The notes beneath the pieces were generated by a model, which worked only from the letters and a program-made list of their open reading frames with translations, was not told the origin of the DNA and ran no database searches. From the IMG/VR virus record IMGVR_UViG_3300032236_001244, positions 3,583 to 67,582 of that record: a stretch of 64,000 bases of DNA, one strand, 5' to 3'. Shown here piece by piece: positions 1-64,000 of this stretch. Each line of letters opens with the position of its first letter. Within the stretch, counting starts at the first letter, position 1. The stretch comes from a virus. Both the position numbers and the translations under genes were made by a program.

Positions 1-3000
1 AGAACGCTTGTGGTCAATCAGCATGGCAATGTCTTCGTCAATGGTGTTTGCCGTGAGCATGAGCCATGCGGTCACGCTGTCCTTTTGACCAATGCGGTGG
101 CAGCGGTCTGCGCCTTGCTCCATGTCGCTGGGCGTCCAGCCTTGCTCTAGGAAAAGAACATCACTCGCTGCTGTTAGGGTCAGACCCACTCCGGCTGCTT
201 TGATGTTACAGGCGATTACCTTTTGGTCGTCGGAGTTTTGGAAAAGGTCTACCGCTTGCTGGCGCTTATCTCCGGTCAAACCACCTTGGATTTTTACGCC
301 GTTGCTGAACTTATCCGCAACCATGTCTACGACATCACGGTGCCAACCAAACACGACCAACTTCTTGTCTTGCTCTAGGAAATTGTCAATCCATTCCTGA
401 GCCGACTTCATTTTCGCCTTAGCAGCGAGTTGCTTCAAGGTGGTGATTGAAACCAACTGCTCGGCGCCACGGGCTCGCATGGCTTTGCGCCACGCTTCGT
501 TTTGGGCTTCTTTGTCGGTCGCACCGCTTTCACGGGCAAGTTCCAAGGCAAGTTGGGCAAGATACTTAATAATGTCCGCCTCAGCCTTTTTGTATTCCTT
601 CATAATTGTGGGGTCACCCTCAACGAGGACGGTACTCCAAATCTTGGGTGGTAATTCGGTAAGGACTTCCGCTTTGCGTCGGCGCACATAACAACTTGAG
701 CGTAACTTTCGGTTAAGCGAAGCAAGGCTCTTGGCGTTGGCACGACCATAGGTTCCACGGAATGCTGTTGCCCCACCAAATTCGTCCAAGCGATTAATAA
801 CCCGAAGTTGGGTGATTATTTCGGTTGGCGTATTAACAATTGCTGTTCCGGAAAGGCATACACGAACTCCGCCCTCAACAACCTTGTCGCTTAACTTTAC
901 GCAAGCCTTAGAGCGTTGTGCTGAACCGTTTTTGATGTAGTGGCTCTCGTCAAGAACAATTCCCTTAAGGGGTGGCAGTTTTTCAACCCAATGGGTCAAG
1001 ATGTCGTAATTGACAACATAAACATCTGCGTCGGGCGTGTTCCCCGTTGTTCCGCTGATTACCTTGACACGAGCGTGTGGTATCCAACGGTTAATTTCAC
1101 GCTCCCAATTCAACTTCAGCGAGGCTGGGCAAACAACAACCGCTGGGAAGGCTTGCGCTGCTTGGAGAACGCCGATACCTTGGACGGTGTTGTGAGTGAC
1201 CAAGTAATGCTCAATTACATACAAATGGTCTGGTGCGTCTACGGAAATACAGGTCACGGGTGCGTCGCCCATGGGTTCAATGCTTTTGATGTTTCGGCTG
1301 GGGGTGTATTTGGTCGGCTTTTTCCATGCCTCTACTTTGCGAGGCAGTAGAAAGGGGCAGTCCATAAGTTTGATGTTTACACGGTAAGCCAATTCTCCGT
1401 ATGGTTCACCGTTTTTTGTTGGTTGCTTAGTGTTTCGTCGCACCACCCCACCAAGGCTAAGAACCAACTCCGCAACTCCGTCCGCCAAGTCTTTGCTAAT
1501 ACTGACATACTCATTAGTTCCTTCAGCCCCAGCGTGACCGTCGGTGTCCATAAGACCCCGAAGCAAGGCTAAGCGGTCTTGCGCTGATGAGCGTAAGTAC
1601 TTTTCGGGAATAAACTTACTGCCGGACTTTTGGCGCAATCCCATAGCGTCAAGTGTGCGTCGTAAGACATTTGGTGAACCAGCGTGTTGGGAGATAATTG
1701 CGTAATCATAATTGCCCAAATGCTTCACAGAAAGTGTTGAAGGAATACGCTTGGAAACTTCTTGAACAATAAAACTGTCTGCTGAGGAAATGTGGACTTT
1801 CGCTCCACCAATTGCTCCGTCGCCCAAAAGTAGCCCGAGAAGGTACGGGTCAATTGGCAAAGGTTCGTTTTGCCCCTCAAATTCAACGGGCTGAACTAAT
1901 GGAATTCGCCACTTCAAGTTTCCGGCACCGTCAATCAATTGATTGGCAAGGTCTTTAGTTTCCTTGACGAGCCACTTATCTGGGTTTCGGTGACCATTTT
2001 GGACAGACTGAACAGCCCAAAGATGTTCGCCGTCTACAATCGTTTCCGAACCGTCATTGAACGAAACACGGTAAGTGGGAATTACGCCACGAGGGAAAAC
2101 ACCCGTTATGGTTGTAGCCCTACCGTTGGAACCGATAACCGTATCGCCAACGGCAAGGTTTTCAATGTTTGTCCAACCCTTGGGAGTTAGAACTTTGGTT
2201 CCGTGAACATTGCCCTTGCCCAGTCCCATTTCGTCGCCAATCAACACGCCACCCGTGGTTGGTTCGGTTTGCGTCCAATTGCCCTCGTGGTGTTCGTATC
2301 CCATTGAGCGCATGGCGTAGGCAATACCGGCTCGCTGGAAGGGAAACGGCTGAAAGGTGTCGTTGCCCAAACCATTGACCCAAATTTGAGCGTCTTTTGC
2401 TTGCGAAGCGTCAATTACCGCTTGAACGCCCTCGGCTTCGTGAAGCAACTCTTTGGCTTCTTCGGACAAACGAGCCTTGTGCTGTTCTGCGAACTTCAGA
2501 ACCTCATCTGAACTCTCAATTGGAACAAGCCACGCACGAATTGGTGGTGACCAAACCGAACCAGGCATTTGTCGGACTTGGCTAATCATCTCGCTGTCGT
2601 AGTTAAATGACAGTGCGAAATTGCGCCCGTGTACCGCAATGGTCGGAGTGGTGATTACCTCAACATCAGGCAAACGCTGGACATCAAGGCTCATAAAAAT
2701 TTGGTGTTCTTCGGCAATACGGCGCAACAAAGTTACGCTCGTTTTTGGAATGACCCAAGTTTTGTCGGTAGCGTTCCAACGGCGCCCCTGAATGGTGCGA
2801 ACAGCGTCAAGAATTATTGGGTTGTAATCAAACTTGATTACAATCTCGCCCTTCTCCAACACTGCTGAACCAGCCCACTCTTTTTTATCGGGCGTTGGTG
2901 CTGATGAAAGGATTGCCTTGGCACGGTCGGTAACGGGAATTTTGTTTCGTTCAGCCCATTGGAGAACGGAACCATACTTGGCGACGGAAACTTGCCAGCC

Positions 3001-3372
3001 CTTAACGGGGCTGTTCCAAAAAGCGCCAAGCGCAACTTTGGGGTAAGCGCTGTCTCCCCATGGAAGGAAAACGAGGACGGCGCCATTCCGAACATCTACG
3101 CAACGGACGCCACGAAGTTTGTTTGACGCTTTGGGCTCGGTGATTGCGCTGTAGTCAATGCCAACGGAAGCAAGTTGGGTTTTGTACTTGGCAAGCATTT
3201 CCCATACTTCACGCTGAACTTCGGGTTGCCACGCTTCTGCTGGCACTTTCGCAATAGCATTGCCAAACTTTGTATCAGACCCGTTAAAACCAACGCCGTC
3301 CTGTGTCACCGCACCGTCATCTACGCTGGCAAGCGCAAGGACTGCTTGAACGAGTAACGGGTCAGTTGGCAT
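1..3372 (-). CDS. SNF2-family (SF2) helicase, intein-containing, 3' end runs off the window
   Basis: Hand translation from ATG 3372 (MPTDPLLVQ...). Walker A DEMGLGK|T is split by an intein; also VVCPASLK, LDESH and QGADRCHRIGQ (motif VI). Absent from the ORF track because no stop lies in the window. Confidence 0.92.
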   Translation of the reverse strand, partial: MPTDPLLVQAVLALASVDDGAVTQDGVGFNGSDTKFGNAIAKVPAEAWQPEVQREVWEMLAKYKTQLASVGIDYSAITEPKASNKLRGVRCVDVRNGAVLVFLPWGDSAYPKVALGAFWNSPVKGWQVSVAKYGSVLQWAERNKIPVTDRAKAILSSAPTPDKKEWAGSAVLEKGEIVIKFDYNPIILDAVRTIQGRRWNATDKTWVIPKTSVTLLRRIAEEHQIFMSLDVQRLPDVEVITTPTIAVHGRNFALSFNYDSEMISQVRQMPGSVWSPPIRAWLVPIESSDEVLKFAEQHKARLSEEAKELLHEAEGVQAVIDASQAKDAQIWVNGLGNDTFQPFPFQRAGIAYAMRSMGYEHHEGNWTQTEPTTGGVLIGDEMGLGKGNVHGTKVLTPKGWTNIENLAVGDTVIGSNGRATTITGVFPRGVIPTYRVSFNDGSETIVDGEHLWAVQSVQNGHRNPDKWLVKETKDLANQLIDGAGNLKWRIPLVQPVEFEGQNEPLPIDPYLLGLLLGDGAIGGAKVHISSADSFIVQEVSKRIPSTLSVKHLGNYDYAIISQHAGSPNVLRRTLDAMGLRQKSGSKFIPEKYLRSSAQDRLALLRGLMDTDGHAGAEGTNEYVSISKDLADGVAELVLSLGGVVRRNTKQPTKNGEPYGELAYRVNIKLMDCPFLLPRKVEAWKKPTKYTPSRNIKSIEPMGDAPVTCISVDAPDHLYVIEHYLVTHNTVQGIGVLQAAQAFPAVVVCPASLKLNWEREINRWIPHARVKVISGTTGNTPDADVYVVNYDILTHWVEKLPPLKGIVLDESHYIKNGSAQRSKACVKLSDKVVEGGVRVCLSGTAIVNTPTEIITQLRVINRLDEFGGATAFRGTYGRANAKSLASLNRKLRSSCYVRRRKAEVLTELPPKIWSTVLVEGDPTIMKEYKKAEADIIKYLAQLALELARESGATDKEAQNEAWRKAMRARGAEQLVSITTLKQLAAKAKMKSAQEWIDNFLEQDKKLVVFGWHRDVVDMVADKFSNGVKIQGGLTGDKRQQAVDLFQNSDDQKVIACNIKAAGVGLTLTAASDVLFLEQGWTPSDMEQGADRCHRIGQKDSVTAWLMLTANTIDEDIAMLIDHKRS
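1189..2214 (-). mobile_element. Intein (342 aa) with LAGLIDADG homing endonuclease, class-3 signature
   Basis: In-frame insert between GLGK and T. Begins GNVHGTKVLTPKGW; block B DGEHLW; LAGLIDADG-like LLGLLLGDG and LLRGLMDTDG; block F TCISVD; ends VTHN followed by Thr. Confidence 0.95.
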
Positions 3373-3412
3373 ACCGTCTTATAATAGCACGGTTTAGTGG
3401 TGAAGTGAAGAA

Positions 3413-3676
3413 CTACTTATCTCGGTTGTGGTGCTTGTAAAGGGCTTGGTCGGTCGTGCCAGCCCATTCAGCAATCTTGCGCCAAGTCACGCCGTGGTCA
3501 CGAAGGCGAGTAACGGTCTGACGACGCTCACGACCCAACTCCACGACCTCTTGCTCGTGCTTACGCATTTGAGCGCAAATGTCCTTGATGTGGGTCAGCA
3601 ACGAGGCAACCTCGGGGGAAAAATCGGCTTCCAATTCCTTGCGACTTGGCAGTGGGGTAATGGGTTCTTTAGACAT
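3413..3676 (-). CDS. Small helix-turn-helix protein
   Basis: SD AGGAG before MSKEP; GVTWRKIAEWAGTTDQALYK is HTH-like. Confidence 0.75.
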   Translation of the reverse strand: MSKEPITPLPSRKELEADFSPEVASLLTHIKDICAQMRKHEQEVVELGRERRQTVTRLRDHGVTWRKIAEWAGTTDQALYKHHNRDK

Positions 3677-3874
3677 TGTGGTGTTCTCCTTGTAAGTCAC
3701 AGTGTAGTGGGGTTTCCAAAGTCCGGTGTTGTGTAACGGGGTTGGTCGCAGTATCACCAATAAATTTACGGAAATAAAACTTTTGTCGTATTGGCTTCTG
3801 TACGCCAAATTTTACACCCAATACTAAGTATTGGAAACCAATCTTTACCGTGCTACGAGGAAGGTGGGTGCTGT

Positions 3875-4048
3875 TTAGTTTTTGTTGAAGTCCGGGTTGG
3901 AAGGGTGGCGGAGCCGTGCCTTCCGTTCTTCGTTGATGTGCTGTTCATGGAACCATTCGCCGGAAACAAAAAAACCACGGACACGACAAATAAGGCAATG
4001 ACCGTAATCGTCGGGGCTAGACGAGTTTTCAAATTCGTGTTTTTCCAT
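3875..4048 (-). CDS. Small hypothetical protein with CxxC (MEKHEFENS...)
   Basis: Hand-found 57-aa ORF directly preceded by TTGACA-N16-TAGACT-N7-ATG. Confidence 0.5.
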   Translation of the reverse strand: MEKHEFENSSSPDDYGHCLICRVRGFFVSGEWFHEQHINEERKARLRHPSNPDFNKN

Positions 4049-4115
4049 AAACGACAGTCTATCAACTATTGTTTAGTTGTCAAGGGTTTTCCAATGTACT
4101 CGTGAAGGTACTTGA

Positions 4116-4490
4116 TTAGCAATCTTGTATTGGTGTGATTGTCAATTCCAATGCGTCCTTGCCGTACAAAGGGGCTAGGAAGGTCAGTTTGAGGACGATA
4201 CCAGCATGGTCGTCTATCAGCACCCCAGCGTCTACCAAGCCGTCAATTCCGGCTTTGGCTAGTGGGAAACACGCACCAACATCTTGCCTGTATCTGGCGT
4301 TCAGCACATAAGGTTGGACAACAACTTCTATTTGCTCCATGTGTGGAACCATGGCTTCTTGAGCAAGGTCGCAAAACGCTTGTCGCCACTCTTTGGTCTT
4401 TTTTGCCCTGACCATGTGGTGAACCGTTCGCTCTTTGTTGAGCGTAAAGTCGGGGCGTTCCTCGTAAGTCAATGTGTACGAGTTTTCCAT
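4116..4490 (-). CDS. RusA-like Holliday junction resolvase
   Basis: RQDVGACFPLAKAGIDGLVDAGVLIDD resembles the RusA D..N..K...D.L..G...DD motif. Confidence 0.75.
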   Translation of the reverse strand: MENSYTLTYEERPDFTLNKERTVHHMVRAKKTKEWRQAFCDLAQEAMVPHMEQIEVVVQPYVLNARYRQDVGACFPLAKAGIDGLVDAGVLIDDHAGIVLKLTFLAPLYGKDALELTITPIQDC

Positions 4491-4495
4491 GGTAA

Positions 4496-4984
4496 TTACA
4501 AACTAATTACTTTAAACGGCGCACGGACTTGGGTTGTGTGATACGCAGTCGCTTTTAATGCGGTGGTGAGCCGGTCTTTGCCACTCATGTTTACCCCTTG
4601 TAGGGCAAACAAAGCAGACATTGCTGATAGACCGCCTGCTCCAACCGCACCATAAGTTTCACGGCAACGAACTACGGAAAAATCATTTCCAATAATCCAA
4701 ACGCCAGATGTGCTGATGACAAGTATCTGCGTGTCATTTTCTGCTTGCGACGAAGAGTTTTCGTTCCACCATGCTTCCAAGTGGTCACGCAGTTTGTGGG
4801 GGTCGCCAATTGCGCTTTCGTACGCAACTTCAGCGAGGCGAAAACCGCCCGAGGCTCCGAGCAGGTAATCGTCGGTTTTCCAAACCTTGATTTCGGTCAA
4901 AACAACGCTGTCCTCATCAAAGGCTCCGCTGTCGCCACCTATCCACGCTTCTTTAGCGTTGTGCCAACCAGCAATTACCGTCAT
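4496..4984 (-). CDS. Ntn-hydrolase, HslV/proteasome-beta-like protease
   Basis: N-terminal M-T nucleophile (MTVIAG), GDS, and GAVGAGGLSAMSAL motif. Confidence 0.8.
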   Translation of the reverse strand: MTVIAGWHNAKEAWIGGDSGAFDEDSVVLTEIKVWKTDDYLLGASGGFRLAEVAYESAIGDPHKLRDHLEAWWNENSSSQAENDTQILVISTSGVWIIGNDFSVVRCRETYGAVGAGGLSAMSALFALQGVNMSGKDRLTTALKATAYHTTQVRAPFKVISL

Positions 4985-5024
4985 ACAAAAAGATTACTAG
5001 CCATTTTGACTAAACGGGAGTTTG

Positions 5025-5222
5025 CTACAAAACGGACGGATTTGTAGTGTGGGCTTTTGCTACCCCGAGGGCTTGGTTTTTGCTGAAGTATCTGCCGTCT
5101 GACCAGCCACACGAACATTGAGGTTCGTACAGGGTACGGTTCATCATTGCTGATTTGTACTCAATAACTTTGACTTCGTGATTTGACGGAGCCGTTGGTG
5201 AAGCCTTTTTCTTGGGTGGCAT
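5025..5222 (-). CDS. Small Zn-finger-like protein
   Basis: CSCGW...H pattern; start overlaps the upstream stop. Confidence 0.6.
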   Translation of the reverse strand: MPPKKKASPTAPSNHEVKVIEYKSAMMNRTLYEPQCSCGWSDGRYFSKNQALGVAKAHTTNPSVL

Positions 5223-5536
5223 TAGATGTTGCGCTTAAATAGTTCCCAATACCGTGTGCCACGGTTGTAAGCGACAATCCATTGGTCGTAGCACAAACGA
5301 CCGTTGCGGTAGCCGTGGCACTCCCAAATCGTTCCAATTGGTGTTTCCCACGGGTCGGGCAAATCGCATGGGTGAGGTTCGTAAATAAACGAGCCGGTAG
5401 GACGCTTGGTCTCTTCAGCAACTGCTTCTACCTTGGACTTGTGATACTCCAAGTTTTTCTTTTTGCTTTGGCTATAAAGTGCCTCTGCCTCGTTCTTACG
5501 AGCCATGTACTTTTTGTAAGTGCTGTCGCTTAACAT
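5222..5536 (-). CDS. Hypothetical protein
   Basis: ORF packed in the operon, SD-like GAAGGA upstream. Confidence 0.6.
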   Translation of the reverse strand: MLSDSTYKKYMARKNEAEALYSQSKKKNLEYHKSKVEAVAEETKRPTGSFIYEPHPCDLPDPWETPIGTIWECHGYRNGRLCYDQWIVAYNRGTRYWELFKRNI

Positions 5537-5650
5537 TGGTTTTCCTTCTAACTGCGCTGCGTTCGGTATTGTGAATACTAACCGCTAAACCCTCGTTACG
5601 CAAGTACTTTTCTGACAAATTTGCTCTTGCGACCATTTCTGCGTACATTT

Positions 5651-6181
5651 CTAACCTTTCATCACCAGCCATAATCCCGTGGGGGTTACGGTGTAGATGT
5701 CCTTCCAATCTACGAACCAACCAGCATAGCGGAGCGCCTCGGCGGTCAAAGCGGAGCAAATCCAAGTCCCGTTACGACGGGTGCTGATGAACCATTCTGG
5801 GGTCAGAATGTCCAAGCCGATACACGCAATGCTCATCAATCCGTAGGGGCTTCCCAATTGGCTCAGGGCAAAGAGGGCAATTTTTTTGGGGTCGGCTTCT
5901 TCGGGTGGGTGGACGAGGTGAAGTTCCTCGGCGTCGGGGAAAAGCGACGATAGGCGGTCAAGGCGAACGCCCCTGAGCGTTGCTTGAACAATCAAAACTT
6001 CTTCGTAGGTTGCGCCCGTGCTGACAACAATGAAGGTGTGATTGAAATCACACGAACGGAATTTTAAGTATTCGCCATACCGAATGAGGTGACCCATTGC
6101 TCCATTGGTACGAGCAAAACCAATGTCGCCAATTTTAATTTCGTTGGGTTTTAGATTTATCACGAAACGCCTTTCGCACAA
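5651..6181 (-). CDS. Permuted papain-like (NlpC/P60, YaeF/YiiX-type) hydrolase
   Basis: IGDIGF, FNHTFI (His first), GSPY, WICSALTAEA (Cys last); start uncertain. Confidence 0.75.
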   Translation of the reverse strand: MCERRFVINLKPNEIKIGDIGFARTNGAMGHLIRYGEYLKFRSCDFNHTFIVVSTGATYEEVLIVQATLRGVRLDRLSSLFPDAEELHLVHPPEEADPKKIALFALSQLGSPYGLMSIACIGLDILTPEWFISTRRNGTWICSALTAEALRYAGWFVDWKDIYTVTPTGLWLVMKG

Positions 6182-6231
6182 AAGAGGATTACTTCAATTG
6201 TACGAAGCGTTTGGTGATTTTAAAATCTTGG

Positions 6232-6384
6232 CTACTCGGCGTCGTCGCTTCCGCCAATGAACTTCAGCGTCGCTTGCCACATGGCTTTATTGTGCTGTAG
6301 TTCTTCCGGCGTCATCTTCGCTTCAACCTCACGGCGAATTGCGTCATAATCAATGTTGTCAATGTCTATGTTGCGTTCTGTCAT
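6232..6384 (-). CDS. 50-aa acidic protein translationally coupled to the tagged GNAT gene
   Basis: Hand-found ORF MTERNIDIDNIDYDAIRREVE...; ATGA overlap with the stop of 6381..6902. Confidence 0.6.
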   Translation of the reverse strand: MTERNIDIDNIDYDAIRREVEAKMTPEELQHNKAMWQATLKFIGGSDDAE

Positions 6385-6902
6385 TTTGCCAATCTCATTG
6401 TGTAGTAACTAGGTGTTCCAAATTCTTTGTAGTTCCAATTATCCGGTGCGTAGTCTGGGTTCCAAGGTGAAACACTCTCAACTTGAAATCCCAACTTGCC
6501 ATACAGGGCAGGTAGGAAGTTACCGAAGCATTCTACATAGTTCACGCCGTACTTGTCAATAGCGTGGTTTAGTATTTTTAGACCTGCGCCCTTTACCTTG
6601 CTGTCGCTGAACAAGGCGGTTGCTTCAACCCGACCGTCCCCGTGGTCGTGAACGAGAACTCCGGTTTTCCCGTCTTTAGAAATTACTGCGGTCATTTTTC
6701 CGGACTTCATGTCATTCATGGTGTAGTGATTTACAAAAGCGGAGTACTTGCTTCCCTTAAACGCTTTTTCAAACTGTTTTTTAAAATCACCATACGAAGC
6801 CACGCCAAACGAAATGTATTGGTTTCCCCTGAATGGGTGACCCTTAAAATCGCCTTTTGTAATTGGGTACAAAAGTTCGGTGGTGGTGAAGCCGGAAGTC
6901 AT
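6381..6902 (-). CDS. KGD-tagged stand-alone protein with GNAT-like domain
   Basis: Leader FTTTELLYPIT, tag KGDFKGHPFRGNQY, then GNAT-like KGAGLKILNHAI...LYGKLGF. Confidence 0.75.
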   Translation of the reverse strand: MTSGFTTTELLYPITKGDFKGHPFRGNQYISFGVASYGDFKKQFEKAFKGSKYSAFVNHYTMNDMKSGKMTAVISKDGKTGVLVHDHGDGRVEATALFSDSKVKGAGLKILNHAIDKYGVNYVECFGNFLPALYGKLGFQVESVSPWNPDYAPDNWNYKEFGTPSYYTMRLAK

Positions 6903-6914
6903 AATCCCAGATTA

Positions 6915-7397
6915 CTATTGCTCCCAAGAATTCTTGGTTAAGCCAAGTTCGTGTGCTTTTTTGGGGTTATCTTCAATCCAGCCGTTTAACCAATCGCAAA
7001 GAAGAATTATTCCGCTCATGTCTAAGAGGTTGGCGTCAGTGCGACCGGCTCTTGAGCGTGAGGTGATTTCGTGACCGTTGATTGCCCCAAAACATTTATG
7101 AGGGAAAATTTTTTGCCCTTGGCACTTCCAAGTTTCACGCTTTCCAAAATGGGCGAGCATGGCTTCTTTGCGTTGCTGATTGACCGATTTGCGCCTGTCG
7201 CTCATTGGTTTTAACGGCGTTCGCTTCAAAGTGCTGGGCTTGCGCTCAATCGGCTTGCGCTGAAGCGTCTTGGTCTTTTGAGCCGAAGCCCGACAAGACT
7301 TACAACGGGGCAAGTACTTGTCGGGCTTGTCTCTACGGGCAATGAACTCGCTGAGGGGAAGTATCTCCCGACACGCCCCACAGCGTTTGTTGTTCAT
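6915..7397 (-). CDS. Zn-binding HNH-like protein
   Basis: Two N-terminal CxxC; C..C...HE...RSRAG...LC resembles a degenerate HNH. Confidence 0.55.
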   Translation of the reverse strand: MNNKRCGACREILPLSEFIARRDKPDKYLPRCKSCRASAQKTKTLQRKPIERKPSTLKRTPLKPMSDRRKSVNQQRKEAMLAHFGKRETWKCQGQKIFPHKCFGAINGHEITSRSRAGRTDANLLDMSGIILLCDWLNGWIEDNPKKAHELGLTKNSWEQ

Positions 7398-7984
7398 TAG
7401 TTGCTGTTAGCAATGGCAATGTCGTTTGCCAAGGTGTTGGTGTCGGTGTTGTACTGCTGACACGCTTGTGAGAAGGCGGTCAGGTCGTAACTGTTTAGCG
7501 CCTGAAGCCCCGTGGTAGCAATGTTCTGAAGGTCGTTTCCAACCGTCTGAATGTCGTTGTTCACCGCACTTGACGGCGAGTTGGCGTTGTTAATCCAATC
7601 GGTTGCGTCCTGAGACAAAGTTGCGAAGTCAGAGGTCGCTGCTACTTGGTCGCCGTTCGTCAAGTCAGCAGCCGTCGTGGTGTAGTCACTTTGCGTCTGA
7701 GAAATAATTGGCAAGAAAGTTGGCTTCCAAGCGCTCCACTGCTCGGAAAAACTTTGCGTCGAAGTGGTGATTGTTCCACCACCGCCGTTTCCGCCCGAGT
7801 TGTTGTTGTTGTTGTTGCCACCGCCACCGCTACTTGCGATTGCGATAACAATTACGACCAGCACAACGCCAATGGCAATCTTGGCGTTCTTGGAAAGTGA
7901 GTTCCAAAAACCGGCGAGGTGTTCGCTTGACTTTGGCTCCACTGTTGGGGTTTGGTTATCTGTCATTGCTTGCTTTCTGTTCAT
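7397..7984 (-). CDS. Membrane-anchored protein
   Basis: One TM helix IAIGVVLVVIVIAIA, G/N linker, helical acidic domain. Confidence 0.7.
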   Translation of the reverse strand: MNRKQAMTDNQTPTVEPKSSEHLAGFWNSLSKNAKIAIGVVLVVIVIAIASSGGGGNNNNNNSGGNGGGGTITTSTQSFSEQWSAWKPTFLPIISQTQSDYTTTAADLTNGDQVAATSDFATLSQDATDWINNANSPSSAVNNDIQTVGNDLQNIATTGLQALNSYDLTAFSQACQQYNTDTNTLANDIAIANSN

Positions 7985-8514
7985 GCCCGAAGGCTTGGTG
8001 TTTCAGACTGTAGCACAGTTGAGTATGGCAAAGCAACACTTCCTGCGCCTAATTCAAAACTTTTTTGAAGGACGATTTCGCTGTCTTCTTTTTCTTTTAA
8101 CTCGTTGTACATCTTGTTAAATTGCGCTCGCACGGTGGTGATGTTTTCAGTTTGACAAATGTGTTGGTAACCGAGCGCTTTAACCGTTTTGCGAATAAGT
8201 GGGTGCGACCAACTTGGTCGGTTTTCGGCGTAGATACCGTAGCGGTCGCAAACATCATTTACTTCCGCCCACGCTTCGCTCGCAGTTGGTGATAGCACAC
8301 CAGAAACTTCAGCGCACTTTTTGCGTATGCCAGCAATCGTTGGAAACTTCTCCGAGGTCAAGACCCAATCTTGTACCGCACGCATTGCGACCTCAACGGG
8401 AATGTCTTGAAGCATTGCGTGGTACATCTCAATGGTTTCTGGCGTGGTGTTCCAAACCGGAAACGCCGACTTCAAAATGGCGCAAATGGTTGCTGTTTCT
8501 TTTCTGTTCATCAA
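7981..8514 (-). CDS. Replicative helicase loader/inhibitor (SPP1 G39P-like)
   Basis: ILKSAFP...YHAML.D...KFPTIAGI, AWAEV; follows the initiator gene. Confidence 0.75.
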   Translation of the reverse strand: MMNRKETATICAILKSAFPVWNTTPETIEMYHAMLQDIPVEVAMRAVQDWVLTSEKFPTIAGIRKKCAEVSGVLSPTASEAWAEVNDVCDRYGIYAENRPSWSHPLIRKTVKALGYQHICQTENITTVRAQFNKMYNELKEKEDSEIVLQKSFELGAGSVALPYSTVLQSETPSLRA

Positions 8515-9317
8515 TTATCTCCGTTCATCAAAAACTTTTCAATGTCGCTGAATTGGCGTGACACCCGTGGCTGTTCCGCTTCCGCAACTCCAGCGCCTTC
8601 ACTTAGGTAGTCCTCGTATCGCAAAGACGAGCCGTAGAAGGTTTGACCATGAAGCGTGTACTTGCTGTCCTCGCCACGGCGAGCCTCGGCGTAGTTCTTG
8701 GTTGCTTCCAAAAGGGTTTCAAGCGATACGCCAGCACGGAGCCGAGCGACGACCTGCTTGTACGCTGAAGTACGCCCGACCTTGCGTGGGTACTGCGACC
8801 ACAGGATTTGAAATTCCTTAGCAAAGGGTTGGGTTTTCGTGGTGATACCGTCTGCCGAATTTTCGGCTGACGAAGAGTTACTCACATCAGTACTTTCTTC
8901 ATTCAGTACTTTCTCTAATTCAGTACTTACTATGTCTACGGGTTTGCCGTTCACGGTTGAGCCGGATACGGTTGAGCCGTTTACGGCTAAGCCGGAAGCG
9001 GTGATGTCATCAAAAGGCACAGTGCTGACCTCATGGACAATGCGCTCCACCTGAACAAACTGACCCGTTTCGTCGTGCGATTGCTCTCTGGTGATGTAGC
9101 CAGCGTCCTCAATCTCGTTGAGAATGCGATACACGGCGTCACGCTTCGCCTTTGTCTCTTTGACAAGCGCCTTTACAATCACCTTCCAATGGTCTGGCTT
9201 GCTAAGCAAATACGCCAGCATTCCACGGGCTTCCCATGAAAGTCGGGGGTCGTTCAGCACAGCATTTGGCAAAACTGTGTAGTTACTGCGAATAGCGGAC
9301 GGTGTTCTGCGTATCAA
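8511..9317 (-). CDS. Phage replication initiator (wHTH)
   Basis: NYTVLPN..L.D.RLSW.ARG.L.YLLSKP..W N-terminal domain; F..LW..YPRKVG C-terminal domain; internal iterons. Confidence 0.85.
   Translation of the reverse strand: MIRRTPSAIRSNYTVLPNAVLNDPRLSWEARGMLAYLLSKPDHWKVIVKALVKETKAKRDAVYRILNEIEDAGYITREQSHDETGQFVQVERIVHEVSTVPFDDITASGLAVNGSTVSGSTVNGKPVDIVSTELEKVLNEESTDVSNSSSAENSADGITTKTQPFAKEFQILWSQYPRKVGRTSAYKQVVARLRAGVSLETLLEATKNYAEARRGEDSKYTLHGQTFYGSSLRYEDYLSEGAGVAEAEQPRVSRQFSDIEKFLMNGDN
8887..9005. repeat. Putative replication origin: 4 x 15-bp iterons plus 3 x TCAGTACTT in an AT-rich flank
   Basis: GCCG-led 15-mers at 8946, 8961, 8976, 8991; TCAGTACTT at 8887, 8903, 8920; inside the initiator gene. 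Confidence 0.7.
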
Positions 9318-9405
9318 GGTCGCTCCTTGGCGGTTGTCTATTGGGGTCGTGAGGATACACCATTCATGGTGGTGAAGTTAGGACGCTTTATAACGCCCTG
9401 TACGC

Positions 9406-9450
9406 TCAAACCCCGTCCATACCATGGCTAGGTACTCGGACGGGGTTTGA
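9406..9450 (-). terminator. Hairpin/terminator after the AAA ATPase
   Basis: 13-bp perfect stem TCAAACCCCGTCC/GGACGGGGTTTGA. Confidence 0.6.
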
Positions 9451-9488
9451 ACGCTCAAAACGGGCTGATTTGACCGTCTGAGGGCAGA

Positions 9489-10403
9489 TTACGAGGGGGC
9501 AACCTCGCCCGTTTCCTCAACCTCTTCAATCTCAGCAATTTGACCCACCAAATTGGTGGCTTCGTTGAGACGAGCCTTGGTGAGGCTGTTCACCTTTGGC
9601 AATCCAGCCTCACCCCAAGCCTTTGCCAATTCACGGCGCTGGGCTGGGCTGAGCGAGCGAATACGACCGTCAAGAACATCACGCTCGGTGTCGCTGATGA
9701 TTGGGTCGCCGGACTTCAGCCAGAGACGGAACTGATTGGCTGCTTCCATTGCCTTGTTGGGGGCGAACACTTGGTCAGCCAAAGCCTCGCAACGGGTCTT
9801 TCCAATAATCGTTCGGTGGTCGGTGTCCATTTCAAGAACGAGGGTGAACTCGTACTCAATGCCGTCACGCTGTTGCGGAGCCATTCCGACTTTCTTGGGG
9901 GCGGTGCGACCACGCTCGTCCTTCTCCAGCGAGTACTCCGTCTTGGAGCGCATGGTGGTGATGATGTGACCGTTGAAGGCGAGGATTGCGTCCACCATTC
10001 GTTGCTGAATGGGAGTAGCGGTGCGCCAGCCAGCGAAGGAGTTGCCCTTTGAGGCTGCTCCGGCTTGCTCAACAATCTCCAGCAAGCCACCCTGTCCGTT
10101 GTAGAAGTGGGTGAGGCTGTCAATCACGAGGACTGCGTAGCCCTCTTGCTCAGCGACCTTCAGAACCTCAACGAGGCGGTCGGGGTGATACGGGGCTGAC
10201 ATTGACAGAGCGTCAAAGTCAAATCGGTCTGCGTATAACTTTGCGCTATCACGCTCGGTGTCCACAACCGCAATCTTGCCACCTTCAGCAAGTTCGGTTG
10301 CCCATGCCAGAGCCGAGTAAGTCTTACCCGAACCTGAAGGGCCTGTTACGGCAATGCGAGCCTTTGCTTCGGCTTTCGTTGCTTTGGTGAATAATGAACT
10401 CAC
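9489..10403 (-). CDS. AAA_24/Sak4-like recombination ATPase
   Basis: GPSGSGKT, VVDTE, VIDSLTH, EYEF; GTG start chosen at 10403. Confidence 0.85.
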   Translation of the reverse strand: MSSLFTKATKAEAKARIAVTGPSGSGKTYSALAWATELAEGGKIAVVDTERDSAKLYADRFDFDALSMSAPYHPDRLVEVLKVAEQEGYAVLVIDSLTHFYNGQGGLLEIVEQAGAASKGNSFAGWRTATPIQQRMVDAILAFNGHIITTMRSKTEYSLEKDERGRTAPKKVGMAPQQRDGIEYEFTLVLEMDTDHRTIIGKTRCEALADQVFAPNKAMEAANQFRLWLKSGDPIISDTERDVLDGRIRSLSPAQRRELAKAWGEAGLPKVNSLTKARLNEATNLVGQIAEIEEVEETGEVAPS

Positions 10404-10586
10404 AGTGTTACCTGCTTTCTGTCTAACCATTATCGGTATCGTCGGGTTCACTATAGCAACTCGCTCAACCCCTGTCCACCATTTTCAAAAAAATTTGAAA
10501 AGGCTTGTCACACCCCGTTCGTACACTTTGGTGAAGTTTGGTATTGGTTACTAAACCGTGCTACACTTTCGCACCAACAAAGGAGA

Positions 10587-11168
10587 ATGAAAATGACTGA
10601 TGAACTCACCACCCTTATCGACTACCTTGCTGACGCCGGACAACCAACTTCATTTGTAGACATTGCTGATACAAAGTTTGCTATCAACAATGACGACGAA
10701 GCGTTTTGGGCTATGCGCCGTCTCGCCATTGCCCAGCGTCGTATTGACGAGGTGAAGCGACAGGCGCAGATTGAACTTGACCGTATCAACCGCTGGGTCG
10801 CTGAGAACTCCGCTTCTGCTGAGCGTGAGATTTCTTACTTTGACAAGGTGCTGGGAAACTACCTTGTTCGTGTTCGTGAAAACGACACTGACGGTCGCAA
10901 GAAGTTGGACTTCCCCGACGGCACGATTACGAGCCGTGTCACTCCCGACAAGGTAACCGTTGAGGACGCCGACGCTTTCCTTGCGTGGGCTGAAGCAAAC
11001 GGTCACGCTGATTGGGTTCGTGTAAAGCGTGAGGCTGATGTTGCCACAATCAAGAAGGTTGTGGACTTTAGCGACGGAGCGGTGATTGACCCAATGACGG
11101 GTCAGATTGTCGCTGGTCTTTCCCGTGTTGAAGGTGGCGTGTCGGTTACGGTCAAGGTGAACGAATAG
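10587..11168 (+). CDS. Gam-like host-nuclease inhibitor
   Basis: A.WAMRRL coiled coil, KKLDFPDGTITSR; SD AGGAG and TGCTACACT -10; the only clear + strand CDS. Confidence 0.8.
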   Translation: MKMTDELTTLIDYLADAGQPTSFVDIADTKFAINNDDEAFWAMRRLAIAQRRIDEVKRQAQIELDRINRWVAENSASAEREISYFDKVLGNYLVRVRENDTDGRKKLDFPDGTITSRVTPDKVTVEDADAFLAWAEANGHADWVRVKREADVATIKKVVDFSDGAVIDPMTGQIVAGLSRVEGGVSVTVKVNE

Positions 11169-11202
11169 CCAAAGGTTGTGGTGCGGACGACAGCACTACA
11201 AA

Positions 11203-11246
11203 GCGAAACCCCCACCAGCCCTTAGTTGGGTCGGTGGGGGTTTCGC
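11203..11246. terminator. Bidirectional terminator hairpin
   Basis: 14-bp stem GCGAAACCCCCACC/GGTGGGGGTTTCGC between convergent genes. Confidence 0.8.
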
Positions 11247-11279
11247 AATTTGGACGGCGAACCGCCTGCGTGGTGAATG

Positions 11280-11558
11280 CTACTTAGTCAGCGAGGCTGG
11301 CTTGCTGGCTCCGAGAACCTTGTTCAGCACGGGAAACTTGGCTTCCAAGACATGAGCGAGGGTGCTGTATCCGGTAGCGACCGCTGGCGCAATGTAAGCG
11401 TACGCCTGCGTAGCGTCCAACTTAAAACCAACCTTAGCAGCGACCGAAACCGCTAGACCAACGAGGGCAGGAACAACATAACGAATGACCGTCGCACTGA
11501 CAGCCTTGGGGTCAATCTTGGGGGCGGAAAGTGGGGAATTGGTTTGTGGGGTTGTCAC
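11280..11558 (-). CDS. Holin-like membrane protein
   Basis: Two hydrophobic segments and a basic C-terminus, at the end of the late operon. Confidence 0.65.
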   Translation of the reverse strand: MTTPQTNSPLSAPKIDPKAVSATVIRYVVPALVGLAVSVAAKVGFKLDATQAYAYIAPAVATGYSTLAHVLEAKFPVLNKVLGASKPASLTK

Positions 11559-11883
11559 TTTTTGCTTCTTTCTTTAGAGTTTGCTCTAATTTTTCCTCGG
11601 CTTCGGCACGGTGCCACCCAAGGTGTCTTTCAACATTATCTTCAATCGTATCAAAGCGCAAGTCCATGCGAGCAAAAGCGAGGTCAATTTTTTCAAAGCG
11701 AGTTTCAATGCGGTCAAACTTTTCCTCAAAAGAACCAATGTGCTGTTCAATTTTGGAAGTGTCGTCGTGACCTTCTTTGCGACCACGGTGCGCTGAATAC
11801 CAACCAGCCGAAGCAGCGAGCGTTGCTGGTATAGCGGTAATAATCGCACCAATTACATACGGTGGTGTTGAACTCGCTGGCAT
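11512..11883 (-). CDS. Lysis-cassette membrane protein (TM + coiled coil)
   Basis: N-terminal TM, heptad FEEKFDRIETRFEKID, C-terminal HLGWH. Confidence 0.65.
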   Translation of the reverse strand: MPASSTPPYVIGAIITAIPATLAASAGWYSAHRGRKEGHDDTSKIEQHIGSFEEKFDRIETRFEKIDLAFARMDLRFDTIEDNVERHLGWHRAEAEEKLEQTLKKEAKSDNPTNQFPTFRPQD

Positions 11884-11919
11884 ACCCCGATTTTAGGGCA
11901 TGGTTTAAAAACGGCGGTG

Positions 11920-12909
11920 CTAGTTGGCAATTCCAAGGTCGTGGATAACCACTCTTTGGAAAATGCCCGTAGCGGTTGGTGGGGTTCCACCCGTTGCTGA
12001 AACTTTGGCAGCGAAATACCAAACAAATTGTGCGTTGGGATAGGTTCCCGTCCAACTGTATGGATAAGTTCCGCTGGTGTTGGAGTTAGACCAAATTGTT
12101 TGACCGCTTGCGGTATAAGTTCCGTTGTTTACCGTTCTGCTGTTCATTTCATAAAAGCCAGAGGGCGTTATAAAACCACACGACAATTGGTGGCTGGCAG
12201 TAAAAATAATTGGGGTTCCTGAAGATTGCGTTTTGTAAGTGTTTTGCGACAAAGTGATTGTCTGGGTTCCGGCTGAGTAGGTTCCAACTGCGGTAACGGT
12301 TGTTCCGCCGGTAATCCCGTCAGCAGTTACGGAAGCGCCGACGCCGACACCCGAAGCACCCGTCAATCCTGTCAATGTGACAGTTGTGGAGTTATTCGCA
12401 AAGGTTCCGCCAAAAACATCAGACGGTTCAGCGTTGGTGATGTTGAAGGAGAAGGAGCATTCTGCTTTGTAAATCCGATTGGGCAAAAGTTGCGTGGTGA
12501 TTGCGGTTCCGTTTAATTGCGTGACAACATTTGGAACCGAAATAACAGTGGTGTCGGTAAAGGCGCCATGACCAATAACGGTGTTGGCGGTCGGAACTCG
12601 GTGTCCGTCATTTCCGTTTACGGCGTCAGCCAGCTTGGAAACAACAAAACCGTCTTCTCCCGACATTGAAACCCAAACGGTGTCGCCAAGATTTGGCGTG
12701 TAGGTGTCTACAAAGCGAATTCCGTGAACGGGCGCCTCGTCACCAGCCAAGTTAATGCTCAGCGTCGGTGCGTCGTGAGAGTTGCCGTTCCAATTTGGGT
12801 CATAGCCAATAACCGTTCCTTGGCGCAAAACATCATTGGGGGGAAGGTGAAACTGACCATTTCCCACCATTGAATTGGCAAGGTCACGGAAGTTAAAGTT
12901 GCCCGACAT
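11920..12909 (-). CDS. Minor tail protein
   Basis: RQGTVI...YTPNLGDTVWV OB-fold-like N-terminus; position in the tail module. Confidence 0.7.
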   Translation of the reverse strand: MSGNFNFRDLANSMVGNGQFHLPPNDVLRQGTVIGYDPNWNGNSHDAPTLSINLAGDEAPVHGIRFVDTYTPNLGDTVWVSMSGEDGFVVSKLADAVNGNDGHRVPTANTVIGHGAFTDTTVISVPNVVTQLNGTAITTQLLPNRIYKAECSFSFNITNAEPSDVFGGTFANNSTTVTLTGLTGASGVGVGASVTADGITGGTTVTAVGTYSAGTQTITLSQNTYKTQSSGTPIIFTASHQLSCGFITPSGFYEMNSRTVNNGTYTASGQTIWSNSNTSGTYPYSWTGTYPNAQFVWYFAAKVSATGGTPPTATGIFQRVVIHDLGIAN

Positions 12910-14519
12910 TAGTAGCCCTGACTGTACTCAGCGACACGGATAGCGTCCTGACGACTACCGACACGGCGAACTCGTGCGGTGATGTTCATAGGCGTTTCCA
13001 AATCCAAAGGAATGGTCATTTGGTCAATGTAGTGCGAAATAGAGCCAGCGTTGCTGGCGTCCGCTGGGTCTAGCACAATGGTGTTTTTGCGATACTGACG
13101 CTTGGGCTTGAAGGGCTGAACCGAAATTGTCGTTGAGCCTTGCGGTGCGGTGTGCGACAAAACAACAACTTCTTGCTCATTGTTGGTGTACAAAACCATT
13201 TGCGAACCAGCAGGGTACGACTTCTTCAAAGGCGTGACCGTTATTTTGTTAATCACGGTTGTAGCGGTGATAATTGGAAAGTCTGCTGATAGTTCGGTTA
13301 CAACGCTTTCGGGTCGGTAAATGCCAATGCGCTTGCGTCGCACACGAATAACATCACCCGTGTCCAAAGCAGGATTAACAACGCCTTCCATGGTCGTTGC
13401 TTCTTCTCCACCAACAAACCAATTCAAATAAGTATCCGCTGCGTTTTGTACTTCCGCTTGTGTCGTAAGTTTTTTGCGACCGCTTTCACGACCGACCACA
13501 CGACCAAACTCGCCCTTGTAATAAGTTGGTGAAGCAGGGTCGCCGTCATAAGCGACAGCCTTAACCGGAGTTTTGGTTCCGGTGTTTTCTCCCGTCGCAA
13601 TGACATAGTTCACAGCCTTGCTGTCATTTAGTTTGCGGTTGGCGGTTATAAGAAGTCCGCCTTCGCCGTCAAAAAAGTCCCAAACGGGACTAATGGTGTT
13701 TGGGTCGGGAATTGGTTGAAGTCGGAAAGAACCGTCGGCGTCCACAAAAAGTTCGGCGCCAATACTTGCTGCTAAACCCGTGATGTCCGTCCACGGAGAA
13801 TTGGAACCCGTGGTGCTGATAGTCATAGAGCCCATAATGACGGGTTTGGTCAGGGGCTTATTGGCGACGCCACCAAATTCAAATCGTGGCTCACCAAATA
13901 CAGACTTTCTCCCATTGCCCCAGCGGTCGTTAATGAGAAGTTTGATTGCTTCGTGTACGCCCGTCGCAATGTAGGTTTGCTCGGGGGTGGTTGCTGAAGC
14001 CGAAACGGGAACGGTGTACTTTGACTTCCAAACAGTTACCGGAGAAGTCCAAGCGTTTTTGGCAATGTTGGAAGAAATGTCAGAGCCGTCCACGCTAATG
14101 GTGATTTGTCCGTCCGCCTGTTCATCAATAGAAACCGAATTAATGCGGAAAACCCCAAGTGGCACAATTTCGTAAGCGCCCGAACTCGGCGCCATAATTT
14201 CACGAGAAAGCGGTGGCGGAGTGTTCGCCAAATCGGTTCCAATGTTGTCAATGTTCCAGAGAACACCACGGTATGCGTAAATGTGGTTTCCGTAAATACT
14301 CAGTGCGTCCGTAGATTTGGTCGGAACCAAAGTTGCGTCGTTGGTGGTGAAAGAAATTGTGCGCCGAACATCTTGGCTGGTTCGGTCAATTTTAACTTCG
14401 CCACTCGTAACCGGAATGTTTCGGAAGGTTCCGTCAATAGAAAGCGCCTTCAAAATCACCATGGGTCGGTGAGAGCCTTGAAGCGATTGTAAAAATTTTT
14501 GACTGACGGGGGAGTACAT
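12909..14519 (-). CDS. Minor tail/baseplate hub protein (actinophage DUF5047-like)
   Basis: VPLGVFRI, LFVDADG, NYVIATGE, NPALDTGDVI. Confidence 0.75.
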   Translation of the reverse strand: MYSPVSQKFLQSLQGSHRPMVILKALSIDGTFRNIPVTSGEVKIDRTSQDVRRTISFTTNDATLVPTKSTDALSIYGNHIYAYRGVLWNIDNIGTDLANTPPPLSREIMAPSSGAYEIVPLGVFRINSVSIDEQADGQITISVDGSDISSNIAKNAWTSPVTVWKSKYTVPVSASATTPEQTYIATGVHEAIKLLINDRWGNGRKSVFGEPRFEFGGVANKPLTKPVIMGSMTISTTGSNSPWTDITGLAASIGAELFVDADGSFRLQPIPDPNTISPVWDFFDGEGGLLITANRKLNDSKAVNYVIATGENTGTKTPVKAVAYDGDPASPTYYKGEFGRVVGRESGRKKLTTQAEVQNAADTYLNWFVGGEEATTMEGVVNPALDTGDVIRVRRKRIGIYRPESVVTELSADFPIITATTVINKITVTPLKKSYPAGSQMVLYTNNEQEVVVLSHTAPQGSTTISVQPFKPKRQYRKNTIVLDPADASNAGSISHYIDQMTIPLDLETPMNITARVRRVGSRQDAIRVAEYSQGY

Positions 14520-14521
14520 AA

Positions 14522-17500
14522 CTAACTTCCGTAAGTGTAGCCAAAGTTCGGTGGCGCAGCCTCTACATAGTTAATGGTGATTTCACGGTACGGCGAAGCA
14601 GCGGCGTTGTGAACAATGCTGACATCTTGGTTGATGAAGATGTACATACGAGTACTTTCAACGGGGTTGGTAAGAATGAGCGTTTCGCCCTTATTGACAA
14701 GCGACATGAAGTTGTCAAAGTTTGCGTTGTCAGTCCAAACAACCGTAATACTTCCGTCTCGTCCTTGAACAATTCCCGACAAGGTGATTGGACGGCTGGA
14801 ACCAAGTGGGTAGAACACGCCAGCAGGGTGCTTTTGCGTGTCCGTGTAGCCCGTCTTGACAATCATTGGGTAGCGGAGCGTGTCATCACTCGTGCTGGCA
14901 AGCCACCAAGTTGCGCTCGTCAGGTTTGGCGCAAGGGTCGGCTGGGTGGTGACACCGCCAATGGTGTAGTTGTTTGCGGTCGGGTCGCTCGTGAGCGAAG
15001 CGGTCGCACGGTAATAGGTGACCTTATTCGGGATTGCTTCGTAGTCGGTAATGGTGGCTTTGCCGGACTTGTCCGCAATCACAGAAGCGCCGTTGCGAAG
15101 GGTCGTCCAAGTCAGCCCGTTGTCTTCGCTACGCTCAATGCGGTAGGTGTACGAACTGTGCGAGGCGCCAATGTAGCCGTCCTCGCCCCAATTGAATACC
15201 GCAACAGGAGTTCCGGCTGATTGGCTGGTTTGGAGTTCATCTCCAAGACCGGCGGTAAGCGAGTAGACACGAACGCCAGAAGCGTGAGCCTTGGTAAAAC
15301 CAGGTGCGCTTACAGTCACAGTGTTTCCACCCGTCCACGACGGGCTGACCGTAATCGTTTCAGCGTTGGAGCCTTGGTACTCAATGGTTAGTTGCGAGCC
15401 AACCCCCAAGCCTGCGATTGAGGCAAGGGTAATGGTCGTGTCGCCAGCCTTGATTGCTGAAAGAGTGTTCGTCCAAAGGGTGTTGTTGCCACTTCCATAA
15501 TGAACTTCACGAGTTCCAAAGTCGCCCACGGGGTCAAAGACATACAAACTGTCGCTTCCAGCAATTGGCGTCGTCGCTGGCACCGAGAAGGAAGAAACTG
15601 CGTGGTTTGGTGAAACAGTAATGCTTGTGCCAAGCGTGGGGATTTCCGTTGAAGCAACCGAGTTGTTTGCGCTGAGCGTAGGAACCGTCAAAGCCTTGAA
15701 CATGACACCCGACAGACCGTAGGCGTCTCCCGAGTTTGCGTACTTCCATTGGAACGAGCAAACAGCACGGGTTGCGCTGATTGTCAAAGTGTTGTTGGTT
15801 GGGACAACCAAACCGTCAATGAAACGCACGGGTACAGATGTTGCGTTTACCGAAACGGCGCTGGTGGTGGTGAACGCAACCCCTTGAGAGTTGTACAAAA
15901 CCGTACCGGCGTTCAACGGAATGGTTACGCCACTTCCGCCAATCGTAAATGTTCCGGTTGAGGTGGACAGCGAGGTGAAGTTGGTCGTTGTTCCGATAAC
16001 TTGATTGAGCGGAGCGGTAGCGACCATGGCAACGGGCGTCCAACCCTGACCCCATGCGCTCGTGGTGGTGTTTAGGGGTGCGCCAATCGTGACAGAGTTG
16101 GTTGCTCCAGCAGTGTGACCATTGGCTCCAAGGCTCTGGTTACCGTACGACGACTTCAAAAGGTTTCCGATTTCGTCATACCAATCAATGCGAGGTGCGA
16201 AGGTTGGCGTACCCGTTCCGGTGATTACCTTGGAGAAGCCAGCCAAGCCATAAGTGGTGCCAGCGTTTACGAGGATTGGATTTTGGTCGGTTATAGACCA
16301 ATTGGTTGGGTAGGTGCTGATTTCCGCAATGTCGGTACCCGTACCCGTACCCGTAGTGGGGTCAGCGAGCAGTACATTTTCGCCAAAAATCGTTGGGTAT
16401 TGGAAGCGAACGGGAGTGTAGGCAGGGAACGAAAGTTTTGGCGAGAAAGGCTTGACGGGAATGCTCGTTGAGCCAGCAGGAATAACCATGTTGGCGTAGG
16501 GCGTAAATGTTGCGCTGATGTTTGTAAGGATTGGCGAAGAAGGCGTGGTACCCGTTCCGCCCGTAGCGCTTGAGTATTGGGTCGCTCCGGAAATTTGCGC
16601 TCCCGTGTTGTCGCTAAAGGTGATTGCGTAGCCACCCGTAACACTGGTCTTGCCAAGGACGGTGGTGTTGGGCGAAAGTCCAATGGCGGTCACGAGCGAG
16701 CCGGTAACAGAACCAGGGTCGCTTGCGAAAAACAGGGCGTTAAAGGTTGATTGCGTGGTGTTCGCCGTAAAGGTCGTACCCGTCAAGTTTCCAATTACGC
16801 CACCCGTAGCGGTCGTTGGCTGGGTTACAAAGTCCACAACGACCGATTGCTGGGTATCAACATCTGTAGTTTTGCTGTGTGGTGTTACTACGGTGCGAGT
16901 GTATTGACCGGAAGAAGTTGGGGCGACCGCAGGAGTAGTTCGGGTCTTCTTAACCCAGAGGTAGTCGCCGTTTTGAAGTTTCTGGTGAGAAAAACCCTTC
17001 TTGTCGGTGTACTTGCCCTTGAAGTGAACAATCTTGCGACCCGTGTACTGAACGGGTGGCTTGTAACCAATCATGGTGTTAGCCGGAATGATGAAAGAAC
17101 TTCCGTCGCCAACTTGCCAACCGTGAGCAACGCCAATTGGCTTGATGTTAATTGTGCTGTCGCCCTTGTGCCAAGCCTTGGTAAGTGTGACATAAAGCCA
17201 TGGTGGGGTGATTGTCTTGTTCTTGATTGGGTCTTGGAAACTGTCGGTAGCGAGGATTAATTGCGTTCCTTCGGGAATGTAGTTCAATGAAACGCAAGCA
17301 TTCGCACTGTCCATTTGAATTGACAAGTTGCTCAGAGACTTGTTTACCGAAAGTTGGCTGACGGGCAAAGACTTAGAACCAGCAATTTGCTTATTGGTGT
17401 AGCCAGCGGTAAGCGTGGTTGCGTTGTGTGCGGTGGTGTCCCAGACATCAGTAACGCCGGAAATCACCATTTCCACCGTGGCGGGCCCGATTGTGTGAGC

Positions 17501-20500
17501 AAGGTCAAGCGTTTTTGCTGTCGTTTGGGTGACGGTGGTGCCGTCCGCCGAAATCTGGTTTGCGCCACCAGCAACACGCCAATGGTTGAACTGAAGAACA
17601 ACCGTTGAGCCAATGTCTTTCTTGGACAAAAGGCGGTTGGGGTCGTAGACAATACAGTGATTGGTGTTGTCCTTGTCTGCGCCTTGCGTTTGCGTGTAAA
17701 CAACAAGTTGCCCGTTTACGGGTGCTGAAACAGCAGGACTTCCGCCATTACTCCAACGCACAACCGAAGGCGAGGTGGTTGTCCAATTTGTCGTGACTTG
17801 GTGCTTCCAATCAATGGTTGCGGTTGAACCAACATAAAGGTCGTCTTGGAGCCCGAAGGTTACCGTTGAGCCGACAGCGTGAGATGTTGCGGTGGTTCCC
17901 TTGTAGCCACGGGTAACAATGGTGAAGGTGTCGCCATTGTTGTTGCCGTCCATGTTGTTAGTGACAAGGATTTTTTCCGTTCCAATAGTCACCCAGAATT
18001 TTCCGGAAGTTGGGAAACCAAGTGCGTCAGAAGCCTTGCTTGCTGAACCGGAAACTTTAAATGTTCCAAGACCCGTGCCGGAAAGCGCACCTTGCGTTAG
18101 AACATAACCAACCGAGCCAATGGGCAACGAATTGATAATTACATTTTGCGTAAGTGGTGATGACAGGGCGTTACCACCAATGAGCGCCTTTACGGTTGTT
18201 GAAGTCGTGTCATTTGAGGTGACGCCCCACTGACCAAGACCGCCAGCGAAACCGCCGTTGTTGGCACCGAGCAGATTGTCGGTGCTTTGAACTACCAAGG
18301 TGTTTACAGCGTTGGTTCCGTCTGCGTAGATTGACATGATTGGCGCAGACGGTTGTTTTGTCGTAACAATAAGCGACTTGTTTTGCCAATCGCCCCACCA
18401 TTGCTTCTGGTGAAACTGTTTTGCTACACGGACAAAAACCCAATAAGTCTGACCATTGACCCACGGGGAAATGGTGTTGCCGTTTGCGTCGGTAAGGACA
18501 AGGGAAACTTCCGAACCGTTGTCATTTCCAGACGAGTTCCAAACTGGAGTGGATTGGTCGGGTGAGAAATCCGCAAGGTTGTAGGTGAAGTCGTCAAAAA
18601 TCTTTACTTCCCAACCCGTTTGAGGTTCGTTGTCCATGTCCGAGTAGTTCCAGAAAATGGAGTTTGTCGTGTCTGGCGAAATGATGAGGTTGTCACTTGG
18701 CGAAAAGTGGATACTGCTAACCGTTGGTGCTGATTTGAATTCGGCACGAAGGGCAATTGAGCGGTAGGCAACCGACTTGCCCTGTGGAACTTTAACCTTG
18801 AAATGGAATTGAGCCCGAGAAACGCTTTCAGCAGTCCACTCGTTTCCGCTTGGGTCTACCGAGCGACTTCCACCAAAGTAGTTAGAGAAACTTGTTGAAG
18901 ACGAGCCCGTAAAGGTGTCGGGAGCCGTTTCCTTGCCCGTAGTCGGGTCAATCAAGGTGATGTTGCTCAGGTCGCCACCGTTTACCGCTCCAAGGATTGA
19001 GTAAATTCCCTGAACATTATTAATGCGAGCAGTGCGCCACGATTGACCGTCAAACATTACAAACTTGTCAAGTTCAGGTCGGTAAGTGGTGTCACCAATT
19101 TGAAGGCTTGAGGGGTACTTGTAGTAAACCAAACTCTCGCCGGAGTTGTGCTGATACACGGTTGGCTCAGAAAGGTTTACGGTGTAGTAGCCGTTGGCTG
19201 ACGCTGGGGTTGAAATTGGGTAAACAATTTCTTGGGTGGTTCCACTGCCAAGCGCCATTGGGTACGAGGAAGTGAAGAGTGTGCTGTAAACCGAGAAGGT
19301 TGATGAGGCATTTGTGGTGTTCGCAAAACCGGAAAGAACAACCGTCGTGCCGGAAATGCTCTTTACAAAGTAGGACTGCGTTTGGATTAGGTCGTTACTA
19401 AAGACCTGCTGACCAACGGTCAAACCGGATACCGAACCAGAGAGGGTAATGGTGTTGGAGAAAACGGTGGTTGAAGCGGTGAAGGAAAAGCCAACCGTCT
19501 GACCGTCAAAGGCATAGTTAGGAACAAAAGGTTCCACCTCAATGGTGATTGCGTCTTTACGGGTGTAGCCAGCGGTTGTTATTTGTAGCGTTTTGGTTGG
19601 GTCTGAGTTTGCGCTCAAAATTAATACTTGATTTGGTGAAAGGTCGTTGGCAAGACCGACCCCAATGACTGCGCCAAGGGCGTAACTACCGTCCGCATTA
19701 ACCGGAACGCCGTTGGTGGTGCTGGTAGCCAAATAATTGTAGCGAGGCACAAACGAATTGACAGCAATGCTCGTGTCGCCAGCGTTAGCGTTTGCTGATG
19801 TCGTTAGCGTTTGCTTGTAATCGCCAAACATGATGTTGAGCGTCGTCCCCGAGGGAATGTAACAAGGCAACGGCGTGGTTGAGAATGAGTTGTAGGTGTT
19901 TCCCGTAGCCAAGTTGCCAGCCACCGTAAAACTTTGTGAAGTCTGTGGCGTGGTGTTCGTTAGGTTCTGGGAAAGAGTAATACTTGACGAGCCCACAGCG
20001 GTAATTGTTGCCCCAGCAGGAATGTAGGGGTTACCGGAAACCACAGCACCAACCGTAAGGTTTGCGACCGAAGGCATGGCGGTAATGGTGTTTCCAACAA
20101 TGGTCGTACCCGTAAAAGTGTTGCTGAGCGTTACGGTCTGGCTTGACCAAGGAGTGGTCGTAGCAATAGCCTTGTTAAGCAAAACCTCGTATGTGTTTCC
20201 GCCAGCACCGGCTGGTTGAACGGTGGTGATTGTGGTTCCCGACTGAATGTACGCATTGGAAGCGTTGTCAGAGACGGTAACGCCCGTCGTAAACAACTTG
20301 TCAATTTCGGTGTTGTTGGCGTAGGGGACAATGATTGAGCGCCCCGTGTCAGCGGTAAAGCCAATTGCCGAGGTGATTGTTGCGCCGGTCGCAGCGGTAA
20401 TGCCGGTCGTCGTTCCCGAAACAACAAAGGTTCCAGCGGAAGCACTGACCGAAGCAACATAACGCCCAGCAATACCGCCACCCGAGGCGGTGGTGATTGG

Positions 20501-23500
20501 CGCCTGAACCTTGATGTAGTAATCAATTGTGTGACCGTTCCAAGTTGGGTTTGTGGTTCCGACCTTGGAATAAGTCGTTCCGTTGCTCGTTACGGAAACA
20601 AGGGTTACGGTGGTGTTCGTTGCCGTCGTGGTAGCAGTAAAAGTAAGCGTTGAGGTTAGGGCTGGGCTTCCAAAACTCGTCGGGTTGGCGCTAACGGTAA
20701 TTCGGTTATTGGTGGCGTCTACTGCGCTCAAATAGGTGGGCGAAGCCATGCCCGTACCCGTTACAACCGAGCCAGCGGAAGGAAGGACGCCAATTGCTGG
20801 CGTTCCTGCTGAAGCGGTGTACGAGCGTGACGAGTTGATAACCGTTTGAGCCGATTGACTGTTGGCGTAGTTGTACTTGTTGGTGAAGGTGTCACCGGCT
20901 GGCACAAATGCCGTTACATCATTTGAAAGCGTAACCGTTCCCAAGGAACCATTGGCGGTGTGCGAAGCAACCGTCGTGTTGGCTGGCACTCCGGTACCCG
21001 TAACCGTCTGACCCGTACCCAGCGAAGTCGGAACCGTGCTGGTCGCAATGTTTCGGGTGCTGAAAGTTCCGGTGCGAGAAGTGTCGCCCGTCAAGTAAAA
21101 GCGTGGAACCGAAATGCTCCGATACCGAACATTAGTCGGTAGGGAGTTGAGGTGAATTGGCGTGAAGTTCGCATGAGCGGATTGGGTTGCGCTCGCCAGC
21201 GTTAGTACTTGGTTGTATTGCGTCGTGCTTCCAGCAATCAACTGTTGGTCAATGCTGGTGACCTGTACAATCTCTGAACCGACACGAACGAAGAACGGAA
21301 CCGCTGGGGGCATTTCGCCCGTCATAGCAATTGGCAATGAGGTGACGCCCGAATTTACGCTTCCAATCAAGCGACCAAGTTCTGGTGGCAAGTAGGAAAT
21401 TCCGGCTTGGAAAACACTTGGGTAGGAAGTTCCAAATCCGCTGTTGTCAGCAATAGTCAGCGTTGAACCGCCAGCAATGGTTGCGCTGGTCAGGGTCGTA
21501 GCAATGTTTGGTTGCCCTTGGTTACCAGAAGCAAGCCAAGGTTGTCCAACGCCAATTTGGGTTTCAGCAATAACAGAAAGGTCGCTCGTCAAGTTTGAAG
21601 CGACAATTGCTGAAGTTGCCTTGTAATTGGTTTGTCCCGTGGTGCCGTCGTAAACATTGCTACCGTCGGGGGTGCCAAGAACGGGAGTATTTTTGGCGTG
21701 ATTTACCGAACTTGCTGAAGCGTAAATAAAGTTTGGCGAGTAAACGGGTTCGCCAGCAATGTGGTCGTATTGGAAAGATTGGTCGGTGTCAAGGAACCAA
21801 ATCATGGGCGCCTCGGTGGTGTCGCTTCCGTCCACGGTGCGACCAATTGATGTTCCGGTGTTTACCTGCGTGTTTGCTGGGCGAACAATACGCACCATTT
21901 CTTGCGTTTCGCCCGTTCCAATTACAACAATGCCACGCTGAACCGTGTCGTAAGTATTTGGGTAAATGACCCATGGGGTCAAGTTGGCAAAACCAGCGTA
22001 AGCAAGCGTGTCAAAGGTGTAGTTGCCGTATTGGTTTTTGTCGGTGCTAGACCAATTTCCAAGAACCGCAGTGTTTGGCAAAGGATTGGCTATGAAGGCT
22101 TGCGAGGTCTGAGCCGTAATGTCGGAAGCAAGCGTTGTTCCAATTGCTGAACCCAAGGAGTAAGGAATAACTACCTCTTGGTCGCCAACCGAGGTACTTC
22201 CAATGTATCGTCCGCCGGTAAGGTAGGAACCAGCAACGGTGTTGATGTCGTGCCAAGTAATTGGTGAACTTAAACCTACGACACCGGCTCCCGTACCCGT
22301 GGTGTTAATTGTGTCAATCGTGTTTCCGTCAAAGAACTGATTGTCGTATTGGTAAATGTAATTCTTGCTGTCACCATTGGCATAAGAAGAGTTGGAGTAT
22401 GTGTAGGTTCCAACACTGCTAAAAATTTCAAAAGTGTTATTGAGTGGATTGACCGAATAAACCTGCCACGACTTTTGACCGGAAGTTCCCTGTGTGAGGC
22501 GAATGTTAAATGGCGTCGCTTGGGTGGTGATACCCGAAGAACTGTCAAGCGTGATTGTCGTGTCGGTAAAGGCGGTGACATAGTGACCAGCGGTTCCGTA
22601 CCCACCAGCACTGATGTACTGACCAACCTTGATTGGAAGGTTCAATACACCGCCACCAGAAACGGTCAAAACCGCAGAACCAGCAACACTCGTGACACCA
22701 GCAATGCTGGGCGTATGACCCGTTACCGTCCAAGTCCAAGGAACCGTGCTACTCCAATACGGAGTGTAGTCATCACGGAAGGTAAGCGTTTGACCAGCAT
22801 AAATGTTGCTGACATCATCTACCGAAACCGTATAAGCGTTTGACCATTTGCTGTTCAAGGTCGCCTTGGCGTTAGCCAACTGACCGGCGCTTGGGGTTCC
22901 GTAGTTGTTTGTGTTGGCAATTGTAAAACTGCTTGTACTTGGTGAAGTTGCGACAACCCATGTTCCGTTATAGCCCGTTAAACCCGTCACATTTTCAATG
23001 GTGACTTTTTGCCCAACAACCAAACTGTCACTCGCAGTTCCAATCGTTACCGTCCACGCCGTTCCATTGGAAGTGATGTTGGTAATGGTGTATTGATACG
23101 CAGTTTCGTATGCGTCAATTGTGGTTGGCGTCATGTTTTTAAATTTGGCTACCGGCTGATTACGGTAGTGGGCAACATTGACGGGGAAAATTAAATCACG
23201 ACCGTAACGGGAGTGTAAATCGTCAGTCGGGGTGTAGACAGCGGAGTTTGCCGGAAATGAAAAGTTGGGAGTGAAGGCGTTTACCGAAAGCGTCGTTGTC
23301 GTAGCAGGGTTAAAAACGGTTCCGGAAGCAACCGTAACTTCTTGATAGTTATCACCATAAACCAGCGCAATTTTGTCTCCGGTGTTTACGGAGCCCAAAC
23401 CCCACCAATCTTGGTTGTAAATACTTAACGAAGAAACGGTGGAGCCTGCTGTAAGTCCCGTTCCCAGCATTACCTGACTTGGAACGGCGTAGTACGGGGT

Positions 23501-24772
23501 GGTGAAGTAGGAGCAATCGTACTGATTGGCTTCTTGGTTTAAACGAACCAATTGGTTGGTAAGCGTCGCACCATACGCCGTTACAAACGGGTCTGTGTAG
23601 ATTGCTGAAAGAGACGAGTAGGAACCTGCGGTTTGCGCCGTGTCAAGCGTCAAAACAGCATTGACGCCCGTACCCGTTATCGCCGTGATAATGGCATTGG
23701 TGAAACCAGCGCCCGAAATGGTTTGACCGACAGCCAAGCCATAGTTGGCTGGGTCGGAAAAAGCGGTTACGGTTACTTGGTAAAGGTTGCCAGAAGACAC
23801 AATTCCGTTAAAAACAACGGCTTGGTTAAGCGTACCAGGCAACGCACGAGCAGTAGTCGTGCCAGCAACCGTTAGGTCGGTGGTGATGACGGTGTTGCCA
23901 CCCGAAATGCCGGTAATTTTTCCGGCGTACCAACCCACAGCAGAGTTGCCGTACAAACTGTGCGAAACAAAAGTGGTGATACCAGAGCCATTTGTTACAA
24001 CGGTAACTGTTTGACCCACCGCAAAAGAAGCGTTGGCTGAAGAAAGCGTTATTGCCGTTGATGATGTTCCAACGACAACTTTGGAAACAAGACCTGCGTT
24101 GGCGGTGAAGTCGGGCAAAAGGTTTGTAAGTTGAGCGAGCGCCTCGTCTGAACCACAGGCGTTTACATACCAATTAGAAGCGCCACCGTTGAGGTTGTCC
24201 GGAGTTGGAACATTTACATTCCCATAAGTATCCGTGTATTGCGGTGCTTCCAAGGAAGTTGAAATGCTGTTTACATTGTTTGGAAAAGCAAGAGCCAAAT
24301 TGCTGTTGTCTTGGGCAAAAGGCTTGGTAGGGATTAGACCAGCGTTGCGAACCGACGACCATTCGCTTTTTCCGTTGTCCGTGGTGATTGCGTTAAAAGA
24401 AAAAGCAGGATAGCCAGACTTTTGACCTTCCAAAGCAACAAAAGCGTCGCCGTTGGAGAAACCGCTGATGTCATTGACATAGGCGGAAGTTTCGCCTATT
24501 TGCGCTTGAGGAACACCAGACACAATTCCCGTGTTTCGGGCGCCGAGAGATTGCTTAGTCAGGTACGACCAGCCCTTCATAAGACGGCTTAAATCTTCAA
24601 CATTCGCAGCGTAATAACCAGAGGTTGAGCCGGAAGTTGGTGAAAGAACGGTTCCTACCGAAAGTTTGGTGAGGTCATTGAGCGCCGTCTCTTGGGCGCT
24701 GGCGTTTACTATTTCCCAATAAGGATTGCTGTTTGCGTTTGAGTAGTCGGGGTTCGCAAAGTACGCTTTCAT
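14522..24772 (-). CDS. Giant (3416 aa) T/S/G-rich tail protein
   Basis: Directly downstream of the tape measure; repeated beta-rich modules; C-terminus like actinophage minor tail proteins. Confidence 0.85.
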   Translation of the reverse strand: MKAYFANPDYSNANSNPYWEIVNASAQETALNDLTKLSVGTVLSPTSGSTSGYYAANVEDLSRLMKGWSYLTKQSLGARNTGIVSGVPQAQIGETSAYVNDISGFSNGDAFVALEGQKSGYPAFSFNAITTDNGKSEWSSVRNAGLIPTKPFAQDNSNLALAFPNNVNSISTSLEAPQYTDTYGNVNVPTPDNLNGGASNWYVNACGSDEALAQLTNLLPDFTANAGLVSKVVVGTSSTAITLSSANASFAVGQTVTVVTNGSGITTFVSHSLYGNSAVGWYAGKITGISGGNTVITTDLTVAGTTTARALPGTLNQAVVFNGIVSSGNLYQVTVTAFSDPANYGLAVGQTISGAGFTNAIITAITGTGVNAVLTLDTAQTAGSYSSLSAIYTDPFVTAYGATLTNQLVRLNQEANQYDCSYFTTPYYAVPSQVMLGTGLTAGSTVSSLSIYNQDWWGLGSVNTGDKIALVYGDNYQEVTVASGTVFNPATTTTLSVNAFTPNFSFPANSAVYTPTDDLHSRYGRDLIFPVNVAHYRNQPVAKFKNMTPTTIDAYETAYQYTITNITSNGTAWTVTIGTASDSLVVGQKVTIENVTGLTGYNGTWVVATSPSTSSFTIANTNNYGTPSAGQLANAKATLNSKWSNAYTVSVDDVSNIYAGQTLTFRDDYTPYWSSTVPWTWTVTGHTPSIAGVTSVAGSAVLTVSGGGVLNLPIKVGQYISAGGYGTAGHYVTAFTDTTITLDSSSGITTQATPFNIRLTQGTSGQKSWQVYSVNPLNNTFEIFSSVGTYTYSNSSYANGDSKNYIYQYDNQFFDGNTIDTINTTGTGAGVVGLSSPITWHDINTVAGSYLTGGRYIGSTSVGDQEVVIPYSLGSAIGTTLASDITAQTSQAFIANPLPNTAVLGNWSSTDKNQYGNYTFDTLAYAGFANLTPWVIYPNTYDTVQRGIVVIGTGETQEMVRIVRPANTQVNTGTSIGRTVDGSDTTEAPMIWFLDTDQSFQYDHIAGEPVYSPNFIYASASSVNHAKNTPVLGTPDGSNVYDGTTGQTNYKATSAIVASNLTSDLSVIAETQIGVGQPWLASGNQGQPNIATTLTSATIAGGSTLTIADNSGFGTSYPSVFQAGISYLPPELGRLIGSVNSGVTSLPIAMTGEMPPAVPFFVRVGSEIVQVTSIDQQLIAGSTTQYNQVLTLASATQSAHANFTPIHLNSLPTNVRYRSISVPRFYLTGDTSRTGTFSTRNIATSTVPTSLGTGQTVTGTGVPANTTVASHTANGSLGTVTLSNDVTAFVPAGDTFTNKYNYANSQSAQTVINSSRSYTASAGTPAIGVLPSAGSVVTGTGMASPTYLSAVDATNNRITVSANPTSFGSPALTSTLTFTATTTATNTTVTLVSVTSNGTTYSKVGTTNPTWNGHTIDYYIKVQAPITTASGGGIAGRYVASVSASAGTFVVSGTTTGITAATGATITSAIGFTADTGRSIIVPYANNTEIDKLFTTGVTVSDNASNAYIQSGTTITTVQPAGAGGNTYEVLLNKAIATTTPWSSQTVTLSNTFTGTTIVGNTITAMPSVANLTVGAVVSGNPYIPAGATITAVGSSSITLSQNLTNTTPQTSQSFTVAGNLATGNTYNSFSTTPLPCYIPSGTTLNIMFGDYKQTLTTSANANAGDTSIAVNSFVPRYNYLATSTTNGVPVNADGSYALGAVIGVGLANDLSPNQVLILSANSDPTKTLQITTAGYTRKDAITIEVEPFVPNYAFDGQTVGFSFTASTTVFSNTITLSGSVSGLTVGQQVFSNDLIQTQSYFVKSISGTTVVLSGFANTTNASSTFSVYSTLFTSSYPMALGSGTTQEIVYPISTPASANGYYTVNLSEPTVYQHNSGESLVYYKYPSSLQIGDTTYRPELDKFVMFDGQSWRTARINNVQGIYSILGAVNGGDLSNITLIDPTTGKETAPDTFTGSSSTSFSNYFGGSRSVDPSGNEWTAESVSRAQFHFKVKVPQGKSVAYRSIALRAEFKSAPTVSSIHFSPSDNLIISPDTTNSIFWNYSDMDNEPQTGWEVKIFDDFTYNLADFSPDQSTPVWNSSGNDNGSEVSLVLTDANGNTISPWVNGQTYWVFVRVAKQFHQKQWWGDWQNKSLIVTTKQPSAPIMSIYADGTNAVNTLVVQSTDNLLGANNGGFAGGLGQWGVTSNDTTSTTVKALIGGNALSSPLTQNVIINSLPIGSVGYVLTQGALSGTGLGTFKVSGSASKASDALGFPTSGKFWVTIGTEKILVTNNMDGNNNGDTFTIVTRGYKGTTATSHAVGSTVTFGLQDDLYVGSTATIDWKHQVTTNWTTTSPSVVRWSNGGSPAVSAPVNGQLVVYTQTQGADKDNTNHCIVYDPNRLLSKKDIGSTVVLQFNHWRVAGGANQISADGTTVTQTTAKTLDLAHTIGPATVEMVISGVTDVWDTTAHNATTLTAGYTNKQIAGSKSLPVSQLSVNKSLSNLSIQMDSANACVSLNYIPEGTQLILATDSFQDPIKNKTITPPWLYVTLTKAWHKGDSTINIKPIGVAHGWQVGDGSSFIIPANTMIGYKPPVQYTGRKIVHFKGKYTDKKGFSHQKLQNGDYLWVKKTRTTPAVAPTSSGQYTRTVVTPHSKTTDVDTQQSVVVDFVTQPTTATGGVIGNLTGTTFTANTTQSTFNALFFASDPGSVTGSLVTAIGLSPNTTVLGKTSVTGGYAITFSDNTGAQISGATQYSSATGGTGTTPSSPILTNISATFTPYANMVIPAGSTSIPVKPFSPKLSFPAYTPVRFQYPTIFGENVLLADPTTGTGTGTDIAEISTYPTNWSITDQNPILVNAGTTYGLAGFSKVITGTGTPTFAPRIDWYDEIGNLLKSSYGNQSLGANGHTAGATNSVTIGAPLNTTTSAWGQGWTPVAMVATAPLNQVIGTTTNFTSLSTSTGTFTIGGSGVTIPLNAGTVLYNSQGVAFTTTSAVSVNATSVPVRFIDGLVVPTNNTLTISATRAVCSFQWKYANSGDAYGLSGVMFKALTVPTLSANNSVASTEIPTLGTSITVSPNHAVSSFSVPATTPIAGSDSLYVFDPVGDFGTREVHYGSGNNTLWTNTLSAIKAGDTTITLASIAGLGVGSQLTIEYQGSNAETITVSPSWTGGNTVTVSAPGFTKAHASGVRVYSLTAGLGDELQTSQSAGTPVAVFNWGEDGYIGASHSSYTYRIERSEDNGLTWTTLRNGASVIADKSGKATITDYEAIPNKVTYYRATASLTSDPTANNYTIGGVTTQPTLAPNLTSATWWLASTSDDTLRYPMIVKTGYTDTQKHPAGVFYPLGSSRPITLSGIVQGRDGSITVVWTDNANFDNFMSLVNKGETLILTNPVESTRMYIFINQDVSIVHNAAASPYREITINYVEAAPPNFGYTYGS

Positions 24773-24808
24773 AAGGCTCCGTACCGATACTATCCGAGTT
24801 TTGGAAAA

Positions 24809-27265
24809 TTACCTACCCATTGACTTCAAGGTGCGGTGAAGTTCTTTGAACTGCGCTTCAACATGGGTCTTGATTTGAGCCGTAGTCGCAGCGTCAGCAT
24901 TGCCGTGAATGACAATGTTTACGGCGTTGGGGTGAACATTGAGGGTGTTTCCGCCACGGTTGTTCATGCCCTTCAGTTGGTTAGCGGTCAGCACAGCCTC
25001 GCCAGCCTGAAGAATGGCTGGGACTTCACGCCCAGCAAGACCAGGCACGATACCGCCGTTGTGACGCTTTACGGGGGTCTTGGGGTTGCCACCAATGTGT
25101 TGAATGGTGCTGATGTGGACTGCCGAGCCAAGACCTGGTATCCAGCCGGTGGCGTCGTTCCAAATACGAACAAGCAGATTTACTGCGTCAATAAACCCAT
25201 TGACCAAACCGTTCCAAATGGTCTTTCCAAGATTGGTGATTGAGCGCCATAGCCCCATAAACAAACCAACAAGCCAATTAATACCAGCCGAGATTTTGTC
25301 CCACACCCACTTGAAACCTTCGTAAACGCCCTTCCATGCCAACTTCGCAGCGTCTACGATTGTGTTCCAAACGGCTTTCATTATTGTGACAAAACCCTTC
25401 CAATGCTTGACTAGCAAGTAAATAAGGGCAGCAATAGCAGCCACAATTGCGGTGATTGCCAAGACGATTGGGTTTGCCATGATAAAAGCAAACATTGTGG
25501 AGAGTGCCGGAATAATCGTTTCGGTGATTACCGTCACAAAAGCGGTTCCAACGGTGCGAATAATCATAATGAAGTTTGACCCAAACGCTTTGACCAAGGA
25601 GCCAGCCTTGCTGAGCGCCGAGCCAAACTTGCCTATGTACTGTTCCGCTTTAAGGAAGAAGGCGCCAAACTGTGAACCAAAACCACCACGCTGGGCAAGG
25701 ACGCCAGCCAACTTACTGACAATGTTGCCACCCGTGCTGATTTTTGACATCAACATAATTTCTTTTAGCGCCTTAAACTTTCCAATCAATCCGGTAACCA
25801 TTTCTGAAGCCATGGTGATTGGCGTAAGGAAAAGTTTGCGAGTGAACCATACTGCTGCGAGGGCAACCAGCACCGGCTTAAGAGGCCCTAGATTTTGGAC
25901 AATCTTGGTAATGCCCGTTAGCAACATGGTGATGAGCGGAGCAAGACCCCTCACAAGTTCGGCAAAAACCTTGACAAGGTACACAATGTCCGGAAGGGCA
26001 GCGACCAGCAGTGGTGTTAATGCGATTAACAACTTTGCGGTAGCGGTTGCCAAATCTGGAAGGATTGGTGCGAGGGTTACAAATGCCTGAACAAGGTTGT
26101 TCATCAACTCGCCAAGTTTGCCGTTCTTAGCCATGTCATTGAAGGACTGAGCAATGCTGTTTACAGCCTTCATGAGGTTGGCGTTAATGGCGTCTCCAAT
26201 CTTTTGGAAGATAAGAGCGAGGGGGCCTAACTTGTCTTTGGTACCCACCAACTTTTCAAACGCCTTGGAAAGTGGCGTTAATACAGCCTCTACCAACTTA
26301 ACAAGTGGCGTAATGATGTTAAGAAGGGCAGGAATGACCGAGTTGGTCATCAGGGTAAACAACGGAATAAGGTCTTTAAAGATGTTACCGAGTGCTGAAC
26401 CGAGGGTTGAAGCAACGGTCGCAATGGTGGTTCCCATGAACTGAAGAACCGGCATAAGAGCCTTGACGGGCTCAATAATTGCCTTAGCCAACTCATCAAG
26501 AATTGGTAGCAAACCCAATCCAAGCGACTGCCATACGAGCGCCACTTCGTTCTTCAGCAAGTCCACGGGGCTCTGGGCAGCGGCAGCAATTCCCTGCGTG
26601 TGCTTTCCAATTAACTGAATGGTCAAGTCCTGAGCCTTCAGCAAACCACCCGACTTTTCCAAAGCCTTAATACGGGCTTGTTCGGCTTGCGACAACTGAA
26701 AGCCCATGCGCCTCATTGAAGACATTGACTTTGCTGGGTCAGCCAGCATTCGGGTCAGCATTCGGGTGGTTGAGGTTATGTTGCCACCCGTAATCTCGGC
26801 AATGTTAGCAGCGTCGCTCAAAACGGTTTTCATTCCGTTCTTCATACTGCTGGTCATGGTCACCAAGTCCTGATTGGACATGATGAAAGTTTGCGCCTGA
26901 ACGATTGAAGCCTTATTAATACCGTTCTGGAGCGACAACTCCGTTGCCATGTTGTCAAGTCGCTGTGAGTACCAACGAGTTGCGTTGGCGTCACCCGTCA
27001 ATTGGTATTGCTTTTGAATACCTTGGTTCTTGATAAGTTGCGACTGAACCTTTTGAAGGTTTACAAGTTTGGAAGCACTGTCTACAGCCTGCTCAATACC
27101 GACGCCGACCGCTGTTAAGCCAATGGTTGTCTTAAGGAAGTTGCTTACATGAAAGAAGGACTGCTTGACTTTGCCAGCAGTAATTTCCGCAATGCGCTCA
27201 ACATCAGACATTGACGATTTGAAGTTGGAGACATCACCTAGAACCTTTACTCTGATGTTGCTCAT
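24809..27265 (-). CDS. Tape measure protein
   Basis: Follows the frameshifted chaperone; amphipathic/W-periodic repeats; HNGGIVPG..EVPAILQAGE C-terminus. Confidence 0.92.
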   Translation of the reverse strand: MSNIRVKVLGDVSNFKSSMSDVERIAEITAGKVKQSFFHVSNFLKTTIGLTAVGVGIEQAVDSASKLVNLQKVQSQLIKNQGIQKQYQLTGDANATRWYSQRLDNMATELSLQNGINKASIVQAQTFIMSNQDLVTMTSSMKNGMKTVLSDAANIAEITGGNITSTTRMLTRMLADPAKSMSSMRRMGFQLSQAEQARIKALEKSGGLLKAQDLTIQLIGKHTQGIAAAAQSPVDLLKNEVALVWQSLGLGLLPILDELAKAIIEPVKALMPVLQFMGTTIATVASTLGSALGNIFKDLIPLFTLMTNSVIPALLNIITPLVKLVEAVLTPLSKAFEKLVGTKDKLGPLALIFQKIGDAINANLMKAVNSIAQSFNDMAKNGKLGELMNNLVQAFVTLAPILPDLATATAKLLIALTPLLVAALPDIVYLVKVFAELVRGLAPLITMLLTGITKIVQNLGPLKPVLVALAAVWFTRKLFLTPITMASEMVTGLIGKFKALKEIMLMSKISTGGNIVSKLAGVLAQRGGFGSQFGAFFLKAEQYIGKFGSALSKAGSLVKAFGSNFIMIIRTVGTAFVTVITETIIPALSTMFAFIMANPIVLAITAIVAAIAALIYLLVKHWKGFVTIMKAVWNTIVDAAKLAWKGVYEGFKWVWDKISAGINWLVGLFMGLWRSITNLGKTIWNGLVNGFIDAVNLLVRIWNDATGWIPGLGSAVHISTIQHIGGNPKTPVKRHNGGIVPGLAGREVPAILQAGEAVLTANQLKGMNNRGGNTLNVHPNAVNIVIHGNADAATTAQIKTHVEAQFKELHRTLKSMGR

Positions 27266-27287
27266 TTCTCACCGCCTTTCTCTAATG

Positions 27288-27491
27288 CTATCCGCCGTTT
27301 TGCGCCTCTCTCATTGCTTGCTCTTGCTCGTAAGCCCGTAACTTCCAAACTGCTTGCCACTCCACTACCTCTAACGAGGAAATGGGGCGGTGTGCTGGGG
27401 AGCCTTCTAGTAACTCGCCAACGGTACGACCTAACTTCTCTGCTAGTTCAAAGAGGAAGCGACGGTCGGGGTTGGCGAGAAATCTTTTCCC
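27288..27491 (-). other. -1 programmed frameshift extension (gpGT-like)
   Basis: G GGA AAA at 27491-27485; -1 frame reads RFLANPDRRFLFELAEKLGRTVGELL...EWQAVW to TAG at 27288. Confidence 0.85.
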
Positions 27492-27829
27492 ATTTCGTCC
27501 ACGGCGTCCTCGGTCATACCGCTCAACTTCATTGCGATACTCGCAATGGTTTCTACGGCGGCTGCTGACTTTGCCATAAGAGCGTCACGGTCGCCCTCGT
27601 TGAATACCTGCTCGCCCGTGTCGGGGTCAAAGGTACACAGAATTACGAGGTCGGGGAGAACTTCGTTCAGGTTGAACTCTCCGTTTGCTGATACAGCGTT
27701 AGCAATCATCTTGGAGCGAGCCTTGGCGGTCATTGACTTGACCATAACGCTCACGCCCCACTGCTTGACTTCAACGAGTTCGCTCTCAATGTCGTCAGCA
27801 GCGAAGATGATGTTTGAAAGATTTGACAT
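27443..27829 (-). CDS. Tail assembly chaperone (gpG-like)
   Basis: Between tail tube and tape measure; GGGAAAA slippery site near the 3' end. Confidence 0.88.
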   Translation of the reverse strand: MSNLSNIIFAADDIESELVEVKQWGVSVMVKSMTAKARSKMIANAVSANGEFNLNEVLPDLVILCTFDPDTGEQVFNEGDRDALMAKSAAAVETIASIAMKLSGMTEDAVDEMGKDFSPTPTVASSLN

Positions 27830-27877
27830 CTGGTGTTGTTTCTCCTAACTAGGGTTTACCTAGAGTGTAGTCGCTAA

Positions 27878-28558
27878 TTAGAGAGAAGAACGAGTAACCG
27901 CACCCGTGACCTGAAGTTCAGCGTCAAAGGTGATAACACCCGAAACAGACGACTTGAGGTCGTACTTGGTAAGAATGGCGTTACCGTAGTACTTGACCGA
28001 AGCGTTGGCGGTTGAGCCCGTCTGGAACGCACCAGGGTCGCTGACGCCGTACACAAACGGCACAAAGTTGCCAGCGGTGTTCTGGTAAGTCTCAATGTCA
28101 GCCATAACCTTGTCAATACCCGTGGCGGTGCCGTCGTAGTGACCGGAGAAGGTGACCGTGTAGGACTTCAGACCCACAATGAAGGTCTTAACGCCAGCCT
28201 GCGAGAACGAGGTCGTTTCGGCGCTCTCAATGGCGGTTGGGAAGCCAATGTCGTTGATGTAGGGCGACAAGTTCACCATGGGAAGGCAAATGCCCGAAGA
28301 AACCACCTGCGAGGTAAGAAGCGTCGCAGCCGTCGTGCTGGGCGCACCGGCAACAACAAGGGGAATACCGCTCACAAACAGACCGTAGGTGCTGGCACCA
28401 ATGGCAGGCTCGCCAGAGATGTTCGCATTACCGTTGGTGATTACCAGCGAGGTCGTCGCTACCGTACCCGAAGTCGCAGCCGTTGCGAGGGTTGAGGTCG
28501 TGTCATAGCCGACAGCAAGAAATGAATTCTTACCGTGCTGGAAAATTGGGGTAGCCAT
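27878..28558 (-). CDS. Major tail (tube) protein, paralog 2
   Basis: HGKN, ETTSF..GVKTFIVGL, TKYDLKSSVSGV..FDAELQVTG. Confidence 0.82.
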   Translation of the reverse strand: MATPIFQHGKNSFLAVGYDTTSTLATAATSGTVATTSLVITNGNANISGEPAIGASTYGLFVSGIPLVVAGAPSTTAATLLTSQVVSSGICLPMVNLSPYINDIGFPTAIESAETTSFSQAGVKTFIVGLKSYTVTFSGHYDGTATGIDKVMADIETYQNTAGNFVPFVYGVSDPGAFQTGSTANASVKYYGNAILTKYDLKSSVSGVITFDAELQVTGAVTRSSL

Positions 28559-28571
28559 TATGGTTCCTTCC

Positions 28572-29324
28572 TTAGTATCGGGCGAACCCGAAGTAGATTG
28601 TCGCTGAATTGCTGGTTGAGCCCAGCGGATAATACAGTCTTGTGTACTGCTTAATTGTACCCGTCAAAACCAAAACGCTGGTTCCGACGGAAGTTACAGG
28701 GGTGCCGAGGTCTACCCACGAAACGCCGTCATCAGAGTGCTGAAGGCGAGCCGAGATAGTTCCCGAAAGCGTAAGAAGTCCAATAACAACCAATCCACCA
28801 TTGTTGGTGGAAGAGGTGTGCGCCCGTGCTGGGGTCGCAAGGGTCGTGGAGCCGGTCGCAATGGACGAAGGAATGTATTGACCCTTGCCGTGCCAAACGC
28901 CACCGTCGGCTTGAATTTCGGCGTCAATAGCAACAACACCGGAAACGGGCGACTTCAGGTCGTACTTGGTTTCCAATCCACGAGCCATGTAGCAACGGGC
29001 GTCGGGATAGGTCGTGCTGGTTGCTGTTCCACCGTCAGGAAAAGCCACCACAGCGTCGTCCTTGTCGCTGGCAAAGGCTTCGTTCATGATTGCGTCAATA
29101 CCCGTTGCTGAACCTTCGTACATACCGGACATTGAAAGGGTGCCTTCGCTCAAGCCGACAATGTAGGTCTTGACGCCACCGTTTTGGAAAGCGGTGGTTT
29201 CGGTCGCTTCGGTCGCACGGCTAATTCCGAGGTCGTTAAAGAAGGGCGAAAGGTCGTAAGTGGTGTTTGCCGTGGGGTTGGCAAAAAGAACCCGTGTGTT
29301 CTTACCGTGAAGGAAAGTGGGCAT
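28572..29324 (-). CDS. Major tail (tube) protein, paralog 1, with C-terminal extension
   Basis: HGKN, ETTAF..GVKTYIVGL, TKYDLKSPVSGV..IDAEIQADG. Confidence 0.8.
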   Translation of the reverse strand: MPTFLHGKNTRVLFANPTANTTYDLSPFFNDLGISRATEATETTAFQNGGVKTYIVGLSEGTLSMSGMYEGSATGIDAIMNEAFASDKDDAVVAFPDGGTATSTTYPDARCYMARGLETKYDLKSPVSGVVAIDAEIQADGGVWHGKGQYIPSSIATGSTTLATPARAHTSSTNNGGLVVIGLLTLSGTISARLQHSDDGVSWVDLGTPVTSVGTSVLVLTGTIKQYTRLYYPLGSTSNSATIYFGFARY

Positions 29325-29539
29325 TAGTTAGCCACTTCCTCGCTGGGTGCTGAAGCGTCGCTCTGGGCAGGGGCTTCAAACGGGGCGTCGGAAGGAATGA
29401 TGTAGCCGTCGGCAAGCAACCAAGAAATGCTCTCACCAGGCAGGTCGCTGACAACGCTACCCATTGGGGCAGTCTTGCCCGAGTAGGTGATGTCAGACTT
29501 GTCGGTGACAAGGTACGATTGCGTCTGTGCCTTAGCCAT
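29324..29539 (-). CDS. Small virion-module protein
   Basis: SD GAAAGG before MAKAQTQ; WLLADGYI. Confidence 0.6.
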   Translation of the reverse strand: MAKAQTQSYLVTDKSDITYSGKTAPMGSVVSDLPGESISWLLADGYIIPSDAPFEAPAQSDASAPSEEVAN

Positions 29540-29590
29540 GTATACCTTTCCAAGTACGATTGGGCTTACTACCCAAAAATCGTACCATTG

Positions 29591-29629
29591 AAAAACAAAA
29601 ACTCCCCCTCTTACGAAGGGGAGTGTTTG
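29591..29629 (-). terminator. Intrinsic terminator
   Basis: ACTCCCC/GGGGAGT stem followed by a T-tract on the - strand. Confidence 0.7.
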
Positions 29630-29648
29630 CTGGTTTTGTGCTGAACGA

Positions 29649-29951
29649 CTACTCGTCGTCGCTTTCTTCGGACGGGTCTGGTTCAAAGTTGGGCTTGCGA
29701 GGACGCTTCTTCGGAGCCTTGGTCACTCGGTCGGGGTAGAAGAACCGAGTGGTGCGGTTGCCCTCAATGCCACCGTAGACGCCGACCGCAATGACGGTGC
29801 CTTCCTGAACATGGACTTCGTTGAAGGTGAACGAACCACGCTCGTCCTTGACCTTGACCGGCTCACCAACTTCAATGCCGTTCCATTCAAAAACCCGTGT
29901 CCACTTGGGGGTGTGGTTTGGGGTGGTGATTGTTGATGTCCTGCTAGTCAA
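29649..29951 (-). CDS. Hypothetical protein (moron-like unit)
   Basis: SD AAGGAG, TTG start, own promoter and terminator. Confidence 0.7.
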   Translation of the reverse strand: MTSRTSTITTPNHTPKWTRVFEWNGIEVGEPVKVKDERGSFTFNEVHVQEGTVIAVGVYGGIEGNRTTRFFYPDRVTKAPKKRPRKPNFEPDPSEESDDE

Positions 29952-29983
29952 TTGCTCTCCTTGGTCAGTTTTCTTACATAAAA

Positions 29984-30012
29984 ACTATACCATGTTTTAG
30001 TATCAATGTCAA
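29984..30012 (-). promoter_or_regulatory. Near-consensus sigma70/SigA promoter
   Basis: TTGACA (30012-30007), N17, TG-extended TATAGT (29989-29984). Confidence 0.8.
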
Positions 30013-30245
30013 ATCGTGAATTGTTCACCACATTCGCAAATGCGGTACTCGCCCGTTAGCGTTGATACTTCAATGGCATTTTCGTGGCTACAGCCCTGTT
30101 GCTCTTCTTGCTCTTCAACATCAGCAACCTGCTCTTCGTTCGCACTCATAAGCATTTGCTCCACAGCGGTAAGGGCGTGAAGCGCTGCTTGATTGGCAGA
30201 CTTTGCTGATTGAATGCTCTTGATAACGAGGTCTAGTTGGTTCAC
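30009..30245 (-). CDS. Hypothetical protein with C-terminal Zn ribbon
   Basis: CSH...CECG; coupled to the upstream gene. Confidence 0.6.
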   Translation of the reverse strand: MNQLDLVIKSIQSAKSANQAALHALTAVEQMLMSANEEQVADVEEQEEQQGCSHENAIEVSTLTGEYRICECGEQFTI

Positions 30246-30694
30246 GGTTGTGGCGTACCGTCGCTCATGGCGTTCAGGGTGACCTGAAAGTTCATGGTGA
30301 AGATTGGTCGCTCTACGGCGTCGTACGGCATTGGGTTCGGCACACCAAGCGGTTCAATGCGAATGACATTTGGAAAGGCGGAGTTTGGAAGACGCAAACC
30401 AGCCAAGGTGTTCCGAATTAATACAGCCCACGCATAAGCATTGGGATAGTCCTCACGCAAACCACGAAGATAAACCTGAATGCGAGGGTGTTCCATTGCG
30501 GACACAGCGGTACCCATGGTGAATGTGGGTGGCTGACCTTCGTATTGCTGGACGACCACTACGGCGTCGGGCGCTTCGGCTGGAATGCGACCAAGGAATA
30601 AATTTGCGCCAAGGGTAAGACCTTGCGCCCCGTGGGTTGTTGGTGGGAGCGCCGTTGGTAGGTAGGCGCCAAATGCGTCTAGAAGTGTTGTCAT
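30242..30694 (-). CDS. Tail terminator/minor capsid-type protein
   Basis: LFLG..P..PD, P.IQV..RG, D..RP.F..NF; synteny. Confidence 0.75.
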   Translation of the reverse strand: MTTLLDAFGAYLPTALPPTTHGAQGLTLGANLFLGRIPAEAPDAVVVVQQYEGQPPTFTMGTAVSAMEHPRIQVYLRGLREDYPNAYAWAVLIRNTLAGLRLPNSAFPNVIRIEPLGVPNPMPYDAVERPIFTMNFQVTLNAMSDGTPQP

Positions 30695-31086
30695 TGTCGG
30701 CTCATCAATTCGTTTAGTTTGTTTTGAATGTGATTTTGTAAAACACCAATGCTTCGGGAAAATGGAATTTCCAAATACTTCGCCTGCGTTGGTGATTTGT
30801 GTCGTGCGTTCAAATCTTCATGAACGATTAAAGCGTAGTCTACGGCACCACCGCCATACTCAATTTCTGCTTGCGGTGGCTGATTGGCTCCGAGTTGTGG
30901 GTGGGTGAATTTCCCCGAGGCTCGTAGCATTCCCGTATCCACGGGAACGAGACGCTGGCTTTCCTGAAAAACCTGCGACATGACATCATTAATCGCTTGC
31001 TGAACCGTGATGTTTACCTGCGTTGGAAGTAGTAAGAGTTTCTTGACATCAGTTAAGTCAATGTCCACGGTGACATCTAAAGACAT
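30691..31086 (-). CDS. HK97 gp10-like neck protein
   Basis: VPVDTGMLRAS, YALIVHE, AKYLE. Confidence 0.8.
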   Translation of the reverse strand: MSLDVTVDIDLTDVKKLLLLPTQVNITVQQAINDVMSQVFQESQRLVPVDTGMLRASGKFTHPQLGANQPPQAEIEYGGGAVDYALIVHEDLNARHKSPTQAKYLEIPFSRSIGVLQNHIQNKLNELMSRQ

Positions 31087-31094
31087 GGTGATAC

Positions 31095-31514
31095 CTACTC
31101 AAAGTGAAGCGTCGTGTTGTGCGCTCCAAATTGGTCGTTGTCGGTGGTCACATCAATCAACACGGGGTGGCGCTGGGCTGGCTGAACCTCGGGAACGGTC
31201 ACACGACTTTCGGTGGTGATTTCTGGAAAAACCCCCATGAGGTAGGCACGACCAGAACTAACAACATTCCGCCCTTCGGCGTCCGTCAAAATTTTGGCGC
31301 TGTATTCCAAACGGCAACGGTAGGTAACGGGGGCGCCCCATTCCGCTGCTGAGGTGACATTGTGCCGACCGTATGCGTCAAGAACGGGCTCACCCACGGC
31401 GTGGGGTGGCATTTGTCCGTCGTTGCCCACGGGGGTGTAGGTGTTGATTGGCGCTGGGTTTTCGCAAATAACGGTTTGCCCAAACAGTTCGTAAAGGTCG
31501 GGGTCAATAGGCAT
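31095..31514 (-). CDS. Head closure/head-tail adaptor
   Basis: DAYG...P..CR...G..VVS; start MPIDP overlaps the upstream stop. Confidence 0.7.
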   Translation of the reverse strand: MPIDPDLYELFGQTVICENPAPINTYTPVGNDGQMPPHAVGEPVLDAYGRHNVTSAAEWGAPVTYRCRLEYSAKILTDAEGRNVVSSGRAYLMGVFPEITTESRVTVPEVQPAQRHPVLIDVTTDNDQFGAHNTTLHFE

Positions 31515-32029
31515 TAGACCTCGCTGATTTCTTCGCCAGCGGTGGTCATACCTTCGCCCTGACCCTGATAACCAGGCTCGTAGCCCGTTCCGTAGGTCGT
31601 CGTGGTGCCAAGCACCGAACCAGAAGGCCACTCATTGGAGACAGCCCAATAACGGTCAAACTTGCCAATTGTAAGTTCGGCACCAAGGGCATTGGGGTCG
31701 GCATTGACCATGGGTGGTGATACTCGGCGTGAACGAGCAAGCAAGTCCTTCGCCAAACGCTCGTAGCGTGAAGCCTTGTCGCCAAGCGACTTGCTGATTG
31801 ACAAGCCACCAACCGACTTGCTGGTGCTTTGGGCTTCGCCCGTAAACCGAGCAGCAAGGTTGTAGCAGGTGTTTGAGCCAGCACGGTAGATGTTTTGATT
31901 GACTTCAGAAAGGTTGAAGTAAATTTCTTCGTCTTGGATTAAGGGGTTCGTTTCGTCCGTATCGCCAATCAAAAAGCGAACTGCGTCCTTTGCCGAAGAG
32001 GTTGGGTCTGCTGAATAAGTCCATGTCAT
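31514..32029 (-). CDS. Head-tail connector protein
   Basis: VRFLIGDTD....L.DEEI, SKSVGGLSIS. Confidence 0.8.
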   Translation of the reverse strand: MTWTYSADPTSSAKDAVRFLIGDTDETNPLIQDEEIYFNLSEVNQNIYRAGSNTCYNLAARFTGEAQSTSKSVGGLSISKSLGDKASRYERLAKDLLARSRRVSPPMVNADPNALGAELTIGKFDRYWAVSNEWPSGSVLGTTTTYGTGYEPGYQGQGEGMTTAGEEISEV

Positions 32030-32031
32030 AA

Positions 32032-32382
32032 TTAAGCCTCGGCAATCTTGGCAGCGTCAAACATCATTGAACCGTTAAGAATTCGCTGTTTTCCCGTGGC
32101 GGTTTGCGTTGCGGTGATTTGGAAGTACCAACGACCGGCGCTCAGGTTTGTCAATTCGTTGCTATCCCACGAGACAATAAGGTTGCCCGACCCGTTTGCC
32201 CCGTTGGTTCCACTAATTCCGCTGACCTTAATAATTTTTGCGACATTGGGTGGTTGCGAAATGGTCATGCGAAACGACCAGCCGGTGCTGAAGTCAATTG
32301 GGTTGTCGCCAGCGTCAAGCCAGCGAAACACGGCGTCGGGAAGCGACGAAGCAGGAGTGGGGTAGGTGATTGAAGTGGTCAT
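32032..32382 (-). CDS. Virion-associated beta-sandwich protein (BppU-N-like)
   Basis: PIDFS.GW, LSAGRW.F, RILNG pattern. Confidence 0.6.
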   Translation of the reverse strand: MTTSITYPTPASSLPDAVFRWLDAGDNPIDFSTGWSFRMTISQPPNVAKIIKVSGISGTNGANGSGNLIVSWDSNELTNLSAGRWYFQITATQTATGKQRILNGSMMFDAAKIAEA

Positions 32383-32385
32383 TGA

Positions 32386-33321
32386 TTAGTTTCCTTCCTT
32401 GTAAGAGGATACTGCGTCCTCTATAAAAACGGTTGTGGTGTTTGGCTCAACCAGCGTCTCTGTTGTACCCGTCTCGTTAAAACCCGAAAATGTAGGCTCG
32501 GCGTTGAGCGTGTTTTGTTTTGCTTCAATAAACAGGGTTGGATAGTTGGTGATTATTTTGTAGATGTACTGCCATACGGACAAGTACTGCTTCAAAAGAC
32601 TTTCGCCGTCTCTGCTGAGACTAATGCTTCGCAAAGCGGAAACACTTTGAGTGAGGGCGGAGTATGCGGAACTAATAAAGGAAACTGATTTTGGCGCTGT
32701 TGCGCTTTGGGTCAAATTGGAAGCGTTGCTTCGTGTACGACTTGACGATTTGGAGCCGTTGGCGAATTGAGATTGCTTAAGCGAAGCAAAACGATTTGCT
32801 GAAAGGGTTTTTGCGCTACTGACCGCCTGAACCGCTTTGGCGTATGCCGAAGTGATGTAAGAAACGCTTTTGGCATTTTGGGTGACTTGCGTTTCGCTTA
32901 CCGAGCCAGAACGAGTTTGCGTTGCGGTTTTTGAGTTATTTGTGCTTTGCGTTTCCGTTGCTGAACTGTAACGAATTTCCGCAACACTTTTGGCATTGCG
33001 GACAAATTGCGAAGCGTTCACAGCATTTGAGCGAACCCGAGAATTTTGGTTTGAGTTCTGTACAAATTGAACTTCGGTAGAAGCGTTTGAATGAACCGTA
33101 GCGGTTACTTTGGCTCCACTGGTGAATTGGAATGTAGCAACGGCTCCAACATTTTCTTCTTGGCGAGATTTGGCGTTGGTGATGTTTTCAAAAAGAATGG
33201 CTGTGCCACTGACAACATAGACAGTTGATGTTTGCCCAAGGTATAAACCGGCAAAGGAAGTCGTACCACCGCCGTTATAAAGCGTGGCAAATACTGTATA
33301 AGTAGGATTGCTGGTGGGCAT
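32386..33321 (-). CDS. S/Q/N-rich repetitive virion protein
   Basis: Degenerate ~20-aa repeats (Q...AKS). Confidence 0.6.
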   Translation of the reverse strand: MPTSNPTYTVFATLYNGGGTTSFAGLYLGQTSTVYVVSGTAILFENITNAKSRQEENVGAVATFQFTSGAKVTATVHSNASTEVQFVQNSNQNSRVRSNAVNASQFVRNAKSVAEIRYSSATETQSTNNSKTATQTRSGSVSETQVTQNAKSVSYITSAYAKAVQAVSSAKTLSANRFASLKQSQFANGSKSSSRTRSNASNLTQSATAPKSVSFISSAYSALTQSVSALRSISLSRDGESLLKQYLSVWQYIYKIITNYPTLFIEAKQNTLNAEPTFSGFNETGTTETLVEPNTTTVFIEDAVSSYKEGN

Positions 33322-33336
33322 AGCCCCTTACCAGCC

Positions 33337-33984
33337 TTAGTTGCTCATCACCCAAGTGGGAGTGACCTTCAGGGTGTCGTTGGGCGAAAGGGTGGGCGAA
33401 GAACCGTCGGAGAACGACGAAGCGTACAGTGCTGTTCCACCCGTTGAAGCGGTCGCAATGAAGAAACCGTACGAAGCCGACCAAGTTCCCGTGGCAATAC
33501 CGAAGGTGACCTGCGTTCCAACGGTCTTTTCTCCGTTAGCAGCGTCTCCAGCGGTAACCGTCGCACCGTTGCTTTGGTTAGAAGCAAGTGCTGATGAAAG
33601 AAGCACCTGATTTCCACCAGGCAGACCAATAACAACTTTCGCAGCCTCAGTTCCAACAACAATGGTCATGCCGACGACAAGACCCGTGGTTGAAGTGAGC
33701 GTCACAAGTTGCGAACCCGAAGAAGCAGCGCCGTTCAGCGTCGTGGTCAAAATAGGTGCGGTGAGGTACGAGTACGCACGGGTGGGTGCGCCAAACGAAG
33801 CAATCTGCCGTGAATAACCGGCGCCCGTCTGTTCGGTGATACCCGAACCAATGGTTGCCGTCGCCGTTGGGAAAGAACTGTCGGTAAAAAGACCGACATA
33901 CAGGTTTGAGTAAGTCGTTGGCGTAGCGGTGATTACCTGATTGAGCATGATAACCAGACCGCTGTTAAGAAAAACCTGTGACAC
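33337..33984 (-). CDS. Virion structural/fiber-associated protein
   Basis: LYVGLFT...E..G.GYSRQ...ATGTW...STGG..L motif with an inserted beta module. Confidence 0.7.
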   Translation of the reverse strand: MSQVFLNSGLVIMLNQVITATPTTYSNLYVGLFTDSSFPTATATIGSGITEQTGAGYSRQIASFGAPTRAYSYLTAPILTTTLNGAASSGSQLVTLTSTTGLVVGMTIVVGTEAAKVVIGLPGGNQVLLSSALASNQSNGATVTAGDAANGEKTVGTQVTFGIATGTWSASYGFFIATASTGGTALYASSFSDGSSPTLSPNDTLKVTPTWVMSN

Positions 33985-34037
33985 GCTTCGCTCCTAGGGA
34001 CTATTGACTAGCCCAAATCTATCACAGGGTTTTAAAA

Positions 34038-34274
34038 CTACTGCTGGGGAGCAGGCGCAGGTAGTGCGTCCAATTCATTCTGGTGAACCTCAATTGCCTT
34101 GGCAAGAGTGTCAAGGTTTGCCTGATTGGTCGCAATTGTTCCTTCGTCGCCATTGTTCTCGGTGAGAACCTTCTGGTTCAAAGAAATTTGGTACGCCTCT
34201 GAAGCAAACTGCTGAATACGACCAACAAGGATTTCTCGCTTCTGGTCGTCGGTGAGTAGGGTGCTGTAGTCCAT
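34038..34274 (-). CDS. Hypothetical protein
   Basis: Leaderless TGG-TATAGT-N6-ATG. Confidence 0.65.
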   Translation of the reverse strand: MDYSTLLTDDQKREILVGRIQQFASEAYQISLNQKVLTENNGDEGTIATNQANLDTLAKAIEVHQNELDALPAPAPQQ

Positions 34275-34296
34275 GGGGAAACTATACCAGAGTTTG

Positions 34297-37185
34297 TTAC
34301 AGAATGCCCAGCCACGGCAATGTTGTTGAGGAAGTGGTCACAACGCTTGATGTGTTGAGGTTCGTCCAAGGTGCGCCAGAGTTGTCTGCTGAAGTGTTGG
34401 CTCGTCCATACAGGGTTCCCGTCGCACCAGCCTGAGAGTTGATGTTAATAATCGCTGCTGTGGTTTGGTTTGCCTTCACAATGGTCGGTAGCGTGGTTGA
34501 AGCACGAGCCGAGTACGCCAGCCAATAAACACCAGGCGAGGGAATTGTGTAAGAAGTTCCTGCTACAAGGTTTGAACCGTTCCAAACATTGACAATCGCA
34601 ATGTTATTTTGACCCACCGAGCCACCCGTGGTTGAGGTGGAGTTACCCCACGCCAACAATTGTCGCCCGTCGGTTGAGTAAAGACCCATGAAGGTTCCGC
34701 TTACTCCCGAACCCAAGGTGTTGAGGTAGAAAGTGAAGAAACTAAACGAAACCGGATAACCAATGTAAATGGCTGTGTAGTAAACAGTTCCGTTCGCAAC
34801 CAACTGCGTCACCGTCGGGGTGATAGCAGGGTCAAATGTCCACCCCAAAAGCGGAAGGGCAAAACCGTTAAGGTGTTGTTTTGTCGGGACGGGTTGGTAA
34901 AAGTCACCGACACGGGAAGGTGCGTACTGAACAATTGGTGAACCAATGGCACCACTATCCTTAAATTGGAAAACCGAGGCGTTGAAAGCGTTGTTGATGA
35001 GTTCAAGCCCACCACCGCTACTGTTTGTTGCTGAACGAAGCGAAATTGAGCCGGAACTAGACCTATCGGTAAAGGTGAGGGCGTCGGTTGAACTGCCAAC
35101 CGAGGAAGTGCTGATAGACAAACCATAAACTCCGGAAATTTTGTTGGAGTTAAGGTTCAGGTTTCCAGCCGAAGTAACGCTAAGCAACGGTGTCGCAGCG
35201 GAGTTCTGAATTTGAAGCAAATCGGCGCTTTGCGAAGCCTGACCCTTGATAATCAGTCCAATGTTGGTGGTTGCTGAAGGGCTAAAGGTCGGGGTTTGCG
35301 AAAGAACAACCGAGCCGGTTCCCGTTGAGGTCGTGGTTCCCGTTCCGCCATAGCCAACGCCAAGAGTTCCTGACAGAGATACGGCACCCGAAGTTGCTGA
35401 ACTTGGGAGTAAGCCCGTAGAACCGCCAGAGAAGGTAGTCACGCCCGTCGTAGAGGTTAGGTAGGTGTTTGTGTCTACCGACAGGTTTCCGGAAGCGTCG
35501 CTCTTGACAAAGCCAGCAGAGGAAAGACCAACCTTTGTCAATGCTGAAGAGGTTGAGGCACTAGTCAAAAGGGTGGCTGACGAGGGAATGCTTGTGCCAT
35601 TTACGGTTGTAAGGCTCGGGAGAGAGGTCGTAGCCGTGGTGACCAAGGTTGCCGAAGCAGGAATGCTCGTTCCGTTTACCGTCGTGAGACTTGGAAGGGA
35701 AGTGGTGGCGGTGGTCACCAAAGTAGAACTCGCAGGAATGGTGGTTCCATTGACGCTCGTGACGCTCGGAAGTGAGGTCACATTGGAAGCCATTGCGCCG
35801 AGGTTGGTAAGCGCACCAGAGGCGGTGGTTGAGCCTGTGCCACCTGCCAAAATCGGCAAAGTTCCAGCCGTAAGTGCCGAAGACGAGGTGGAGTAAAGAG
35901 CATTGTTGGCAGAGGTAAAACCCGACAATCCCGTTCCACCATTGGCGGTTGCCAAAATACCAACAAGGTGGTCGGTTCCGTTGGCGGTAGTCATGTACCA
36001 TTGCCCACCGCCATAGTTGATAAATGAGTAAGCCTCATTTGGATTGACGGTGTAGTTGGTGACACCCGTTCCGCTACCAAGTGGAACCATTGAGTTGGTT
36101 CCAAAACCAAGCGTCACATTGTTGGTTGAGCGATTGATGAACGACCACATAGCACCGTCTTGCGGATTGGGGGGTGCGGTGATTGTTTGACCCGTGCTAC
36201 TTCCCGTAAAAATGGTGACTTCGTTCACCTTTGCCGTAGCGTTGGCAGAGCGAAGGGCAAGGTGGTTGGAAATAGTAGACCACCAAGTTCCTGGCGTTCC
36301 AGCAGTCGTACAAACCCAAATAGTTGCCGTTTGGTCAATAACAAAGTCACCAACGGCGAAAGTTCCCGTTGTAGGTGCGCCATTGACGGTTCCGCCGACA
36401 TAACGAGTTCCAGCCGTAGCACCGGTCAAACCTGTTGCCTTGAAATCGGTGGCAGAGATTTCACCAGCGTAGGTAGGGGTCACATAGGTATTTGTATCTA
36501 CCGTCAAGTTTCCCGAAGCGTCAGATTTAACAAAACCAGCCGAAGAAAGACCAATTTTGGTTAGTGCTGAAGTCGTTGAGGTCGTCGTTAAAAGCGTTGC
36601 CGAAGAGGGAATGCTTGTGCTGTTTACGCTAGTAACGCTGGGTAGCGAGGTGGTAGAAGTCGTAACCAAGGTTGCCGACGAGGGGATTGTCGTACCGTTA
36701 ATTGATGTTGCGGTAGCAACTCCGAGCGACGGCGTGGTGAAACTTGGGCTAACCAGAGGGGCGTAAGTTGTGGCAATCGTTGAGATTGCCGAGAAAATAG
36801 ACGCAAACTCCGCTCCACCAATCATTGGGAAGCAGTTGTAGGTTCCTGCTGAACCTGCTGAGTGGGCAAACTTTGGAGTTGAGTAGCCTCGCCCGTTGCG
36901 AGTTCCGTCCGTCCAAATGGTAACGACACCCGTTGAGGTGTTTACCGCCGAGCAAAGTATGTGTTCTTCGGTGGCGGTTCCAAAATCAACAACAACCGTA
37001 AAAGTTCCCGAGGTTCCAAGCGGATTAGCGGTCGCTTGACCGTCGGTTCCCGTTTCAAGCCAAGTAGAGGCATTGGCAACGGTGAAGGTTGTCTCTACAT
37101 AAGTGCTAGAAAGCGTTGTGGTTGGGTACGAGGGCTTTGCCGAACCACCAACAGAGCGCATTGCGGTGGAAGAAGGGTATGCCAT
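34297..37185 (-). CDS. Tail fiber/adhesin-like protein with internal repeats
   Basis: GGTG fiber repeats; 24-aa TSLPS.T.VNGT.IP repeats. Confidence 0.8.
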   Translation of the reverse strand: MAYPSSTAMRSVGGSAKPSYPTTTLSSTYVETTFTVANASTWLETGTDGQATANPLGTSGTFTVVVDFGTATEEHILCSAVNTSTGVVTIWTDGTRNGRGYSTPKFAHSAGSAGTYNCFPMIGGAEFASIFSAISTIATTYAPLVSPSFTTPSLGVATATSINGTTIPSSATLVTTSTTSLPSVTSVNSTSIPSSATLLTTTSTTSALTKIGLSSAGFVKSDASGNLTVDTNTYVTPTYAGEISATDFKATGLTGATAGTRYVGGTVNGAPTTGTFAVGDFVIDQTATIWVCTTAGTPGTWWSTISNHLALRSANATAKVNEVTIFTGSSTGQTITAPPNPQDGAMWSFINRSTNNVTLGFGTNSMVPLGSGTGVTNYTVNPNEAYSFINYGGGQWYMTTANGTDHLVGILATANGGTGLSGFTSANNALYSTSSSALTAGTLPILAGGTGSTTASGALTNLGAMASNVTSLPSVTSVNGTTIPASSTLVTTATTSLPSLTTVNGTSIPASATLVTTATTSLPSLTTVNGTSIPSSATLLTSASTSSALTKVGLSSAGFVKSDASGNLSVDTNTYLTSTTGVTTFSGGSTGLLPSSATSGAVSLSGTLGVGYGGTGTTTSTGTGSVVLSQTPTFSPSATTNIGLIIKGQASQSADLLQIQNSAATPLLSVTSAGNLNLNSNKISGVYGLSISTSSVGSSTDALTFTDRSSSGSISLRSATNSSGGGLELINNAFNASVFQFKDSGAIGSPIVQYAPSRVGDFYQPVPTKQHLNGFALPLLGWTFDPAITPTVTQLVANGTVYYTAIYIGYPVSFSFFTFYLNTLGSGVSGTFMGLYSTDGRQLLAWGNSTSTTGGSVGQNNIAIVNVWNGSNLVAGTSYTIPSPGVYWLAYSARASTTLPTIVKANQTTAAIININSQAGATGTLYGRANTSADNSGAPWTNLNTSSVVTTSSTTLPWLGIL

Positions 37186-37211
37186 AGCCGTATTCTATAC
37201 GGTGTTTTTTG

Positions 37212-37721
37212 TTACTTCGTTTCGTCGTACAGGATTTTGCTGATAACAATGTGGTTGGCGAGGTCAATAAAACTGTCGCTCACACCCTCGTGTCTTAAAA
37301 TTTTCCCGTTGAATGCGTTGGTTAAACGCTGAACCTTCTCCAAAGCACGGATAAAGCACGACTTCCACGCAGGAATACCGATTGCTTCCGCTGAACGGTA
37401 GTTGGCGTAGATGTCCGAGCCTGTGCCGTAGTCGCTGGACTTGCTGATGTGGATACGGAGCATTTCCGCAAGGACGGCACGGAAACGAGGGTCGCCACCG
37501 TCGGGGAACTCCGGCTGGACATACGGCGTTCCGTCGGGGTTCACACGACGACGACCCGAACCGGCTCGCACGACCTTAATTTCCGGTGACGGATTGGACA
37601 AATTAATTTGTCGCTCTTCTTCAACGAGATACTTATTGATTTCGTTGTAATTCATTCCTGTTGGGGAATAAACCTGACCAATAAAGTCGTTGTAGTGCCA
37701 AGAGTTGTTGTTTTTAGTCAT
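37212..37721 (-). CDS. DUF1599-like (nucleotide-modification-associated) protein
   Basis: KSSDYG...NY...EKVQRL...DSFIDLANH. Confidence 0.7.
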   Translation of the reverse strand: MTKNNNSWHYNDFIGQVYSPTGMNYNEINKYLVEEERQINLSNPSPEIKVVRAGSGRRRVNPDGTPYVQPEFPDGGDPRFRAVLAEMLRIHISKSSDYGTGSDIYANYRSAEAIGIPAWKSCFIRALEKVQRLTNAFNGKILRHEGVSDSFIDLANHIVISKILYDETK

Positions 37722-38190
37722 GTTCTTTCTTTTCGTATTCCAATAATTTGTGAATTTCGGTCGCTATGTTTCTGACCATGCTGATTTCCCTGCGAACTTC
37801 TCTTATTAACTCACCGCTGGTTTGCGAAATGGTCAAGTGCGAGAGCGCCTGTTCAGCAGCGATTGCGTCCGCTCGTTTTGCTGCGATTAGAAGAATTGCT
37901 CCTTGAAGCCCAGCCAGCATAGACAGGAAAAGGTTAAGGAGAATGAAAGGGTAGGGGTCAAACCCACGGTTGTTGAGCCACACAACATTGGTGATTGCCC
38001 AAAGCACCATAAAGCCAACGAATGAGGCTACAAAACCCCACGAGCCCATGACCTTGCGGACATTATCCGCTGCTCTTTCTCCACGGGTTAATTCAGCGCC
38101 CGTACGAACGCCTGGTAGTGGCGTCCACGGATTGGAAGGGTCAAACCAATCCTCGTTTTCAATTCCGTCAGTCCAATCGTTGCTAACCAC
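37714..38190 (-). CDS. DUF1003 membrane protein
   Basis: GERAAD...GSW...FDPYPFILLNL signature. Confidence 0.85.
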   Translation of the reverse strand: MVSNDWTDGIENEDWFDPSNPWTPLPGVRTGAELTRGERAADNVRKVMGSWGFVASFVGFMVLWAITNVVWLNNRGFDPYPFILLNLFLSMLAGLQGAILLIAAKRADAIAAEQALSHLTISQTSGELIREVRREISMVRNIATEIHKLLEYEKKEHD

Positions 38191-38554
38191 CGATTACCTC
38201 GGCACGGGTAACAATTTTGACCGTTGAAAGAATTTCAATTACCTGAGCCTCTGGGCGGTGGTGATGATAAGCGTGAATTGGAAGACCAATTGAACGGGCT
38301 ACGGCTACCTCAATCTTCGCACCTTCGCTACGACCCCACGCTGGAAGAACCATAACTGCTTCACAGTTCAACAATTGCCCCAAGTGGTTACGCATTGCTG
38401 AATTGAACGATTGGTCGCTGGCTGGCTCGCTCGCACCTTCGGCTGGGTTGTAAACCTCGTGACCCAATTTACGGAGCCGTTCGGTTGCTTCGTTAAAGGC
38501 TGAGAAGTTGCTGTTTGGCAAGCCACGCATAGGGCCGCTTAGGTAATACTTCAT
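38183..38554 (-). CDS. DUF4406 / nucleoside 2-deoxyribosyltransferase-like protein
   Basis: YLSGPMRG..N..F, VYNPA, W.RSEGA..E. Confidence 0.85.
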   Translation of the reverse strand: MKYYLSGPMRGLPNSNFSAFNEATERLRKLGHEVYNPAEGASEPASDQSFNSAMRNHLGQLLNCEAVMVLPAWGRSEGAKIEVAVARSIGLPIHAYHHHRPEAQVIEILSTVKIVTRAEVIGG

Positions 38555-39783
38555 GAGAAAATCGCCAAATCTCCCCACGGGCGTTCCCCGTAGGCGCTTC
38601 CAATTCCAACTACCAACATTCCGGCAGCGGCGTGTTTTCCTGCTCGTTGCTGAAACCACTCGGAGCCACCGTCCATTGCTGGGCATTGGAACACATAGCG
38701 TTCTTGCTCCGACGCAACAAAGTGGTGATAGTGACCCGTAAACAAAATCTTGGCGTCACCCAAAGGGTTGTTTCCCGTCCATTGGTTCTTCCACCAAGTG
38801 TGAATACGCTGGGTGCTTTCCGAACCGTTACGACCAAATTGGTGACCGTGCGCCCAGCCGACATCAACGCCAGAGATGTTGAGCGTTAGCGTCATGTCTT
38901 GGCGCTCGTCCTCGCTGAGGTGGTGAAAAATAACCGCCCCGTTGCCATAGCGGTCGGGGTTTTGGGCGCAAGCAAAAGCAACATAACGGAACACCTGAAC
39001 ATCTGCGTTATCGTCAAAATTTGTCACCGACTTGCCGTCCATGCGGACTTCTCCGTGATTACCAGGTACGGCTGCGACATGAACGGGAATGTCCAATTTG
39101 TCCACGCACAAGTTCACGAAGCGCATGATGAGGCGCACCGCAATCTCCATTTGCTCGTGGAAGTTTCGGTCGGTGGTGAATAATTGTTGGGCGTAGTAGC
39201 CAGCAAAGTTTTCAATAATGTCGCCAACGCCTACGAGGTAGATAGCCTCGGGGCGTCGTCCGCACTTAACGAGAAACTTGACATACTCAATAAATTGGTC
39301 TTGCGCTCGTTCAATACGAGCCACGGTAGCGTCGGTACCGCCCCCTTCCCCCTTCCCGATTTGCCAATCAGCAAGGTTTGCGATAAGGGAAAAGCCCGTC
39401 TTTTCTTTTGAAACGGGTAGGCGTGAGGGCTTTAACTTTGCGTATCGCTTAGCAACCTCTTCGGGGTCAAGGACATCATTCCATAAGGTGAATACATTGG
39501 CTTTCCACGACTTTGAAGTAGTGGATACCCCGTCCTTCGTTACGGTCTTGACTTCCAAAGTAACGGAAGTGGGGTCAATGTGGTGAAGGGCTGGGTTGCC
39601 GTTCAATTCCTTTAGAAGTTCGTTCCACTCCGCACGGGTGGGTGGGGTGTCTCGCTCACCGCTGGTGATTGAGCCTCGGGCGGAGCCGGAGCCCTTGCGA
39701 GCCTTTCCAATTACGAGCGTTGGCTCCAAACCAGAAGGTTTCTTGGGGGCGTTGGCTCTATCAGCACTTTCACGCAAACTCAT
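38551..39783 (-). CDS. Calcineurin-like metallophosphoesterase
   Basis: DWQIG, GD, GNHG, HGH and GHYHH motifs. Confidence 0.88.
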   Translation of the reverse strand: MSLRESADRANAPKKPSGLEPTLVIGKARKGSGSARGSITSGERDTPPTRAEWNELLKELNGNPALHHIDPTSVTLEVKTVTKDGVSTTSKSWKANVFTLWNDVLDPEEVAKRYAKLKPSRLPVSKEKTGFSLIANLADWQIGKGEGGGTDATVARIERAQDQFIEYVKFLVKCGRRPEAIYLVGVGDIIENFAGYYAQQLFTTDRNFHEQMEIAVRLIMRFVNLCVDKLDIPVHVAAVPGNHGEVRMDGKSVTNFDDNADVQVFRYVAFACAQNPDRYGNGAVIFHHLSEDERQDMTLTLNISGVDVGWAHGHQFGRNGSESTQRIHTWWKNQWTGNNPLGDAKILFTGHYHHFVASEQERYVFQCPAMDGGSEWFQQRAGKHAAAGMLVVGIGSAYGERPWGDLAIFS

Positions 39784-40031
39784 GCGTATGCGCCCTTCCA
39801 CTTTTCATTGTTGGAGCAGTTACAAAGCCCGTCTAGGTGACGCTTAACGGTTTTTTCGCCACAGGCGATACCTTCCGACATCAGTACACGGGAAATCCAA
39901 TTGGACGCCTTACGAGCCTCAATCCATTCACCAAGCACAGCAAGGTCGTCCTTGTCTAGTGCGGAAATGACGGTAAGAAACTTACAAGCCGACCCTTGTT
40001 CTAGGCGTTCTTGCGCCTGTCGTAGTGACAT
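39780..40031 (-). CDS. Small Cys/His protein coupled to the phosphoesterase
   Basis: C...H..G.C.C; ATGA overlap. Confidence 0.7.
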   Translation of the reverse strand: MSLRQAQERLEQGSACKFLTVISALDKDDLAVLGEWIEARKASNWISRVLMSEGIACGEKTVKRHLDGLCNCSNNEKWKGAYA

Positions 40032-40066
40032 GGTGAAACAATAGCACTACATTCCGTAATCGGCAA

Positions 40067-40399
40067 CTACTTTTCTTCGGACTTTGTAACCGTCTTCGGA
40101 GCCGTCTTTTTTGCCGGAGCCTTTTTTGCTGGCGCTTTCTTGGCTGGAGCCTTCTTCGCAACAACCTTCTTTACGGGCTTTTCCAATTCTGGCTTTGCTG
40201 GCTCAACGGGTGCTGAAACGGGTGCGTTAAGACTTGCCATTTCCTCGGGGGTGAGGGCAACAATAAATTCACCACTTTCTAGGGCGACAATGTTGCCGGT
40301 GTGAATTTTGGTACCGTCCAAAAGGGTTCCGACCTCAACAAAAGTGTCATTGGGGGCTGGAATGGCACGGATTACACGGTGGGTGAATGTGTCTGTCAT
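40067..40399 (-). CDS. Small protein with histone-H1-like AKKAP tail
   Basis: KKAPAKKAPAKKAPAKKTAPK; follows the capsid gene. Confidence 0.75.
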   Translation of the reverse strand: MTDTFTHRVIRAIPAPNDTFVEVGTLLDGTKIHTGNIVALESGEFIVALTPEEMASLNAPVSAPVEPAKPELEKPVKKVVAKKAPAKKAPAKKAPAKKTAPKTVTKSEEK

Positions 40400-40420
40400 A
40401 CGGTTTAGCGTAGCACGGAC

Positions 40421-40460
40421 AAAGCAAAACCCCCCCACCCGAAGGTGAGGGGGTTTCGCA
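40421..40460 (-). terminator. Intrinsic terminator after the major capsid gene
   Basis: Long GC stem with cUUCGg loop and T-rich tail on the - strand. Confidence 0.8.
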
Positions 40461-40479
40461 AGACTGCGGTACTTCTGGA

Positions 40480-41460
40480 TTAGATAATGCTTGACCAGAA
40501 GTAGCCAAGGTCGGCAGCGACAACCTTGTTGTCAAAGGCGATTTCGCCTTCAACACGGTCAGCCTTCAACTCTTCCATGCGGAAGCGAGAAACACCGACG
40601 GTCGTGCCAAGACCACCCGAAACGCCCGTCCACATGAAGGTGTAGCCAGCCGAGGGGGTCATAAGACCAGGGTTGGGAGCCGTGTAGCACAGCAGGGCGT
40701 TGATACCCGTGGTGTACGAGTACGAGCCCGTGGCGCCTTCAACAGCCGAGTTGTAGACCGACTTGGCAACGAGAACACGGTCTACGCCGAACAGCGCAGC
40801 AAGCAAGTCCTCGGTCACAATCGCACCGGCTTGGGTGTACTTGTAACGGTCTACGAGCGTGGGGTGAGCCTTCAACTTCTGGAAGACAGCGTACGAGAGA
40901 ACCAAGGTGTTGGGCTCGTAGCCGGTCGTCTGAAGAATACGGGTCTTGGCGTTCTCAACATCAACAATCGGCGTTGAGTTCACATAGTCCGACCACTTAA
41001 TCGTCTGCGTGGTCGCAGGCGAGGTTGAGGTCGTACCCGTGATGTCGGTACCCCAAACGCCCGTGGTGAAGTAGTCCGAAGCCCACTGAATTTCACGACG
41101 GAGAAGGAGACGCTGAGTAACAAACTGCGTCGCTTCCATGTCGGGGTTGAGGGGGTTGTCGGCGTTCGCACGGGTCTGGTCACCAATGTCCTTGTGGAAG
41201 GCGAACACATCAGTCATGTAACTGTCGGTCGTCAAGCCGTAGCCGGAGCCAGCCGAAGCCGTACCGTCAGCACGACGCTGAGCCTCGTCACGGAACCAAT
41301 CGTCCTTCGTGTACTTGAAGTACAGGTTGGACTTCTTGTCCACGGGAATGGTGGGGAACACCTTGTCAGCAATGAAGTTGTTGGTGTTCTGAAGGTAAGC
41401 AACCGAGATGTTGGTCAAGATTGCGTCAATGTGAACATTGTTCACTGAGGGCTGTGGCAT
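40480..41460 (-). CDS. Major capsid protein (HK97 fold, lambda gpE-like)
   Basis: HIDAILTNISVAY, FIADKVFP, PSAGYTF; follows scaffold and decoration genes. Confidence 0.93.
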   Translation of the reverse strand: MPQPSVNNVHIDAILTNISVAYLQNTNNFIADKVFPTIPVDKKSNLYFKYTKDDWFRDEAQRRADGTASAGSGYGLTTDSYMTDVFAFHKDIGDQTRANADNPLNPDMEATQFVTQRLLLRREIQWASDYFTTGVWGTDITGTTSTSPATTQTIKWSDYVNSTPIVDVENAKTRILQTTGYEPNTLVLSYAVFQKLKAHPTLVDRYKYTQAGAIVTEDLLAALFGVDRVLVAKSVYNSAVEGATGSYSYTTGINALLCYTAPNPGLMTPSAGYTFMWTGVSGGLGTTVGVSRFRMEELKADRVEGEIAFDNKVVAADLGYFWSSII

Positions 41461-41479
41461 GATTTATCCTTTCTATGCC

Positions 41480-41893
41480 TTAAGCGCCACGACCGGCGTT
41501 TGCGAACGAAACGGCAGCGGTGATGATTTCGCCAGCGTTGTTACAAGCCGTCAGAGCGGTGCCAATGATGTACTTCGTGGTGTCGGTACCAAAAGCAGCG
41601 GTAACGACCTGACCGGAACCGTCCGTCATCAGAGGGGCGCCGACAGCAACGCCAGCACCGGCACGAACCTTACAAACACCCGAAACCGTAACTTCGGCTT
41701 CAAAGTTTGCCTTGGGCGTGTTCTGAAGGACACCGATACAACGGTCAGTAGCAGCCGCCGAAAGCGTAGCGCCAGGCGTGCCAGCGACAGGCGACGACAA
41801 CTTGACCAACTTGAATTGGTTAGAAAGGTCGGAGTAGTCGGCAGCAGCGACGAGCGAAATCTTTACAGCGTATGGGTTCTGTTCAAAAGCCAT
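41480..41893 (-). CDS. Capsid decoration/cement protein (DUF2190-like)
   Basis: IGVLQN.P, G..KV.AG, D..G....A, IGTAL. Confidence 0.85.
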   Translation of the reverse strand: MAFEQNPYAVKISLVAAADYSDLSNQFKLVKLSSPVAGTPGATLSAAATDRCIGVLQNTPKANFEAEVTVSGVCKVRAGAGVAVGAPLMTDGSGQVVTAAFGTDTTKYIIGTALTACNNAGEIITAAVSFANAGRGA

Positions 41894-41895
41894 GA

Positions 41896-42681
41896 TTAAC
41901 GACCCTTCTCGTTGAGGTAAGTGGTGTAGAGGTCAGGGTTCGCCTGAGCGACGCTCATAAGAGCAGCCTCAAACGAAGGAGCCGTACCTTCAGCAACAGC
42001 AGCCTTAGCGAGGTTGCTCATCTTGCTGTAGGCGTCGTCGGTCGCTACGGGAGCGTCCGAACCAACCTCGGAGAAAACGACATTGGTTTCCACGAGAGCG
42101 TTGGCGCTGTCCAGAGCCTTGACGATTTCGCCAGCGAGAACGCTGTCGGCTTCGGCAACACGGCGAAGGGCAGGGCCCACAATCGTGGGGTCAATGTTGA
42201 GGTGCGTCCAGCCAGCAGCCTTGACAACCGCAGCCTCATCAGCACGAGCGTCACGCTCGGCAATGAGGGCAGCCTCGGAAGCAGCAGCCTTACGAAGGGC
42301 AGCGTCGGCGTTAGCCGAAGCCTCGGACAACATCTTGCGGATTTGCTCAGGCATAGCCTTGATGATGTCAGCCTCGCTCGCACTCTCGGGAATGATAACT
42401 ACCTCGGGGGCAGTCTCTTCTGAGAATTCAGGCATAATTTCCTCCTGGAAATTAGTGAGGGTTTCCAAACCAGCGGTTGCTGATTTGGTTGTGTCCATAG
42501 CCTCGGTTACTACTGTCTCAGCGACAGGGGCTTCTCCGGCTTCCGGACGAAGTTCGTCAAGAACCGCAGAGGCTTCAGCAGGGGTAGCCGACTTCATTAC
42601 AACCCAACCGTCGTGAAGGTGAGCAGGACGGTCTACACCGCTTGTCTCCTTGATGTTGAGGCGTACTAACTTTCGTGCCAC
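41896..42681 (-). CDS. Capsid scaffold/maturation protein
   Basis: N-terminal IKETSGVDRPA segment like prohead-protease-associated proteins, then acidic coiled coil ending NPDLY..Y. Confidence 0.75.
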   Translation of the reverse strand: MARKLVRLNIKETSGVDRPAHLHDGWVVMKSATPAEASAVLDELRPEAGEAPVAETVVTEAMDTTKSATAGLETLTNFQEEIMPEFSEETAPEVVIIPESASEADIIKAMPEQIRKMLSEASANADAALRKAAASEAALIAERDARADEAAVVKAAGWTHLNIDPTIVGPALRRVAEADSVLAGEIVKALDSANALVETNVVFSEVGSDAPVATDDAYSKMSNLAKAAVAEGTAPSFEAALMSVAQANPDLYTTYLNEKGR

Positions 42682-42787
42682 GCTTGCTTCTTTCTCTACG
42701 ACTTGACCTATGAAAAATTACAAAGGTCTTGACATAGAGAAGAGTAGAGGCACTTTTGGAATTGTCAAGTGTTGAACTTGAGAATTG

Positions 42788-43603
42788 CTAAAAGGGGTAA
42801 TCGTCCTCGTTGGTGAAGAGTGGGCAAATGTCCTTGAAGGAACACCAATTTTCGCAAAGATTGTTGCGAATAGGCGGAAAATAGCCATTTTCGTACCAAT
42901 TTTCAATCTTCGCCCATGCCTTACGGACACGCTCTTCGGCGTATCGGACATCTTCATCAGTGACATCAATCACCAAAGTTTTTCCGAACTGAACATAGAG
43001 AAGGCGAATTTGGGTCGGGCGCTCGCCCAAAACCTTCTCGCAAAGGTAGGCGTAAATCTTGGCTGGAAGGATTGCTGAAGCCTTGTATTTATCTTGGGGA
43101 ACCTTGCCCGTCTTGTAGTCCACAATGATGAGGTTGCCGTTTTCGTCACGGTCTAATCGGTCAAGAATGCCACGCAAGGTGAAGCCACCCATGTCAAAGT
43201 CGTACTTGATTTCAATCCCCTCGCTCTTAACTTCTTGGGGGTTCTCCATAGTGAAGTAAGTGCGAATGTATTTGGAAAGGTCACGGGCAAAAGTTTGGAC
43301 GCCCATGCTGTCCAATTCCATTTCTTGGGCAATCTCTTCGCTGACCAAGGTGGGCATTAGTTCACGCATTATCTCAAGGGCGAGTTCTGGTGTGCGCTCG
43401 TGTGGTGTTTCCATGGTGCGTAGAAACATGGTTTCCAAGATTTCGTGGAATACGGTGCCACGGTAGGTAGCCATTTTCTTGCGCTCGGGCAAGCGTTCAA
43501 TGGTGGTGTATTGGTATTGGCGTGGGCAAGTCTCAATCTGACCAACACGACTAGGTGATACTCCGTACGGCTTCTCGCCTAGGTATACAGGGGTTGAGTT
43601 CAT
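42788..43603 (-). CDS. PD-(D/E)xK exonuclease (RecB/Cas4-like)
   Basis: SPS...CP, G..FH, GILDR.D, IVDYKTG, C..C....C. Confidence 0.88.
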   Translation of the reverse strand: MNSTPVYLGEKPYGVSPSRVGQIETCPRQYQYTTIERLPERKKMATYRGTVFHEILETMFLRTMETPHERTPELALEIMRELMPTLVSEEIAQEMELDSMGVQTFARDLSKYIRTYFTMENPQEVKSEGIEIKYDFDMGGFTLRGILDRLDRDENGNLIIVDYKTGKVPQDKYKASAILPAKIYAYLCEKVLGERPTQIRLLYVQFGKTLVIDVTDEDVRYAEERVRKAWAKIENWYENGYFPPIRNNLCENWCSFKDICPLFTNEDDYPF

Positions 43604-43642
43604 TCGCAAACCTTATCAGGTGCGTGTGACTAAAGCAAGTGT

Positions 43643-43912
43643 TTAAAACAAAGTTTTAAAGGTGTTGTACTTCCGTGACTTACGCAACGCCTTGTTAATC
43701 TTTTCGGCAAGGCGCATGGCGCTGTCAATGTCACGGCAGTACACGCTGAAGTCATCAATTGGAACAATTATTCCGCCCTCGTTGGAGCGACGGATAATGC
43801 GAAGTTCACCATAGTTTTTGTTTGACCACGCAATGTAGCGGTATGGCAAATCGTTGGCTTCTACCTGACCAAAATCGTCGGGTGCTGACCACTGAAGGCG
43901 ACGGTGAAACAT
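43643..43912 (-). CDS. Hypothetical protein
   Basis: TAATG-coupled ORF. Confidence 0.6.
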   Translation of the reverse strand: MFHRRLQWSAPDDFGQVEANDLPYRYIAWSNKNYGELRIIRRSNEGGIIVPIDDFSVYCRDIDSAMRLAEKINKALRKSRKYNTFKTLF

Positions 43913-44148
43913 TAAGCGTTTTCCTCAGCGTATTGCGAGAGGTGGCTGAATGGCTCCAACTCGTCAATCTTCTTGCCTGCGATTTCCAAAGCCTTGGTCA
44001 AACGCTCGTTGTCGCTTGCCAACTGCTCAATTGTCTCCTGCTGACGCAAGGCAATGTCAATCAATCTGGTGATGTCGTTCGTGTCGTAGGCGTCGTGAAC
44101 TAACGCCTTGTGAACACGCTCGGTCAATTCGTTTAGGGATACTGTCAT
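43912..44148 (-). CDS. Hypothetical coiled-coil protein
   Basis: SD AGGAG. Confidence 0.65.
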   Translation of the reverse strand: MTVSLNELTERVHKALVHDAYDTNDITRLIDIALRQQETIEQLASDNERLTKALEIAGKKIDELEPFSHLSQYAEENA

Positions 44149-44206
44149 TATTTCAACTCCTGTGTAGGGGGGTTGCCTAACTGTAGGTTATCACGCTTTA
44201 TCAGGT

Positions 44207-44599
44207 TCAACGCACTTCTCCGGTGTATTTGAGAAGTTCCGTAAATGGGCAATCCTTTTCTGGGCTGTACTCAACCTCGGTTTTTCGCCCACAATCAGCA
44301 CACTCAATCTTGAGGGGGTTGGAGACTTTGCGAACTCGCCAATCATGCTCGCAATAACGAGCGTCACCATTGTTGATGACACGAACGGTTTTCTTGTGGG
44401 GGTCACGGATAACCCGACCTTGGCGTTCCAAGTTGATAAGAAGGCGCTGAACGGTTGAGGTGGACTTGATGTCCATTGCTTTTCCAATGACCCGATACGA
44501 CGGTGGGAAGCCGTAGGACTGCCAAAATTTGCTGATGAAACGAACCGTCTCGTCGGCTTTAGTTTCAATGAATGAAGTGCCTTGGGCTTTTCCTGTCAT
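44207..44599 (-). CDS. LexA-type wHTH DNA-binding protein with Zn ribbon, no peptidase domain
   Basis: YGFPPSYRVIG....KSTSTVQR.L..LE.QG matches the LexA DNA-binding domain; CEH...CADC. Confidence 0.82.
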   Translation of the reverse strand: MTGKAQGTSFIETKADETVRFISKFWQSYGFPPSYRVIGKAMDIKSTSTVQRLLINLERQGRVIRDPHKKTVRVINNGDARYCEHDWRVRKVSNPLKIECADCGRKTEVEYSPEKDCPFTELLKYTGEVR

Positions 44600-44621
44600 G
44601 GTGATGACCATAGCAGAAAGC

Positions 44622-44639
44622 GAACAGTGTTCGCAAGTT
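44622..44639. promoter_or_regulatory. Operator-like palindrome, copy 1 (GAACAGTGTTC)
   Basis: Overlaps the -35 (TTGCGA) of the LexA-like gene promoter. Confidence 0.55.
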
Positions 44640-44641
44640 TT

Positions 44642-45208
44642 TTACCAATTGGATTGGCGAATTGGTTTGTACTGACCACTAATGGCTAGTTTGAAGGAAG
44701 GGTAGTCTCTCGTACCATACGAGAGCGTAATGGGGGAGACTTCGCACAAGTAGCCCTTAGAAGCAAGCGTATCCGCTACTGCCACAAGTTGAACTCTTGT
44801 TTTTTCTGCGTCCTGCGGTTGTTGTGGCTCAAAGCCCAATCTAAATCTGAAGTGATTGTCCGTCACAACAAGGTGATTGTCGTCGGACTTCATCATCTTC
44901 CAATTTGTCGTCATTGTGCGCCCCGTGGCATGGTTGCGAGCGGTTTGTACACTTCCGTACCAACCAACTTGGCTACCAAATTTTGAGGCTCCGTTGCTGA
45001 TAAGGATTTCTTCAATTTTCTTACCCAGCAATTTTCCGGAAGACATTGCGTTTGATTTGTCGTACTTTGTAAGACGGTACTTTTTTCTGTTTAAAAACTT
45101 CTCCGGTAACGCAGGAATGTGCGTCCATTGGTTTCCGTGAAAGTCATGTCCTAGGACATCACCCTTGGATAAGGGGTACAGGAGTTCATTGGTGGTGAAG
45201 CCGGACAT
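44642..45208 (-). CDS. KGD-tagged stand-alone protein, unknown cargo
   Basis: MSGFTTNELLYPLS-KGDVLGHDFHGNQW; leaderless TATCCT-N6-ATG. Confidence 0.8.
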   Translation of the reverse strand: MSGFTTNELLYPLSKGDVLGHDFHGNQWTHIPALPEKFLNRKKYRLTKYDKSNAMSSGKLLGKKIEEILISNGASKFGSQVGWYGSVQTARNHATGRTMTTNWKMMKSDDNHLVVTDNHFRFRLGFEPQQPQDAEKTRVQLVAVADTLASKGYLCEVSPITLSYGTRDYPSFKLAISGQYKPIRQSNW

Positions 45209-45293
45209 AAAACAAGGATACCGTACGGCAAACAAAAAAGCAATTATGCGCCTCAGCGAAGGGTCGCTACTAGAAGTGATGACCGTGGCATGA

Positions 45294-45311
45294 GAACAGT
45301 GTTCGCAAGTT
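45294..45311. promoter_or_regulatory. Operator-like palindrome, copy 2
   Basis: Identical 18-mer GAACAGTGTTCGCAAGTT. Confidence 0.5.
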
Positions 45312-45855
45312 ACTTCTTAGCGAAGTAGGCGTATTCCTTGGCTGCTCGGTCTGCTTTATCTTGGTTGTAATCAATCAACGATTGGCGTTCTGGTGTTCCC
45401 CATGTAGCCGGTTCAACCGTTGGGTCTTTAGCACGGTCTAGGTTTTGTTGGGTCTTGTACAAGCAACTTGTACCGTGTGGTGTTGGTATTTTTGTGTTTG
45501 CCACATAAGTTTTTCCAGCCTTGCTGGTGTACAGTTCAACCTTTTCATCACACATAGCGCAACGGTCACCGTGTTCCGTTGGAACAATAACCCCATGCTT
45601 GTATAAATCGTCTTGACAGTAGGTGTTCCACTTCCCGTCACGAGACTTGAAAACACCGCCCTTGAATGCTTCCACTTTGTCACCACAAATAGCACACTTG
45701 CCTGCGTAGGAGTTGAGCCTTACATAGCGGTTTGGCTTGTCTACGGGCTGACCATTAAAGCCAATAACCTGCCACTGATTTCCGTGAAAATCGTGACCGA
45801 CCACATCTCCCTTGGTCAAAGGGTAGAGCAAGGCTTCCGTGGTGAACTCTGTCAT
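45310..45855 (-). CDS. KGD-tagged stand-alone protein, Zn-ribbon cargo
   Basis: MTEFTTEALLYPLT-KGDVVGHDFHGNQW; CAIC and CAMC. Confidence 0.8.
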   Translation of the reverse strand: MTEFTTEALLYPLTKGDVVGHDFHGNQWQVIGFNGQPVDKPNRYVRLNSYAGKCAICGDKVEAFKGGVFKSRDGKWNTYCQDDLYKHGVIVPTEHGDRCAMCDEKVELYTSKAGKTYVANTKIPTPHGTSCLYKTQQNLDRAKDPTVEPATWGTPERQSLIDYNQDKADRAAKEYAYFAKK

Positions 45856-45873
45856 GGTTAAATTTTACCATGG

Positions 45874-46014
45874 CTACTTTGGGGTAGCAAGTAATGAAGT
45901 ATCGTCGTCAAGGTCGCAACGAATTGCCAAGGTGCGCTGGTGACGGTACTTGCCGTCCTCACCTTGGGCAATAGTCGCACCACAGCAAAAGCATTTTTCC
46001 TCGGGTTTTGTCAC
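45874..46014 (-). CDS. Small Cys-rich protein (46 aa)
   Basis: Hand-found GTG ORF after TGG-TATGGT-N7. Confidence 0.5.
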   Translation of the reverse strand: MTKPEEKCFCCGATIAQGEDGKYRHQRTLAIRCDLDDDTSLLATPK

Positions 46015-46052
46015 GGAAGAAACCATACCAGATGAAAGTTTCCAAAACTGCC

Positions 46053-46160
46053 TTGACGGGGGTTGATTGTGTGGTAGGCTTCGCCCGAATTCTTAGGGGA
46101 GAATGGACACAACGCTGAGAACTCGCAAAGACCCTCACTTCGGTGGGGGTCTTTGATTTA
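46053..46160 (+). ncRNA. Candidate small RNA (promoter, ~70-nt body, terminator)
   Basis: TTGACG-N16-TAGGCT with TG extension; 13-bp stem with UUCG loop at 46126-46155. Confidence 0.45.
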
Positions 46161-46433
46161 CCTAGCCGTTTTGCTTAGTTCCAATTCTTTCGCTGCTTCA
46201 AGCAAAAGTTCGGTGGTGAACTGCTTGGCAGAAAGACCGTCCTCGTGATGTGCGAGCAATCTTCCAGCGGTAATGCTGAAAGCCCATTGGTACAAATCCA
46301 ATTCTTTTCGCAAATCGGTAATGACCTGCTCTTGGTTTCGTGCCGTCAATGATAAGGCGTCGTGGTATTCAATCATTGAATTAAGAGCCTTGCGTGTTTC
46401 CGCAAGTGCCTTTTTCAATTCTGGCTTACGCAT
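46158..46433 (-). CDS. Hypothetical coiled-coil protein
   Basis: ORF packed in the operon. Confidence 0.55.
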   Translation of the reverse strand: MRKPELKKALAETRKALNSMIEYHDALSLTARNQEQVITDLRKELDLYQWAFSITAGRLLAHHEDGLSAKQFTTELLLEAAKELELSKTAR

Positions 46434-46590
46434 TGTGCTGATACTTTTCTGGGACTTCGCCACGGTATTCAGCACCGTTGAACTCTGGAGAAAAAGCAAA
46501 CTTTGCTGGGCAGTGGGTACAAGTTACCCAAGTGCTTGCGCCCAAGTTCATCAGCACCCACTTGTGTCGGTTGTTTACACACTTAGCCAT
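46426..46590 (-). CDS. Small Cys/His protein (54 aa)
   Basis: Hand-found; SD AAAGGA; C....H.W...CTHC. Confidence 0.55.
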   Translation of the reverse strand: MAKCVNNRHKWVLMNLGASTWVTCTHCPAKFAFSPEFNGAEYRGEVPEKYQHNA

Positions 46591-46762
46591 TTAGATTTCC
46601 TTTAAAGAATTGGATTACTTCGTTGTTGAAGGCGTCTGCTTCACGCTTGGTGGCAAAGTCTGGCGACATCATGACCGAGTAGTAATAGCCGTCACCGTCA
46701 CGATAGGTCTTCACATAGAAACTGTTACCCGTCCAAATGGAAACAAGTTGTGGTTTCTTCAT
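46583..46762 (-). CDS. Small hypothetical protein (59 aa)
   Basis: Hand-found ORF filling the gap between neighbours. Confidence 0.45.
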   Translation of the reverse strand: MKKPQLVSIWTGNSFYVKTYRDGDGYYYSVMMSPDFATKREADAFNNEVIQFFKGNLNG

Positions 46763-46768
46763 GGTGAT

Positions 46769-46975
46769 TTAGTACTCTAAATTTTCCATGGCGATAGCGT
46801 TCTCTTCCCACATTTCGGGCGTACCCAATCGCACCACATGGATACAAAAATCAACACCAACTTCAAACAGTCTGTTTTCCGTTTCGGTTGTCGGGTATCC
46901 AGCGTGGGTGTCACATACCTGTTCGGTACAGAAACCATTTGCTACGCCAAAGGCGAGCCATTCTTCAAATGTCAT
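46769..46975 (-). CDS. Hypothetical protein
   Basis: Leaderless TGG-TATGGT-N6-ATG. Confidence 0.65.
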   Translation of the reverse strand: MTFEEWLAFGVANGFCTEQVCDTHAGYPTTETENRLFEVGVDFCIHVVRLGTPEMWEENAIAMENLEY

Positions 46976-47011
46976 GGTGCCACCATACCAAAATTGGCAT
47001 GGTCGTGCTGA

Positions 47012-47458
47012 TTACCAACTTCTACATCTACCGTCTTGGTCGGGGACATAGTTGGGAATACCACCGTGCGCCTGAATGCGACGGGCAATGAAAACCTGCT
47101 CTTCTGGTGAAGCGTTGCCAGCGGTGGCGCCAAACTGAAGACCGCCAAATCTCACCCAAACATCATTGCGGATACCTAGCGCACCGGAGTAGGAGCGCCA
47201 GCCTTGGTGAACTTGGCTCCAATTCTTGTGGCTTTCGCACTGAGCCACTCGCTCCCACAGCGCCATGGTCTGGGCGTCCACAAGCGGTGGCACGGTCACG
47301 GGAACCGTCGTGGTCGGTGGTGCTGATTGCGTGTAGTCAATGACCGTAACCGTTTTAGGTTCGGTGGTCGTCGTGGAGCCCAAAGAGGTTTTTCCGCTCG
47401 TTATGAAACCAAGCGTGACGGTGAGGGCGAGGGCAACCCCTCGCACCACAACTAACAC
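47012..47458 (-). CDS. Secreted resuscitation-promoting-factor (Rpf)-like lytic transglycosylase
   Basis: Signal peptide, T/P linker, WERVAQCES..NW...GG...A..ASPEEQ..IA. Confidence 0.88.
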   Translation of the reverse strand: MLVVVRGVALALTVTLGFITSGKTSLGSTTTTEPKTVTVIDYTQSAPPTTTVPVTVPPLVDAQTMALWERVAQCESHKNWSQVHQGWRSYSGALGIRNDVWVRFGGLQFGATAGNASPEEQVFIARRIQAHGGIPNYVPDQDGRCRSW

Positions 47459-47629
47459 GAACCGTCCTCAGCCGAGGAACACGACACACCGTGGTGAACA
47501 CGGCTTACTGCTAATGGGTTGTTGGACACAACGCACCTTCCTTTGGTTGCCCATTGGGGTTATTAAAGTGTACCCCTTGAGGCTTGCCGAGGCAAGTTTT
47601 TAGGCATAATGCCTGATGAGGTGGTGTTT

Positions 47630-48715
47630 TTAACCCTTAAAATCGGGCGGTAAAGCAACCTCACACACACAATTTGGGTGGAGCGGTGGAAGGGGGTCGC
47701 CAATCTGAAAGGTGGCTTCTTGAGCCAAGCATTCCTTACAGGCTCCCTCGTACGAAATCCAAACAAGTTCGGTGATACCAGCCTGTTGGAATTGGTCAAG
47801 CATGGATTGGTTGTAAGCGGTCTGGGCTTCGGTACCAATAATCATGTCCGCTCGGTCGCCACCAAAAGTTCCGGCGTTGATTGCGTCAATGATTTCTTGT
47901 GCTGATAAACCCCCGTCTAGTCCAGAGGAAATCTGGTCGGTGACGCTTCCAAGCGTGGTGTCCGTAATCCCGTTCGCTACATCAGGGCTGTTGGCAAGCA
48001 AATCGCTCATGCCACCCGTGCCATTTACAATGGCGTCTTGTGCTGATTGGGAGTTGCCCACATTCCAATTTGAGAGGGCAAGACCAGCGACGAAGGCTGC
48101 TAAACCGCCGACAAGCCAAGCCTTGGAGCCAAGGTCGCTCTGGGCTTGGTCGGTTCCATAAACCCCAGCGTCGCCGTAAATGTTGTCAAGGGCGTCTATC
48201 AGGTCGGTGTTGTCCGTGGTCAAATTGTCGCTAACCGCTTGCTGGGCAATCATTTGGTGGCTTTGCGAGTTCGTGTAGGCGTTCGGGTGGTGAACCGCAC
48301 TATTTACCGCCTCGTTTAGACCCTTGATTGAGCCAGCCAAAGCGGTAGCCATAAGTGGTGAGTAGTGGCTCACGATTTTCTTGTTCATTTTGCGACCGGA
48401 CATTTCCGACTTTTTGCGCTTGCTGATTTCAAGGCTTTTGGAAACGCCTTCAACCGAAGCAACAATTCCTCTTGCCCACGAGTAACCGGCGTCCCCACCC
48501 CACGCTTCCCATGCGACACGACCGTGAGACGGGTAGCCCTTTTCGCCGTGGTGAAAGCCCTCGGCTTTTTGGTCGGGCTGGTGTCTGTCAAAATACGCCT
48601 TCATGCGCTTGACGGTTTTGTAAGAAACGGCGTGACCTGCTGCTAAATCTGAGGCTCGCTTGCGTCCGGTGTCGGTGAAGCCACCGCCTTGCTTGCCTTC
48701 CTTGAGCCATTCCAA
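47630..48715 (-). CDS. MuF (SPP1 gp7-like) head morphogenesis protein with extra N-terminal domain; true start likely upstream via frameshift
   Basis: RA..I..TE...A, C..C, PPLHPNCVC; N-terminal KRM.AYF.RH...AW..WGGD domain. Confidence 0.88.
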   Translation of the reverse strand: MEWLKEGKQGGGFTDTGRKRASDLAAGHAVSYKTVKRMKAYFDRHQPDQKAEGFHHGEKGYPSHGRVAWEAWGGDAGYSWARGIVASVEGVSKSLEISKRKKSEMSGRKMNKKIVSHYSPLMATALAGSIKGLNEAVNSAVHHPNAYTNSQSHQMIAQQAVSDNLTTDNTDLIDALDNIYGDAGVYGTDQAQSDLGSKAWLVGGLAAFVAGLALSNWNVGNSQSAQDAIVNGTGGMSDLLANSPDVANGITDTTLGSVTDQISSGLDGGLSAQEIIDAINAGTFGGDRADMIIGTEAQTAYNQSMLDQFQQAGITELVWISYEGACKECLAQEATFQIGDPLPPLHPNCVCEVALPPDFKG

Positions 48716-48768
48716 CGCTCTCTTGCCAGCACTTTGTACCGACTGAGGTGGGGTGAAAGTATCAGTTG

Positions 48769-49068
48769 CTACTTTTTTTTTAAGACAGAGCGCATGACGG
48801 ACTTAATAATTTCCGCTTCTTTCTTGGTGACCATGGTGGTCTTGGGGTTCAAGAAAGCGTCCACTTCGTCCTTAAGTTCCTTGGGCGCTGGCTCCCACGA
48901 CGGCAAAGTGGTTGCGTGGCGTACTTCTTCTTTTTGCTCAGCGACAGGCTTGTTTTCTACGCCCAATGCCCACAAGAGGTCGGGAAGGGTGGTGACCAAA
49001 GTGCCGACACGGTACAAATCCCATGTACGGGTCTTAAGCCAATCTTCGTTGAGCGTTTCTTTGTCCAT
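48769..49068 (-). CDS. Hypothetical protein, probable N-terminal part of the MuF fusion
   Basis: Leaderless TAAACT-N6-ATG; ends in A AAA AAG TAG. Confidence 0.7.
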   Translation of the reverse strand: MDKETLNEDWLKTRTWDLYRVGTLVTTLPDLLWALGVENKPVAEQKEEVRHATTLPSWEPAPKELKDEVDAFLNPKTTMVTKKEAEIIKSVMRSVLKKK

Positions 49069-49077
49069 AACCATAGT

Positions 49078-49290
49078 TTATACACGCTTTCTTTTATTGG
49101 CTTTTGGTGCCTCGCTTTTGGTGATTGGCTCTTGTTCTTCTAGGTCGGAGAGTGGGCGAAGTTCGTTGTTGTCGTCAATGTAGTAATCGCCAACCGTGGT
49201 GAAGCCACCGAATGGTGTATCAATCAAGCCAACACGAGCCACAAGGTTCCCGTCCTTGTCTATGTAGGTGTTTCCGCTATTGCTTGACAT
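49078..49290 (-). CDS. Small hypothetical protein
   Basis: Leaderless TGA-TACACT-N6-ATG. Confidence 0.6.
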   Translation of the reverse strand: MSSNSGNTYIDKDGNLVARVGLIDTPFGGFTTVGDYYIDDNNELRPLSDLEEQEPITKSEAPKANKRKRV

Positions 49291-49302
49291 GGGTTTAGTG
49301 TA

Positions 49303-52300
49303 TCACTTTCCGACCGGACGCTCTCCCCAATTAAGGGCTTTGGCAATGTTGGTCATCATTGGCGTTTCCGTGAATTGGGGCATACTCCACATTGCGTAGT
49401 TTTCCGCTACCAACTCTTGAAGTTTTCTGGAGCCATACTCCGTGGCGCCTATTGCTTGGAGCGCCTCGGATTGCTTGTCGGTAAGGGAGCAGTTTCCTCG
49501 CCCAAAACTATTGATGTATTGCCCGTACTCGGTAGCGGTCATTGTTTTGTTATCAACCTCAATGTATTGATAGCCACGACCAAAAGCCTTGGCAAAGCGT
49601 GTGTCTGCTGAAGATACCGCCTTTTCCCAATCAATTGAACGACCCTCGTAGCCGACATCTTCCGCTGTTTGTTTTAGGGCGTCAAAGATTTCCGAGATTT
49701 TGTGACCCTCGGAATAAAAATTGCTGTGACCGATTTCGTGAAGCGTAGTTGCTTCGGCTGCTTTTTGTATGTTCTCAAAGAACGAACTCGTACTCCATAC
49801 GCTCTTTATAATCTTCTCGCCCATGTAGTCAAGACCACGGCTTTGCTCGTATGGGGGAGAAATTATTTCGTCGTCTTTTGCTGTTCCGAGCGAGCGAGTA
49901 ATCCATGTTGCGTATTTTCCAAAAATAATGGTGTTTGGCTCATCAGTAACAATTTTGCCAAAAGTGTTTTTGTTTATGTCTCCCGTGAAATCAACGGTTT
50001 TTCCGGTCGCTGCTCCGTCTAGGGTCTTTAATACCGTCTGAGGAATTTCCATGTCGGGGCGCCAACAGTCCCAATTTTGGTTTGCTGATGAGATTTGGTA
50101 CTTAGGCAATGCTGGGTCAGTTTTTCTTGAAAAGATTGCCTTGTTACCCTTGTCTGAAACCAAGGTGATTTTTTTATCGTTTGGATTATCCGTGTCCACA
50201 ACTCGTTGCCAGCCAGCAAGGAGTGGTGTTCCGTCAATCCAAGTATCTTCGGTTTGTAACTTTTCGCCACCAATACCCTTGACCCATTGATTGCCGTGGA
50301 ATTCGTGACCCTTTTTGTCACCCTTGTTCACGACCTTCGTGGGCGGACTTGCCCACTTGACTTGCCACGATTGCGTTCCGCCGAGAACGACGACTTCCTT
50401 TTCAGCCAAACAACCAAAGCCGGTGGTCGGCAAGGAGAAAATTTTGCTGGCTGGAACGGTGCCTTGGATAATCACACCAGGATTTCCGGCGAAATTTGCT
50501 GCCTCGGAATAGGAACTCGCAAATGACGAAAGGGGGCGTAGCGGAACGGTCACACTTGTTCCTTCTGCGTTGGGGTTGCCAACAGCGCTTTTAGCCCAAT
50601 CGGGTGCCTTGACACGGGTGTAGGGGGTGGCTTGCTCGCTCTCTGGAAGGAAACTGAAACCACGGTAGACCTGAACTGAGGTGATGTTGTTGTCCTTCAG
50701 GAACTGCTGTGTCGTGTCGTACTGAGCCTGTACAAAGGCTTTGAGGAACTCGTCATTGTTCTGTCGGTAGTAGTCAATGTCCTCTTGTGTGCTTGGGGAG
50801 ATTTTCCAATCTGCGGTATCCTTCAAGCCAAGCATTTCATTGGCAACCTGCTGAATGGCTAGAGACTTGTACGAATTGTCATTGGAACTTTGCGCCCATT
50901 GACCAATTAGTTCGGAAATCTTGTTTTCCCGAAGTGCTTGGTCGTTGTTTTCCTTTTCTCCAATACGAGCCTCAGCGAAACCTTGCGTGTCCCCACGGGT
51001 GAAGTTTTCATCTGCGTAGTCGTTATTTGCTCCCGAAAGATACTCTTGGATTAGTGGGTCAGTGGTGTTCCCAAGGTATGTCCACATTTCCTTTTGCTCG
51101 CCGTTAGCGTCAATGTACTGACCGGACGACCACAAGTCGTCGTGGGTGAAGCATTGAGCCAATGGCTTCGTTGGTGTTCCGTAAACATTTTGGATTGGTT
51201 CGTCCATGCGACGGATACCAAGCCCACGGTCAAACTTGTCTCCCAAACGCTCGGCAATGTTTTTACAGACATAAGCCTTTAGGTCGCCAGATTTTGGTGC
51301 GCCCAATTGACCGACGACAAAATCATCTTGTTGCCGAGTGCGAGTAGGGAGCGAGGCGAGGGTTTGGGCGACGGCTTCCTCTAGGGCAGCCGCTTGGTCG
51401 GGGTTTTCCCCACCGCCAATTCCACCCGTGTACTGGTTGCCATGGAAGGAATGCCCAGATAGGTCACCTTTAGTAACGGCATTCTCACCGCTGACATTAA
51501 GAATGTTCCATTTTTCCGTACCGCCCAGAACGGTAATTTCTTGTTCGTCGTAGCACCCCACGCCTGTGCGAGAACAGGAAAGTATACGAGACACAGGAAC
51601 CACACCGCTAATTACATAGCCTTTATACTCGTCGGGTTTTTCGTTATAGGCAAAATTAACCGCCATGTCACGGTCATAGGAAAACGAAGAAAGGGGGCGC
51701 AAAGGTACATCTGCTGTTTTATCAGAGCCAACCCAATCTGGCACGGCACTGCTACGCCACTCAAACCCACGGTAAACAGGAACTTCAGTGATACCAGCCT
51801 TTTGAAAAAACTCTTGAGTACTTTCGTATTGCGCTCTAACAAAGTTTCGGTACAAATCGCCGTTGGTGGAATACTCGGTTTCCACATCTGATTTAAGTGC
51901 GTCAGAAATTTTCCATTCCGCCGTACCTTTCAAGCCAAATTCGTCAATCGTTGCTTGTTGAATGGCTAACGCCACGAAGTGACTGTCATTAGAGGTGGTC
52001 GCCCATGTTGCCACCAAGTATGAGGTGGCTTGCTCTCGTAAATGTTCCATTACCCTAGGGTCGTCACCATTCATTTCAACAGAAGCCTCTGGGGGTCGGA
52101 ATTGAAGAATTCCCTCTGAGTTTATTCCCCACTTATCTGTGGTTTTGGTGTGTAACAACTCGTCAATCGGTATTTTGGCAATTGAAGCAGCGTCATTTGG
52201 GTACACCATTAACAATTGTCGTCGTCCAAAATCAATCACCGCTTTGTCAAGAATGTTTTTGTCCATGCGCCGAGCAAGGTCTTTGGAAACAGCCTCTTTA

Positions 52301-55300
52301 AGTTCGGGCGCAATCACTTCTTTCATTATCCTCGGCGCACCCTGCTCTATAGCGTCCTGAACCGATTTGGTCATTGCTTTGATTTGTTCTGGTGAATAGC
52401 CATGGTCGTACTCGCTGTCTCCACCCAATTTGACCCATTGGTTACCGTGAAATTCGTGACCGCTCTTGTCTCCCTTTTTGACTTGGGTTTTAGAAAGAAG
52501 TTCAATACCCTTTGGTGTTTTCCAGAAGGGGTTGATTTCGTCAAACCAATGACTTGAAGTTGATTTGACCACAGTGGGTTCTGGGCTAGGAAGTTGTGCG
52601 ATTTCTTTGACGGTATCGGCGTTCCAATACGAGGCGATTTGCGTATCGCCATTTTTCATTGACTCTTCGTCTTCTTCGTCAAATGGTTTGTCTACTTCCC
52701 TACCAATAAGTTCGTGATAGCCAACAGCGTCCCAAAGTGCGTAAGACGAAACGGGTGTACCGTTTGCTAATTGCGCTACTCGTTCTTCAAGGGCAGTTGC
52801 TGCCCCTGCGACAATTTGAGCAGAACCCAAGTTTCCTATGTGTACCCCGTGGTCGACCTTTATCCCGTTAATACAAGCAGCAAGATTGCCGTTGGCGTCA
52901 CGAGCCACAAGAAAGAACGGCTTTACCACCGCACCCGAAGAAGGGCGGAAGTCATCTTGAGCCTGTACGCAACTCATTTTCATCTCGCTTAAACCGAGTT
53001 TTAGGCGCTCGTCGGCGGTGTCGTAAATTTTGTCTTCTAGCGTTGCCACTTCATTTAAGACCGCCTTGACCGCCTCGGTGCTTTCAACGCTTTCTATTTT
53101 TCCGCCAGCACCATAGAACTTGCTTATTTGTCCTCGGATAAAAGAAATGTGGGGTGGTTCGTTTTTGGAACTTCCACCAATCCCACCCGTGTATTGATTA
53201 CCGTGAAACTCATGCCCACCCTTGTCGCCCTTTTGAATTGTTTGTGGTGATTGTTGAAGCGCCTTGGCAACAAACAAGTTTGCTTTGAAGTTTTGCGGAA
53301 ACCAATTTGGCAAATAGTTTGGTTCGGTCTTTTTCCAATCCCTACTCTTTGCGTAGAACTGCTGTTGGGTCAAGTAAACATGGGTGGCTCCGTTGTCACG
53401 GACTTCAACTCTGTCCACCATGAAGCGTCCGCCGGTCAAGACTTGTGGTGAAGCAGTAAATCCAGCAAGGTCTGCGCCCACGGTGCCTTCGGGGGCATGA
53501 AGCATGAGTGCTGATTGAGGATTGCGAGGGTCGTTGGTTTGCCAAACATTTTCCGCAAAGTTTTGAGCCATTTCTTCGTGATACGAATTTGTCCACGACG
53601 AAATTGGAAGGTCTACCGTTGAGCCGGTGATGAACTTGCTGGCAATGGTGTGGTCGGGGTCGTAAATGCCACGAACCATGTCAGCATGGTATGGCTTGGC
53701 AATGTCGCTAATAAGACCCATAAACTCGTCAGCGTTGGCAATGGCAAGGTCGCACTGTTCTTGGAGCGGTTCGGCTTCGGGGTCGGTAAGGCTCCGACCA
53801 GAAGTCGGGAAGTTTGCTGGCGTGACATGACCGCCTGTGTTGCGAGCAAAAAGTTCTACTTGGAATAGTTCGTGTTCGTTGTACCAATAAGGTCTGTTGC
53901 GGTCTAAAAATTCGCTGAAGTCACGGTGACGATAAGTTGATGACCATTGACTAAGAATGCGTTGTTTTTTCTCAAACGAGAATTTATCGTTGGGGCGTTC
54001 CAAGGTTGCTGTTCCGCCACGCCCACCTGTGTATTGGTTTCCGTGGAACTCATGTCCGGAGACATCACCCTTTTCTACAGGTGATTGTGCTACGAGCCAG
54101 CCCTTTTCGGCACCAAGGTATCCGCCACCTTCGCCCAAATAGTCAGCAATGCGAATTCCCTTTGTGCCAGCCGGTAGCGATTGAACTTCACCGCCGTACT
54201 TCTTGGCAAAGTTAGAGGCGATTGATTTGCTCTCCGACCATTCGTCAAAAGGTCTGGTGAAGTTATCGTCAGACTTACTTCCACGGTACAGTTTTGGCGT
54301 ATCCGTTGCGTTGTGCTGAAGTTCGTACAGAACCGAGGCGTACAGAGCCTTCGCCTTGGCTATCTGTGGTGAAGTAGCAGGCTCATCTCGCAAGCCGTAG
54401 CCAATCCCGACGGGGCTACCCTTTAATTTCGCTAGTGCCTCACGAACCAAGTCATTGTGGTCTTGGTGCCAAGTGTATGTACCGTCAGGGTTTTGCGTGG
54501 CGTTTGGTGCGCTTCCTCGCTCTGGTCGGTATGTATAATCACCAGGCATTGAGACAGTCCATTGGTTCCCGTGGAATTCATGCCCCTTGATGTCACCCTT
54601 GGATACACCCTCAGGTGATTGAAGGTAGATGTGCGTGTATCCGTTCATCTCTTTCTGGCTGGCAACTACGAAGTCACCGCTCACAATTTGCTCGTGGAAA
54701 CGAGTAACGCCACCGTATTGGTTAGCGTCCAAAGCCTTGGTTCCCTCTGGAAGGTGAAGGATTACTCTGAGATTGTCCCTGGGGGTGCTGTAGATGTCGT
54801 AGCCTTCTCGCTTGGAAGCGAAGTCTCTGGCGACACTTGGCTTGTCGCTGAACGAAGCAAGCGTCATGTGTAGCGTCTTGCCAACTCCGTAGCGTTCTTG
54901 AAGTTCGTCGGCTGGAACGCTGACCCCCGAAAAAAGTTCGGACTTAGAGGGCGGTGCGTTCAGCACAGCGTCCTGAAGTTGTTGGCTCCAATCGTTGTCT
55001 AACTTGCGCCAATTTTCGGTGTGGTCGGTTATAGACCACGCCCGTACCAACTTGTCAAGTGGGTGCTTCTGTGCTGAACCGCTTTCGCCGGTTTCGTACT
55101 GATTGCCGTGAAATGGGTGACCAGCGACATCTCCCTTGGCAACGGTCTGATTGCCATTTATCTTGTCGTAGTTCCAAACTACAATCTCGCCACCCATGCG
55201 CCAGCCGTCAAACCCTGCTGATTTCATAGCGTCGGCAAGGCGTTCGTCAATGCCACGGTAGTAGTCAATTCCATACTGACCCCTTGGCAATGGGAAGTAT

Positions 55301-56538
55301 TTTGAGCCGTCTGCTCTCGTGGTCGCCGGTATTCCCTCGGAATTTGCTGCTTGCTCTAGAAGGTTGTTGAAGTCTTTGTCTGTTCCAAGACCTTCCAAAA
55401 TGTCAAAAGAGCCTGTCGTCAAGTCGTTGATTGCGAAAAGTTTGAACGGTTGCCCTTCGGGGGCGTTCAACTGAAGAACACCGTCGCCCCTAGGAGCGTC
55501 CTCTGGGTATTTGACGGCAAAGACACCGCCATGCCCCCACCGGCTTTCACCTTCACGGAAAACGGGCTTGTCGCCGTTGTAACCGTGATAGAGCGTAGGA
55601 ACTTCCATTGTGTGGCTCTCAATGACAGATTTTGGAATGGTGATTGTTCCCTTGCCACCCGTGTACTGATTACCGTGGAATTCGTGTCCTTGAACATCTC
55701 CCTTGGCTACTTTTTGCTCGTCATACAAAGCACTAAGAAGTTGGTAGTGAATTTGCTGTGCTTTTTCTTCGTCGCCTTCGCTTTGAGCCTTTTTTTCTTC
55801 ATCAAGAAGTTTTTGCCATTTTGGTTGTTCGTTATCAACGCCTTTTGCCTTTTCAATCACGGCATAATGCGACAAGATTTGGAATGCCTTGATGAGTTTG
55901 TCAAGGTTGTCAATCATGTTCTGGTGCTGGGTGGTGAACTCAACCTCAGCGAAATCGCCCCACAGATTGACCAACTTGGGGCGGATAATTAAAAGTGCTT
56001 CAAGCGTCAAGCCATTGTTCCAAAGGCGTGAGATGAGTTCTGGTGAAGCCTCACGGGGGCGGAAATTACAGAGGGCGTGGTCAATGCCCACAATACGCCC
56101 GTCGTCGGTGTAGATGAGGTTTTTGGGGCGTCGGTCTGCGTTGGCTACGAGGTAGTCAAAGAGGCGCAAATTGTCGCCTTGGTGATTGTCGGGATAGTAA
56201 TCCTCAATGCCGAGTTCCTCGCCCGTCTTTCCCTCAATGAAAGGCATAATGACCATTAGGGCGTCCTCGTCCACAAAGTGGCAGTCTCGTATAGGGGCGT
56301 TGATTGCGCCCCCTACAAGGGCAGATAGGTACTCCTGCGTGGCAAGGAGTTCTGCTGGGTAGAGGCGACCCGTCTTGTTGCCGTACCAATCCTTCAATTG
56401 CTTGGTGATACCGCCGGAGCCGTCTGCGAAAAGGACAAATTGGAACCCGTCATTCTGATTTCCCTTGAAACTACCGCCCATGGGGTAGGTTTTGGCTACC
56501 TCAAGCGAGGTGAATGTGACGAAGTTTGGCTGGAACAC
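49303..56538 (-). CDS. 2411-aa tagged effector polyprotein: kinase, 4 ART-like, GNAT, 2 ART, zincin
   Basis: 8 KGD tags cut it into 278/189/179/176/280/252/335/382/340-aa modules; motifs DRRPKN..IDH, YRG..SSF..ExE, HEIGH..E.VAE. Confidence 0.88.
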   Translation of the reverse strand: MFQPNFVTFTSLEVAKTYPMGGSFKGNQNDGFQFVLFADGSGGITKQLKDWYGNKTGRLYPAELLATQEYLSALVGGAINAPIRDCHFVDEDALMVIMPFIEGKTGEELGIEDYYPDNHQGDNLRLFDYLVANADRRPKNLIYTDDGRIVGIDHALCNFRPREASPELISRLWNNGLTLEALLIIRPKLVNLWGDFAEVEFTTQHQNMIDNLDKLIKAFQILSHYAVIEKAKGVDNEQPKWQKLLDEEKKAQSEGDEEKAQQIHYQLLSALYDEQKVAKGDVQGHEFHGNQYTGGKGTITIPKSVIESHTMEVPTLYHGYNGDKPVFREGESRWGHGGVFAVKYPEDAPRGDGVLQLNAPEGQPFKLFAINDLTTGSFDILEGLGTDKDFNNLLEQAANSEGIPATTRADGSKYFPLPRGQYGIDYYRGIDERLADAMKSAGFDGWRMGGEIVVWNYDKINGNQTVAKGDVAGHPFHGNQYETGESGSAQKHPLDKLVRAWSITDHTENWRKLDNDWSQQLQDAVLNAPPSKSELFSGVSVPADELQERYGVGKTLHMTLASFSDKPSVARDFASKREGYDIYSTPRDNLRVILHLPEGTKALDANQYGGVTRFHEQIVSGDFVVASQKEMNGYTHIYLQSPEGVSKGDIKGHEFHGNQWTVSMPGDYTYRPERGSAPNATQNPDGTYTWHQDHNDLVREALAKLKGSPVGIGYGLRDEPATSPQIAKAKALYASVLYELQHNATDTPKLYRGSKSDDNFTRPFDEWSESKSIASNFAKKYGGEVQSLPAGTKGIRIADYLGEGGGYLGAEKGWLVAQSPVEKGDVSGHEFHGNQYTGGRGGTATLERPNDKFSFEKKQRILSQWSSTYRHRDFSEFLDRNRPYWYNEHELFQVELFARNTGGHVTPANFPTSGRSLTDPEAEPLQEQCDLAIANADEFMGLISDIAKPYHADMVRGIYDPDHTIASKFITGSTVDLPISSWTNSYHEEMAQNFAENVWQTNDPRNPQSALMLHAPEGTVGADLAGFTASPQVLTGGRFMVDRVEVRDNGATHVYLTQQQFYAKSRDWKKTEPNYLPNWFPQNFKANLFVAKALQQSPQTIQKGDKGGHEFHGNQYTGGIGGSSKNEPPHISFIRGQISKFYGAGGKIESVESTEAVKAVLNEVATLEDKIYDTADERLKLGLSEMKMSCVQAQDDFRPSSGAVVKPFFLVARDANGNLAACINGIKVDHGVHIGNLGSAQIVAGAATALEERVAQLANGTPVSSYALWDAVGYHELIGREVDKPFDEEDEESMKNGDTQIASYWNADTVKEIAQLPSPEPTVVKSTSSHWFDEINPFWKTPKGIELLSKTQVKKGDKSGHEFHGNQWVKLGGDSEYDHGYSPEQIKAMTKSVQDAIEQGAPRIMKEVIAPELKEAVSKDLARRMDKNILDKAVIDFGRRQLLMVYPNDAASIAKIPIDELLHTKTTDKWGINSEGILQFRPPEASVEMNGDDPRVMEHLREQATSYLVATWATTSNDSHFVALAIQQATIDEFGLKGTAEWKISDALKSDVETEYSTNGDLYRNFVRAQYESTQEFFQKAGITEVPVYRGFEWRSSAVPDWVGSDKTADVPLRPLSSFSYDRDMAVNFAYNEKPDEYKGYVISGVVPVSRILSCSRTGVGCYDEQEITVLGGTEKWNILNVSGENAVTKGDLSGHSFHGNQYTGGIGGGENPDQAAALEEAVAQTLASLPTRTRQQDDFVVGQLGAPKSGDLKAYVCKNIAERLGDKFDRGLGIRRMDEPIQNVYGTPTKPLAQCFTHDDLWSSGQYIDANGEQKEMWTYLGNTTDPLIQEYLSGANNDYADENFTRGDTQGFAEARIGEKENNDQALRENKISELIGQWAQSSNDNSYKSLAIQQVANEMLGLKDTADWKISPSTQEDIDYYRQNNDEFLKAFVQAQYDTTQQFLKDNNITSVQVYRGFSFLPESEQATPYTRVKAPDWAKSAVGNPNAEGTSVTVPLRPLSSFASSYSEAANFAGNPGVIIQGTVPASKIFSLPTTGFGCLAEKEVVVLGGTQSWQVKWASPPTKVVNKGDKKGHEFHGNQWVKGIGGEKLQTEDTWIDGTPLLAGWQRVVDTDNPNDKKITLVSDKGNKAIFSRKTDPALPKYQISSANQNWDCWRPDMEIPQTVLKTLDGAATGKTVDFTGDINKNTFGKIVTDEPNTIIFGKYATWITRSLGTAKDDEIISPPYEQSRGLDYMGEKIIKSVWSTSSFFENIQKAAEATTLHEIGHSNFYSEGHKISEIFDALKQTAEDVGYEGRSIDWEKAVSSADTRFAKAFGRGYQYIEVDNKTMTATEYGQYINSFGRGNCSLTDKQSEALQAIGATEYGSRKLQELVAENYAMWSMPQFTETPMMTNIAKALNWGERPVGK

Positions 56539-56540
56539 GC

Positions 56541-59500
56541 TTAAATCATACCCTTATTGCTCATGTAGGTGATTGCTCCGGTTTGGAACCTAGCCAGCAT
56601 TTCCCCAAAACTTTCGGTGCGGTTCATTGAGGTGAAGGTTGGCTTTAGCGCCATAAGGCTGGCGTGGATACCTTCCAATTCCTCTCGGGTTGGTGAACCA
56701 AGAAGGTTGAAGTCGGGAACGGGAATGGAATTGTAGAAATCGCTCCCCTTTTCAGGGAAGGCAAACGAATGGTCAATTCCCACCAAAGAGCCATTGGTGG
56801 TTACCATAATGTTTCCGTGGTTGAAAAGTTCGCCGTCCATAAAACGGTCGCCATTTCCAACGAGTTGGTCAAAGAATTGAATTTTGTTAAGGTCGGCTTG
56901 CGCCTCTGGGGTGTCGGGGATTTTCGTTTCGTAGCCCGACTTGCCGTCAATCCATGGTGAAACAATCTTTCTTGATAGCCACGGCTGGTCGGCTGGGGCG
57001 TCGTTGGGTGGGTTTGCGTCAATCGCACCCATGGCTGGAACAAACTGTGCGTCACGGATTGGAATGTCAAGGGCTTTTCCGACTGCTGAAGCAAGAACTT
57101 CGTTTTGGGCTTGGGTCGTGTTGGCTGGGTCACCGTCATTAACATCTGCGCCAGCGATTGTTTTTACGCCAGCCAAAGTGCCGTCTTTCATCTCAACTTT
57201 TTGCCAACCCTCGTTGAACGCACCGCCAAGTTTCAATTTGTTGCCAATCACCTTGGCAACAAGGTTGTCTTTCAGAGCGACAAACTTTCCTTCTTTTGCG
57301 CCGTCCTTGACGGAAGAAGCGAGCCGAGAAATACGATTTGCTTTTGGTGATTGAGACTTGGGCGCTCGTGGCTTGCGATTACCGTTGGGGTTAAAGTTTC
57401 CTTCGGCGTCAATCCATTGGTTTCCGTGAAAAACATGACCCTTTACATCACCCTTTTGAACGAGAGCCTTGGTGAGGGTTTGGTCAATTTTGGCGTTGGT
57501 GATTAATGGGTTTTTGCCCGTTGCTCCGTTCGCTCCGAAGTCCTTTGGGTCAAGCAATGGGGTGCTGTCGTACACGCCCGTCGTGGTGGTTCCTGCGGTA
57601 TCCCAATACGAGGGGTCAATCTTGGTGTAGGTGTTCGCTACCGAAACTTGTGAGCGGTCAAGAACCATGGTGTACTGACCGTATGGCGTGTCACGGGTCA
57701 GGGCAGAAACCCCACACAGCATTGCGGTGGTGTTCATGGTGCTGAGGTACCATGAAGTTTCACGGTTGCCCTTTACATCAAAATTTTTGAAGCCAGCGTC
57801 AGCAAGAAGTTGCTTTACCCCGTCTTGGTTGTAGTCAAAAGTTCGCTCGGCTCGGTCGTAATTCATAATGATTGCGTCTGGCAAAAGTTTCATACGCAAC
57901 ATGGCGTTATCTTCGCCGTTGGCGTATTGACCGGAAACCGAAGGTTCCTGCGAGGTGTAGTAGGCAATTCCGTAATCTCCACCACCAAAATGCGGAACGG
58001 GATTGTACGCAAAATTGGCGACCATGTTCTCTGCGGTGACACCCTCGGCTGGGCGATTAGCACCTGGGTTATTGATTTCTGTGCCAGATGTCAGACCCTG
58101 ATACAAAACGGGGCTGTCAATCTTGCTGAATGCGGAGTTGCTCACAACCTTCGGTACGCCGTTCGCACCACCAAGCATTGCGATAGCCGTGATGTCGGCA
58201 CCACCAAACGAATTGTCACCACCAGCGACCAACTCGGCTCGCAACTTCTCATAGCGTTCGGGGCTGGCGAGGATTTTGGAAAGGTTATTGGTGTAGGTTT
58301 CTACAAATTGGCTGGGAACAAATCCCTCAGCAAAATCACGCACACGCTGACGAAGTTCCGGCGACACGGTTGGCTCACCGCTTTCGCCTTCCTTGTATTG
58401 GTTTCCATGGAATGCGTGTCCAACCTTGTCACCCTTATTGATGAGCGAGTGCTGATAGTCGTATTGCGCCCGACCACCGCCAAAGCACGGGCGAATGTCG
58501 TCCATGGACTTGGAAACGCCGTCCGTGAATGAGAGGGTTGAGGGGTCTGCCCACTGAGGTGATAGGAGCGCACCCTTTTGTTCGGGGAAGCCACCACCGA
58601 GTTGGGTCATGACAGAGTTCTGACCACGGGTAGCGGTAGTCATGGCGAGGCTGGCGAGTGGTGAATACATGGTGGAGTGGGAAGCCCACGCTGCTTCTTC
58701 GCCGTGGCGGTCAAAGTCACGACCTGTCGCTGCGTGACCGAATGCGTCGTGGACGGCTCGGAACTCTTCAATTTCCCGATTGGAAACGAAGGGGTGTCCG
58801 CCCGTGCTATCCGCAGAGAGGACTGAGAGGTGGTGATTGTCAAGAATGTCCTGAGCCATTTCTTGCTCGTTCTTGTACGGGTCGTCCTTTACGACATCAA
58901 CCTTGATACCGAGGGTCTTGGTCAGGTACTCAAACTGCTGATGAGTTTCCTTGGCGAACTGACGGTACGCAGGTCGTGCGCTCTCGTCCAACGACGGCAA
59001 GCCGACATACTCGTTGGCGATTGCCTTGGCTCGTTCGGGGTTCACCTGAACACGGGAATAGTCAATGTCTGGTCGGTTGATACCGTGGAGTTTGGCGTAG
59101 TCCGAGGCTCCCTTGGCGAGGTAGGTGTTTCCGCCCTTGCCACCCGTCCACTGATTTCCATGAAATTCATGTCCGGTTTTGTCGCCCTTGGCGACGACCT
59201 GCTCCTTGGGGATTACTGTCAAATGCTCCGCTGAAGGAACCACGGCGGAAATGTCATTGACAAGATTTCCGTTAGCGTCCACGGTAACGCCTTCGCCCTC
59301 ATTGGAGTAGTAATAGCCATTTTTGGCGTTGCCAGCACTTAGGTTTCGTGTCATTGTGCTGTTGGCACGGTCATCACTAATCGGTGCGAGTGGCGTGTTT
59401 TTCATTGAACCCGTTATAGCCACGGGGAAAAGGTTTGGCTTGCTATCCATTGGGATAGGTGAACCGTCAGAATAAATTGCTCCACGAGAGTTGTACGCCC

Positions 59501-60383
59501 AATTAGGATTTTCGCTCTTGATTTGCTGTACCTGTTCCCATGTGTATTTGTTTCCGTCAGTAATCCATTTTCCGCTTTCGTCTTTGACGGGGTGTAGGTA
59601 ATACGCTGGTTCTGGCAAGCGAGGCTTTCCGTCACCGCCAACAATCATGGTTTTGCCGTACTCTTGGTCGCCGTTCCAATCCTTACCGTCTGCTCGTTTG
59701 CCAATTCGTGCTTCAAGTGCTTCTTTCGCTGCTAGGTACCCACCGACATGAACACCGTAGTTAGCGACCTTCAATCCTGCTTTACCGTTTGGTGAACCGT
59801 GCCAATAAACCTTGTGACTAACTCCGTCAATAATGGTGTATTGATTTCCGTGAAAAGCGTGACCTTCTACATCACCCTTTGACACGCCCGTGGTCGGGTC
59901 GTAGCCGAACTCGTTGATACTGTCGGCGTTGGTGAATACGGTCTTGGCTGGCACCGTCATAGAGATGACCTTGCCACCGCCCACCACATTGCCCTCGGCG
60001 TGGTTTTCGGCGTAGGTCTTAGATAGCGTGACCCAATCTCCGGTGTTGATTGTGTCTACATCTTTGGGAACGCCACGATAAATGGTCACCATTGCGTCGG
60101 GATTTCCCTTGACAGCATTGATAACCTTTAGGCTCTCCCCGTCCGCCTTGTCGTCTCCACCGGAGCCGTAGTAGCGCAATGCCTTGTCGCTGTAAATGTC
60201 TGGTGGGTAGATTTGGTCTAGGGCGTGAAGTGGAGCGCAAAACCCGTCGTTGCTCGGTGCTGAATGGTCACGGCGGTACGAGACATCTTCCGTAGCGTCC
60301 ACGGTCTTGTATTGGTTTCCGTGAAACTCGTGTCCTTCTTTGTCGCCCTTGGTGACCAGACGCAAGATGTTACGGAAATCCAT
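56541..60383 (-). CDS. 1280-aa tagged effector polyprotein: ART-like x2, HDxxGH peptidase-like, ART-like, kinase
   Basis: 5 KGD tags; modules of 157/230/251/327/304 aa after an 11-aa leader. Confidence 0.88.
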   Translation of the reverse strand: MDFRNILRLVTKGDKEGHEFHGNQYKTVDATEDVSYRRDHSAPSNDGFCAPLHALDQIYPPDIYSDKALRYYGSGGDDKADGESLKVINAVKGNPDAMVTIYRGVPKDVDTINTGDWVTLSKTYAENHAEGNVVGGGKVISMTVPAKTVFTNADSINEFGYDPTTGVSKGDVEGHAFHGNQYTIIDGVSHKVYWHGSPNGKAGLKVANYGVHVGGYLAAKEALEARIGKRADGKDWNGDQEYGKTMIVGGDGKPRLPEPAYYLHPVKDESGKWITDGNKYTWEQVQQIKSENPNWAYNSRGAIYSDGSPIPMDSKPNLFPVAITGSMKNTPLAPISDDRANSTMTRNLSAGNAKNGYYYSNEGEGVTVDANGNLVNDISAVVPSAEHLTVIPKEQVVAKGDKTGHEFHGNQWTGGKGGNTYLAKGASDYAKLHGINRPDIDYSRVQVNPERAKAIANEYVGLPSLDESARPAYRQFAKETHQQFEYLTKTLGIKVDVVKDDPYKNEQEMAQDILDNHHLSVLSADSTGGHPFVSNREIEEFRAVHDAFGHAATGRDFDRHGEEAAWASHSTMYSPLASLAMTTATRGQNSVMTQLGGGFPEQKGALLSPQWADPSTLSFTDGVSKSMDDIRPCFGGGRAQYDYQHSLINKGDKVGHAFHGNQYKEGESGEPTVSPELRQRVRDFAEGFVPSQFVETYTNNLSKILASPERYEKLRAELVAGGDNSFGGADITAIAMLGGANGVPKVVSNSAFSKIDSPVLYQGLTSGTEINNPGANRPAEGVTAENMVANFAYNPVPHFGGGDYGIAYYTSQEPSVSGQYANGEDNAMLRMKLLPDAIIMNYDRAERTFDYNQDGVKQLLADAGFKNFDVKGNRETSWYLSTMNTTAMLCGVSALTRDTPYGQYTMVLDRSQVSVANTYTKIDPSYWDTAGTTTTGVYDSTPLLDPKDFGANGATGKNPLITNAKIDQTLTKALVQKGDVKGHVFHGNQWIDAEGNFNPNGNRKPRAPKSQSPKANRISRLASSVKDGAKEGKFVALKDNLVAKVIGNKLKLGGAFNEGWQKVEMKDGTLAGVKTIAGADVNDGDPANTTQAQNEVLASAVGKALDIPIRDAQFVPAMGAIDANPPNDAPADQPWLSRKIVSPWIDGKSGYETKIPDTPEAQADLNKIQFFDQLVGNGDRFMDGELFNHGNIMVTTNGSLVGIDHSFAFPEKGSDFYNSIPVPDFNLLGSPTREELEGIHASLMALKPTFTSMNRTESFGEMLARFQTGAITYMSNKGMI

Positions 60384-60388
60384 GGTGC

Positions 60389-60805
60389 TTATTCCGGCTT
60401 CGGAAAAGTCAGGAAGTAGCCGTTAGACCAATTGTCGCTGAGGGTGCTGAACACGCCTTCGTCCGTCAAACCGGCACGGCGGTAGCGAGTGACAAATGGC
60501 TCCGCACAACCTTCGGCGTTGGTGATTACTCCCTTGGTCAGGGTCACGGAGCCAAGGGGATTGTTAGCGTTCTGAGCGTCCTGTGAGACGAAGATAATGG
60601 TACGGCTGTCGTCAGACTTGGTGATAGTGGGGTCGGACGACAACTTGTCCAGCATGGGGTCGCCACTGCTCAACTTGTCAAGAAAAACCTCGGAAGGCTT
60701 CCATGCGGAGCCGTTCCAAAACTGAGGTGATTTGCCGTCGTAACGGAAGTACGCTAGAGGCTTGTCGCCCTCAAGCGAAGTAAGTTGATAAAAAGTCCAC
60801 GCCAT
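60389..60805 (-). CDS. Two-domain small protein in the effector cluster (untagged)
   Basis: Leaderless TAGGAT-N6-ATG; C-terminal half paralogous to the C-terminus of the RelA-like protein. Confidence 0.75.
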   Translation of the reverse strand: MAWTFYQLTSLEGDKPLAYFRYDGKSPQFWNGSAWKPSEVFLDKLSSGDPMLDKLSSDPTITKSDDSRTIIFVSQDAQNANNPLGSVTLTKGVITNAEGCAEPFVTRYRRAGLTDEGVFSTLSDNWSNGYFLTFPKPE

Positions 60806-60822
60806 TGCTTTATCCTACTCTC

Positions 60823-62664
60823 CTATTTTTGGGGGAATGCGCTACTAAATAGTCTGACGACACCCCGAACATCTCCCTTTTGTACGGGCTTGCCATGCCA
60901 AAGCGGTCTTTGTTCGCTTAGGTCGGAAGTAGGAAATGGGCGCTCCGCAATTGTTCCTTGCTGTTGGGCGTTTCCAAAGTAGCGAACCTCTACGGGTACC
61001 TCTTTCATGCCGAGTTCAACTGCTGCGTCTCGGCGGTGATTTCCCTCAGCAATAACCGGAGTTCCGTCGTAGTCCACGGTGATAAAGATTGGCTCCTTAA
61101 TACCGTTTTTGGCAATGTCCGCTTTAAACTTTTCCCAATCGTCGCCCTTGTACATTCGGTGGTCAAATGGCTTCTCGCCCGAGGCGCCAAGCATGAACTT
61201 GATTGCGTCGGTGGGAATGGTTCCACTTTCGTTGCGAGTGATGTGGTCGTAGCGACCCGTTTTGCCTTCGTAGTCTTTGCCCGTTAGGTGAAAGCCAGCC
61301 CGACCTTCGGTGTACTGATTTCCATGAAACTCATGACCTTCTACATCACCCTTGTAGACCTTGCTTGCGTCGTGGTTCCACGCCCCAAAAGCCGGTTCAA
61401 TTTCGCTAAGTGGCGGTCGGACGCTTTCGGGTATTTCGGAATACCGGACACGATAAGCAGCACCTGCTTGCTTTGAACCGCAGGTATCACCAACTAGTCG
61501 CCAAGAGCCAGCCCGTGCCTCTGGCGTGTTGGGGTCAAAGAATTTGTCCGAGCGAAGCACATTGCCGTTTTTCAAATCACGGAAAAGCCATGCTGTTTTT
61601 GGGTCTATGATTTTTCCGCAGTGAGCGCAAGTTGCTTCAGCCTTTTGCTGTTTGGCTTTGTCAAGATTGCGGTTGTAGAGAACATCATTGAATGTTCCAA
61701 ATTCGCCACCAAATGCGCCACCAACAATTGGATACCGGCTCAGGTCGCCACCAATCCATTGGTTGCCGTGGAACTTATGTCCTTTGACATCACCCTTAAG
61801 AACAGGGGTCTGAGGGGGTAGCGGTGGGATTAGATTGTCTGGGGCAATGACACGAACAGAGACGAGTGCTTGATTGTAATTACGAGCGTTGATGTGGTCA
61901 ATGCTTGTTACTTCCATTTTCAGGTCACGACCAAGCAAGAGTTCCGCTTCGTCCTTAACGCTAACAAATCCACCACCACTGTATGGGCTAGTCGGTCTAA
62001 ATAGTGCTGGCACCCCTTCGGGAATTGTCATGAGCATTTCGGAACTTCTACTGCGCCCGAAAGAAGGCTTTGCGTCTCGCAGTAAATCCCAAGTTCTGTT
62101 GTCGTCTAGGTTGGTTAAACTTTCTTGGAAAAAAAGTTTGGGGTTTAGCGTTGTTGATTGGTAGGCAGGGTCGGTGATAATTTGACCAACCTTTAGGTCA
62201 TTGACATTTATTTGCTTACCGTTTTCGTCCATAAAGGTGTTTCCGGTAAACCGAGCAGCGTAATAGGTTCCGTCAGTTGGTGTTGAGGCGAGTTGCTTAT
62301 CAATTGAGTTAATTTCTTCCGCAACCCCTTCACGCCTATACTCTCCTGAAAAAATGTTGCCTATTGTGCCTGTTTGGTCAAAGTCTGACGCACTTCCATT
62401 GCGAAGCCACCTGTTCAAGGTGTCGTTTCCTATGGCAATGTATTTACTTACATCACTGTTGTAAGGAATTTCCTTCCACCTCGTTGTTTCCATTGCCCTT
62501 TTTTGCGAATTAAGCATTAAATTCATACGATTTCTGGCAATTTTTTCAATGCGTTCTTCTGCTGTTGTTGAACCCGAAATTCCTTCTGTCCACTGATTGC
62601 CATGAAAGGCGTGACCTTGAACATCTCCCTTGGTGATGTTACGAAGAATGGAAGCGAAGTCCAT
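60823..62664 (-). CDS. 613-aa tagged polyprotein: VIP2-like ART, Zn-binding module, ParB/Srx domain
   Basis: 3 tags plus a truncated 4th; N.WLR..R..QSTT..EAELLL; CAHC; GIKEPI...EGNHRR.A. Confidence 0.88.
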   Translation of the reverse strand: MDFASILRNITKGDVQGHAFHGNQWTEGISGSTTAEERIEKIARNRMNLMLNSQKRAMETTRWKEIPYNSDVSKYIAIGNDTLNRWLRNGSASDFDQTGTIGNIFSGEYRREGVAEEINSIDKQLASTPTDGTYYAARFTGNTFMDENGKQINVNDLKVGQIITDPAYQSTTLNPKLFFQESLTNLDDNRTWDLLRDAKPSFGRSRSSEMLMTIPEGVPALFRPTSPYSGGGFVSVKDEAELLLGRDLKMEVTSIDHINARNYNQALVSVRVIAPDNLIPPLPPQTPVLKGDVKGHKFHGNQWIGGDLSRYPIVGGAFGGEFGTFNDVLYNRNLDKAKQQKAEATCAHCGKIIDPKTAWLFRDLKNGNVLRSDKFFDPNTPEARAGSWRLVGDTCGSKQAGAAYRVRYSEIPESVRPPLSEIEPAFGAWNHDASKVYKGDVEGHEFHGNQYTEGRAGFHLTGKDYEGKTGRYDHITRNESGTIPTDAIKFMLGASGEKPFDHRMYKGDDWEKFKADIAKNGIKEPIFITVDYDGTPVIAEGNHRRDAAVELGMKEVPVEVRYFGNAQQQGTIAERPFPTSDLSEQRPLWHGKPVQKGDVRGVVRLFSSAFPQK

Positions 62665-62667
62665 GAC

Positions 62668-63999
62668 CTAGACCGTCCAAGTTTTTGGAGCGTCTACGCA
62701 AAAGTTCTGACCGTCCGACCAACCGTTGAGGCTTTCGTAAATCTCTTGGTCGGTGGTGTCTTGGTTGAGAACCGCCTTGTTCAGACGACGCTCATTGGAA
62801 ACCCAAAACTCTCCGTCGCCCGTGAAGGTGGTGAACTTGCCGTTTTCTAGGGTAGCGGTACCCGTCGCACCGGCTTCGGGGTGTGCGAAGTCGTAGAAGT
62901 AAAGGACTTGTGCTGATTTCTTAACCGAAAGTTTGCCAATGCCCTCAACGCCAGCCGGAATTGGAACCGATTGCCACATGGAAATCATCTTGGCTTGACC
63001 GTCTGCGTACGCTTGCGACGAAGGGTCTAGCAAACGAACCTGCTCGTAAATGGGGTGAACTTCCCCAACCATGGCTTGGCTTTCGGGCGTGTGGAACTGA
63101 ACCTCAAACTTTTGGTTGGTGGTGGTGTCACGGAACACGCAGTTAATCCCACGGTAGGAGTTTTGGGGGTCGTCGTTAAAGAAGTTCTTTACCTTTAGGG
63201 CTTCAAAGCCTTCGGTCTTAAAGTCAGCGAGCGACTTTGCTACTCCTTCACCAAACTTTTCCGTGGGGAATTGAAGGGTGTAGCGAACGGTGTCGCCAAG
63301 ATTTTCTGCTGCTACTTGGAGCGCACCGGACTTGGTGTCAAGGTATTCCGAGGTGTCCTTTTCCAATTTGCGAGCGATAGAGGCTTCGTCTTTCAGCACA
63401 AATTCTGGCTTAATGCGAGTTGCTCCGTACTGCTTACAGGTTTCATCAATTTCTCGTGAGATTTCCGGCTCAGCCTTTTTTGCTCGTTGGTACAAAAGCG
63501 AAGCAAGTTGGCGAGCGTTGCGAGGTGGTGAACTTGGCTTGCCACCCTCTCCCTTACCGCCCGTGTATTGATTGCCGTGGAATTCATGTCCTTCTTTGTC
63601 GCCCTTGGCAACCGGCTTGCGGTACTTACCGCCACGACGCTTGTATTCCTGAACGACCCAACCGTTGGCGACCGCTGAAGGGTAGACATCAAACTTTGCC
63701 TTAGCGTCAGCCTTGACCTTTTCGTAGAGGTCGGTGTCTACCGGCTCACCCTTTTGGTCGCTGATAATGCGCTCGTACTTGTTCTTGGTGACTTCGCTCG
63801 GAGCCTTGCCAGCAGGTGCGCCCGTAGCGTCCATGTGGCGCAGTTGGCAAAAACCTTCGGGATTGTCAAGGTGTTTCCCAGCGATTGCTACGCAAGCGTC
63901 AAAGTCGCCCTCGGAACCCCAATTGATTTGACCGTCGGCACCGTCGTTGTACCACTGAATGAGAGCCTCGGCATTGCCAGCCTTGTGGATTTCAACCTC
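62668..63999 (-). CDS. Multidomain protein with tagged RelA/SpoT-like (small alarmone synthetase-type) domain; 5' end outside the window
   Basis: Frame is open to the window edge (EVEIHKAGNAEALIQW...); K..SIARK, DTVRY, YRGIN, EVQFHT; upstream WG..GDF..C and YPSA.AN..VV.EYK..GG.Y domains. Confidence 0.85.
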   Translation of the reverse strand, partial: EVEIHKAGNAEALIQWYNDGADGQINWGSEGDFDACVAIAGKHLDNPEGFCQLRHMDATGAPAGKAPSEVTKNKYERIISDQKGEPVDTDLYEKVKADAKAKFDVYPSAVANGWVVQEYKRRGGKYRKPVAKGDKEGHEFHGNQYTGGKGEGGKPSSPPRNARQLASLLYQRAKKAEPEISREIDETCKQYGATRIKPEFVLKDEASIARKLEKDTSEYLDTKSGALQVAAENLGDTVRYTLQFPTEKFGEGVAKSLADFKTEGFEALKVKNFFNDDPQNSYRGINCVFRDTTTNQKFEVQFHTPESQAMVGEVHPIYEQVRLLDPSSQAYADGQAKMISMWQSVPIPAGVEGIGKLSVKKSAQVLYFYDFAHPEAGATGTATLENGKFTTFTGDGEFWVSNERRLNKAVLNQDTTDQEIYESLNGWSDGQNFCVDAPKTWTV

Positions 64000-64000
64000 A

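Follow-up and report, generated by a model that had tools for sequence, protein, structure and literature searches.

Unrelated proteins encoded on a virus contig share an N-terminal leader and tag, a possible address for effectors packaged in the phage head

To our knowledge, only in a handful of model phages, T4 among them, is it understood in detail how effectors are loaded into the head. In encapsulins, short peptides that are usually C terminal and uncleaved direct unrelated cargos into an HK97-fold shell. The internal proteins of T4 are described as diverse, with only a conserved CTS in common (PMC3012670). According to a second account of this phage, the CTS is an N-terminal pro-peptide of 10 to 20 residues that is cut off by the prohead protease, that the ADP-ribosyltransferase Alt carries as well, and that has been used to pack foreign proteins into capsids (PMC5694885). 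In both accounts, the cargo content differs between related phages (PMC3012670, PMC5694885). For the polyvalent effectors, embedding in the virion and injection have been predicted (PMC9503650; PMC5512222).

We focused on a stretch of 64,000 nucleotides (here referred to as the window) of a 67.6-kb virus contig, which is recorded as a linear fragment and is 54% complete. Three stand-alone minus-strand genes of the window, encoding proteins of 173, 188, and 181 amino acids (Table 1), have translations that begin with M-x(2-3)-FTT-x-x-LLYP-[IL]-[TS], a leader of 14 to 15 residues, directly followed by the 14-residue tag KGDxxGHxF[HR]GNQ[WY]; leader and tag together come to about 30 residues, and each gene consists of one tag and one cargo. 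For the 188-aa protein, we preferred the ATG at 45208 over the listed TTG at 45235, since the former fits both the leader family and the recorded protein. A fourth gene with an FTT leader and a tag is located on the plus strand of the contig, outside the window (G000:C1:2334-3083). Two polyprotein genes of the window start with an MDF-type leader, and translation confirmed all five gene starts (three FTT-type and two MDF-type, all on the minus strand) as first noted in the preliminary description. Across all six frames of the contig, the degenerate pattern F[ST][TN]..[LI]L has eight occurrences, four of which are starts of leader-and-tag genes. In 50 mononucleotide shuffles of the same contig, it occurred 0.78 times on average and never more than 3 times. 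The pattern is more frequent in the contig than chance gives.

Table 1. Coordinates of the features discussed in the text (positions in the window)
Feature	Coordinates	Strand	Details
Stand-alone tagged gene, 173 aa	6381..6902	-	leader codons 6858-6902, tag 6816-6857, predicted GNAT-fold acetyltransferase cargo
Stand-alone tagged gene, 188 aa	44642..45208	-	leader 45167-45208, tag 45125-45166, cargo without detectable relatives
Stand-alone tagged gene, 181 aa	45310..45855	-	leader 45814-45855, tag 45772-45813, Cys-rich cargo
FTT-type start	6902	-	leader MTSGFTTTELLYPIT, tag KGDFKGHPFRGNQY
FTT-type start	45208	-	leader MSGFTTNELLYPLS, tag KGDVLGHDFHGNQW
FTT-type start	45855	-	leader MTEFTTEALLYPLT, tag KGDVVGHDFHGNQW
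Promoter-like site TTGCTA-17-TAAAAT with TG extension	45862..45890	-	consensus match only; ends 6 nt before ATG 45855
MDF-type leader (60351-60383) and tag (60309-60350)	60309..60383	-	MDFRNILRLVT + KGD; start of 1280-aa polyprotein gene
MDF-type leader (62632-62664) and tag (62590-62631)	62590..62664	-	MDFASILRNIT + KGD; start of 613-aa ART/ParB-like polyprotein gene
MuF-like minor head protein gene	47630..48715	-	matches to PHROGs minor-head, portal, and MuF-type families; the Pfam match to Phage_Mu_F (E 5e-5) does not reach its cut-off
Major head protein gene	40480..41460	-	phrog_1005, E 7e-100; 54.6% identical to the capsid protein of Arthrobacter phage Ottawa

BLASTP similarity in all three pairs of the in-window FTT genes is confined to the first ∼30 residues. 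In hhalign comparisons, the family of the 173-aa protein (GNAT) reached a probability of 0.2% with that of the 181-aa protein (Zn ribbon) and of 0.1% with the 188-aa protein, and the alignment of the Zn-ribbon family with the 188-aa protein was limited to columns 1-39 versus 1-33. The earlier statement that the genes diverge completely after the tag therefore holds, in that neither method detected anything in common between the three cargos. In pairwise comparisons of the four FTT genes of the contig, 8 to 12 of the 17 to 21 identical residues have different codons, and the longest exact nucleotide run per pair is 8 to 11 nt. With about half of the identical residues in different codons and only short exact runs, the similarity of the leaders is old and conserved at the peptide level; it lends no support to the proposed graft of a ∼90-bp DNA cassette. 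The codon usage shows that selection maintains the leader-and-tag peptide, with synonymous sites near saturation. Among metagenomic relatives, the FTT-type N-terminal leader and tag were found in 27 proteins from 13 cargo clusters (at least 13 unrelated cargo groups) on many contigs, which upholds the view, put forward at the outset, of a modular unit carried by unrelated cargos. It is extremely improbable that the common N termini have no function and are left from a recent duplication or from common ancestry of the 5' ends of the genes: even though the genes at 44642-45855 are adjacent and are the most alike over the 25 codons compared (55 of 75 nt), the peptide is kept while synonymous sites are near saturation, the leader is conserved across this wide set of cargos, and hhalign found no residual similarity between the cargos.

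To gain an idea about the cargos, we predicted the structure of the 173-aa protein with AlphaFold2 (mean pLDDT, 87.8; residues 1-17 below 50, cargo mostly above 90). A Foldseek search with this model yielded 253 matches at an E value of ≤0.001; the best matches in the PDB were GNAT acetyltransferases (E value of about 5e-6, TM of about 0.5 to 0.6), and a Pfam search of the product gave no match at an E value of ≤0.01. The cargo is predicted, on the basis of the model, to have a GNAT fold and to be an acetyltransferase. In the model, leader and tag form a low-confidence extension, with blocks averaging 38, 47, and 62 in pLDDT, that precedes the confident GNAT fold, and they are flexible and separate from it. 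The GNAT cargo has 29 homolog matches, of which 4 carry the FTT leader, 2 lie behind an internal tag, and 21 are untagged, so that untagged relatives of a cargo, as well as the leader on other cargos, were both found when relatives were searched as first suggested. At the place of the tag, some of the untagged GNAT homologs have a second short motif, HPRDxxGR[FW], and one protein (P0029) has both motifs.

The cargo of the 181-aa protein contains two conserved CxxC pairs and further Cys/His residues, with the Cys columns conserved in three homologs. We read it as probably Zn-ribbon-like; the structure model of this protein (pLDDT, 43) was too low for a fold search. One homolog of this cargo, P0002, is 83% identical but has a nonhomologous leader, and another, P0004, has a third kind of leader. 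The leader is thus exchangeable with other leader families on one cargo. Of 60 homolog candidates for the 188-aa protein, none passed except for this protein and P0006, which matches the leader only (15% coverage), and no family was found in Pfam, PHROGs, or NCBIfam. The fourth FTT gene can be aligned over its entire length to module 2 of P0023, in which the FTT sequence is internal (42% identity; E value of 5e-52), and it also aligns with the stand-alone protein P0137. The GNAT cargo and one ART-like cargo are both found as stand-alone proteins and as internal polyprotein modules. Cargos therefore move between stand-alone genes and internal modules of polyproteins. The motif LLYP[LIV][ST]KG is N terminal in 15 of its 19 occurrences and internal in the other 4, so that the FTT sequence does not serve exclusively as an N-terminal leader.

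A profile of the tag matched 1021 protein clusters, with up to 9 tags per protein. We derived tag statistics from 153 proteins with 540 tags, namely, the 150 best of these 1021 cluster matches and 3 earlier homologs. The first tag begins within the N-terminal 45 residues in 84 of the 153 proteins, the median spacing from tag to tag is 204 aa, and the median distance from the last tag to the C terminus is 240 aa, with fewer than 40 aa in only one protein. These positions and spacings indicate that every module, the first included, bears its own N-terminal tag. Within the tag, conservation amounts to 99 to 100% at the residues G, H, F, G, N, and Q, the second His is replaced by Arg in 35% of the tags, and the consensus shows a Gly-rich stretch, T-x-G-x-G, after the tag. 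A leader of 5 to 38 residues (median, 16) precedes every N-terminal tag. Before the tag, a stretch of the type hydrophobic-x-[KLAF]-G-[DE] is conserved: a hydrophobic residue at -7 is equally frequent at N-terminal (63 of 84) and internal (326 of 456) tags, and residue -5 is K in 311, L in 76, A in 38, and F in 17 of the 540 tags, each contig using one -5 residue throughout at the loci seen.

In a complete 121-kb relative, 17 of the 24 tags are found immediately downstream of the genes for portal and MuF, and tags also lie downstream of a portal and a MuF-type protein in locus L004. This clustering bears on the notion that the tag is a processing or activation junction unrelated to capsid targeting, where toxic modules would be released or activated by a protease, from either the phage or the host, or by the motif cutting itself at the invariant Asn. 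This would take place in the cell that produces the phage or in the one that it infects, with the leader as an inhibitory or stabilizing pro-peptide. The location of tags at module boundaries, their near-invariant residues, the many toxin-like cargos (an ADPrib_exo_Tox match, a kinase-like module, and the GNAT fold), and the occurrence of FTT genes amid early-type genes would all agree with such a junction. We nevertheless consider it quite unlikely, given that a separator is needless before a first module or on a single-module protein, yet more than half of the proteins (the 84 above) begin with a tag, that the strong clustering of tags beside portal and MuF genes points to the head, and that protease family searches identified no protease in the contig or in the complete relative.

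At least four leader classes recur and coexist in genomes (FTT/NPF-type, MDF-type, W-containing helix type, and others), which replaces the two classes initially proposed by many leader families. The presence of several conserved classes in one genome could also mean that the peptide is a handle for another partner, such as a shared chaperone or neutralizing protein, a metal-bridged assembly through His, or co-encoded modifying enzymes that target it, with the leader families standing for different partners. The motif HPRDxxGR[FW], in place of the tag in some untagged GNAT homologs and beside it in P0029, fits this explanation, but the frequent replacement of the second His by Arg does not, and the explanation comes without a candidate partner or direct support; we regard it as very unlikely.

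Beyond the metagenomic relatives, the phage collection gave no match by blastn with positions 44000-47000 or by tblastn with the 181-aa protein, and tblastn of the 1280-aa polyprotein returned only cargo-domain matches, mostly from mycobacteriophages. Laroye (first 22 kb) and KPP23 (28 kb), which are related through the capsid protein, are free of tags, and our search for relatives found no cultured one with virion proteomics. In bacterial genomes, 28 stretches with the tag pattern map to nine loci, all on MAG contigs of mixed phyla, with no prophage context or host. A PDB match of the leader-and-tag profile to Kaede (E value of 0.065) was discarded as chance.

The genes at 44642-45855 are located within the head module, between the MuF gene and the genes for capsid, cement, and scaffold-position proteins, and the neighboring polyproteins of 613, 1280, and 2411 aa have 3, 5, and 8 tags. 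The portal families SPP1_portal, Phage_portal, and Portal_Mu had no match in the contig, which fits a portal located off the contig. The neighbors of the 173-aa gene are HNH, C92-like, and helicase genes, not head genes; a C92-like gene is also a neighbor of tagged genes in the relative G001. When this contig and the complete 121-kb relative are taken together, all four MDF-type leaders begin genes that belong to the head polyprotein operon, and all eight FTT-type leaders begin genes outside it. This division would fit the initial proposal that the leader classes may differ in targeting or timing. Two of the four FTT genes of the contig and all five in the relative G001 are surrounded by helicase, ParB-like, and accessory genes, at a distance from the head genes. 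Such FTT genes may be early ones, a property that agrees less readily with packaging.

The four MDF-headed operon genes have neither a Shine-Dalgarno (SD)-like run nor a -10-like hexamer; at 60383, where both are missing, the upstream gene ends 5 nt before the ATG, and at 62664 the stop of the upstream ORF is in frame, one codon before the ATG. For the stand-alone genes, each had been assigned its own leaderless -10. By the rule of our consensus scan, this was borne out at 45855 only (one of three), in a region where the count of promoter-like sites is not above that of shuffles. At 45208, we saw by eye an 8-of-12 match (TTGCTT-17-TATCCT), and at 6902 only a TANNNT located 6 nt before the start, so that the assignment is confirmed only in part. 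None of the three starts has an SD-like run upstream. Since five of the six FTT-type genes of G001, L003, and L006 do have SD-like runs, we rejected a leaderless-promoter layout as a property of the leader class.

In the contig, itself 54% complete, there was no match over the cut-off to Peptidase_S78, Mu-like_Pro, or Peptidase_S49, and in the complete relative G001 there was none to these three families or to CLP_protease. The Mu-like_Pro domain was found only in the LGD-type lineage (G002 and G005). A 261-aa protein (41896-42681) has no Pfam match, and its nearest named Atlas neighbor is a Mu-like_Pro cluster (score, 0.85); the family search did not confirm it as a Mu-like_Pro protease, and we keep it as a lead only. 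An S49-like stretch (12 bits, subthreshold) in the 2070-aa polyprotein of G001 and G004 was likewise put aside, having no Pfam support.

The lack of matches to four protease families in G001 would suit an uncleaved docking peptide, in which the tag, with the leader as spacer or helper, would bind to the scaffold, to MuF, to the portal, or to the HK97-fold shell on its inner face, in the way that encapsulin cargo-loading peptides attach to their own shell, and polyproteins would bind whole through several tags. The presence of one tag per module and up to nine per protein, the flexible Gly-rich stretch after the tag, and the modeling of the tag as a flexible extension are consistent with docking. 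It leaves unexplained, however, the hydrophobic-x-K/L/A/F stretch and the leader residues (at least five) before N-terminal tags, as well as the very existence of conserved leader families, and we judge it unlikely.

The reading that we tentatively favor, at a little less than even confidence, is by analogy with T4: leader and tag may together act like the CTS, as a portable peptide at the N terminus that addresses effectors to the head or directs their processing there. In its favor are the tag at the N-terminal side of each module, the residues kept before the tag, the spread over unrelated cargos, conservation at the peptide level, the flexible extension in the model, the location of tagged genes beside portal, MuF, and capsid genes, and the T4 precedent. 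The FTT leader and tag would mark a protein as an extra module of the tagged effector set of the phage, which is otherwise encoded in polyproteins beside MuF. The tag, preceding every module, would be recognized by a component of head assembly, the stretch upstream of it (hydrophobic at -7, K/L/A/F at -5, G-[DE]) would be the cut site during maturation, and the leader of 14 to 15 residues would be removed as a pro-peptide, as the T4 CTS is from internal proteins and Alt. The FTT family might be the version for independently expressed genes outside the polyprotein operon, and the MDF family that for genes translated within it. Speaking against this head-address reading, the four protease families searched gave no prohead protease gene in the complete relative (three of them were searched in the contig), FTT genes far from the head genes may be early, the leaderless-promoter pattern is not kept in relatives, and the tag might work without any cut. 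As a further step that we find rather doubtful, the peptides could form a two-part address code, in which the near-universal 14-residue tag marks every effector module, while the leader families, at least four per genome, set the loading route, timing, or copy number.

The motif was not found in matches to Pfam, PHROGs, or NCBIfam, in PDB chains, or in the main texts of the literature searched, and the system of tag and leader appears to be undescribed. The tag, sharply conserved and combined with leaders that can be exchanged, occurs in 1021 protein clusters and offers a sequence handle for testing effector loading. In metagenomic phage genomes, it points to candidates for injected effectors, many of which have an unknown fold. 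Units of tag and cargo that move between single genes and polyproteins show how effector sets change. If the address code were true, ∼30 added codons would turn any ORF into a virion-delivered effector, and modules would interchange freely with polyproteins; the system would then be a natural programmable means of loading cargo into an HK97-fold capsid, in a lineage in whose complete genome no known prohead protease family was found (four families searched). Like the T4 CTS (PMC5694885), the peptide could possibly become a tool for loading foreign proteins into capsids.

Compared with the described systems, the 27 leader-and-tag proteins in 13 clusters resemble encapsulin cargos in that a short terminal peptide is conserved on unrelated cargos; the encapsulin peptides differ in being unrelated to this tag in sequence and in being usually C terminal and uncleaved. 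With the MuF polymorphic toxins, as described in PMC5576092, the locus shares variable toxin-like cargos linked to the head module through MuF. There, the cargo is fused to an N-terminal MuF domain, whereas here MuF is a separate gene, and family searches found no MuF domain in the three FTT proteins, which thus lack the arrangement of an N-terminal MuF domain with a variable C-terminal toxin. The neighboring polyproteins of 613, 1280, and 2411 aa fit the description of the polyvalent proteins of phages and conjugative elements in PMC5512222, namely, ART-rich multidomain effectors that are encoded beside head genes (MuF and portal) and for which packaging and injection are predicted. In the terms of that account, 2 to 15 effector domains per polypeptide are found in these neighbors but not in the three FTT genes, and proximity to head-morphogenesis genes is found at 44642-45855 but not at 6381-6902. 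Processing is proposed there to occur via zincin-like peptidase domains, unlike here, and the string "GNQ" is absent from its main text, which describes no intermodule tag with leader families. T4 differs in several respects: our phage is of the siphovirus type, with MuF and a lambda-E-like capsid protein, the conserved peptide combines a leader from a variable family with a tag of 14 residues that is nearly universal, polyproteins repeat this tag ahead of each module, and neither a T4-type protease nor a core scaffold was identified. What the two have in common is a short N-terminal peptide (10 to 20 residues in the T4 accounts cited above, 14 to 15 before the tag here) on otherwise unrelated proteins, several of them enzymes; in this contig, four genes share such a leader, and the three cargos inside the window are unrelated to one another.

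The 14-residue tag KGDxxGHxF[HR]GNQ[WY] occurs 20 times in a six-frame scan of the window, always on the minus strand (20/20). The open reading frames (ORFs) of 2411, 1280 and 613 amino acids (aa) contain eight, five and three copies, respectively, and another copy lies in an ORF running past the window end; the three stand-alone genes carry a single tag each, close to the N terminus. All three open with the FTT-type start M-x(2-3)-FTT-x-x-LLYP-[IL]-[TS]-KGD, and the polyprotein genes starting at 60383 and 62664 with MDF-x-x-ILR-x-[VI]-TKGD, as the preliminary description had read them. Two further tags lie in the 3.5 kb of contig that the window excludes, one of them in a fourth FTT-type gene with a weak ART-PolyVal match (E 0.004, under the cut-off). 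Across the six frames of the contig, F[ST][TN]..[LI]L is found 8 times versus a shuffle mean of 0.78. Three of the FTT-like motifs have no full tag and look like degenerate junctions. If there were read-through at the stop at 62668, both proteins would be fused and the MDF sequence would become an internal junction.

Features of the contig and of its complete relative G001 (window coordinates unless prefixed; G000:C1, whole contig)
Feature	Coordinates	Strand	Remarks
FTT-led gene, GNAT cargo	6381-6902	-	
FTT-led gene, 188 aa	44642-45208	-	
FTT-led gene, Zn-ribbon-like cargo, 181 aa	45310-45855	-	
Fourth FTT-type gene	G000:C1:2334-3083	+	starts MASGFTNAELLYPLTKGD; outside window
Second out-of-window tag	G000:C1	+	NPF-like leader; gene truncated by contig end
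Tagless FTT-like motif	46200-46220	-	near C terminus of 113-aa ORF just upstream of 45855
Two tagless FTT-like motifs	G000:C1:807-827, 2021-2041	+	one inside ParB-like ORF, followed by ..VLKSD; one at N terminus of 112-codon ORF
In-frame stop, ORF ending 62668	62662-62670	-	exactly one codon ahead of ATG of 613-aa MDF-led gene
SNF2-family helicase	1-3372	-	contains LAGLIDADG domain
C92-like gene	5651-6181	-	beside GNAT gene; weak Peptidase_C92 match (permuted papain-like), E 9e-5, under cut-off
C92-like gene in G001	G001:32939-33433		adjoins NPF-led tagged gene (tag at 32780)
LexA-domain gene, 134 aa	44207-44634	-	LexA DNA-binding domain, E 6e-11
Perfect palindrome	44620-44634		GCGAACACTGTTCGC; just upstream of LexA-domain gene, directly downstream of 44642-45208
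Tape-measure protein gene	24809-27265		
Major head protein gene	40480-41460		phrog_1005, E 7e-100
Cement protein gene	41480-41893		
Rpf-type transglycosylase domain	47012-47458		
MuF-like gene	47630-48715		

Behind leader and tag the three proteins do diverge completely: BLASTP similarity is confined to the first ~30 residues, and profile comparison gave no alignment past leader and tag. The 6381-6902 cargo has a GNAT acetyltransferase fold (model pLDDT 87.8; top Foldseek matches GNATs at E about 5e-6). The 45310-45855 cargo is Cys rich with conserved CxxC pairs, its structure model being unusable, and for 44642-45208 no relative was detected among 60 candidates except one leader-only match. 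The C92-like gene, which has a tagged neighbor in both the contig and G001, may act in lysis or as a processing peptidase.

The combination of one leader+tag with unrelated cargos extends well beyond this contig, since 27 proteins that start with an FTT-type leader and the tag fell into at least 13 cargo clusters, a lower bound because of single-linkage clustering. Conversely, homologs of the Zn-ribbon cargo carry an FTT leader (P0003, 68% identity), an NPF-type leader (P0002, 83% identity) or a W-type leader (P0004). The 29 GNAT matches comprise the query, 4 proteins with FTT-type leaders, 2 internal modules (one behind an ART domain), 1 leader-only match and 21 untagged homologs, the class for which a search had been proposed. 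The contig's fourth FTT gene can be aligned over its full length to the stand-alone P0137 and to module 2 of P0023, in which the FTT sequence takes an internal position. In several untagged GNAT homologs (among P0161-P0181), the tag position near the N terminus is occupied by a different short motif, HPRDxxGR[FW], and then a stretch rich in Gly and Ser; the regular expression matches P0170, P0173, P0176 and P0177, and other homologs show near variants. In polyprotein P0029, one HPRD-type motif accompanies five GH..GNQ tags. The HPRD-type motif may represent another tag system of this kind.

The idea that a DNA cassette had been grafted onto these cargos was not borne out. Any two of the four FTT genes have 17-21 identical residues in the 25-codon stretch between F and W/Y. 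Of these residues, 8-12 differ in codon, and exact nucleotide matches extend to 8-11 nt at most, so that the similarity is old and maintained by selection at the peptide level.

Among 1.84 billion cluster representatives, a profile built from eight leader+tag stretches hit 1021 proteins at E <= 0.001 (375 at E <= 1e-10); the longest has 3461 aa, and a single protein can contain as many as 9 matched stretches. Tag statistics rest on 153 proteins, including the best 150 of the 1021 matches. Their 540 tags have the consensus [VLI](-7)-x-[K 63%, L 15%, A 9%](-5)-G-[DE]-x-x-G-H-x-F-[H 62%, R 35%]-G-N-Q-[W/Y]-T-x-G and are placed ahead of modules, with a median of 240 aa from last tag to C terminus (<40 aa in 1/153) and a median tag-to-tag spacing of 204 aa. 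In 84/153 the protein starts with a leader of 5-38 residues and then the tag. Leaders are very diverse, yet fall into recurring families that co-occur on the same contigs. Both proposed classes, FTT and MDF, recur, but they are not the only two: FTT- and NPF-type leaders intergrade, with a variable spacer ahead of YP-x-[ST]-KGD, and a W-type (D-x-E-I-x-x-W-I-x-x-A-KGD) and other families also recur. LLYP[LIV][ST]KG is strongly, though not exclusively, N terminal (15/19, with 4/19 internal, versus 84/540 for all tags). A tag variant absent from the window, KGG-x-GSGAQ-x-GH-x-F-x-GNQ, was seen in relatives' loci L004, L005, L007-L010, L016 and L020 and in G001 (95306 and 97508), often with F-[ST]-T-x-x-LL-T-[RK]-x-F-Q-K-S some 20 residues upstream.

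G001 (121,340 bp, direct terminal repeats, rated 100% complete) is syntenic with the contig, and the two capsid proteins share 76% identity. Of its 24 tags, 17 form one block directly downstream of the portal and MuF-type protein, where two genes have MDF-type leaders; the remaining 7, at 15-33 kb among SNF2 helicase, ParB-like, HNH and C92-like genes, are all on small genes with FTT/NPF-type leaders. Taking contig and G001 together, MDF-type leaders lie inside the head polyprotein operon (4/4) and FTT-type leaders outside it (8/8). Sequence comparison indicates that cargos have changed context: what is a ParB-like cargo at the contig's left end is an internal polyprotein module in G001, and the final, kinase-like module of the 1280-aa protein corresponds there to two single, MDF-led genes. 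The G001 helicase homolog matches residues 1-386 and 729-1124 without the intervening stretch, which suggests an intein-like insert present here and absent in G001.

Each stand-alone gene had been credited with its own leaderless -10. In the consensus scan, a matching site precedes the start at 45855 (TTGCTA-17-TAAAAT, ending 6 nt before the ATG), but the starts at 6902 and 45208 fail the scan, have only weaker -10-like hexamers by eye, and have no Shine-Dalgarno (SD)-like run upstream. A leaderless layout is plausible in this phage, judging from sequence, but does not characterize the leader family, given that 5/6 FTT-type genes of relatives have SD-like runs. Ahead of the MDF-led genes of contig and G001, SD-like runs and -10-like hexamers are both missing; in the contig the upstream stop lies 3-5 nt ahead of their ATG.

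The record, a single linear IMG/VR virus of 67,582 bp with the window at bases 3583-67582, comes from a siphovirus-type phage. The closest cultured capsid proteins are those of Arthrobacter phages (50-55% identity), and we infer an actinobacterial host, to which the Rpf-type domain also points. The record gave no match to a portal family, and none of the scanned ORFs was identified as a terminase; these genes are probably located off the contig. Each of the three tagged proteins is recorded on one further contig, the longest of 112,870 bp, which together with a CheckV completeness of 54% suggests a G001-like full genome of ~115-125 kb.

The leader+tag is a portable peptide module maintained by selection and flexible (predicted pLDDT <50 over residues 1-17), and it heads each of the modules in a large set of effectors whose genes lie beside the head genes. 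By analogy with the T4 capsid targeting sequence (CTS), it could act in head packaging as an address, a processing site or both. Against this reading, many FTT genes lie in early-looking regions. Prohead protease sites generally follow a hydrophobic-x-P1 pattern, and the hydrophobic-x-[KLAF] stretch ahead of G-[DE], kept even in the shortest leaders, would fit it as a putative cut site. Counting against such a site, no protease family was found in the contig (S78, Mu-like_Pro, S49) or in the complete G001 (S78, Mu-like_Pro, S49, ClpP); a Mu-like_Pro domain is present in the LGD-type lineage. Packaging through the leader+tag would belong to the polyvalent-effector strategy (PMC5512222, PMC9503650).

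No family in Pfam, PHROGs or NCBIfam covers leader or tag, no PDB chain contains them, and neither the searchable literature nor the polyvalent-protein paper (PMC5512222), in its main text, contains the motif strings. That diverse head-packaged proteins share a short leader is a principle already known from T4, whose CTS sets the precedent for an address and processing site (PMC3012670, PMC5694885). In contrast to T4, this phage has a two-part design, a tag before every polyprotein module and several leader families per genome, which are new variants of that principle.

What the first reader, a model, noticed from the sequence alone, without database searches (positions are those of the whole stretch)
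47630..63999. Peptide-tagged, modular effector polyprotein system beside MuF: candidate capsid-loading and processing code
SEEN: the motif [VIL]-x-K-G-D-x-x-G-H-x-F-[HR]-G-N-Q-[YW], often followed by TGG.G, occurs 17 times intact in four proteins (8+5+3+1) upstream of the MuF gene. Each copy starts a new 148-382-aa module. The modules are mostly unrelated enzyme folds (ART-like, kinase, GNAT, zincin, ParB/Srx, RelA/SpoT). KNOWN: MuF proteins can carry toxin domains into the head; phage polyvalent proteins concatenate such domains; T4 Alt and internal proteins are packaged via short leaders removed by the prohead protease. INFERENCE: the tag is a portable capsid-targeting and/or prohead-protease signal that releases each domain with an identical N-terminus, giving an injected arsenal of about 20 effectors. 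I am not aware of a description of this tag.
Basis: partly seen in the sequence, partly recalled or inferred. Interest (0 to 1): 0.95.

Follow-up and report, generated by a model that had tools for sequence, protein, structure and literature searches.

The report
Header tag on phage capsid cargo
An uncultured phage puts the same 13-residue peptide in front of about twenty unrelated enzyme modules encoded beside its head genes; thousands of other phage proteins carry it too, and it probably marks cargo that the head protease cuts free for injection into the host.

Summary
The core G-D-x-x-G-H-x-F-[HR]-G-N-Q-[WYH] occurs 17 times in the four ORFs named, 20 times in the window and 22 times in the 67.6-kb phage contig. 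Shuffles give 0.00. Synonymous sites vary freely, so selection acts on the peptide.

The tag is not local. A profile of it finds 1,648 cluster representatives among 1.84 billion proteins. Most of the best 150 carry several copies, about 200 residues apart. Tags sit in front of modules, not inside Pfam domains (0 of 40 stretches), and two AlphaFold models leave them as low-confidence coil.

Elsewhere the tag follows Mu-type portals, MuF domains and a Mu gpI-type protease domain. It also occurs in DarA/DdrB-like proteins and in an "internal head protein" of cultured Xanthomonas phage Rb1. All these contexts are inside the head.

The residue just before the tag is nearly fixed within a phage but differs between phages. 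It is K in all 22 contigs with an XkdF-type protease. [VILF]-x-K is also enriched in this phage's scaffold.

Best reading: a phage-specific protease site joined to a universal cargo header. Cleavage and packaging are not shown. I found no description in Pfam, PDB or the papers searched.

The parts
62668..63999 (-). ORF F (443 aa in the window; about 15 N-terminal residues lie off the contig). Order: shared N-terminal domain F0 (aa 1-129, includes DUF5872), tag, RelA/SpoT-type small alarmone synthetase module (aa ~160-362), then a C-terminal ~80 aa that is a separate small ORF in relatives.
   Evidence: 68% identical 469-aa homologue L305:9897-11303; model; 8vx3 E 3.6e-13, TM 0.82
60823..62664 (-). 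ORF E (613 aa): leader(9 aa)-tag-ART, tag-148-aa module, tag-ParB_N-like module.
60389..60805 (-). ORF D (138 aa), untagged and of unknown function, between the tagged ORFs. Homologues occur in 7 of 38 related locus groups.
56541..60383 (-). ORF C (1,280 aa): a 9-aa leader, then 5 tagged modules. These include a ParB-C-like module (phrog_2579), a phrog_3170 module and a PI3/PI4- or HipA-like kinase.
49303..56538 (-). ORF B (2,411 aa): an untagged N-terminal kinase-like module, then 8 tagged modules, two of them with DRAT/ART-like ends.
47630..48715 (-). MuF-like minor head protein A (361 aa), no tag. Its N-terminal 110 aa is a module that carries tags in relatives (22 of 24 homologous ORFs).
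45310..45855 (-). Small tagged protein (181 aa): leader ending LLYPLTK, then the tag.
44642..45235 (-). Small tagged protein (197 aa): leader ending LLYPLSK, then the tag.
6381..6902 (-). Small tagged protein (173 aa) outside the head block, among replication-type genes. The R variant of the tag follows LLYPITK.
41896..42681 (-). Scaffold-like protein (261 aa, phrog_13547), directly before the cement-like gene and the major head gene. It carries 7 [VILF]-x-K sites against 2.6 expected.
41480..41893 (-). Cement/decoration-like protein (PF09956, phrog_673).
40480..41460 (-). Major head protein (phrog_1005 E 7e-100; weak Phage_cap_E match).
63568..63603 (-). tag core (G-D..G-N-Q) in F
62593..62628 (-). 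tag core, E copy 1 (N-terminal)
61759..61794 (-). tag core, E copy 2
61315..61350 (-). tag core, E copy 3
60312..60347 (-). tag core, C copy 1 (N-terminal)
59841..59876 (-). tag core, C copy 2
59151..59186 (-). tag core, C copy 3
58398..58433 (-). tag core, C copy 4
57417..57452 (-). tag core, C copy 5
55666..55701 (-). tag core, B copy 1
55099..55134 (-). tag core, B copy 2
54562..54597 (-). tag core, B copy 3
54034..54069 (-). tag core, B copy 4
53194..53229 (-). tag core, B copy 5
52438..52473 (-). tag core, B copy 6
51433..51468 (-). tag core, B copy 7
50287..50322 (-). tag core, B copy 8
45775..45810 (-). tag core in the 181-aa protein
45128..45163 (-). tag core in the 197-aa protein
6819..6854 (-). 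tag core in the 173-aa protein

Best explanation
The element is a two-part linear signal placed in front of each cargo module of phage head-internal ('polyvalent') proteins. Part 1 is a short site specific to each phage: hydrophobic-x-K in this phage, and L/A, F, M, D or N at the last position in other phages. I infer that this is the cut site of that phage's own prohead protease, an XkdF/HK97-type enzyme in this lineage. Part 2 is a universal header, G-D-x-x-G-H-x-F-[HR]-G-N-Q-[WY], followed by a Gly/Ser/Thr-rich spacer. On this reading the polyproteins and the small tagged proteins are built into the procapsid. The protease then cuts between part 1 and the first glycine. Each enzyme module (ART, kinase-like, ParB-like, alarmone synthetase and others) is freed with the same GD..GH.. 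N-terminus and goes into the host with the DNA. Shown: the anatomy, the wide distribution, the position outside folded domains, the head-internal contexts, and the link between the preceding residue and the protease family. Inferred: packaging, cleavage, the exact bond that is cut, and what reads the universal header.
For: (1) There are 22 copies in one contig, against 0.00 in shuffles, with free synonymous variation.
(2) A profile search finds 1,648 representatives at E<=1e-3, 407 at <=1e-10 and 53 at <=1e-30. In the best 150, median spacing is 208 aa. The first tag lies within 30 aa of the start in 58 of 149, after Met plus a 6-40-aa leader. Only 2 of 149 have a tag within 60 aa of the C-terminus.
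(3) 0 of 40 Pfam domain stretches in 19 proteins overlap a tag, and full ART or CTP-transferase domains start 18-36 aa after it. The 20 residues after the tag are enriched in G, T and S. In AlphaFold models the tag falls in pLDDT<50 coil between folded units.
(4) The contexts are head-internal. Mu-type portal - tag - PBECR or LPD3 in 6 ORFs. DarA_N, DarA_C or ddrB-ParB proteins in 4 ORFs. Mu gpI-like protease - tag - helical module - scaffold, seen in 13 of 120 homologues. MuF fusions. The 'internal head protein' of Xanthomonas phage Rb1.
(5) The tag is concentrated in phage DNA. There are at least 214 stretches in IMG/VR, and all 221 unique copies have W/Y/H/F at the unsearched next position. 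Only 23 credible copies occur in 185,579 species genomes.
(6) The residue before the tag is set per phage. It is K in all 22 contigs with an XkdF match. It is L (3 of 3 and 5 of 5) or N in the 3 contigs with Mu-like_Pro. Other contigs show F (7 of 8), M (3 of 3) or D. Of 148 proteins with 3 or more tags, 111 are uniform, and no protein combines K with L or F; one, P0028, has A, K, K, R. It is N in 12 of 13 tagged gpI-like proteins, which also carry repeated [ILV]-x-N-R motifs.
(7) [VILF]-x-K is enriched in this phage's scaffold: 7 against 2.6, reached by 8 of 2000 shuffles. It is also enriched in 6 homologous scaffolds (8-11 against 3-4) and in XkdF fusion proteins. It is not enriched in MCP, MuF, the tail fibre or the helicase.
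(8) In relatives the XkdF protease gene lies upstream of the tagged array on the same strand in 8 of 8 groups that hold it. In 5 of these the next ORF is tagged, and in a sixth one 99-aa ORF lies between.
(9) HK97 gp5 reads T-F-N-K103/S104. The cut site there is recalled from the literature. The pattern is the same hydrophobic-x-K.
Against: No experiment or dataset here shows packaging or cleavage.
- The window's contig has no recognisable prohead protease. It ends inside ORF F, so absence is not shown either.
- 25 of the 47 large tag-bearing contigs had no XkdF match. Only 3 of those had Mu-like_Pro. None of the 14-15 tested had S77, ClpP or S49. Many of these contigs are fragments.
- Uniformity of the preceding residue within a phage could partly reflect common descent of its tags. 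Other variable positions also exceed shuffles.
- The tape-measure protein, a helical control, also shows some [VILF]-x-K excess (27 against 19; 34 of 2000 shuffles).
- In seven proteins (P0047, P0050, P0058, P0078, P0102, P0174, P0179) tags lie 21-24 aa apart. In six of them the first tag is preceded by V, and in P0179 by G. A pure cleavage role does not explain these.
- 3 of the 22 tagged ORFs of this contig lie outside the head block.
- The AlphaFold monomer model of a natural protease-tag fusion did not place the tag in the protease with any confidence.
- Model phages Mu and P1 have no tag, so no published proteomics applies directly.
Confidence: 0.5

Rival explanations
1. The whole 16-residue element is only a long protease recognition site. 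The universal core fills conserved primed-side subsites or an exosite of HK97-fold prohead proteases, and it has no role after cutting.
For: Same data as for the best explanation. XkdF, Mu gpI and HK97 gp4 are related protease families (recalled, not tested here), which could explain a shared core.
Against: Nine invariant positions across phages of Verrucomicrobiota, Burkholderiales, Xanthomonas, Bifidobacteriaceae and others is far more than known prohead-protease sites need. T4 uses L/I-x-E (recalled). P1 cuts at E120/S121 (PMC9024508, passages). The scaffold's own candidate sites lack the core. Tags 21-24 aa apart, the first without K, look uncuttable. AlphaFold did not dock the tag in cis.
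Confidence: 0.2
2. The tag is a capsid-targeting or anchoring peptide that binds the scaffold, the inner capsid surface, the portal or packaged DNA. It is not cut, and polyproteins stay whole and bind through several tags.
For: N-terminal position after short leaders in 58 of 149 proteins. This resembles the N-terminal 30-residue capsid-targeting sequence of P1 DarB (PMC9024508, passages). Tags 21-24 aa apart would raise avidity.
Against: The tag also follows portal, MuF and protease domains that are already inside the head. No targeting is needed there, but release would be useful. Phage structural proteins diverge quickly, so a nearly invariant peptide across phyla is hard to match with a phage-encoded binding surface. 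The phage-specific residue just before the tag is left unexplained.
Confidence: 0.12
3. The header acts after injection. It is read by a machine conserved across bacteria, for example a chaperone that refolds each module as it leaves the tail, a membrane or translocation step, or protection from host proteases.
For: Extreme conservation across hosts of many phyla fits a conserved host partner better than a phage one. One tag per module, always on the N-terminal side with a flexible spacer, fits module-by-module handling.
Against: No host partner is identified and nothing tested here bears on it. It does not explain by itself the tags on protease/scaffold proteins, which are not expected to be injected.
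Confidence: 0.12
4. The tag separates modules without a protease. It would act either as a self-cleaving peptide or as a nascent-chain element read by the ribosome, in the manner of viral 2A peptides or arrest peptides.
For: Length and invariance (about 16 residues with G, D, H, N, Q and an aromatic fixed) recall 2A and arrest peptides (recalled). Conservation across phyla would follow from a chemical or ribosomal constraint.
Against: N-terminal tags after leaders of 6-40 residues have nothing useful to separate. The phage-specific preceding residue and its link to protease family and scaffold are unexplained. Nothing of this kind is known in bacteria (recalled).
Confidence: 0.04
5. It is an inert joint: a linker inherited with cassettes that shuffle by recombination, with no signalling function.
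For: Modules are clearly shuffled between proteins and phages.
Against: Synonymous sites are scrambled while 9 residues are invariant in 20 of 20 window copies, and essentially so in 185 tags from 25 contigs. That means strong selection on the peptide. DNA identity between copies is too low to guide homologous recombination.
Confidence: 0.02

Closest known systems
Polyvalent proteins of phages and conjugative elements (Iyer, Burroughs, Anand, de Souza, Aravind 2017, PMC5512222; passages read)
   Same: Giant chains of 2-15 unrelated conflict-related domains (ART, ParB, RelA/SpoT, PBECR, 2H, InPase, MuF or portal fusions). They are encoded with virion genes and are proposed to be packaged and injected. 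The window's four ORFs and most profile hits fit this description.
   Different: That paper proposes processing by zincin-like metallopeptidase domains within the proteins. Its main text has no occurrence of 'linker', 'conserved motif' or 'GNQ', and none of its LPD Pfam families covers the tag. Its supplements were not visible to me. No zincin was detected in this window.
Phage T4 internal proteins and Alt: capsid targeting sequence cut by prohead protease gp21
   Same: A short N-terminal leader on otherwise unrelated cargo proteins. The cut motif is shared with scaffold proteins. The cargo is injected with the DNA (recalled; also PMC9024508 passages and the listing).
   Different: The T4 signal is a 10-19-residue leader ending in L/I-x-E, is specific to that phage group, and is removed. 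Here a universal 13-residue core sits on the cargo side of the presumed cut, is repeated inside polyproteins, and is shared across phages with different protease families.
Phage P1 Dar system (DarA, DarB, DdrA, DdrB, Hdf, Ulx)
   Same: Head-packaged anti-restriction proteins. The N-terminal 30 residues of DarB target a reporter to the capsid, and the DarA N-terminus is removed by protease Pro (PMC9024508 and PMC12810830, passages). DarA_N, DarA_C and ddrB-ParB proteins of Burkholderiales prophages and the Rb1 internal head protein carry the tag.
   Different: P1 itself has no tag: the profile search of the whole record found none. No Dar domain was detected in the window.
MuF polymorphic toxins (Jamet et al. 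2017, PMC5576092; listing and abstract only)
   Same: Toxin or effector domains are attached to the MuF head protein for delivery. Many tag-bearing proteins contain PF04233.
   Different: In the window MuF is a separate, untagged protein. The cargo is on four other ORFs and three small ones, and the architecture is many modules rather than MuF plus one toxin.
Ejection proteins of giant phages (phiKZ, SPN3US) processed by a T4-like prohead protease
   Same: Many head-internal proteins are cut at a short shared motif before injection (abstracts in the listing).
   Different: Those sites are 3-residue motifs ending in Glu (recalled). No universal header is reported.

Membership tests
Polyvalent proteins (Iyer et al. 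2017) | Two or more unrelated enzymatic or effector domains in one polypeptide | tested here: met
   B, C, E and F carry kinase-like, DRAT/ART, ParB-like and RelA/SpoT modules.
Polyvalent proteins (Iyer et al. 2017) | Encoded in a (pro)phage among virion/packaging genes | tested here: met
   MuF, scaffold-like, cement-like and major head genes lie directly downstream on the same strand. Portal and terminase are not on the contig; relatives have a Mu-type portal.
Polyvalent proteins (Iyer et al. 2017) | Zincin-like metallopeptidase domain proposed to process the chain | tested here: not met
   No peptidase family was found in any of the 20 modules or proteins scanned with Pfam at E<=0.1. This is a common feature of the class, not a universal one.
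T4-type capsid-targeted, protease-processed internal proteins | Short N-terminal leader on cargo proteins | tested here: met
   In the window, 5 ORFs begin with a leader of 9 aa (C, E) or about 15-25 aa (three small ORFs), then the tag. 58 of 149 top hits do the same.
T4-type capsid-targeted, protease-processed internal proteins | Cut motif shared with the phage's scaffold | tested here: met
   [VILF]-x-K is 7 against 2.6 in the scaffold-like protein (8 of 2000 shuffles reach this) and 8-11 against 3-4 in 6 homologues. This is indirect, since the cut itself is not shown. One helical control (the tape measure) is also mildly enriched.
T4-type capsid-targeted, protease-processed internal proteins | Proteins present in virions and cleaved by the prohead protease | not testable with these tools
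MuF polymorphic toxins | MuF domain and toxin domain in the same protein | tested here: not met
   The window's MuF protein (47630-48715) has no tag and no toxin family. The feature is met in relatives such as P0002 and P0018.
P1 Dar proteins | DarA_N, DarA_C, ddrB-ParB or DarB-type domains | tested here: not met
   None was found in the window's ORFs. They are present in tag-bearing proteins of other genomes.
Any catalogued domain or motif covering the tag itself | A Pfam, PHROG-named or structurally solved entity that includes G-D-x-x-G-H-x-F-x-G-N-Q | tested here: not met
   Pfam scans of all tagged proteins and modules gave nothing over the tag. The PDB profile search gave one chance hit at E 1.2. 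Motif strings occur in 0 relevant papers.

The most novel reading that the evidence does not exclude
The universal core is not the protease site. It is a header kept at the new N-terminus of every freed module and read by one conserved machine, either the ejection conduit of tailed phages or a conserved host factor. That would make it a general 'inject me / handle me' signal for phage-delivered proteins, shared by phages of many bacterial phyla and usable to load foreign proteins into capsids.
Probability: 0.3. Interest if true: 0.9.

Novelty: new variant of a known kind. Interest (0 to 1): 0.72.

Why it matters
It has long been known for a few model phages that phages inject proteins with their DNA, but no general rule tells which proteins are cargo. 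A short, nearly invariant header occurs on thousands of modules in phages of many phyla. With it, injected effectors could be read straight from sequence. These include ADP-ribosyltransferases, alarmone synthetases, kinases, nucleases and many modules of unknown fold. It would also define module boundaries in giant polyvalent proteins and point to each phage's protease specificity through the residue before the tag. If the header proves sufficient for packaging, it would offer a portable handle for loading proteins into capsids. One cultured phage (Xanthomonas phage Rb1) carries it, so the question can be tested directly.

Tried and rejected
- Complex prediction for the XkdF protease domain (alignment A7) with the tag (A4) was not available, so nothing was folded.
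- As a different question, I folded a natural single chain that holds both a Mu gpI-type protease domain and a tag. The tag came out as pLDDT<50 coil, not docked. This neither supports nor argues against binding.
- tblastn of a 34-aa tag window against 50,697 phage records found nothing at E<=10. A single tag is too short for that search. megablast of the region also found nothing.
- tblastn with ORF C and with the F module found only module homologues, not tags.
- tblastn with the Akkermansia portal tail found nothing.
- The first attempt at search for homologous proteins failed on length. I repeated it with a 40-aa alignment.
- PF03420 (T4-type protease) matched nothing anywhere, including P1, so it says nothing.
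- ClpP and S49 were absent from the 15 records tested.
- phrog_13547 was considered as the missing protease. I rejected this in favour of a scaffold: it has a short conserved N-terminus, an acidic spacer and an Ala-rich helical body.
- The ~200-aa family that follows the polyproteins in 11 groups was considered as a partner. I rejected it because it is a signal-anchored Rpf-type transglycosylase.
- The HslV-like and papain-like genes at 4496-6181 were considered as processing enzymes. They occur in only 5 of 38 groups, so I did not pursue them.
- The Atlas search for a small tagged protein gave only scores under 0.9.
- A DNA-level repeat was rejected on the codon evidence.


Full report
WHAT IS THERE. 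The window is bases 3583-67582 of a single 67,582-bp virus contig. On the minus strand the gene order runs as follows: ORF F (62668-63999, cut by the contig end), E (60823-62664), D (60389-60805), C (56541-60383), B (49303-56538) and the MuF-like protein A (47630-48715). An Rpf-type transglycosylase follows, then two small tagged proteins, a LexA-like DNA-binding protein and a PD-(D/E)XK nuclease. After these come a scaffold-like protein (41896-42681), a cement-like protein, the major head protein (40480-41460) and the siphovirus tail genes.

Three more copies lie in small ORFs of the window (45310-45855, 44642-45235, 6381-6902). Two more lie in the part of the contig left of the window, making 22 in all. 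The degenerate DNA pattern of the core matches 20 times in the window and 0.00 times on average in 100 shuffles. Nine residues are invariant in the 20 window copies, while the codons differ freely at synonymous sites. Selection therefore acts on the peptide, not on a DNA repeat.

HOW WIDE IT IS. I searched a profile of the 20 window copies against 1.84 billion cluster representatives. It found 1,648 proteins at E<=0.001, 407 at <=1e-10 and 53 at <=1e-30. Most of the best 150 have 2-9 copies. In these 150, tag spacing has a median of 208 aa (5th-95th percentile 110-569, n=375). The first tag lies within 30 residues of the start in 58 of 149, after a Met and a leader of 6-40 residues. Only 2 of 149 have a tag within 60 residues of the C-terminus. 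The unit is therefore leader or previous module, tag, Gly/Thr/Ser-rich spacer, module.

Pfam on 28 of the top hits found families typical of polyvalent proteins. These were ADP-ribosyltransferases, ART-PolyVal, InPase, NUDIX, topoisomerase IB, Tpt1, 2H phosphoesterase, GNAT, ParB_N, pentapeptide repeats and MuF. Nine of the 28 had no family. None of the 40 domain stretches overlaps a tag, and full-length domains start 18-36 residues after one.

All 221 distinct copies have W, Y, H or F at the next position, which the pattern did not specify. The same scan of one genome for each of 185,579 prokaryote species gave 35 stretches, of which 23 look real. A second route found 463 pattern stretches in IMG/VR, 386 of them confirmed.

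No source gives these proteins a name that refers to the tag. No Pfam family covers it. No solved structure contains it. The motif strings occur in no relevant paper text. The main text of the polyvalent-protein paper does not mention a linker motif. Its supplements were not visible to me.

WHERE IT SITS IN OTHER PHAGES. In prophage-like regions of bacterial genomes the tag follows Mu-type portal domains and precedes PBECR nucleases or LPD3 (6 ORFs). It occurs in DarA_N, DarA_C and ddrB-ParB proteins (4 ORFs). It also occurs in Mu gpI-like protease/scaffold proteins.

Among 120 homologues of one such gpI-like protein, 13 carry the tag. In these, the tag plus a His/Ala-rich helical module of about 130 aa is inserted directly after the protease domain and before the scaffold part. 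Orthologues without the tag simply lack the insert.

A cultured phage, Xanthomonas phage Rb1, has one tag at residue 736 of its annotated 'internal head protein'. That gene lies in an operon that resembles the P1 dar operon. Phages Mu and P1 have none. All these contexts are inside the head. For P1, published work shows that such proteins are packaged, that the DarB N-terminus is a capsid-targeting sequence, and that the DarA N-terminus is removed by the head protease (PMC9024508 and PMC12810830, passages).

STRUCTURE. I built an AlphaFold model of ORF F from a 20-row alignment (mean pLDDT 69). The tag and its spacer fall in segments with pLDDT below 50 (128-142 and 147-156). A confidently folded module follows from residue 160. 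That module matches small alarmone synthetases (8vx3, E 3.6e-13, TM 0.82; also Tas1 and CapRel).

A model of a gpI-like protein with a tag (59 rows, mean pLDDT 82) has a well-folded protease domain and a well-folded three-helix module after the tag. The tag itself is below 50 and is not docked. The tag is thus a linear motif between domains.

THE LINK TO THE PROTEASE. The window's contig has no recognisable prohead protease. It ends about 15 residues into ORF F. I grouped related loci with up to 10 kb of flanks into 38 dereplicated groups. An XkdF-type (PF14550) protease domain is present in 8 of them. It lies at the end of a 450-630-aa protein, always upstream of the tagged gene array and on the same strand. 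In 5 of the 8 groups the next ORF is tagged, and in a sixth a single 99-aa ORF intervenes. In one locus it directly follows a Mu-type portal. Its N-terminal domain is the same 'F0' domain that starts ORF F and 25 other ORFs, 20 of them tagged.

I then examined 47 tag-bearing IMG/VR contigs of at least 30 kb. Of these, 22 have an XkdF match (20 over the cut-off). Of the 27 not over the cut-off, 3 have Mu-like_Pro. The other families tried gave nothing.

The residue immediately before the first glycine of the tag is almost constant within a contig and differs between contigs. It is K in all 22 XkdF contigs. It is L (3 of 3 and 5 of 5) or N in the Mu-like_Pro contigs. Elsewhere it is F (7 of 8), M (3 of 3), L or D. 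Of 148 proteins with three or more tags, 111 are uniform at this position. The mixtures are L with A, L with F, or K with an occasional S or V. No protein combines K with L or F; one (P0028) has A, K, K, R. In 12 of the 13 tagged gpI-like proteins it is N, and those proteins also carry repeated, nearly invariant [ILV]-x-N-R motifs in the scaffold part.

In this phage [VILF]-x-K occurs 7 times in the 261-aa scaffold-like protein, against 2.6 expected (8 of 2000 shuffles reach 7). It occurs 8-11 times against 3-4 in six homologous scaffolds, and 9-14 times against 4-6.5 in XkdF fusion proteins. It is not enriched in the major head protein, MuF, the tail fibre or the helicase. The tape-measure protein is mildly enriched. 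HK97, the type phage of this protease group, has T-F-N-K103 before the mature capsid N-terminus S104 (sequence; the cut site is recalled).

Together these results point to cutting after hydrophobic-x-K, directly before the tag. Each module would then keep the universal core as its new N-terminus.

CAVEATS. Nothing here shows packaging or cleavage. Uniformity of the preceding residue within a phage may partly reflect descent, because other variable positions also exceed shuffles. Seven proteins carry tags only 21-24 residues apart. The first tag is preceded by V in six of them and by G in one. A pure cleavage role does not explain these. Three tagged ORFs of this contig lie outside the head block. 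Many contigs are fragments, so absence of a protease in them means little. What reads the universal core is unknown. Its invariance across phages of many phyla suggests either conserved subsites of the HK97-fold proteases or a conserved machine that acts later. The complex-prediction tool that could have tested binding was unavailable.

EARLIER NOTES OF THIS SCAN. After I had formed this reading I looked up earlier findings. Several agents had seen what appears to be the same tag in other genomes. They proposed the same idea, including a cut after the residue before the tag and a motif shared with the scaffold. These are unchecked AI notes, not independent evidence. I tested the same two claims on my own data.

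VERDICT. The system is a rich member of the known polyvalent, head-packaged effector class. Its new feature is a universal header that appears undescribed in print, joined to a phage-specific site that is probably the prohead-protease cut site.

Noticed in passing
window 63613-63999 (F aa 1-129); L258:6372-8057, L256:8281-9966: A two-part N-terminal domain of about 130 aa (the second part matches DUF5872) starts ORF F and 25 other ORFs in 12 of 38 related groups. 20 of the 26 are tagged. The same domain starts the protein that ends in the XkdF protease domain. It may be what anchors both protease and cargo in the procapsid.
   Followed up: partly
window 62671-62910 (F aa ~363-443); L297:13948-14220, L255:2800-3102: The last ~80 residues of F, after the alarmone-synthetase module, are a separate 91-101-aa ORF directly downstream in relatives (7 groups). 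This could be a cognate inhibitor or immunity partner of the synthetase, fused in this phage.
   Followed up: partly
P0316-P0435 (alignment A8); L215:1222-2661(-): Mu gpI-like protease/scaffold proteins of Verrucomicrobiota carry about seven nearly invariant [ILV]-x-N-R motifs, one of them 3-15 residues upstream of the tag where a tag is present. These are likely that protease's own cut sites.
   Followed up: partly
window 4496-4984(-) and 5651-6181(-): An HslV-family peptidase-like gene (phrog_1040) and a permuted papain-like gene (Peptidase_C92, E 9e-5, below the cut-off) lie among the replication genes, next to the tagged ORF 6381-6902. Homologues of each occur in 5 of 38 related groups.
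   Followed up: partly
window 47012-47458(-); alignment A9: A signal-anchored Rpf-type transglycosylase (PF06737) follows the last polyprotein in 11 of 38 related groups. In this window it lies just after MuF. This domain is typical of Actinobacteria (recalled), which hints at the host.
   Followed up: partly
L317:1030-2718 and relatives (alignment A3): The XkdF fusion proteins contain a run of about 50 serines and a Cys-rich stretch between the N-terminal domain and the protease domain.
   Followed up: no
P0047, P0050, P0058, P0078, P0102, P0174, P0179: Two tags lie 21-24 residues apart. The first is preceded by T-V in six of them (G in P0179) and followed by T-K-S. Other proteins have mini-modules of 44-76 aa between tags, including a zinc-ribbon-like one in P0079.
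   Followed up: no
contig ends: G000:C1:3-1259(+) and window 62668-63999(-): Both ends of the contig break inside tag-bearing ORFs that read inwards. The assembly may have failed at shuffled cargo modules. Portal and terminase genes are missing from the contig.
   Followed up: no
window 14522-24772(-): A single 3,416-aa ORF lies in the tail region downstream of the tape measure. No family search was run on it.
   Followed up: no
L319 (Xanthomonas phage Rb1, PQ569993.1 51801-55466): In Rb1 and in Burkholderiales prophages the tag is preceded by a strongly acidic stretch and followed by a basic, His-rich helical module. The same module follows the tag in gpI-like proteins.
   Followed up: partly
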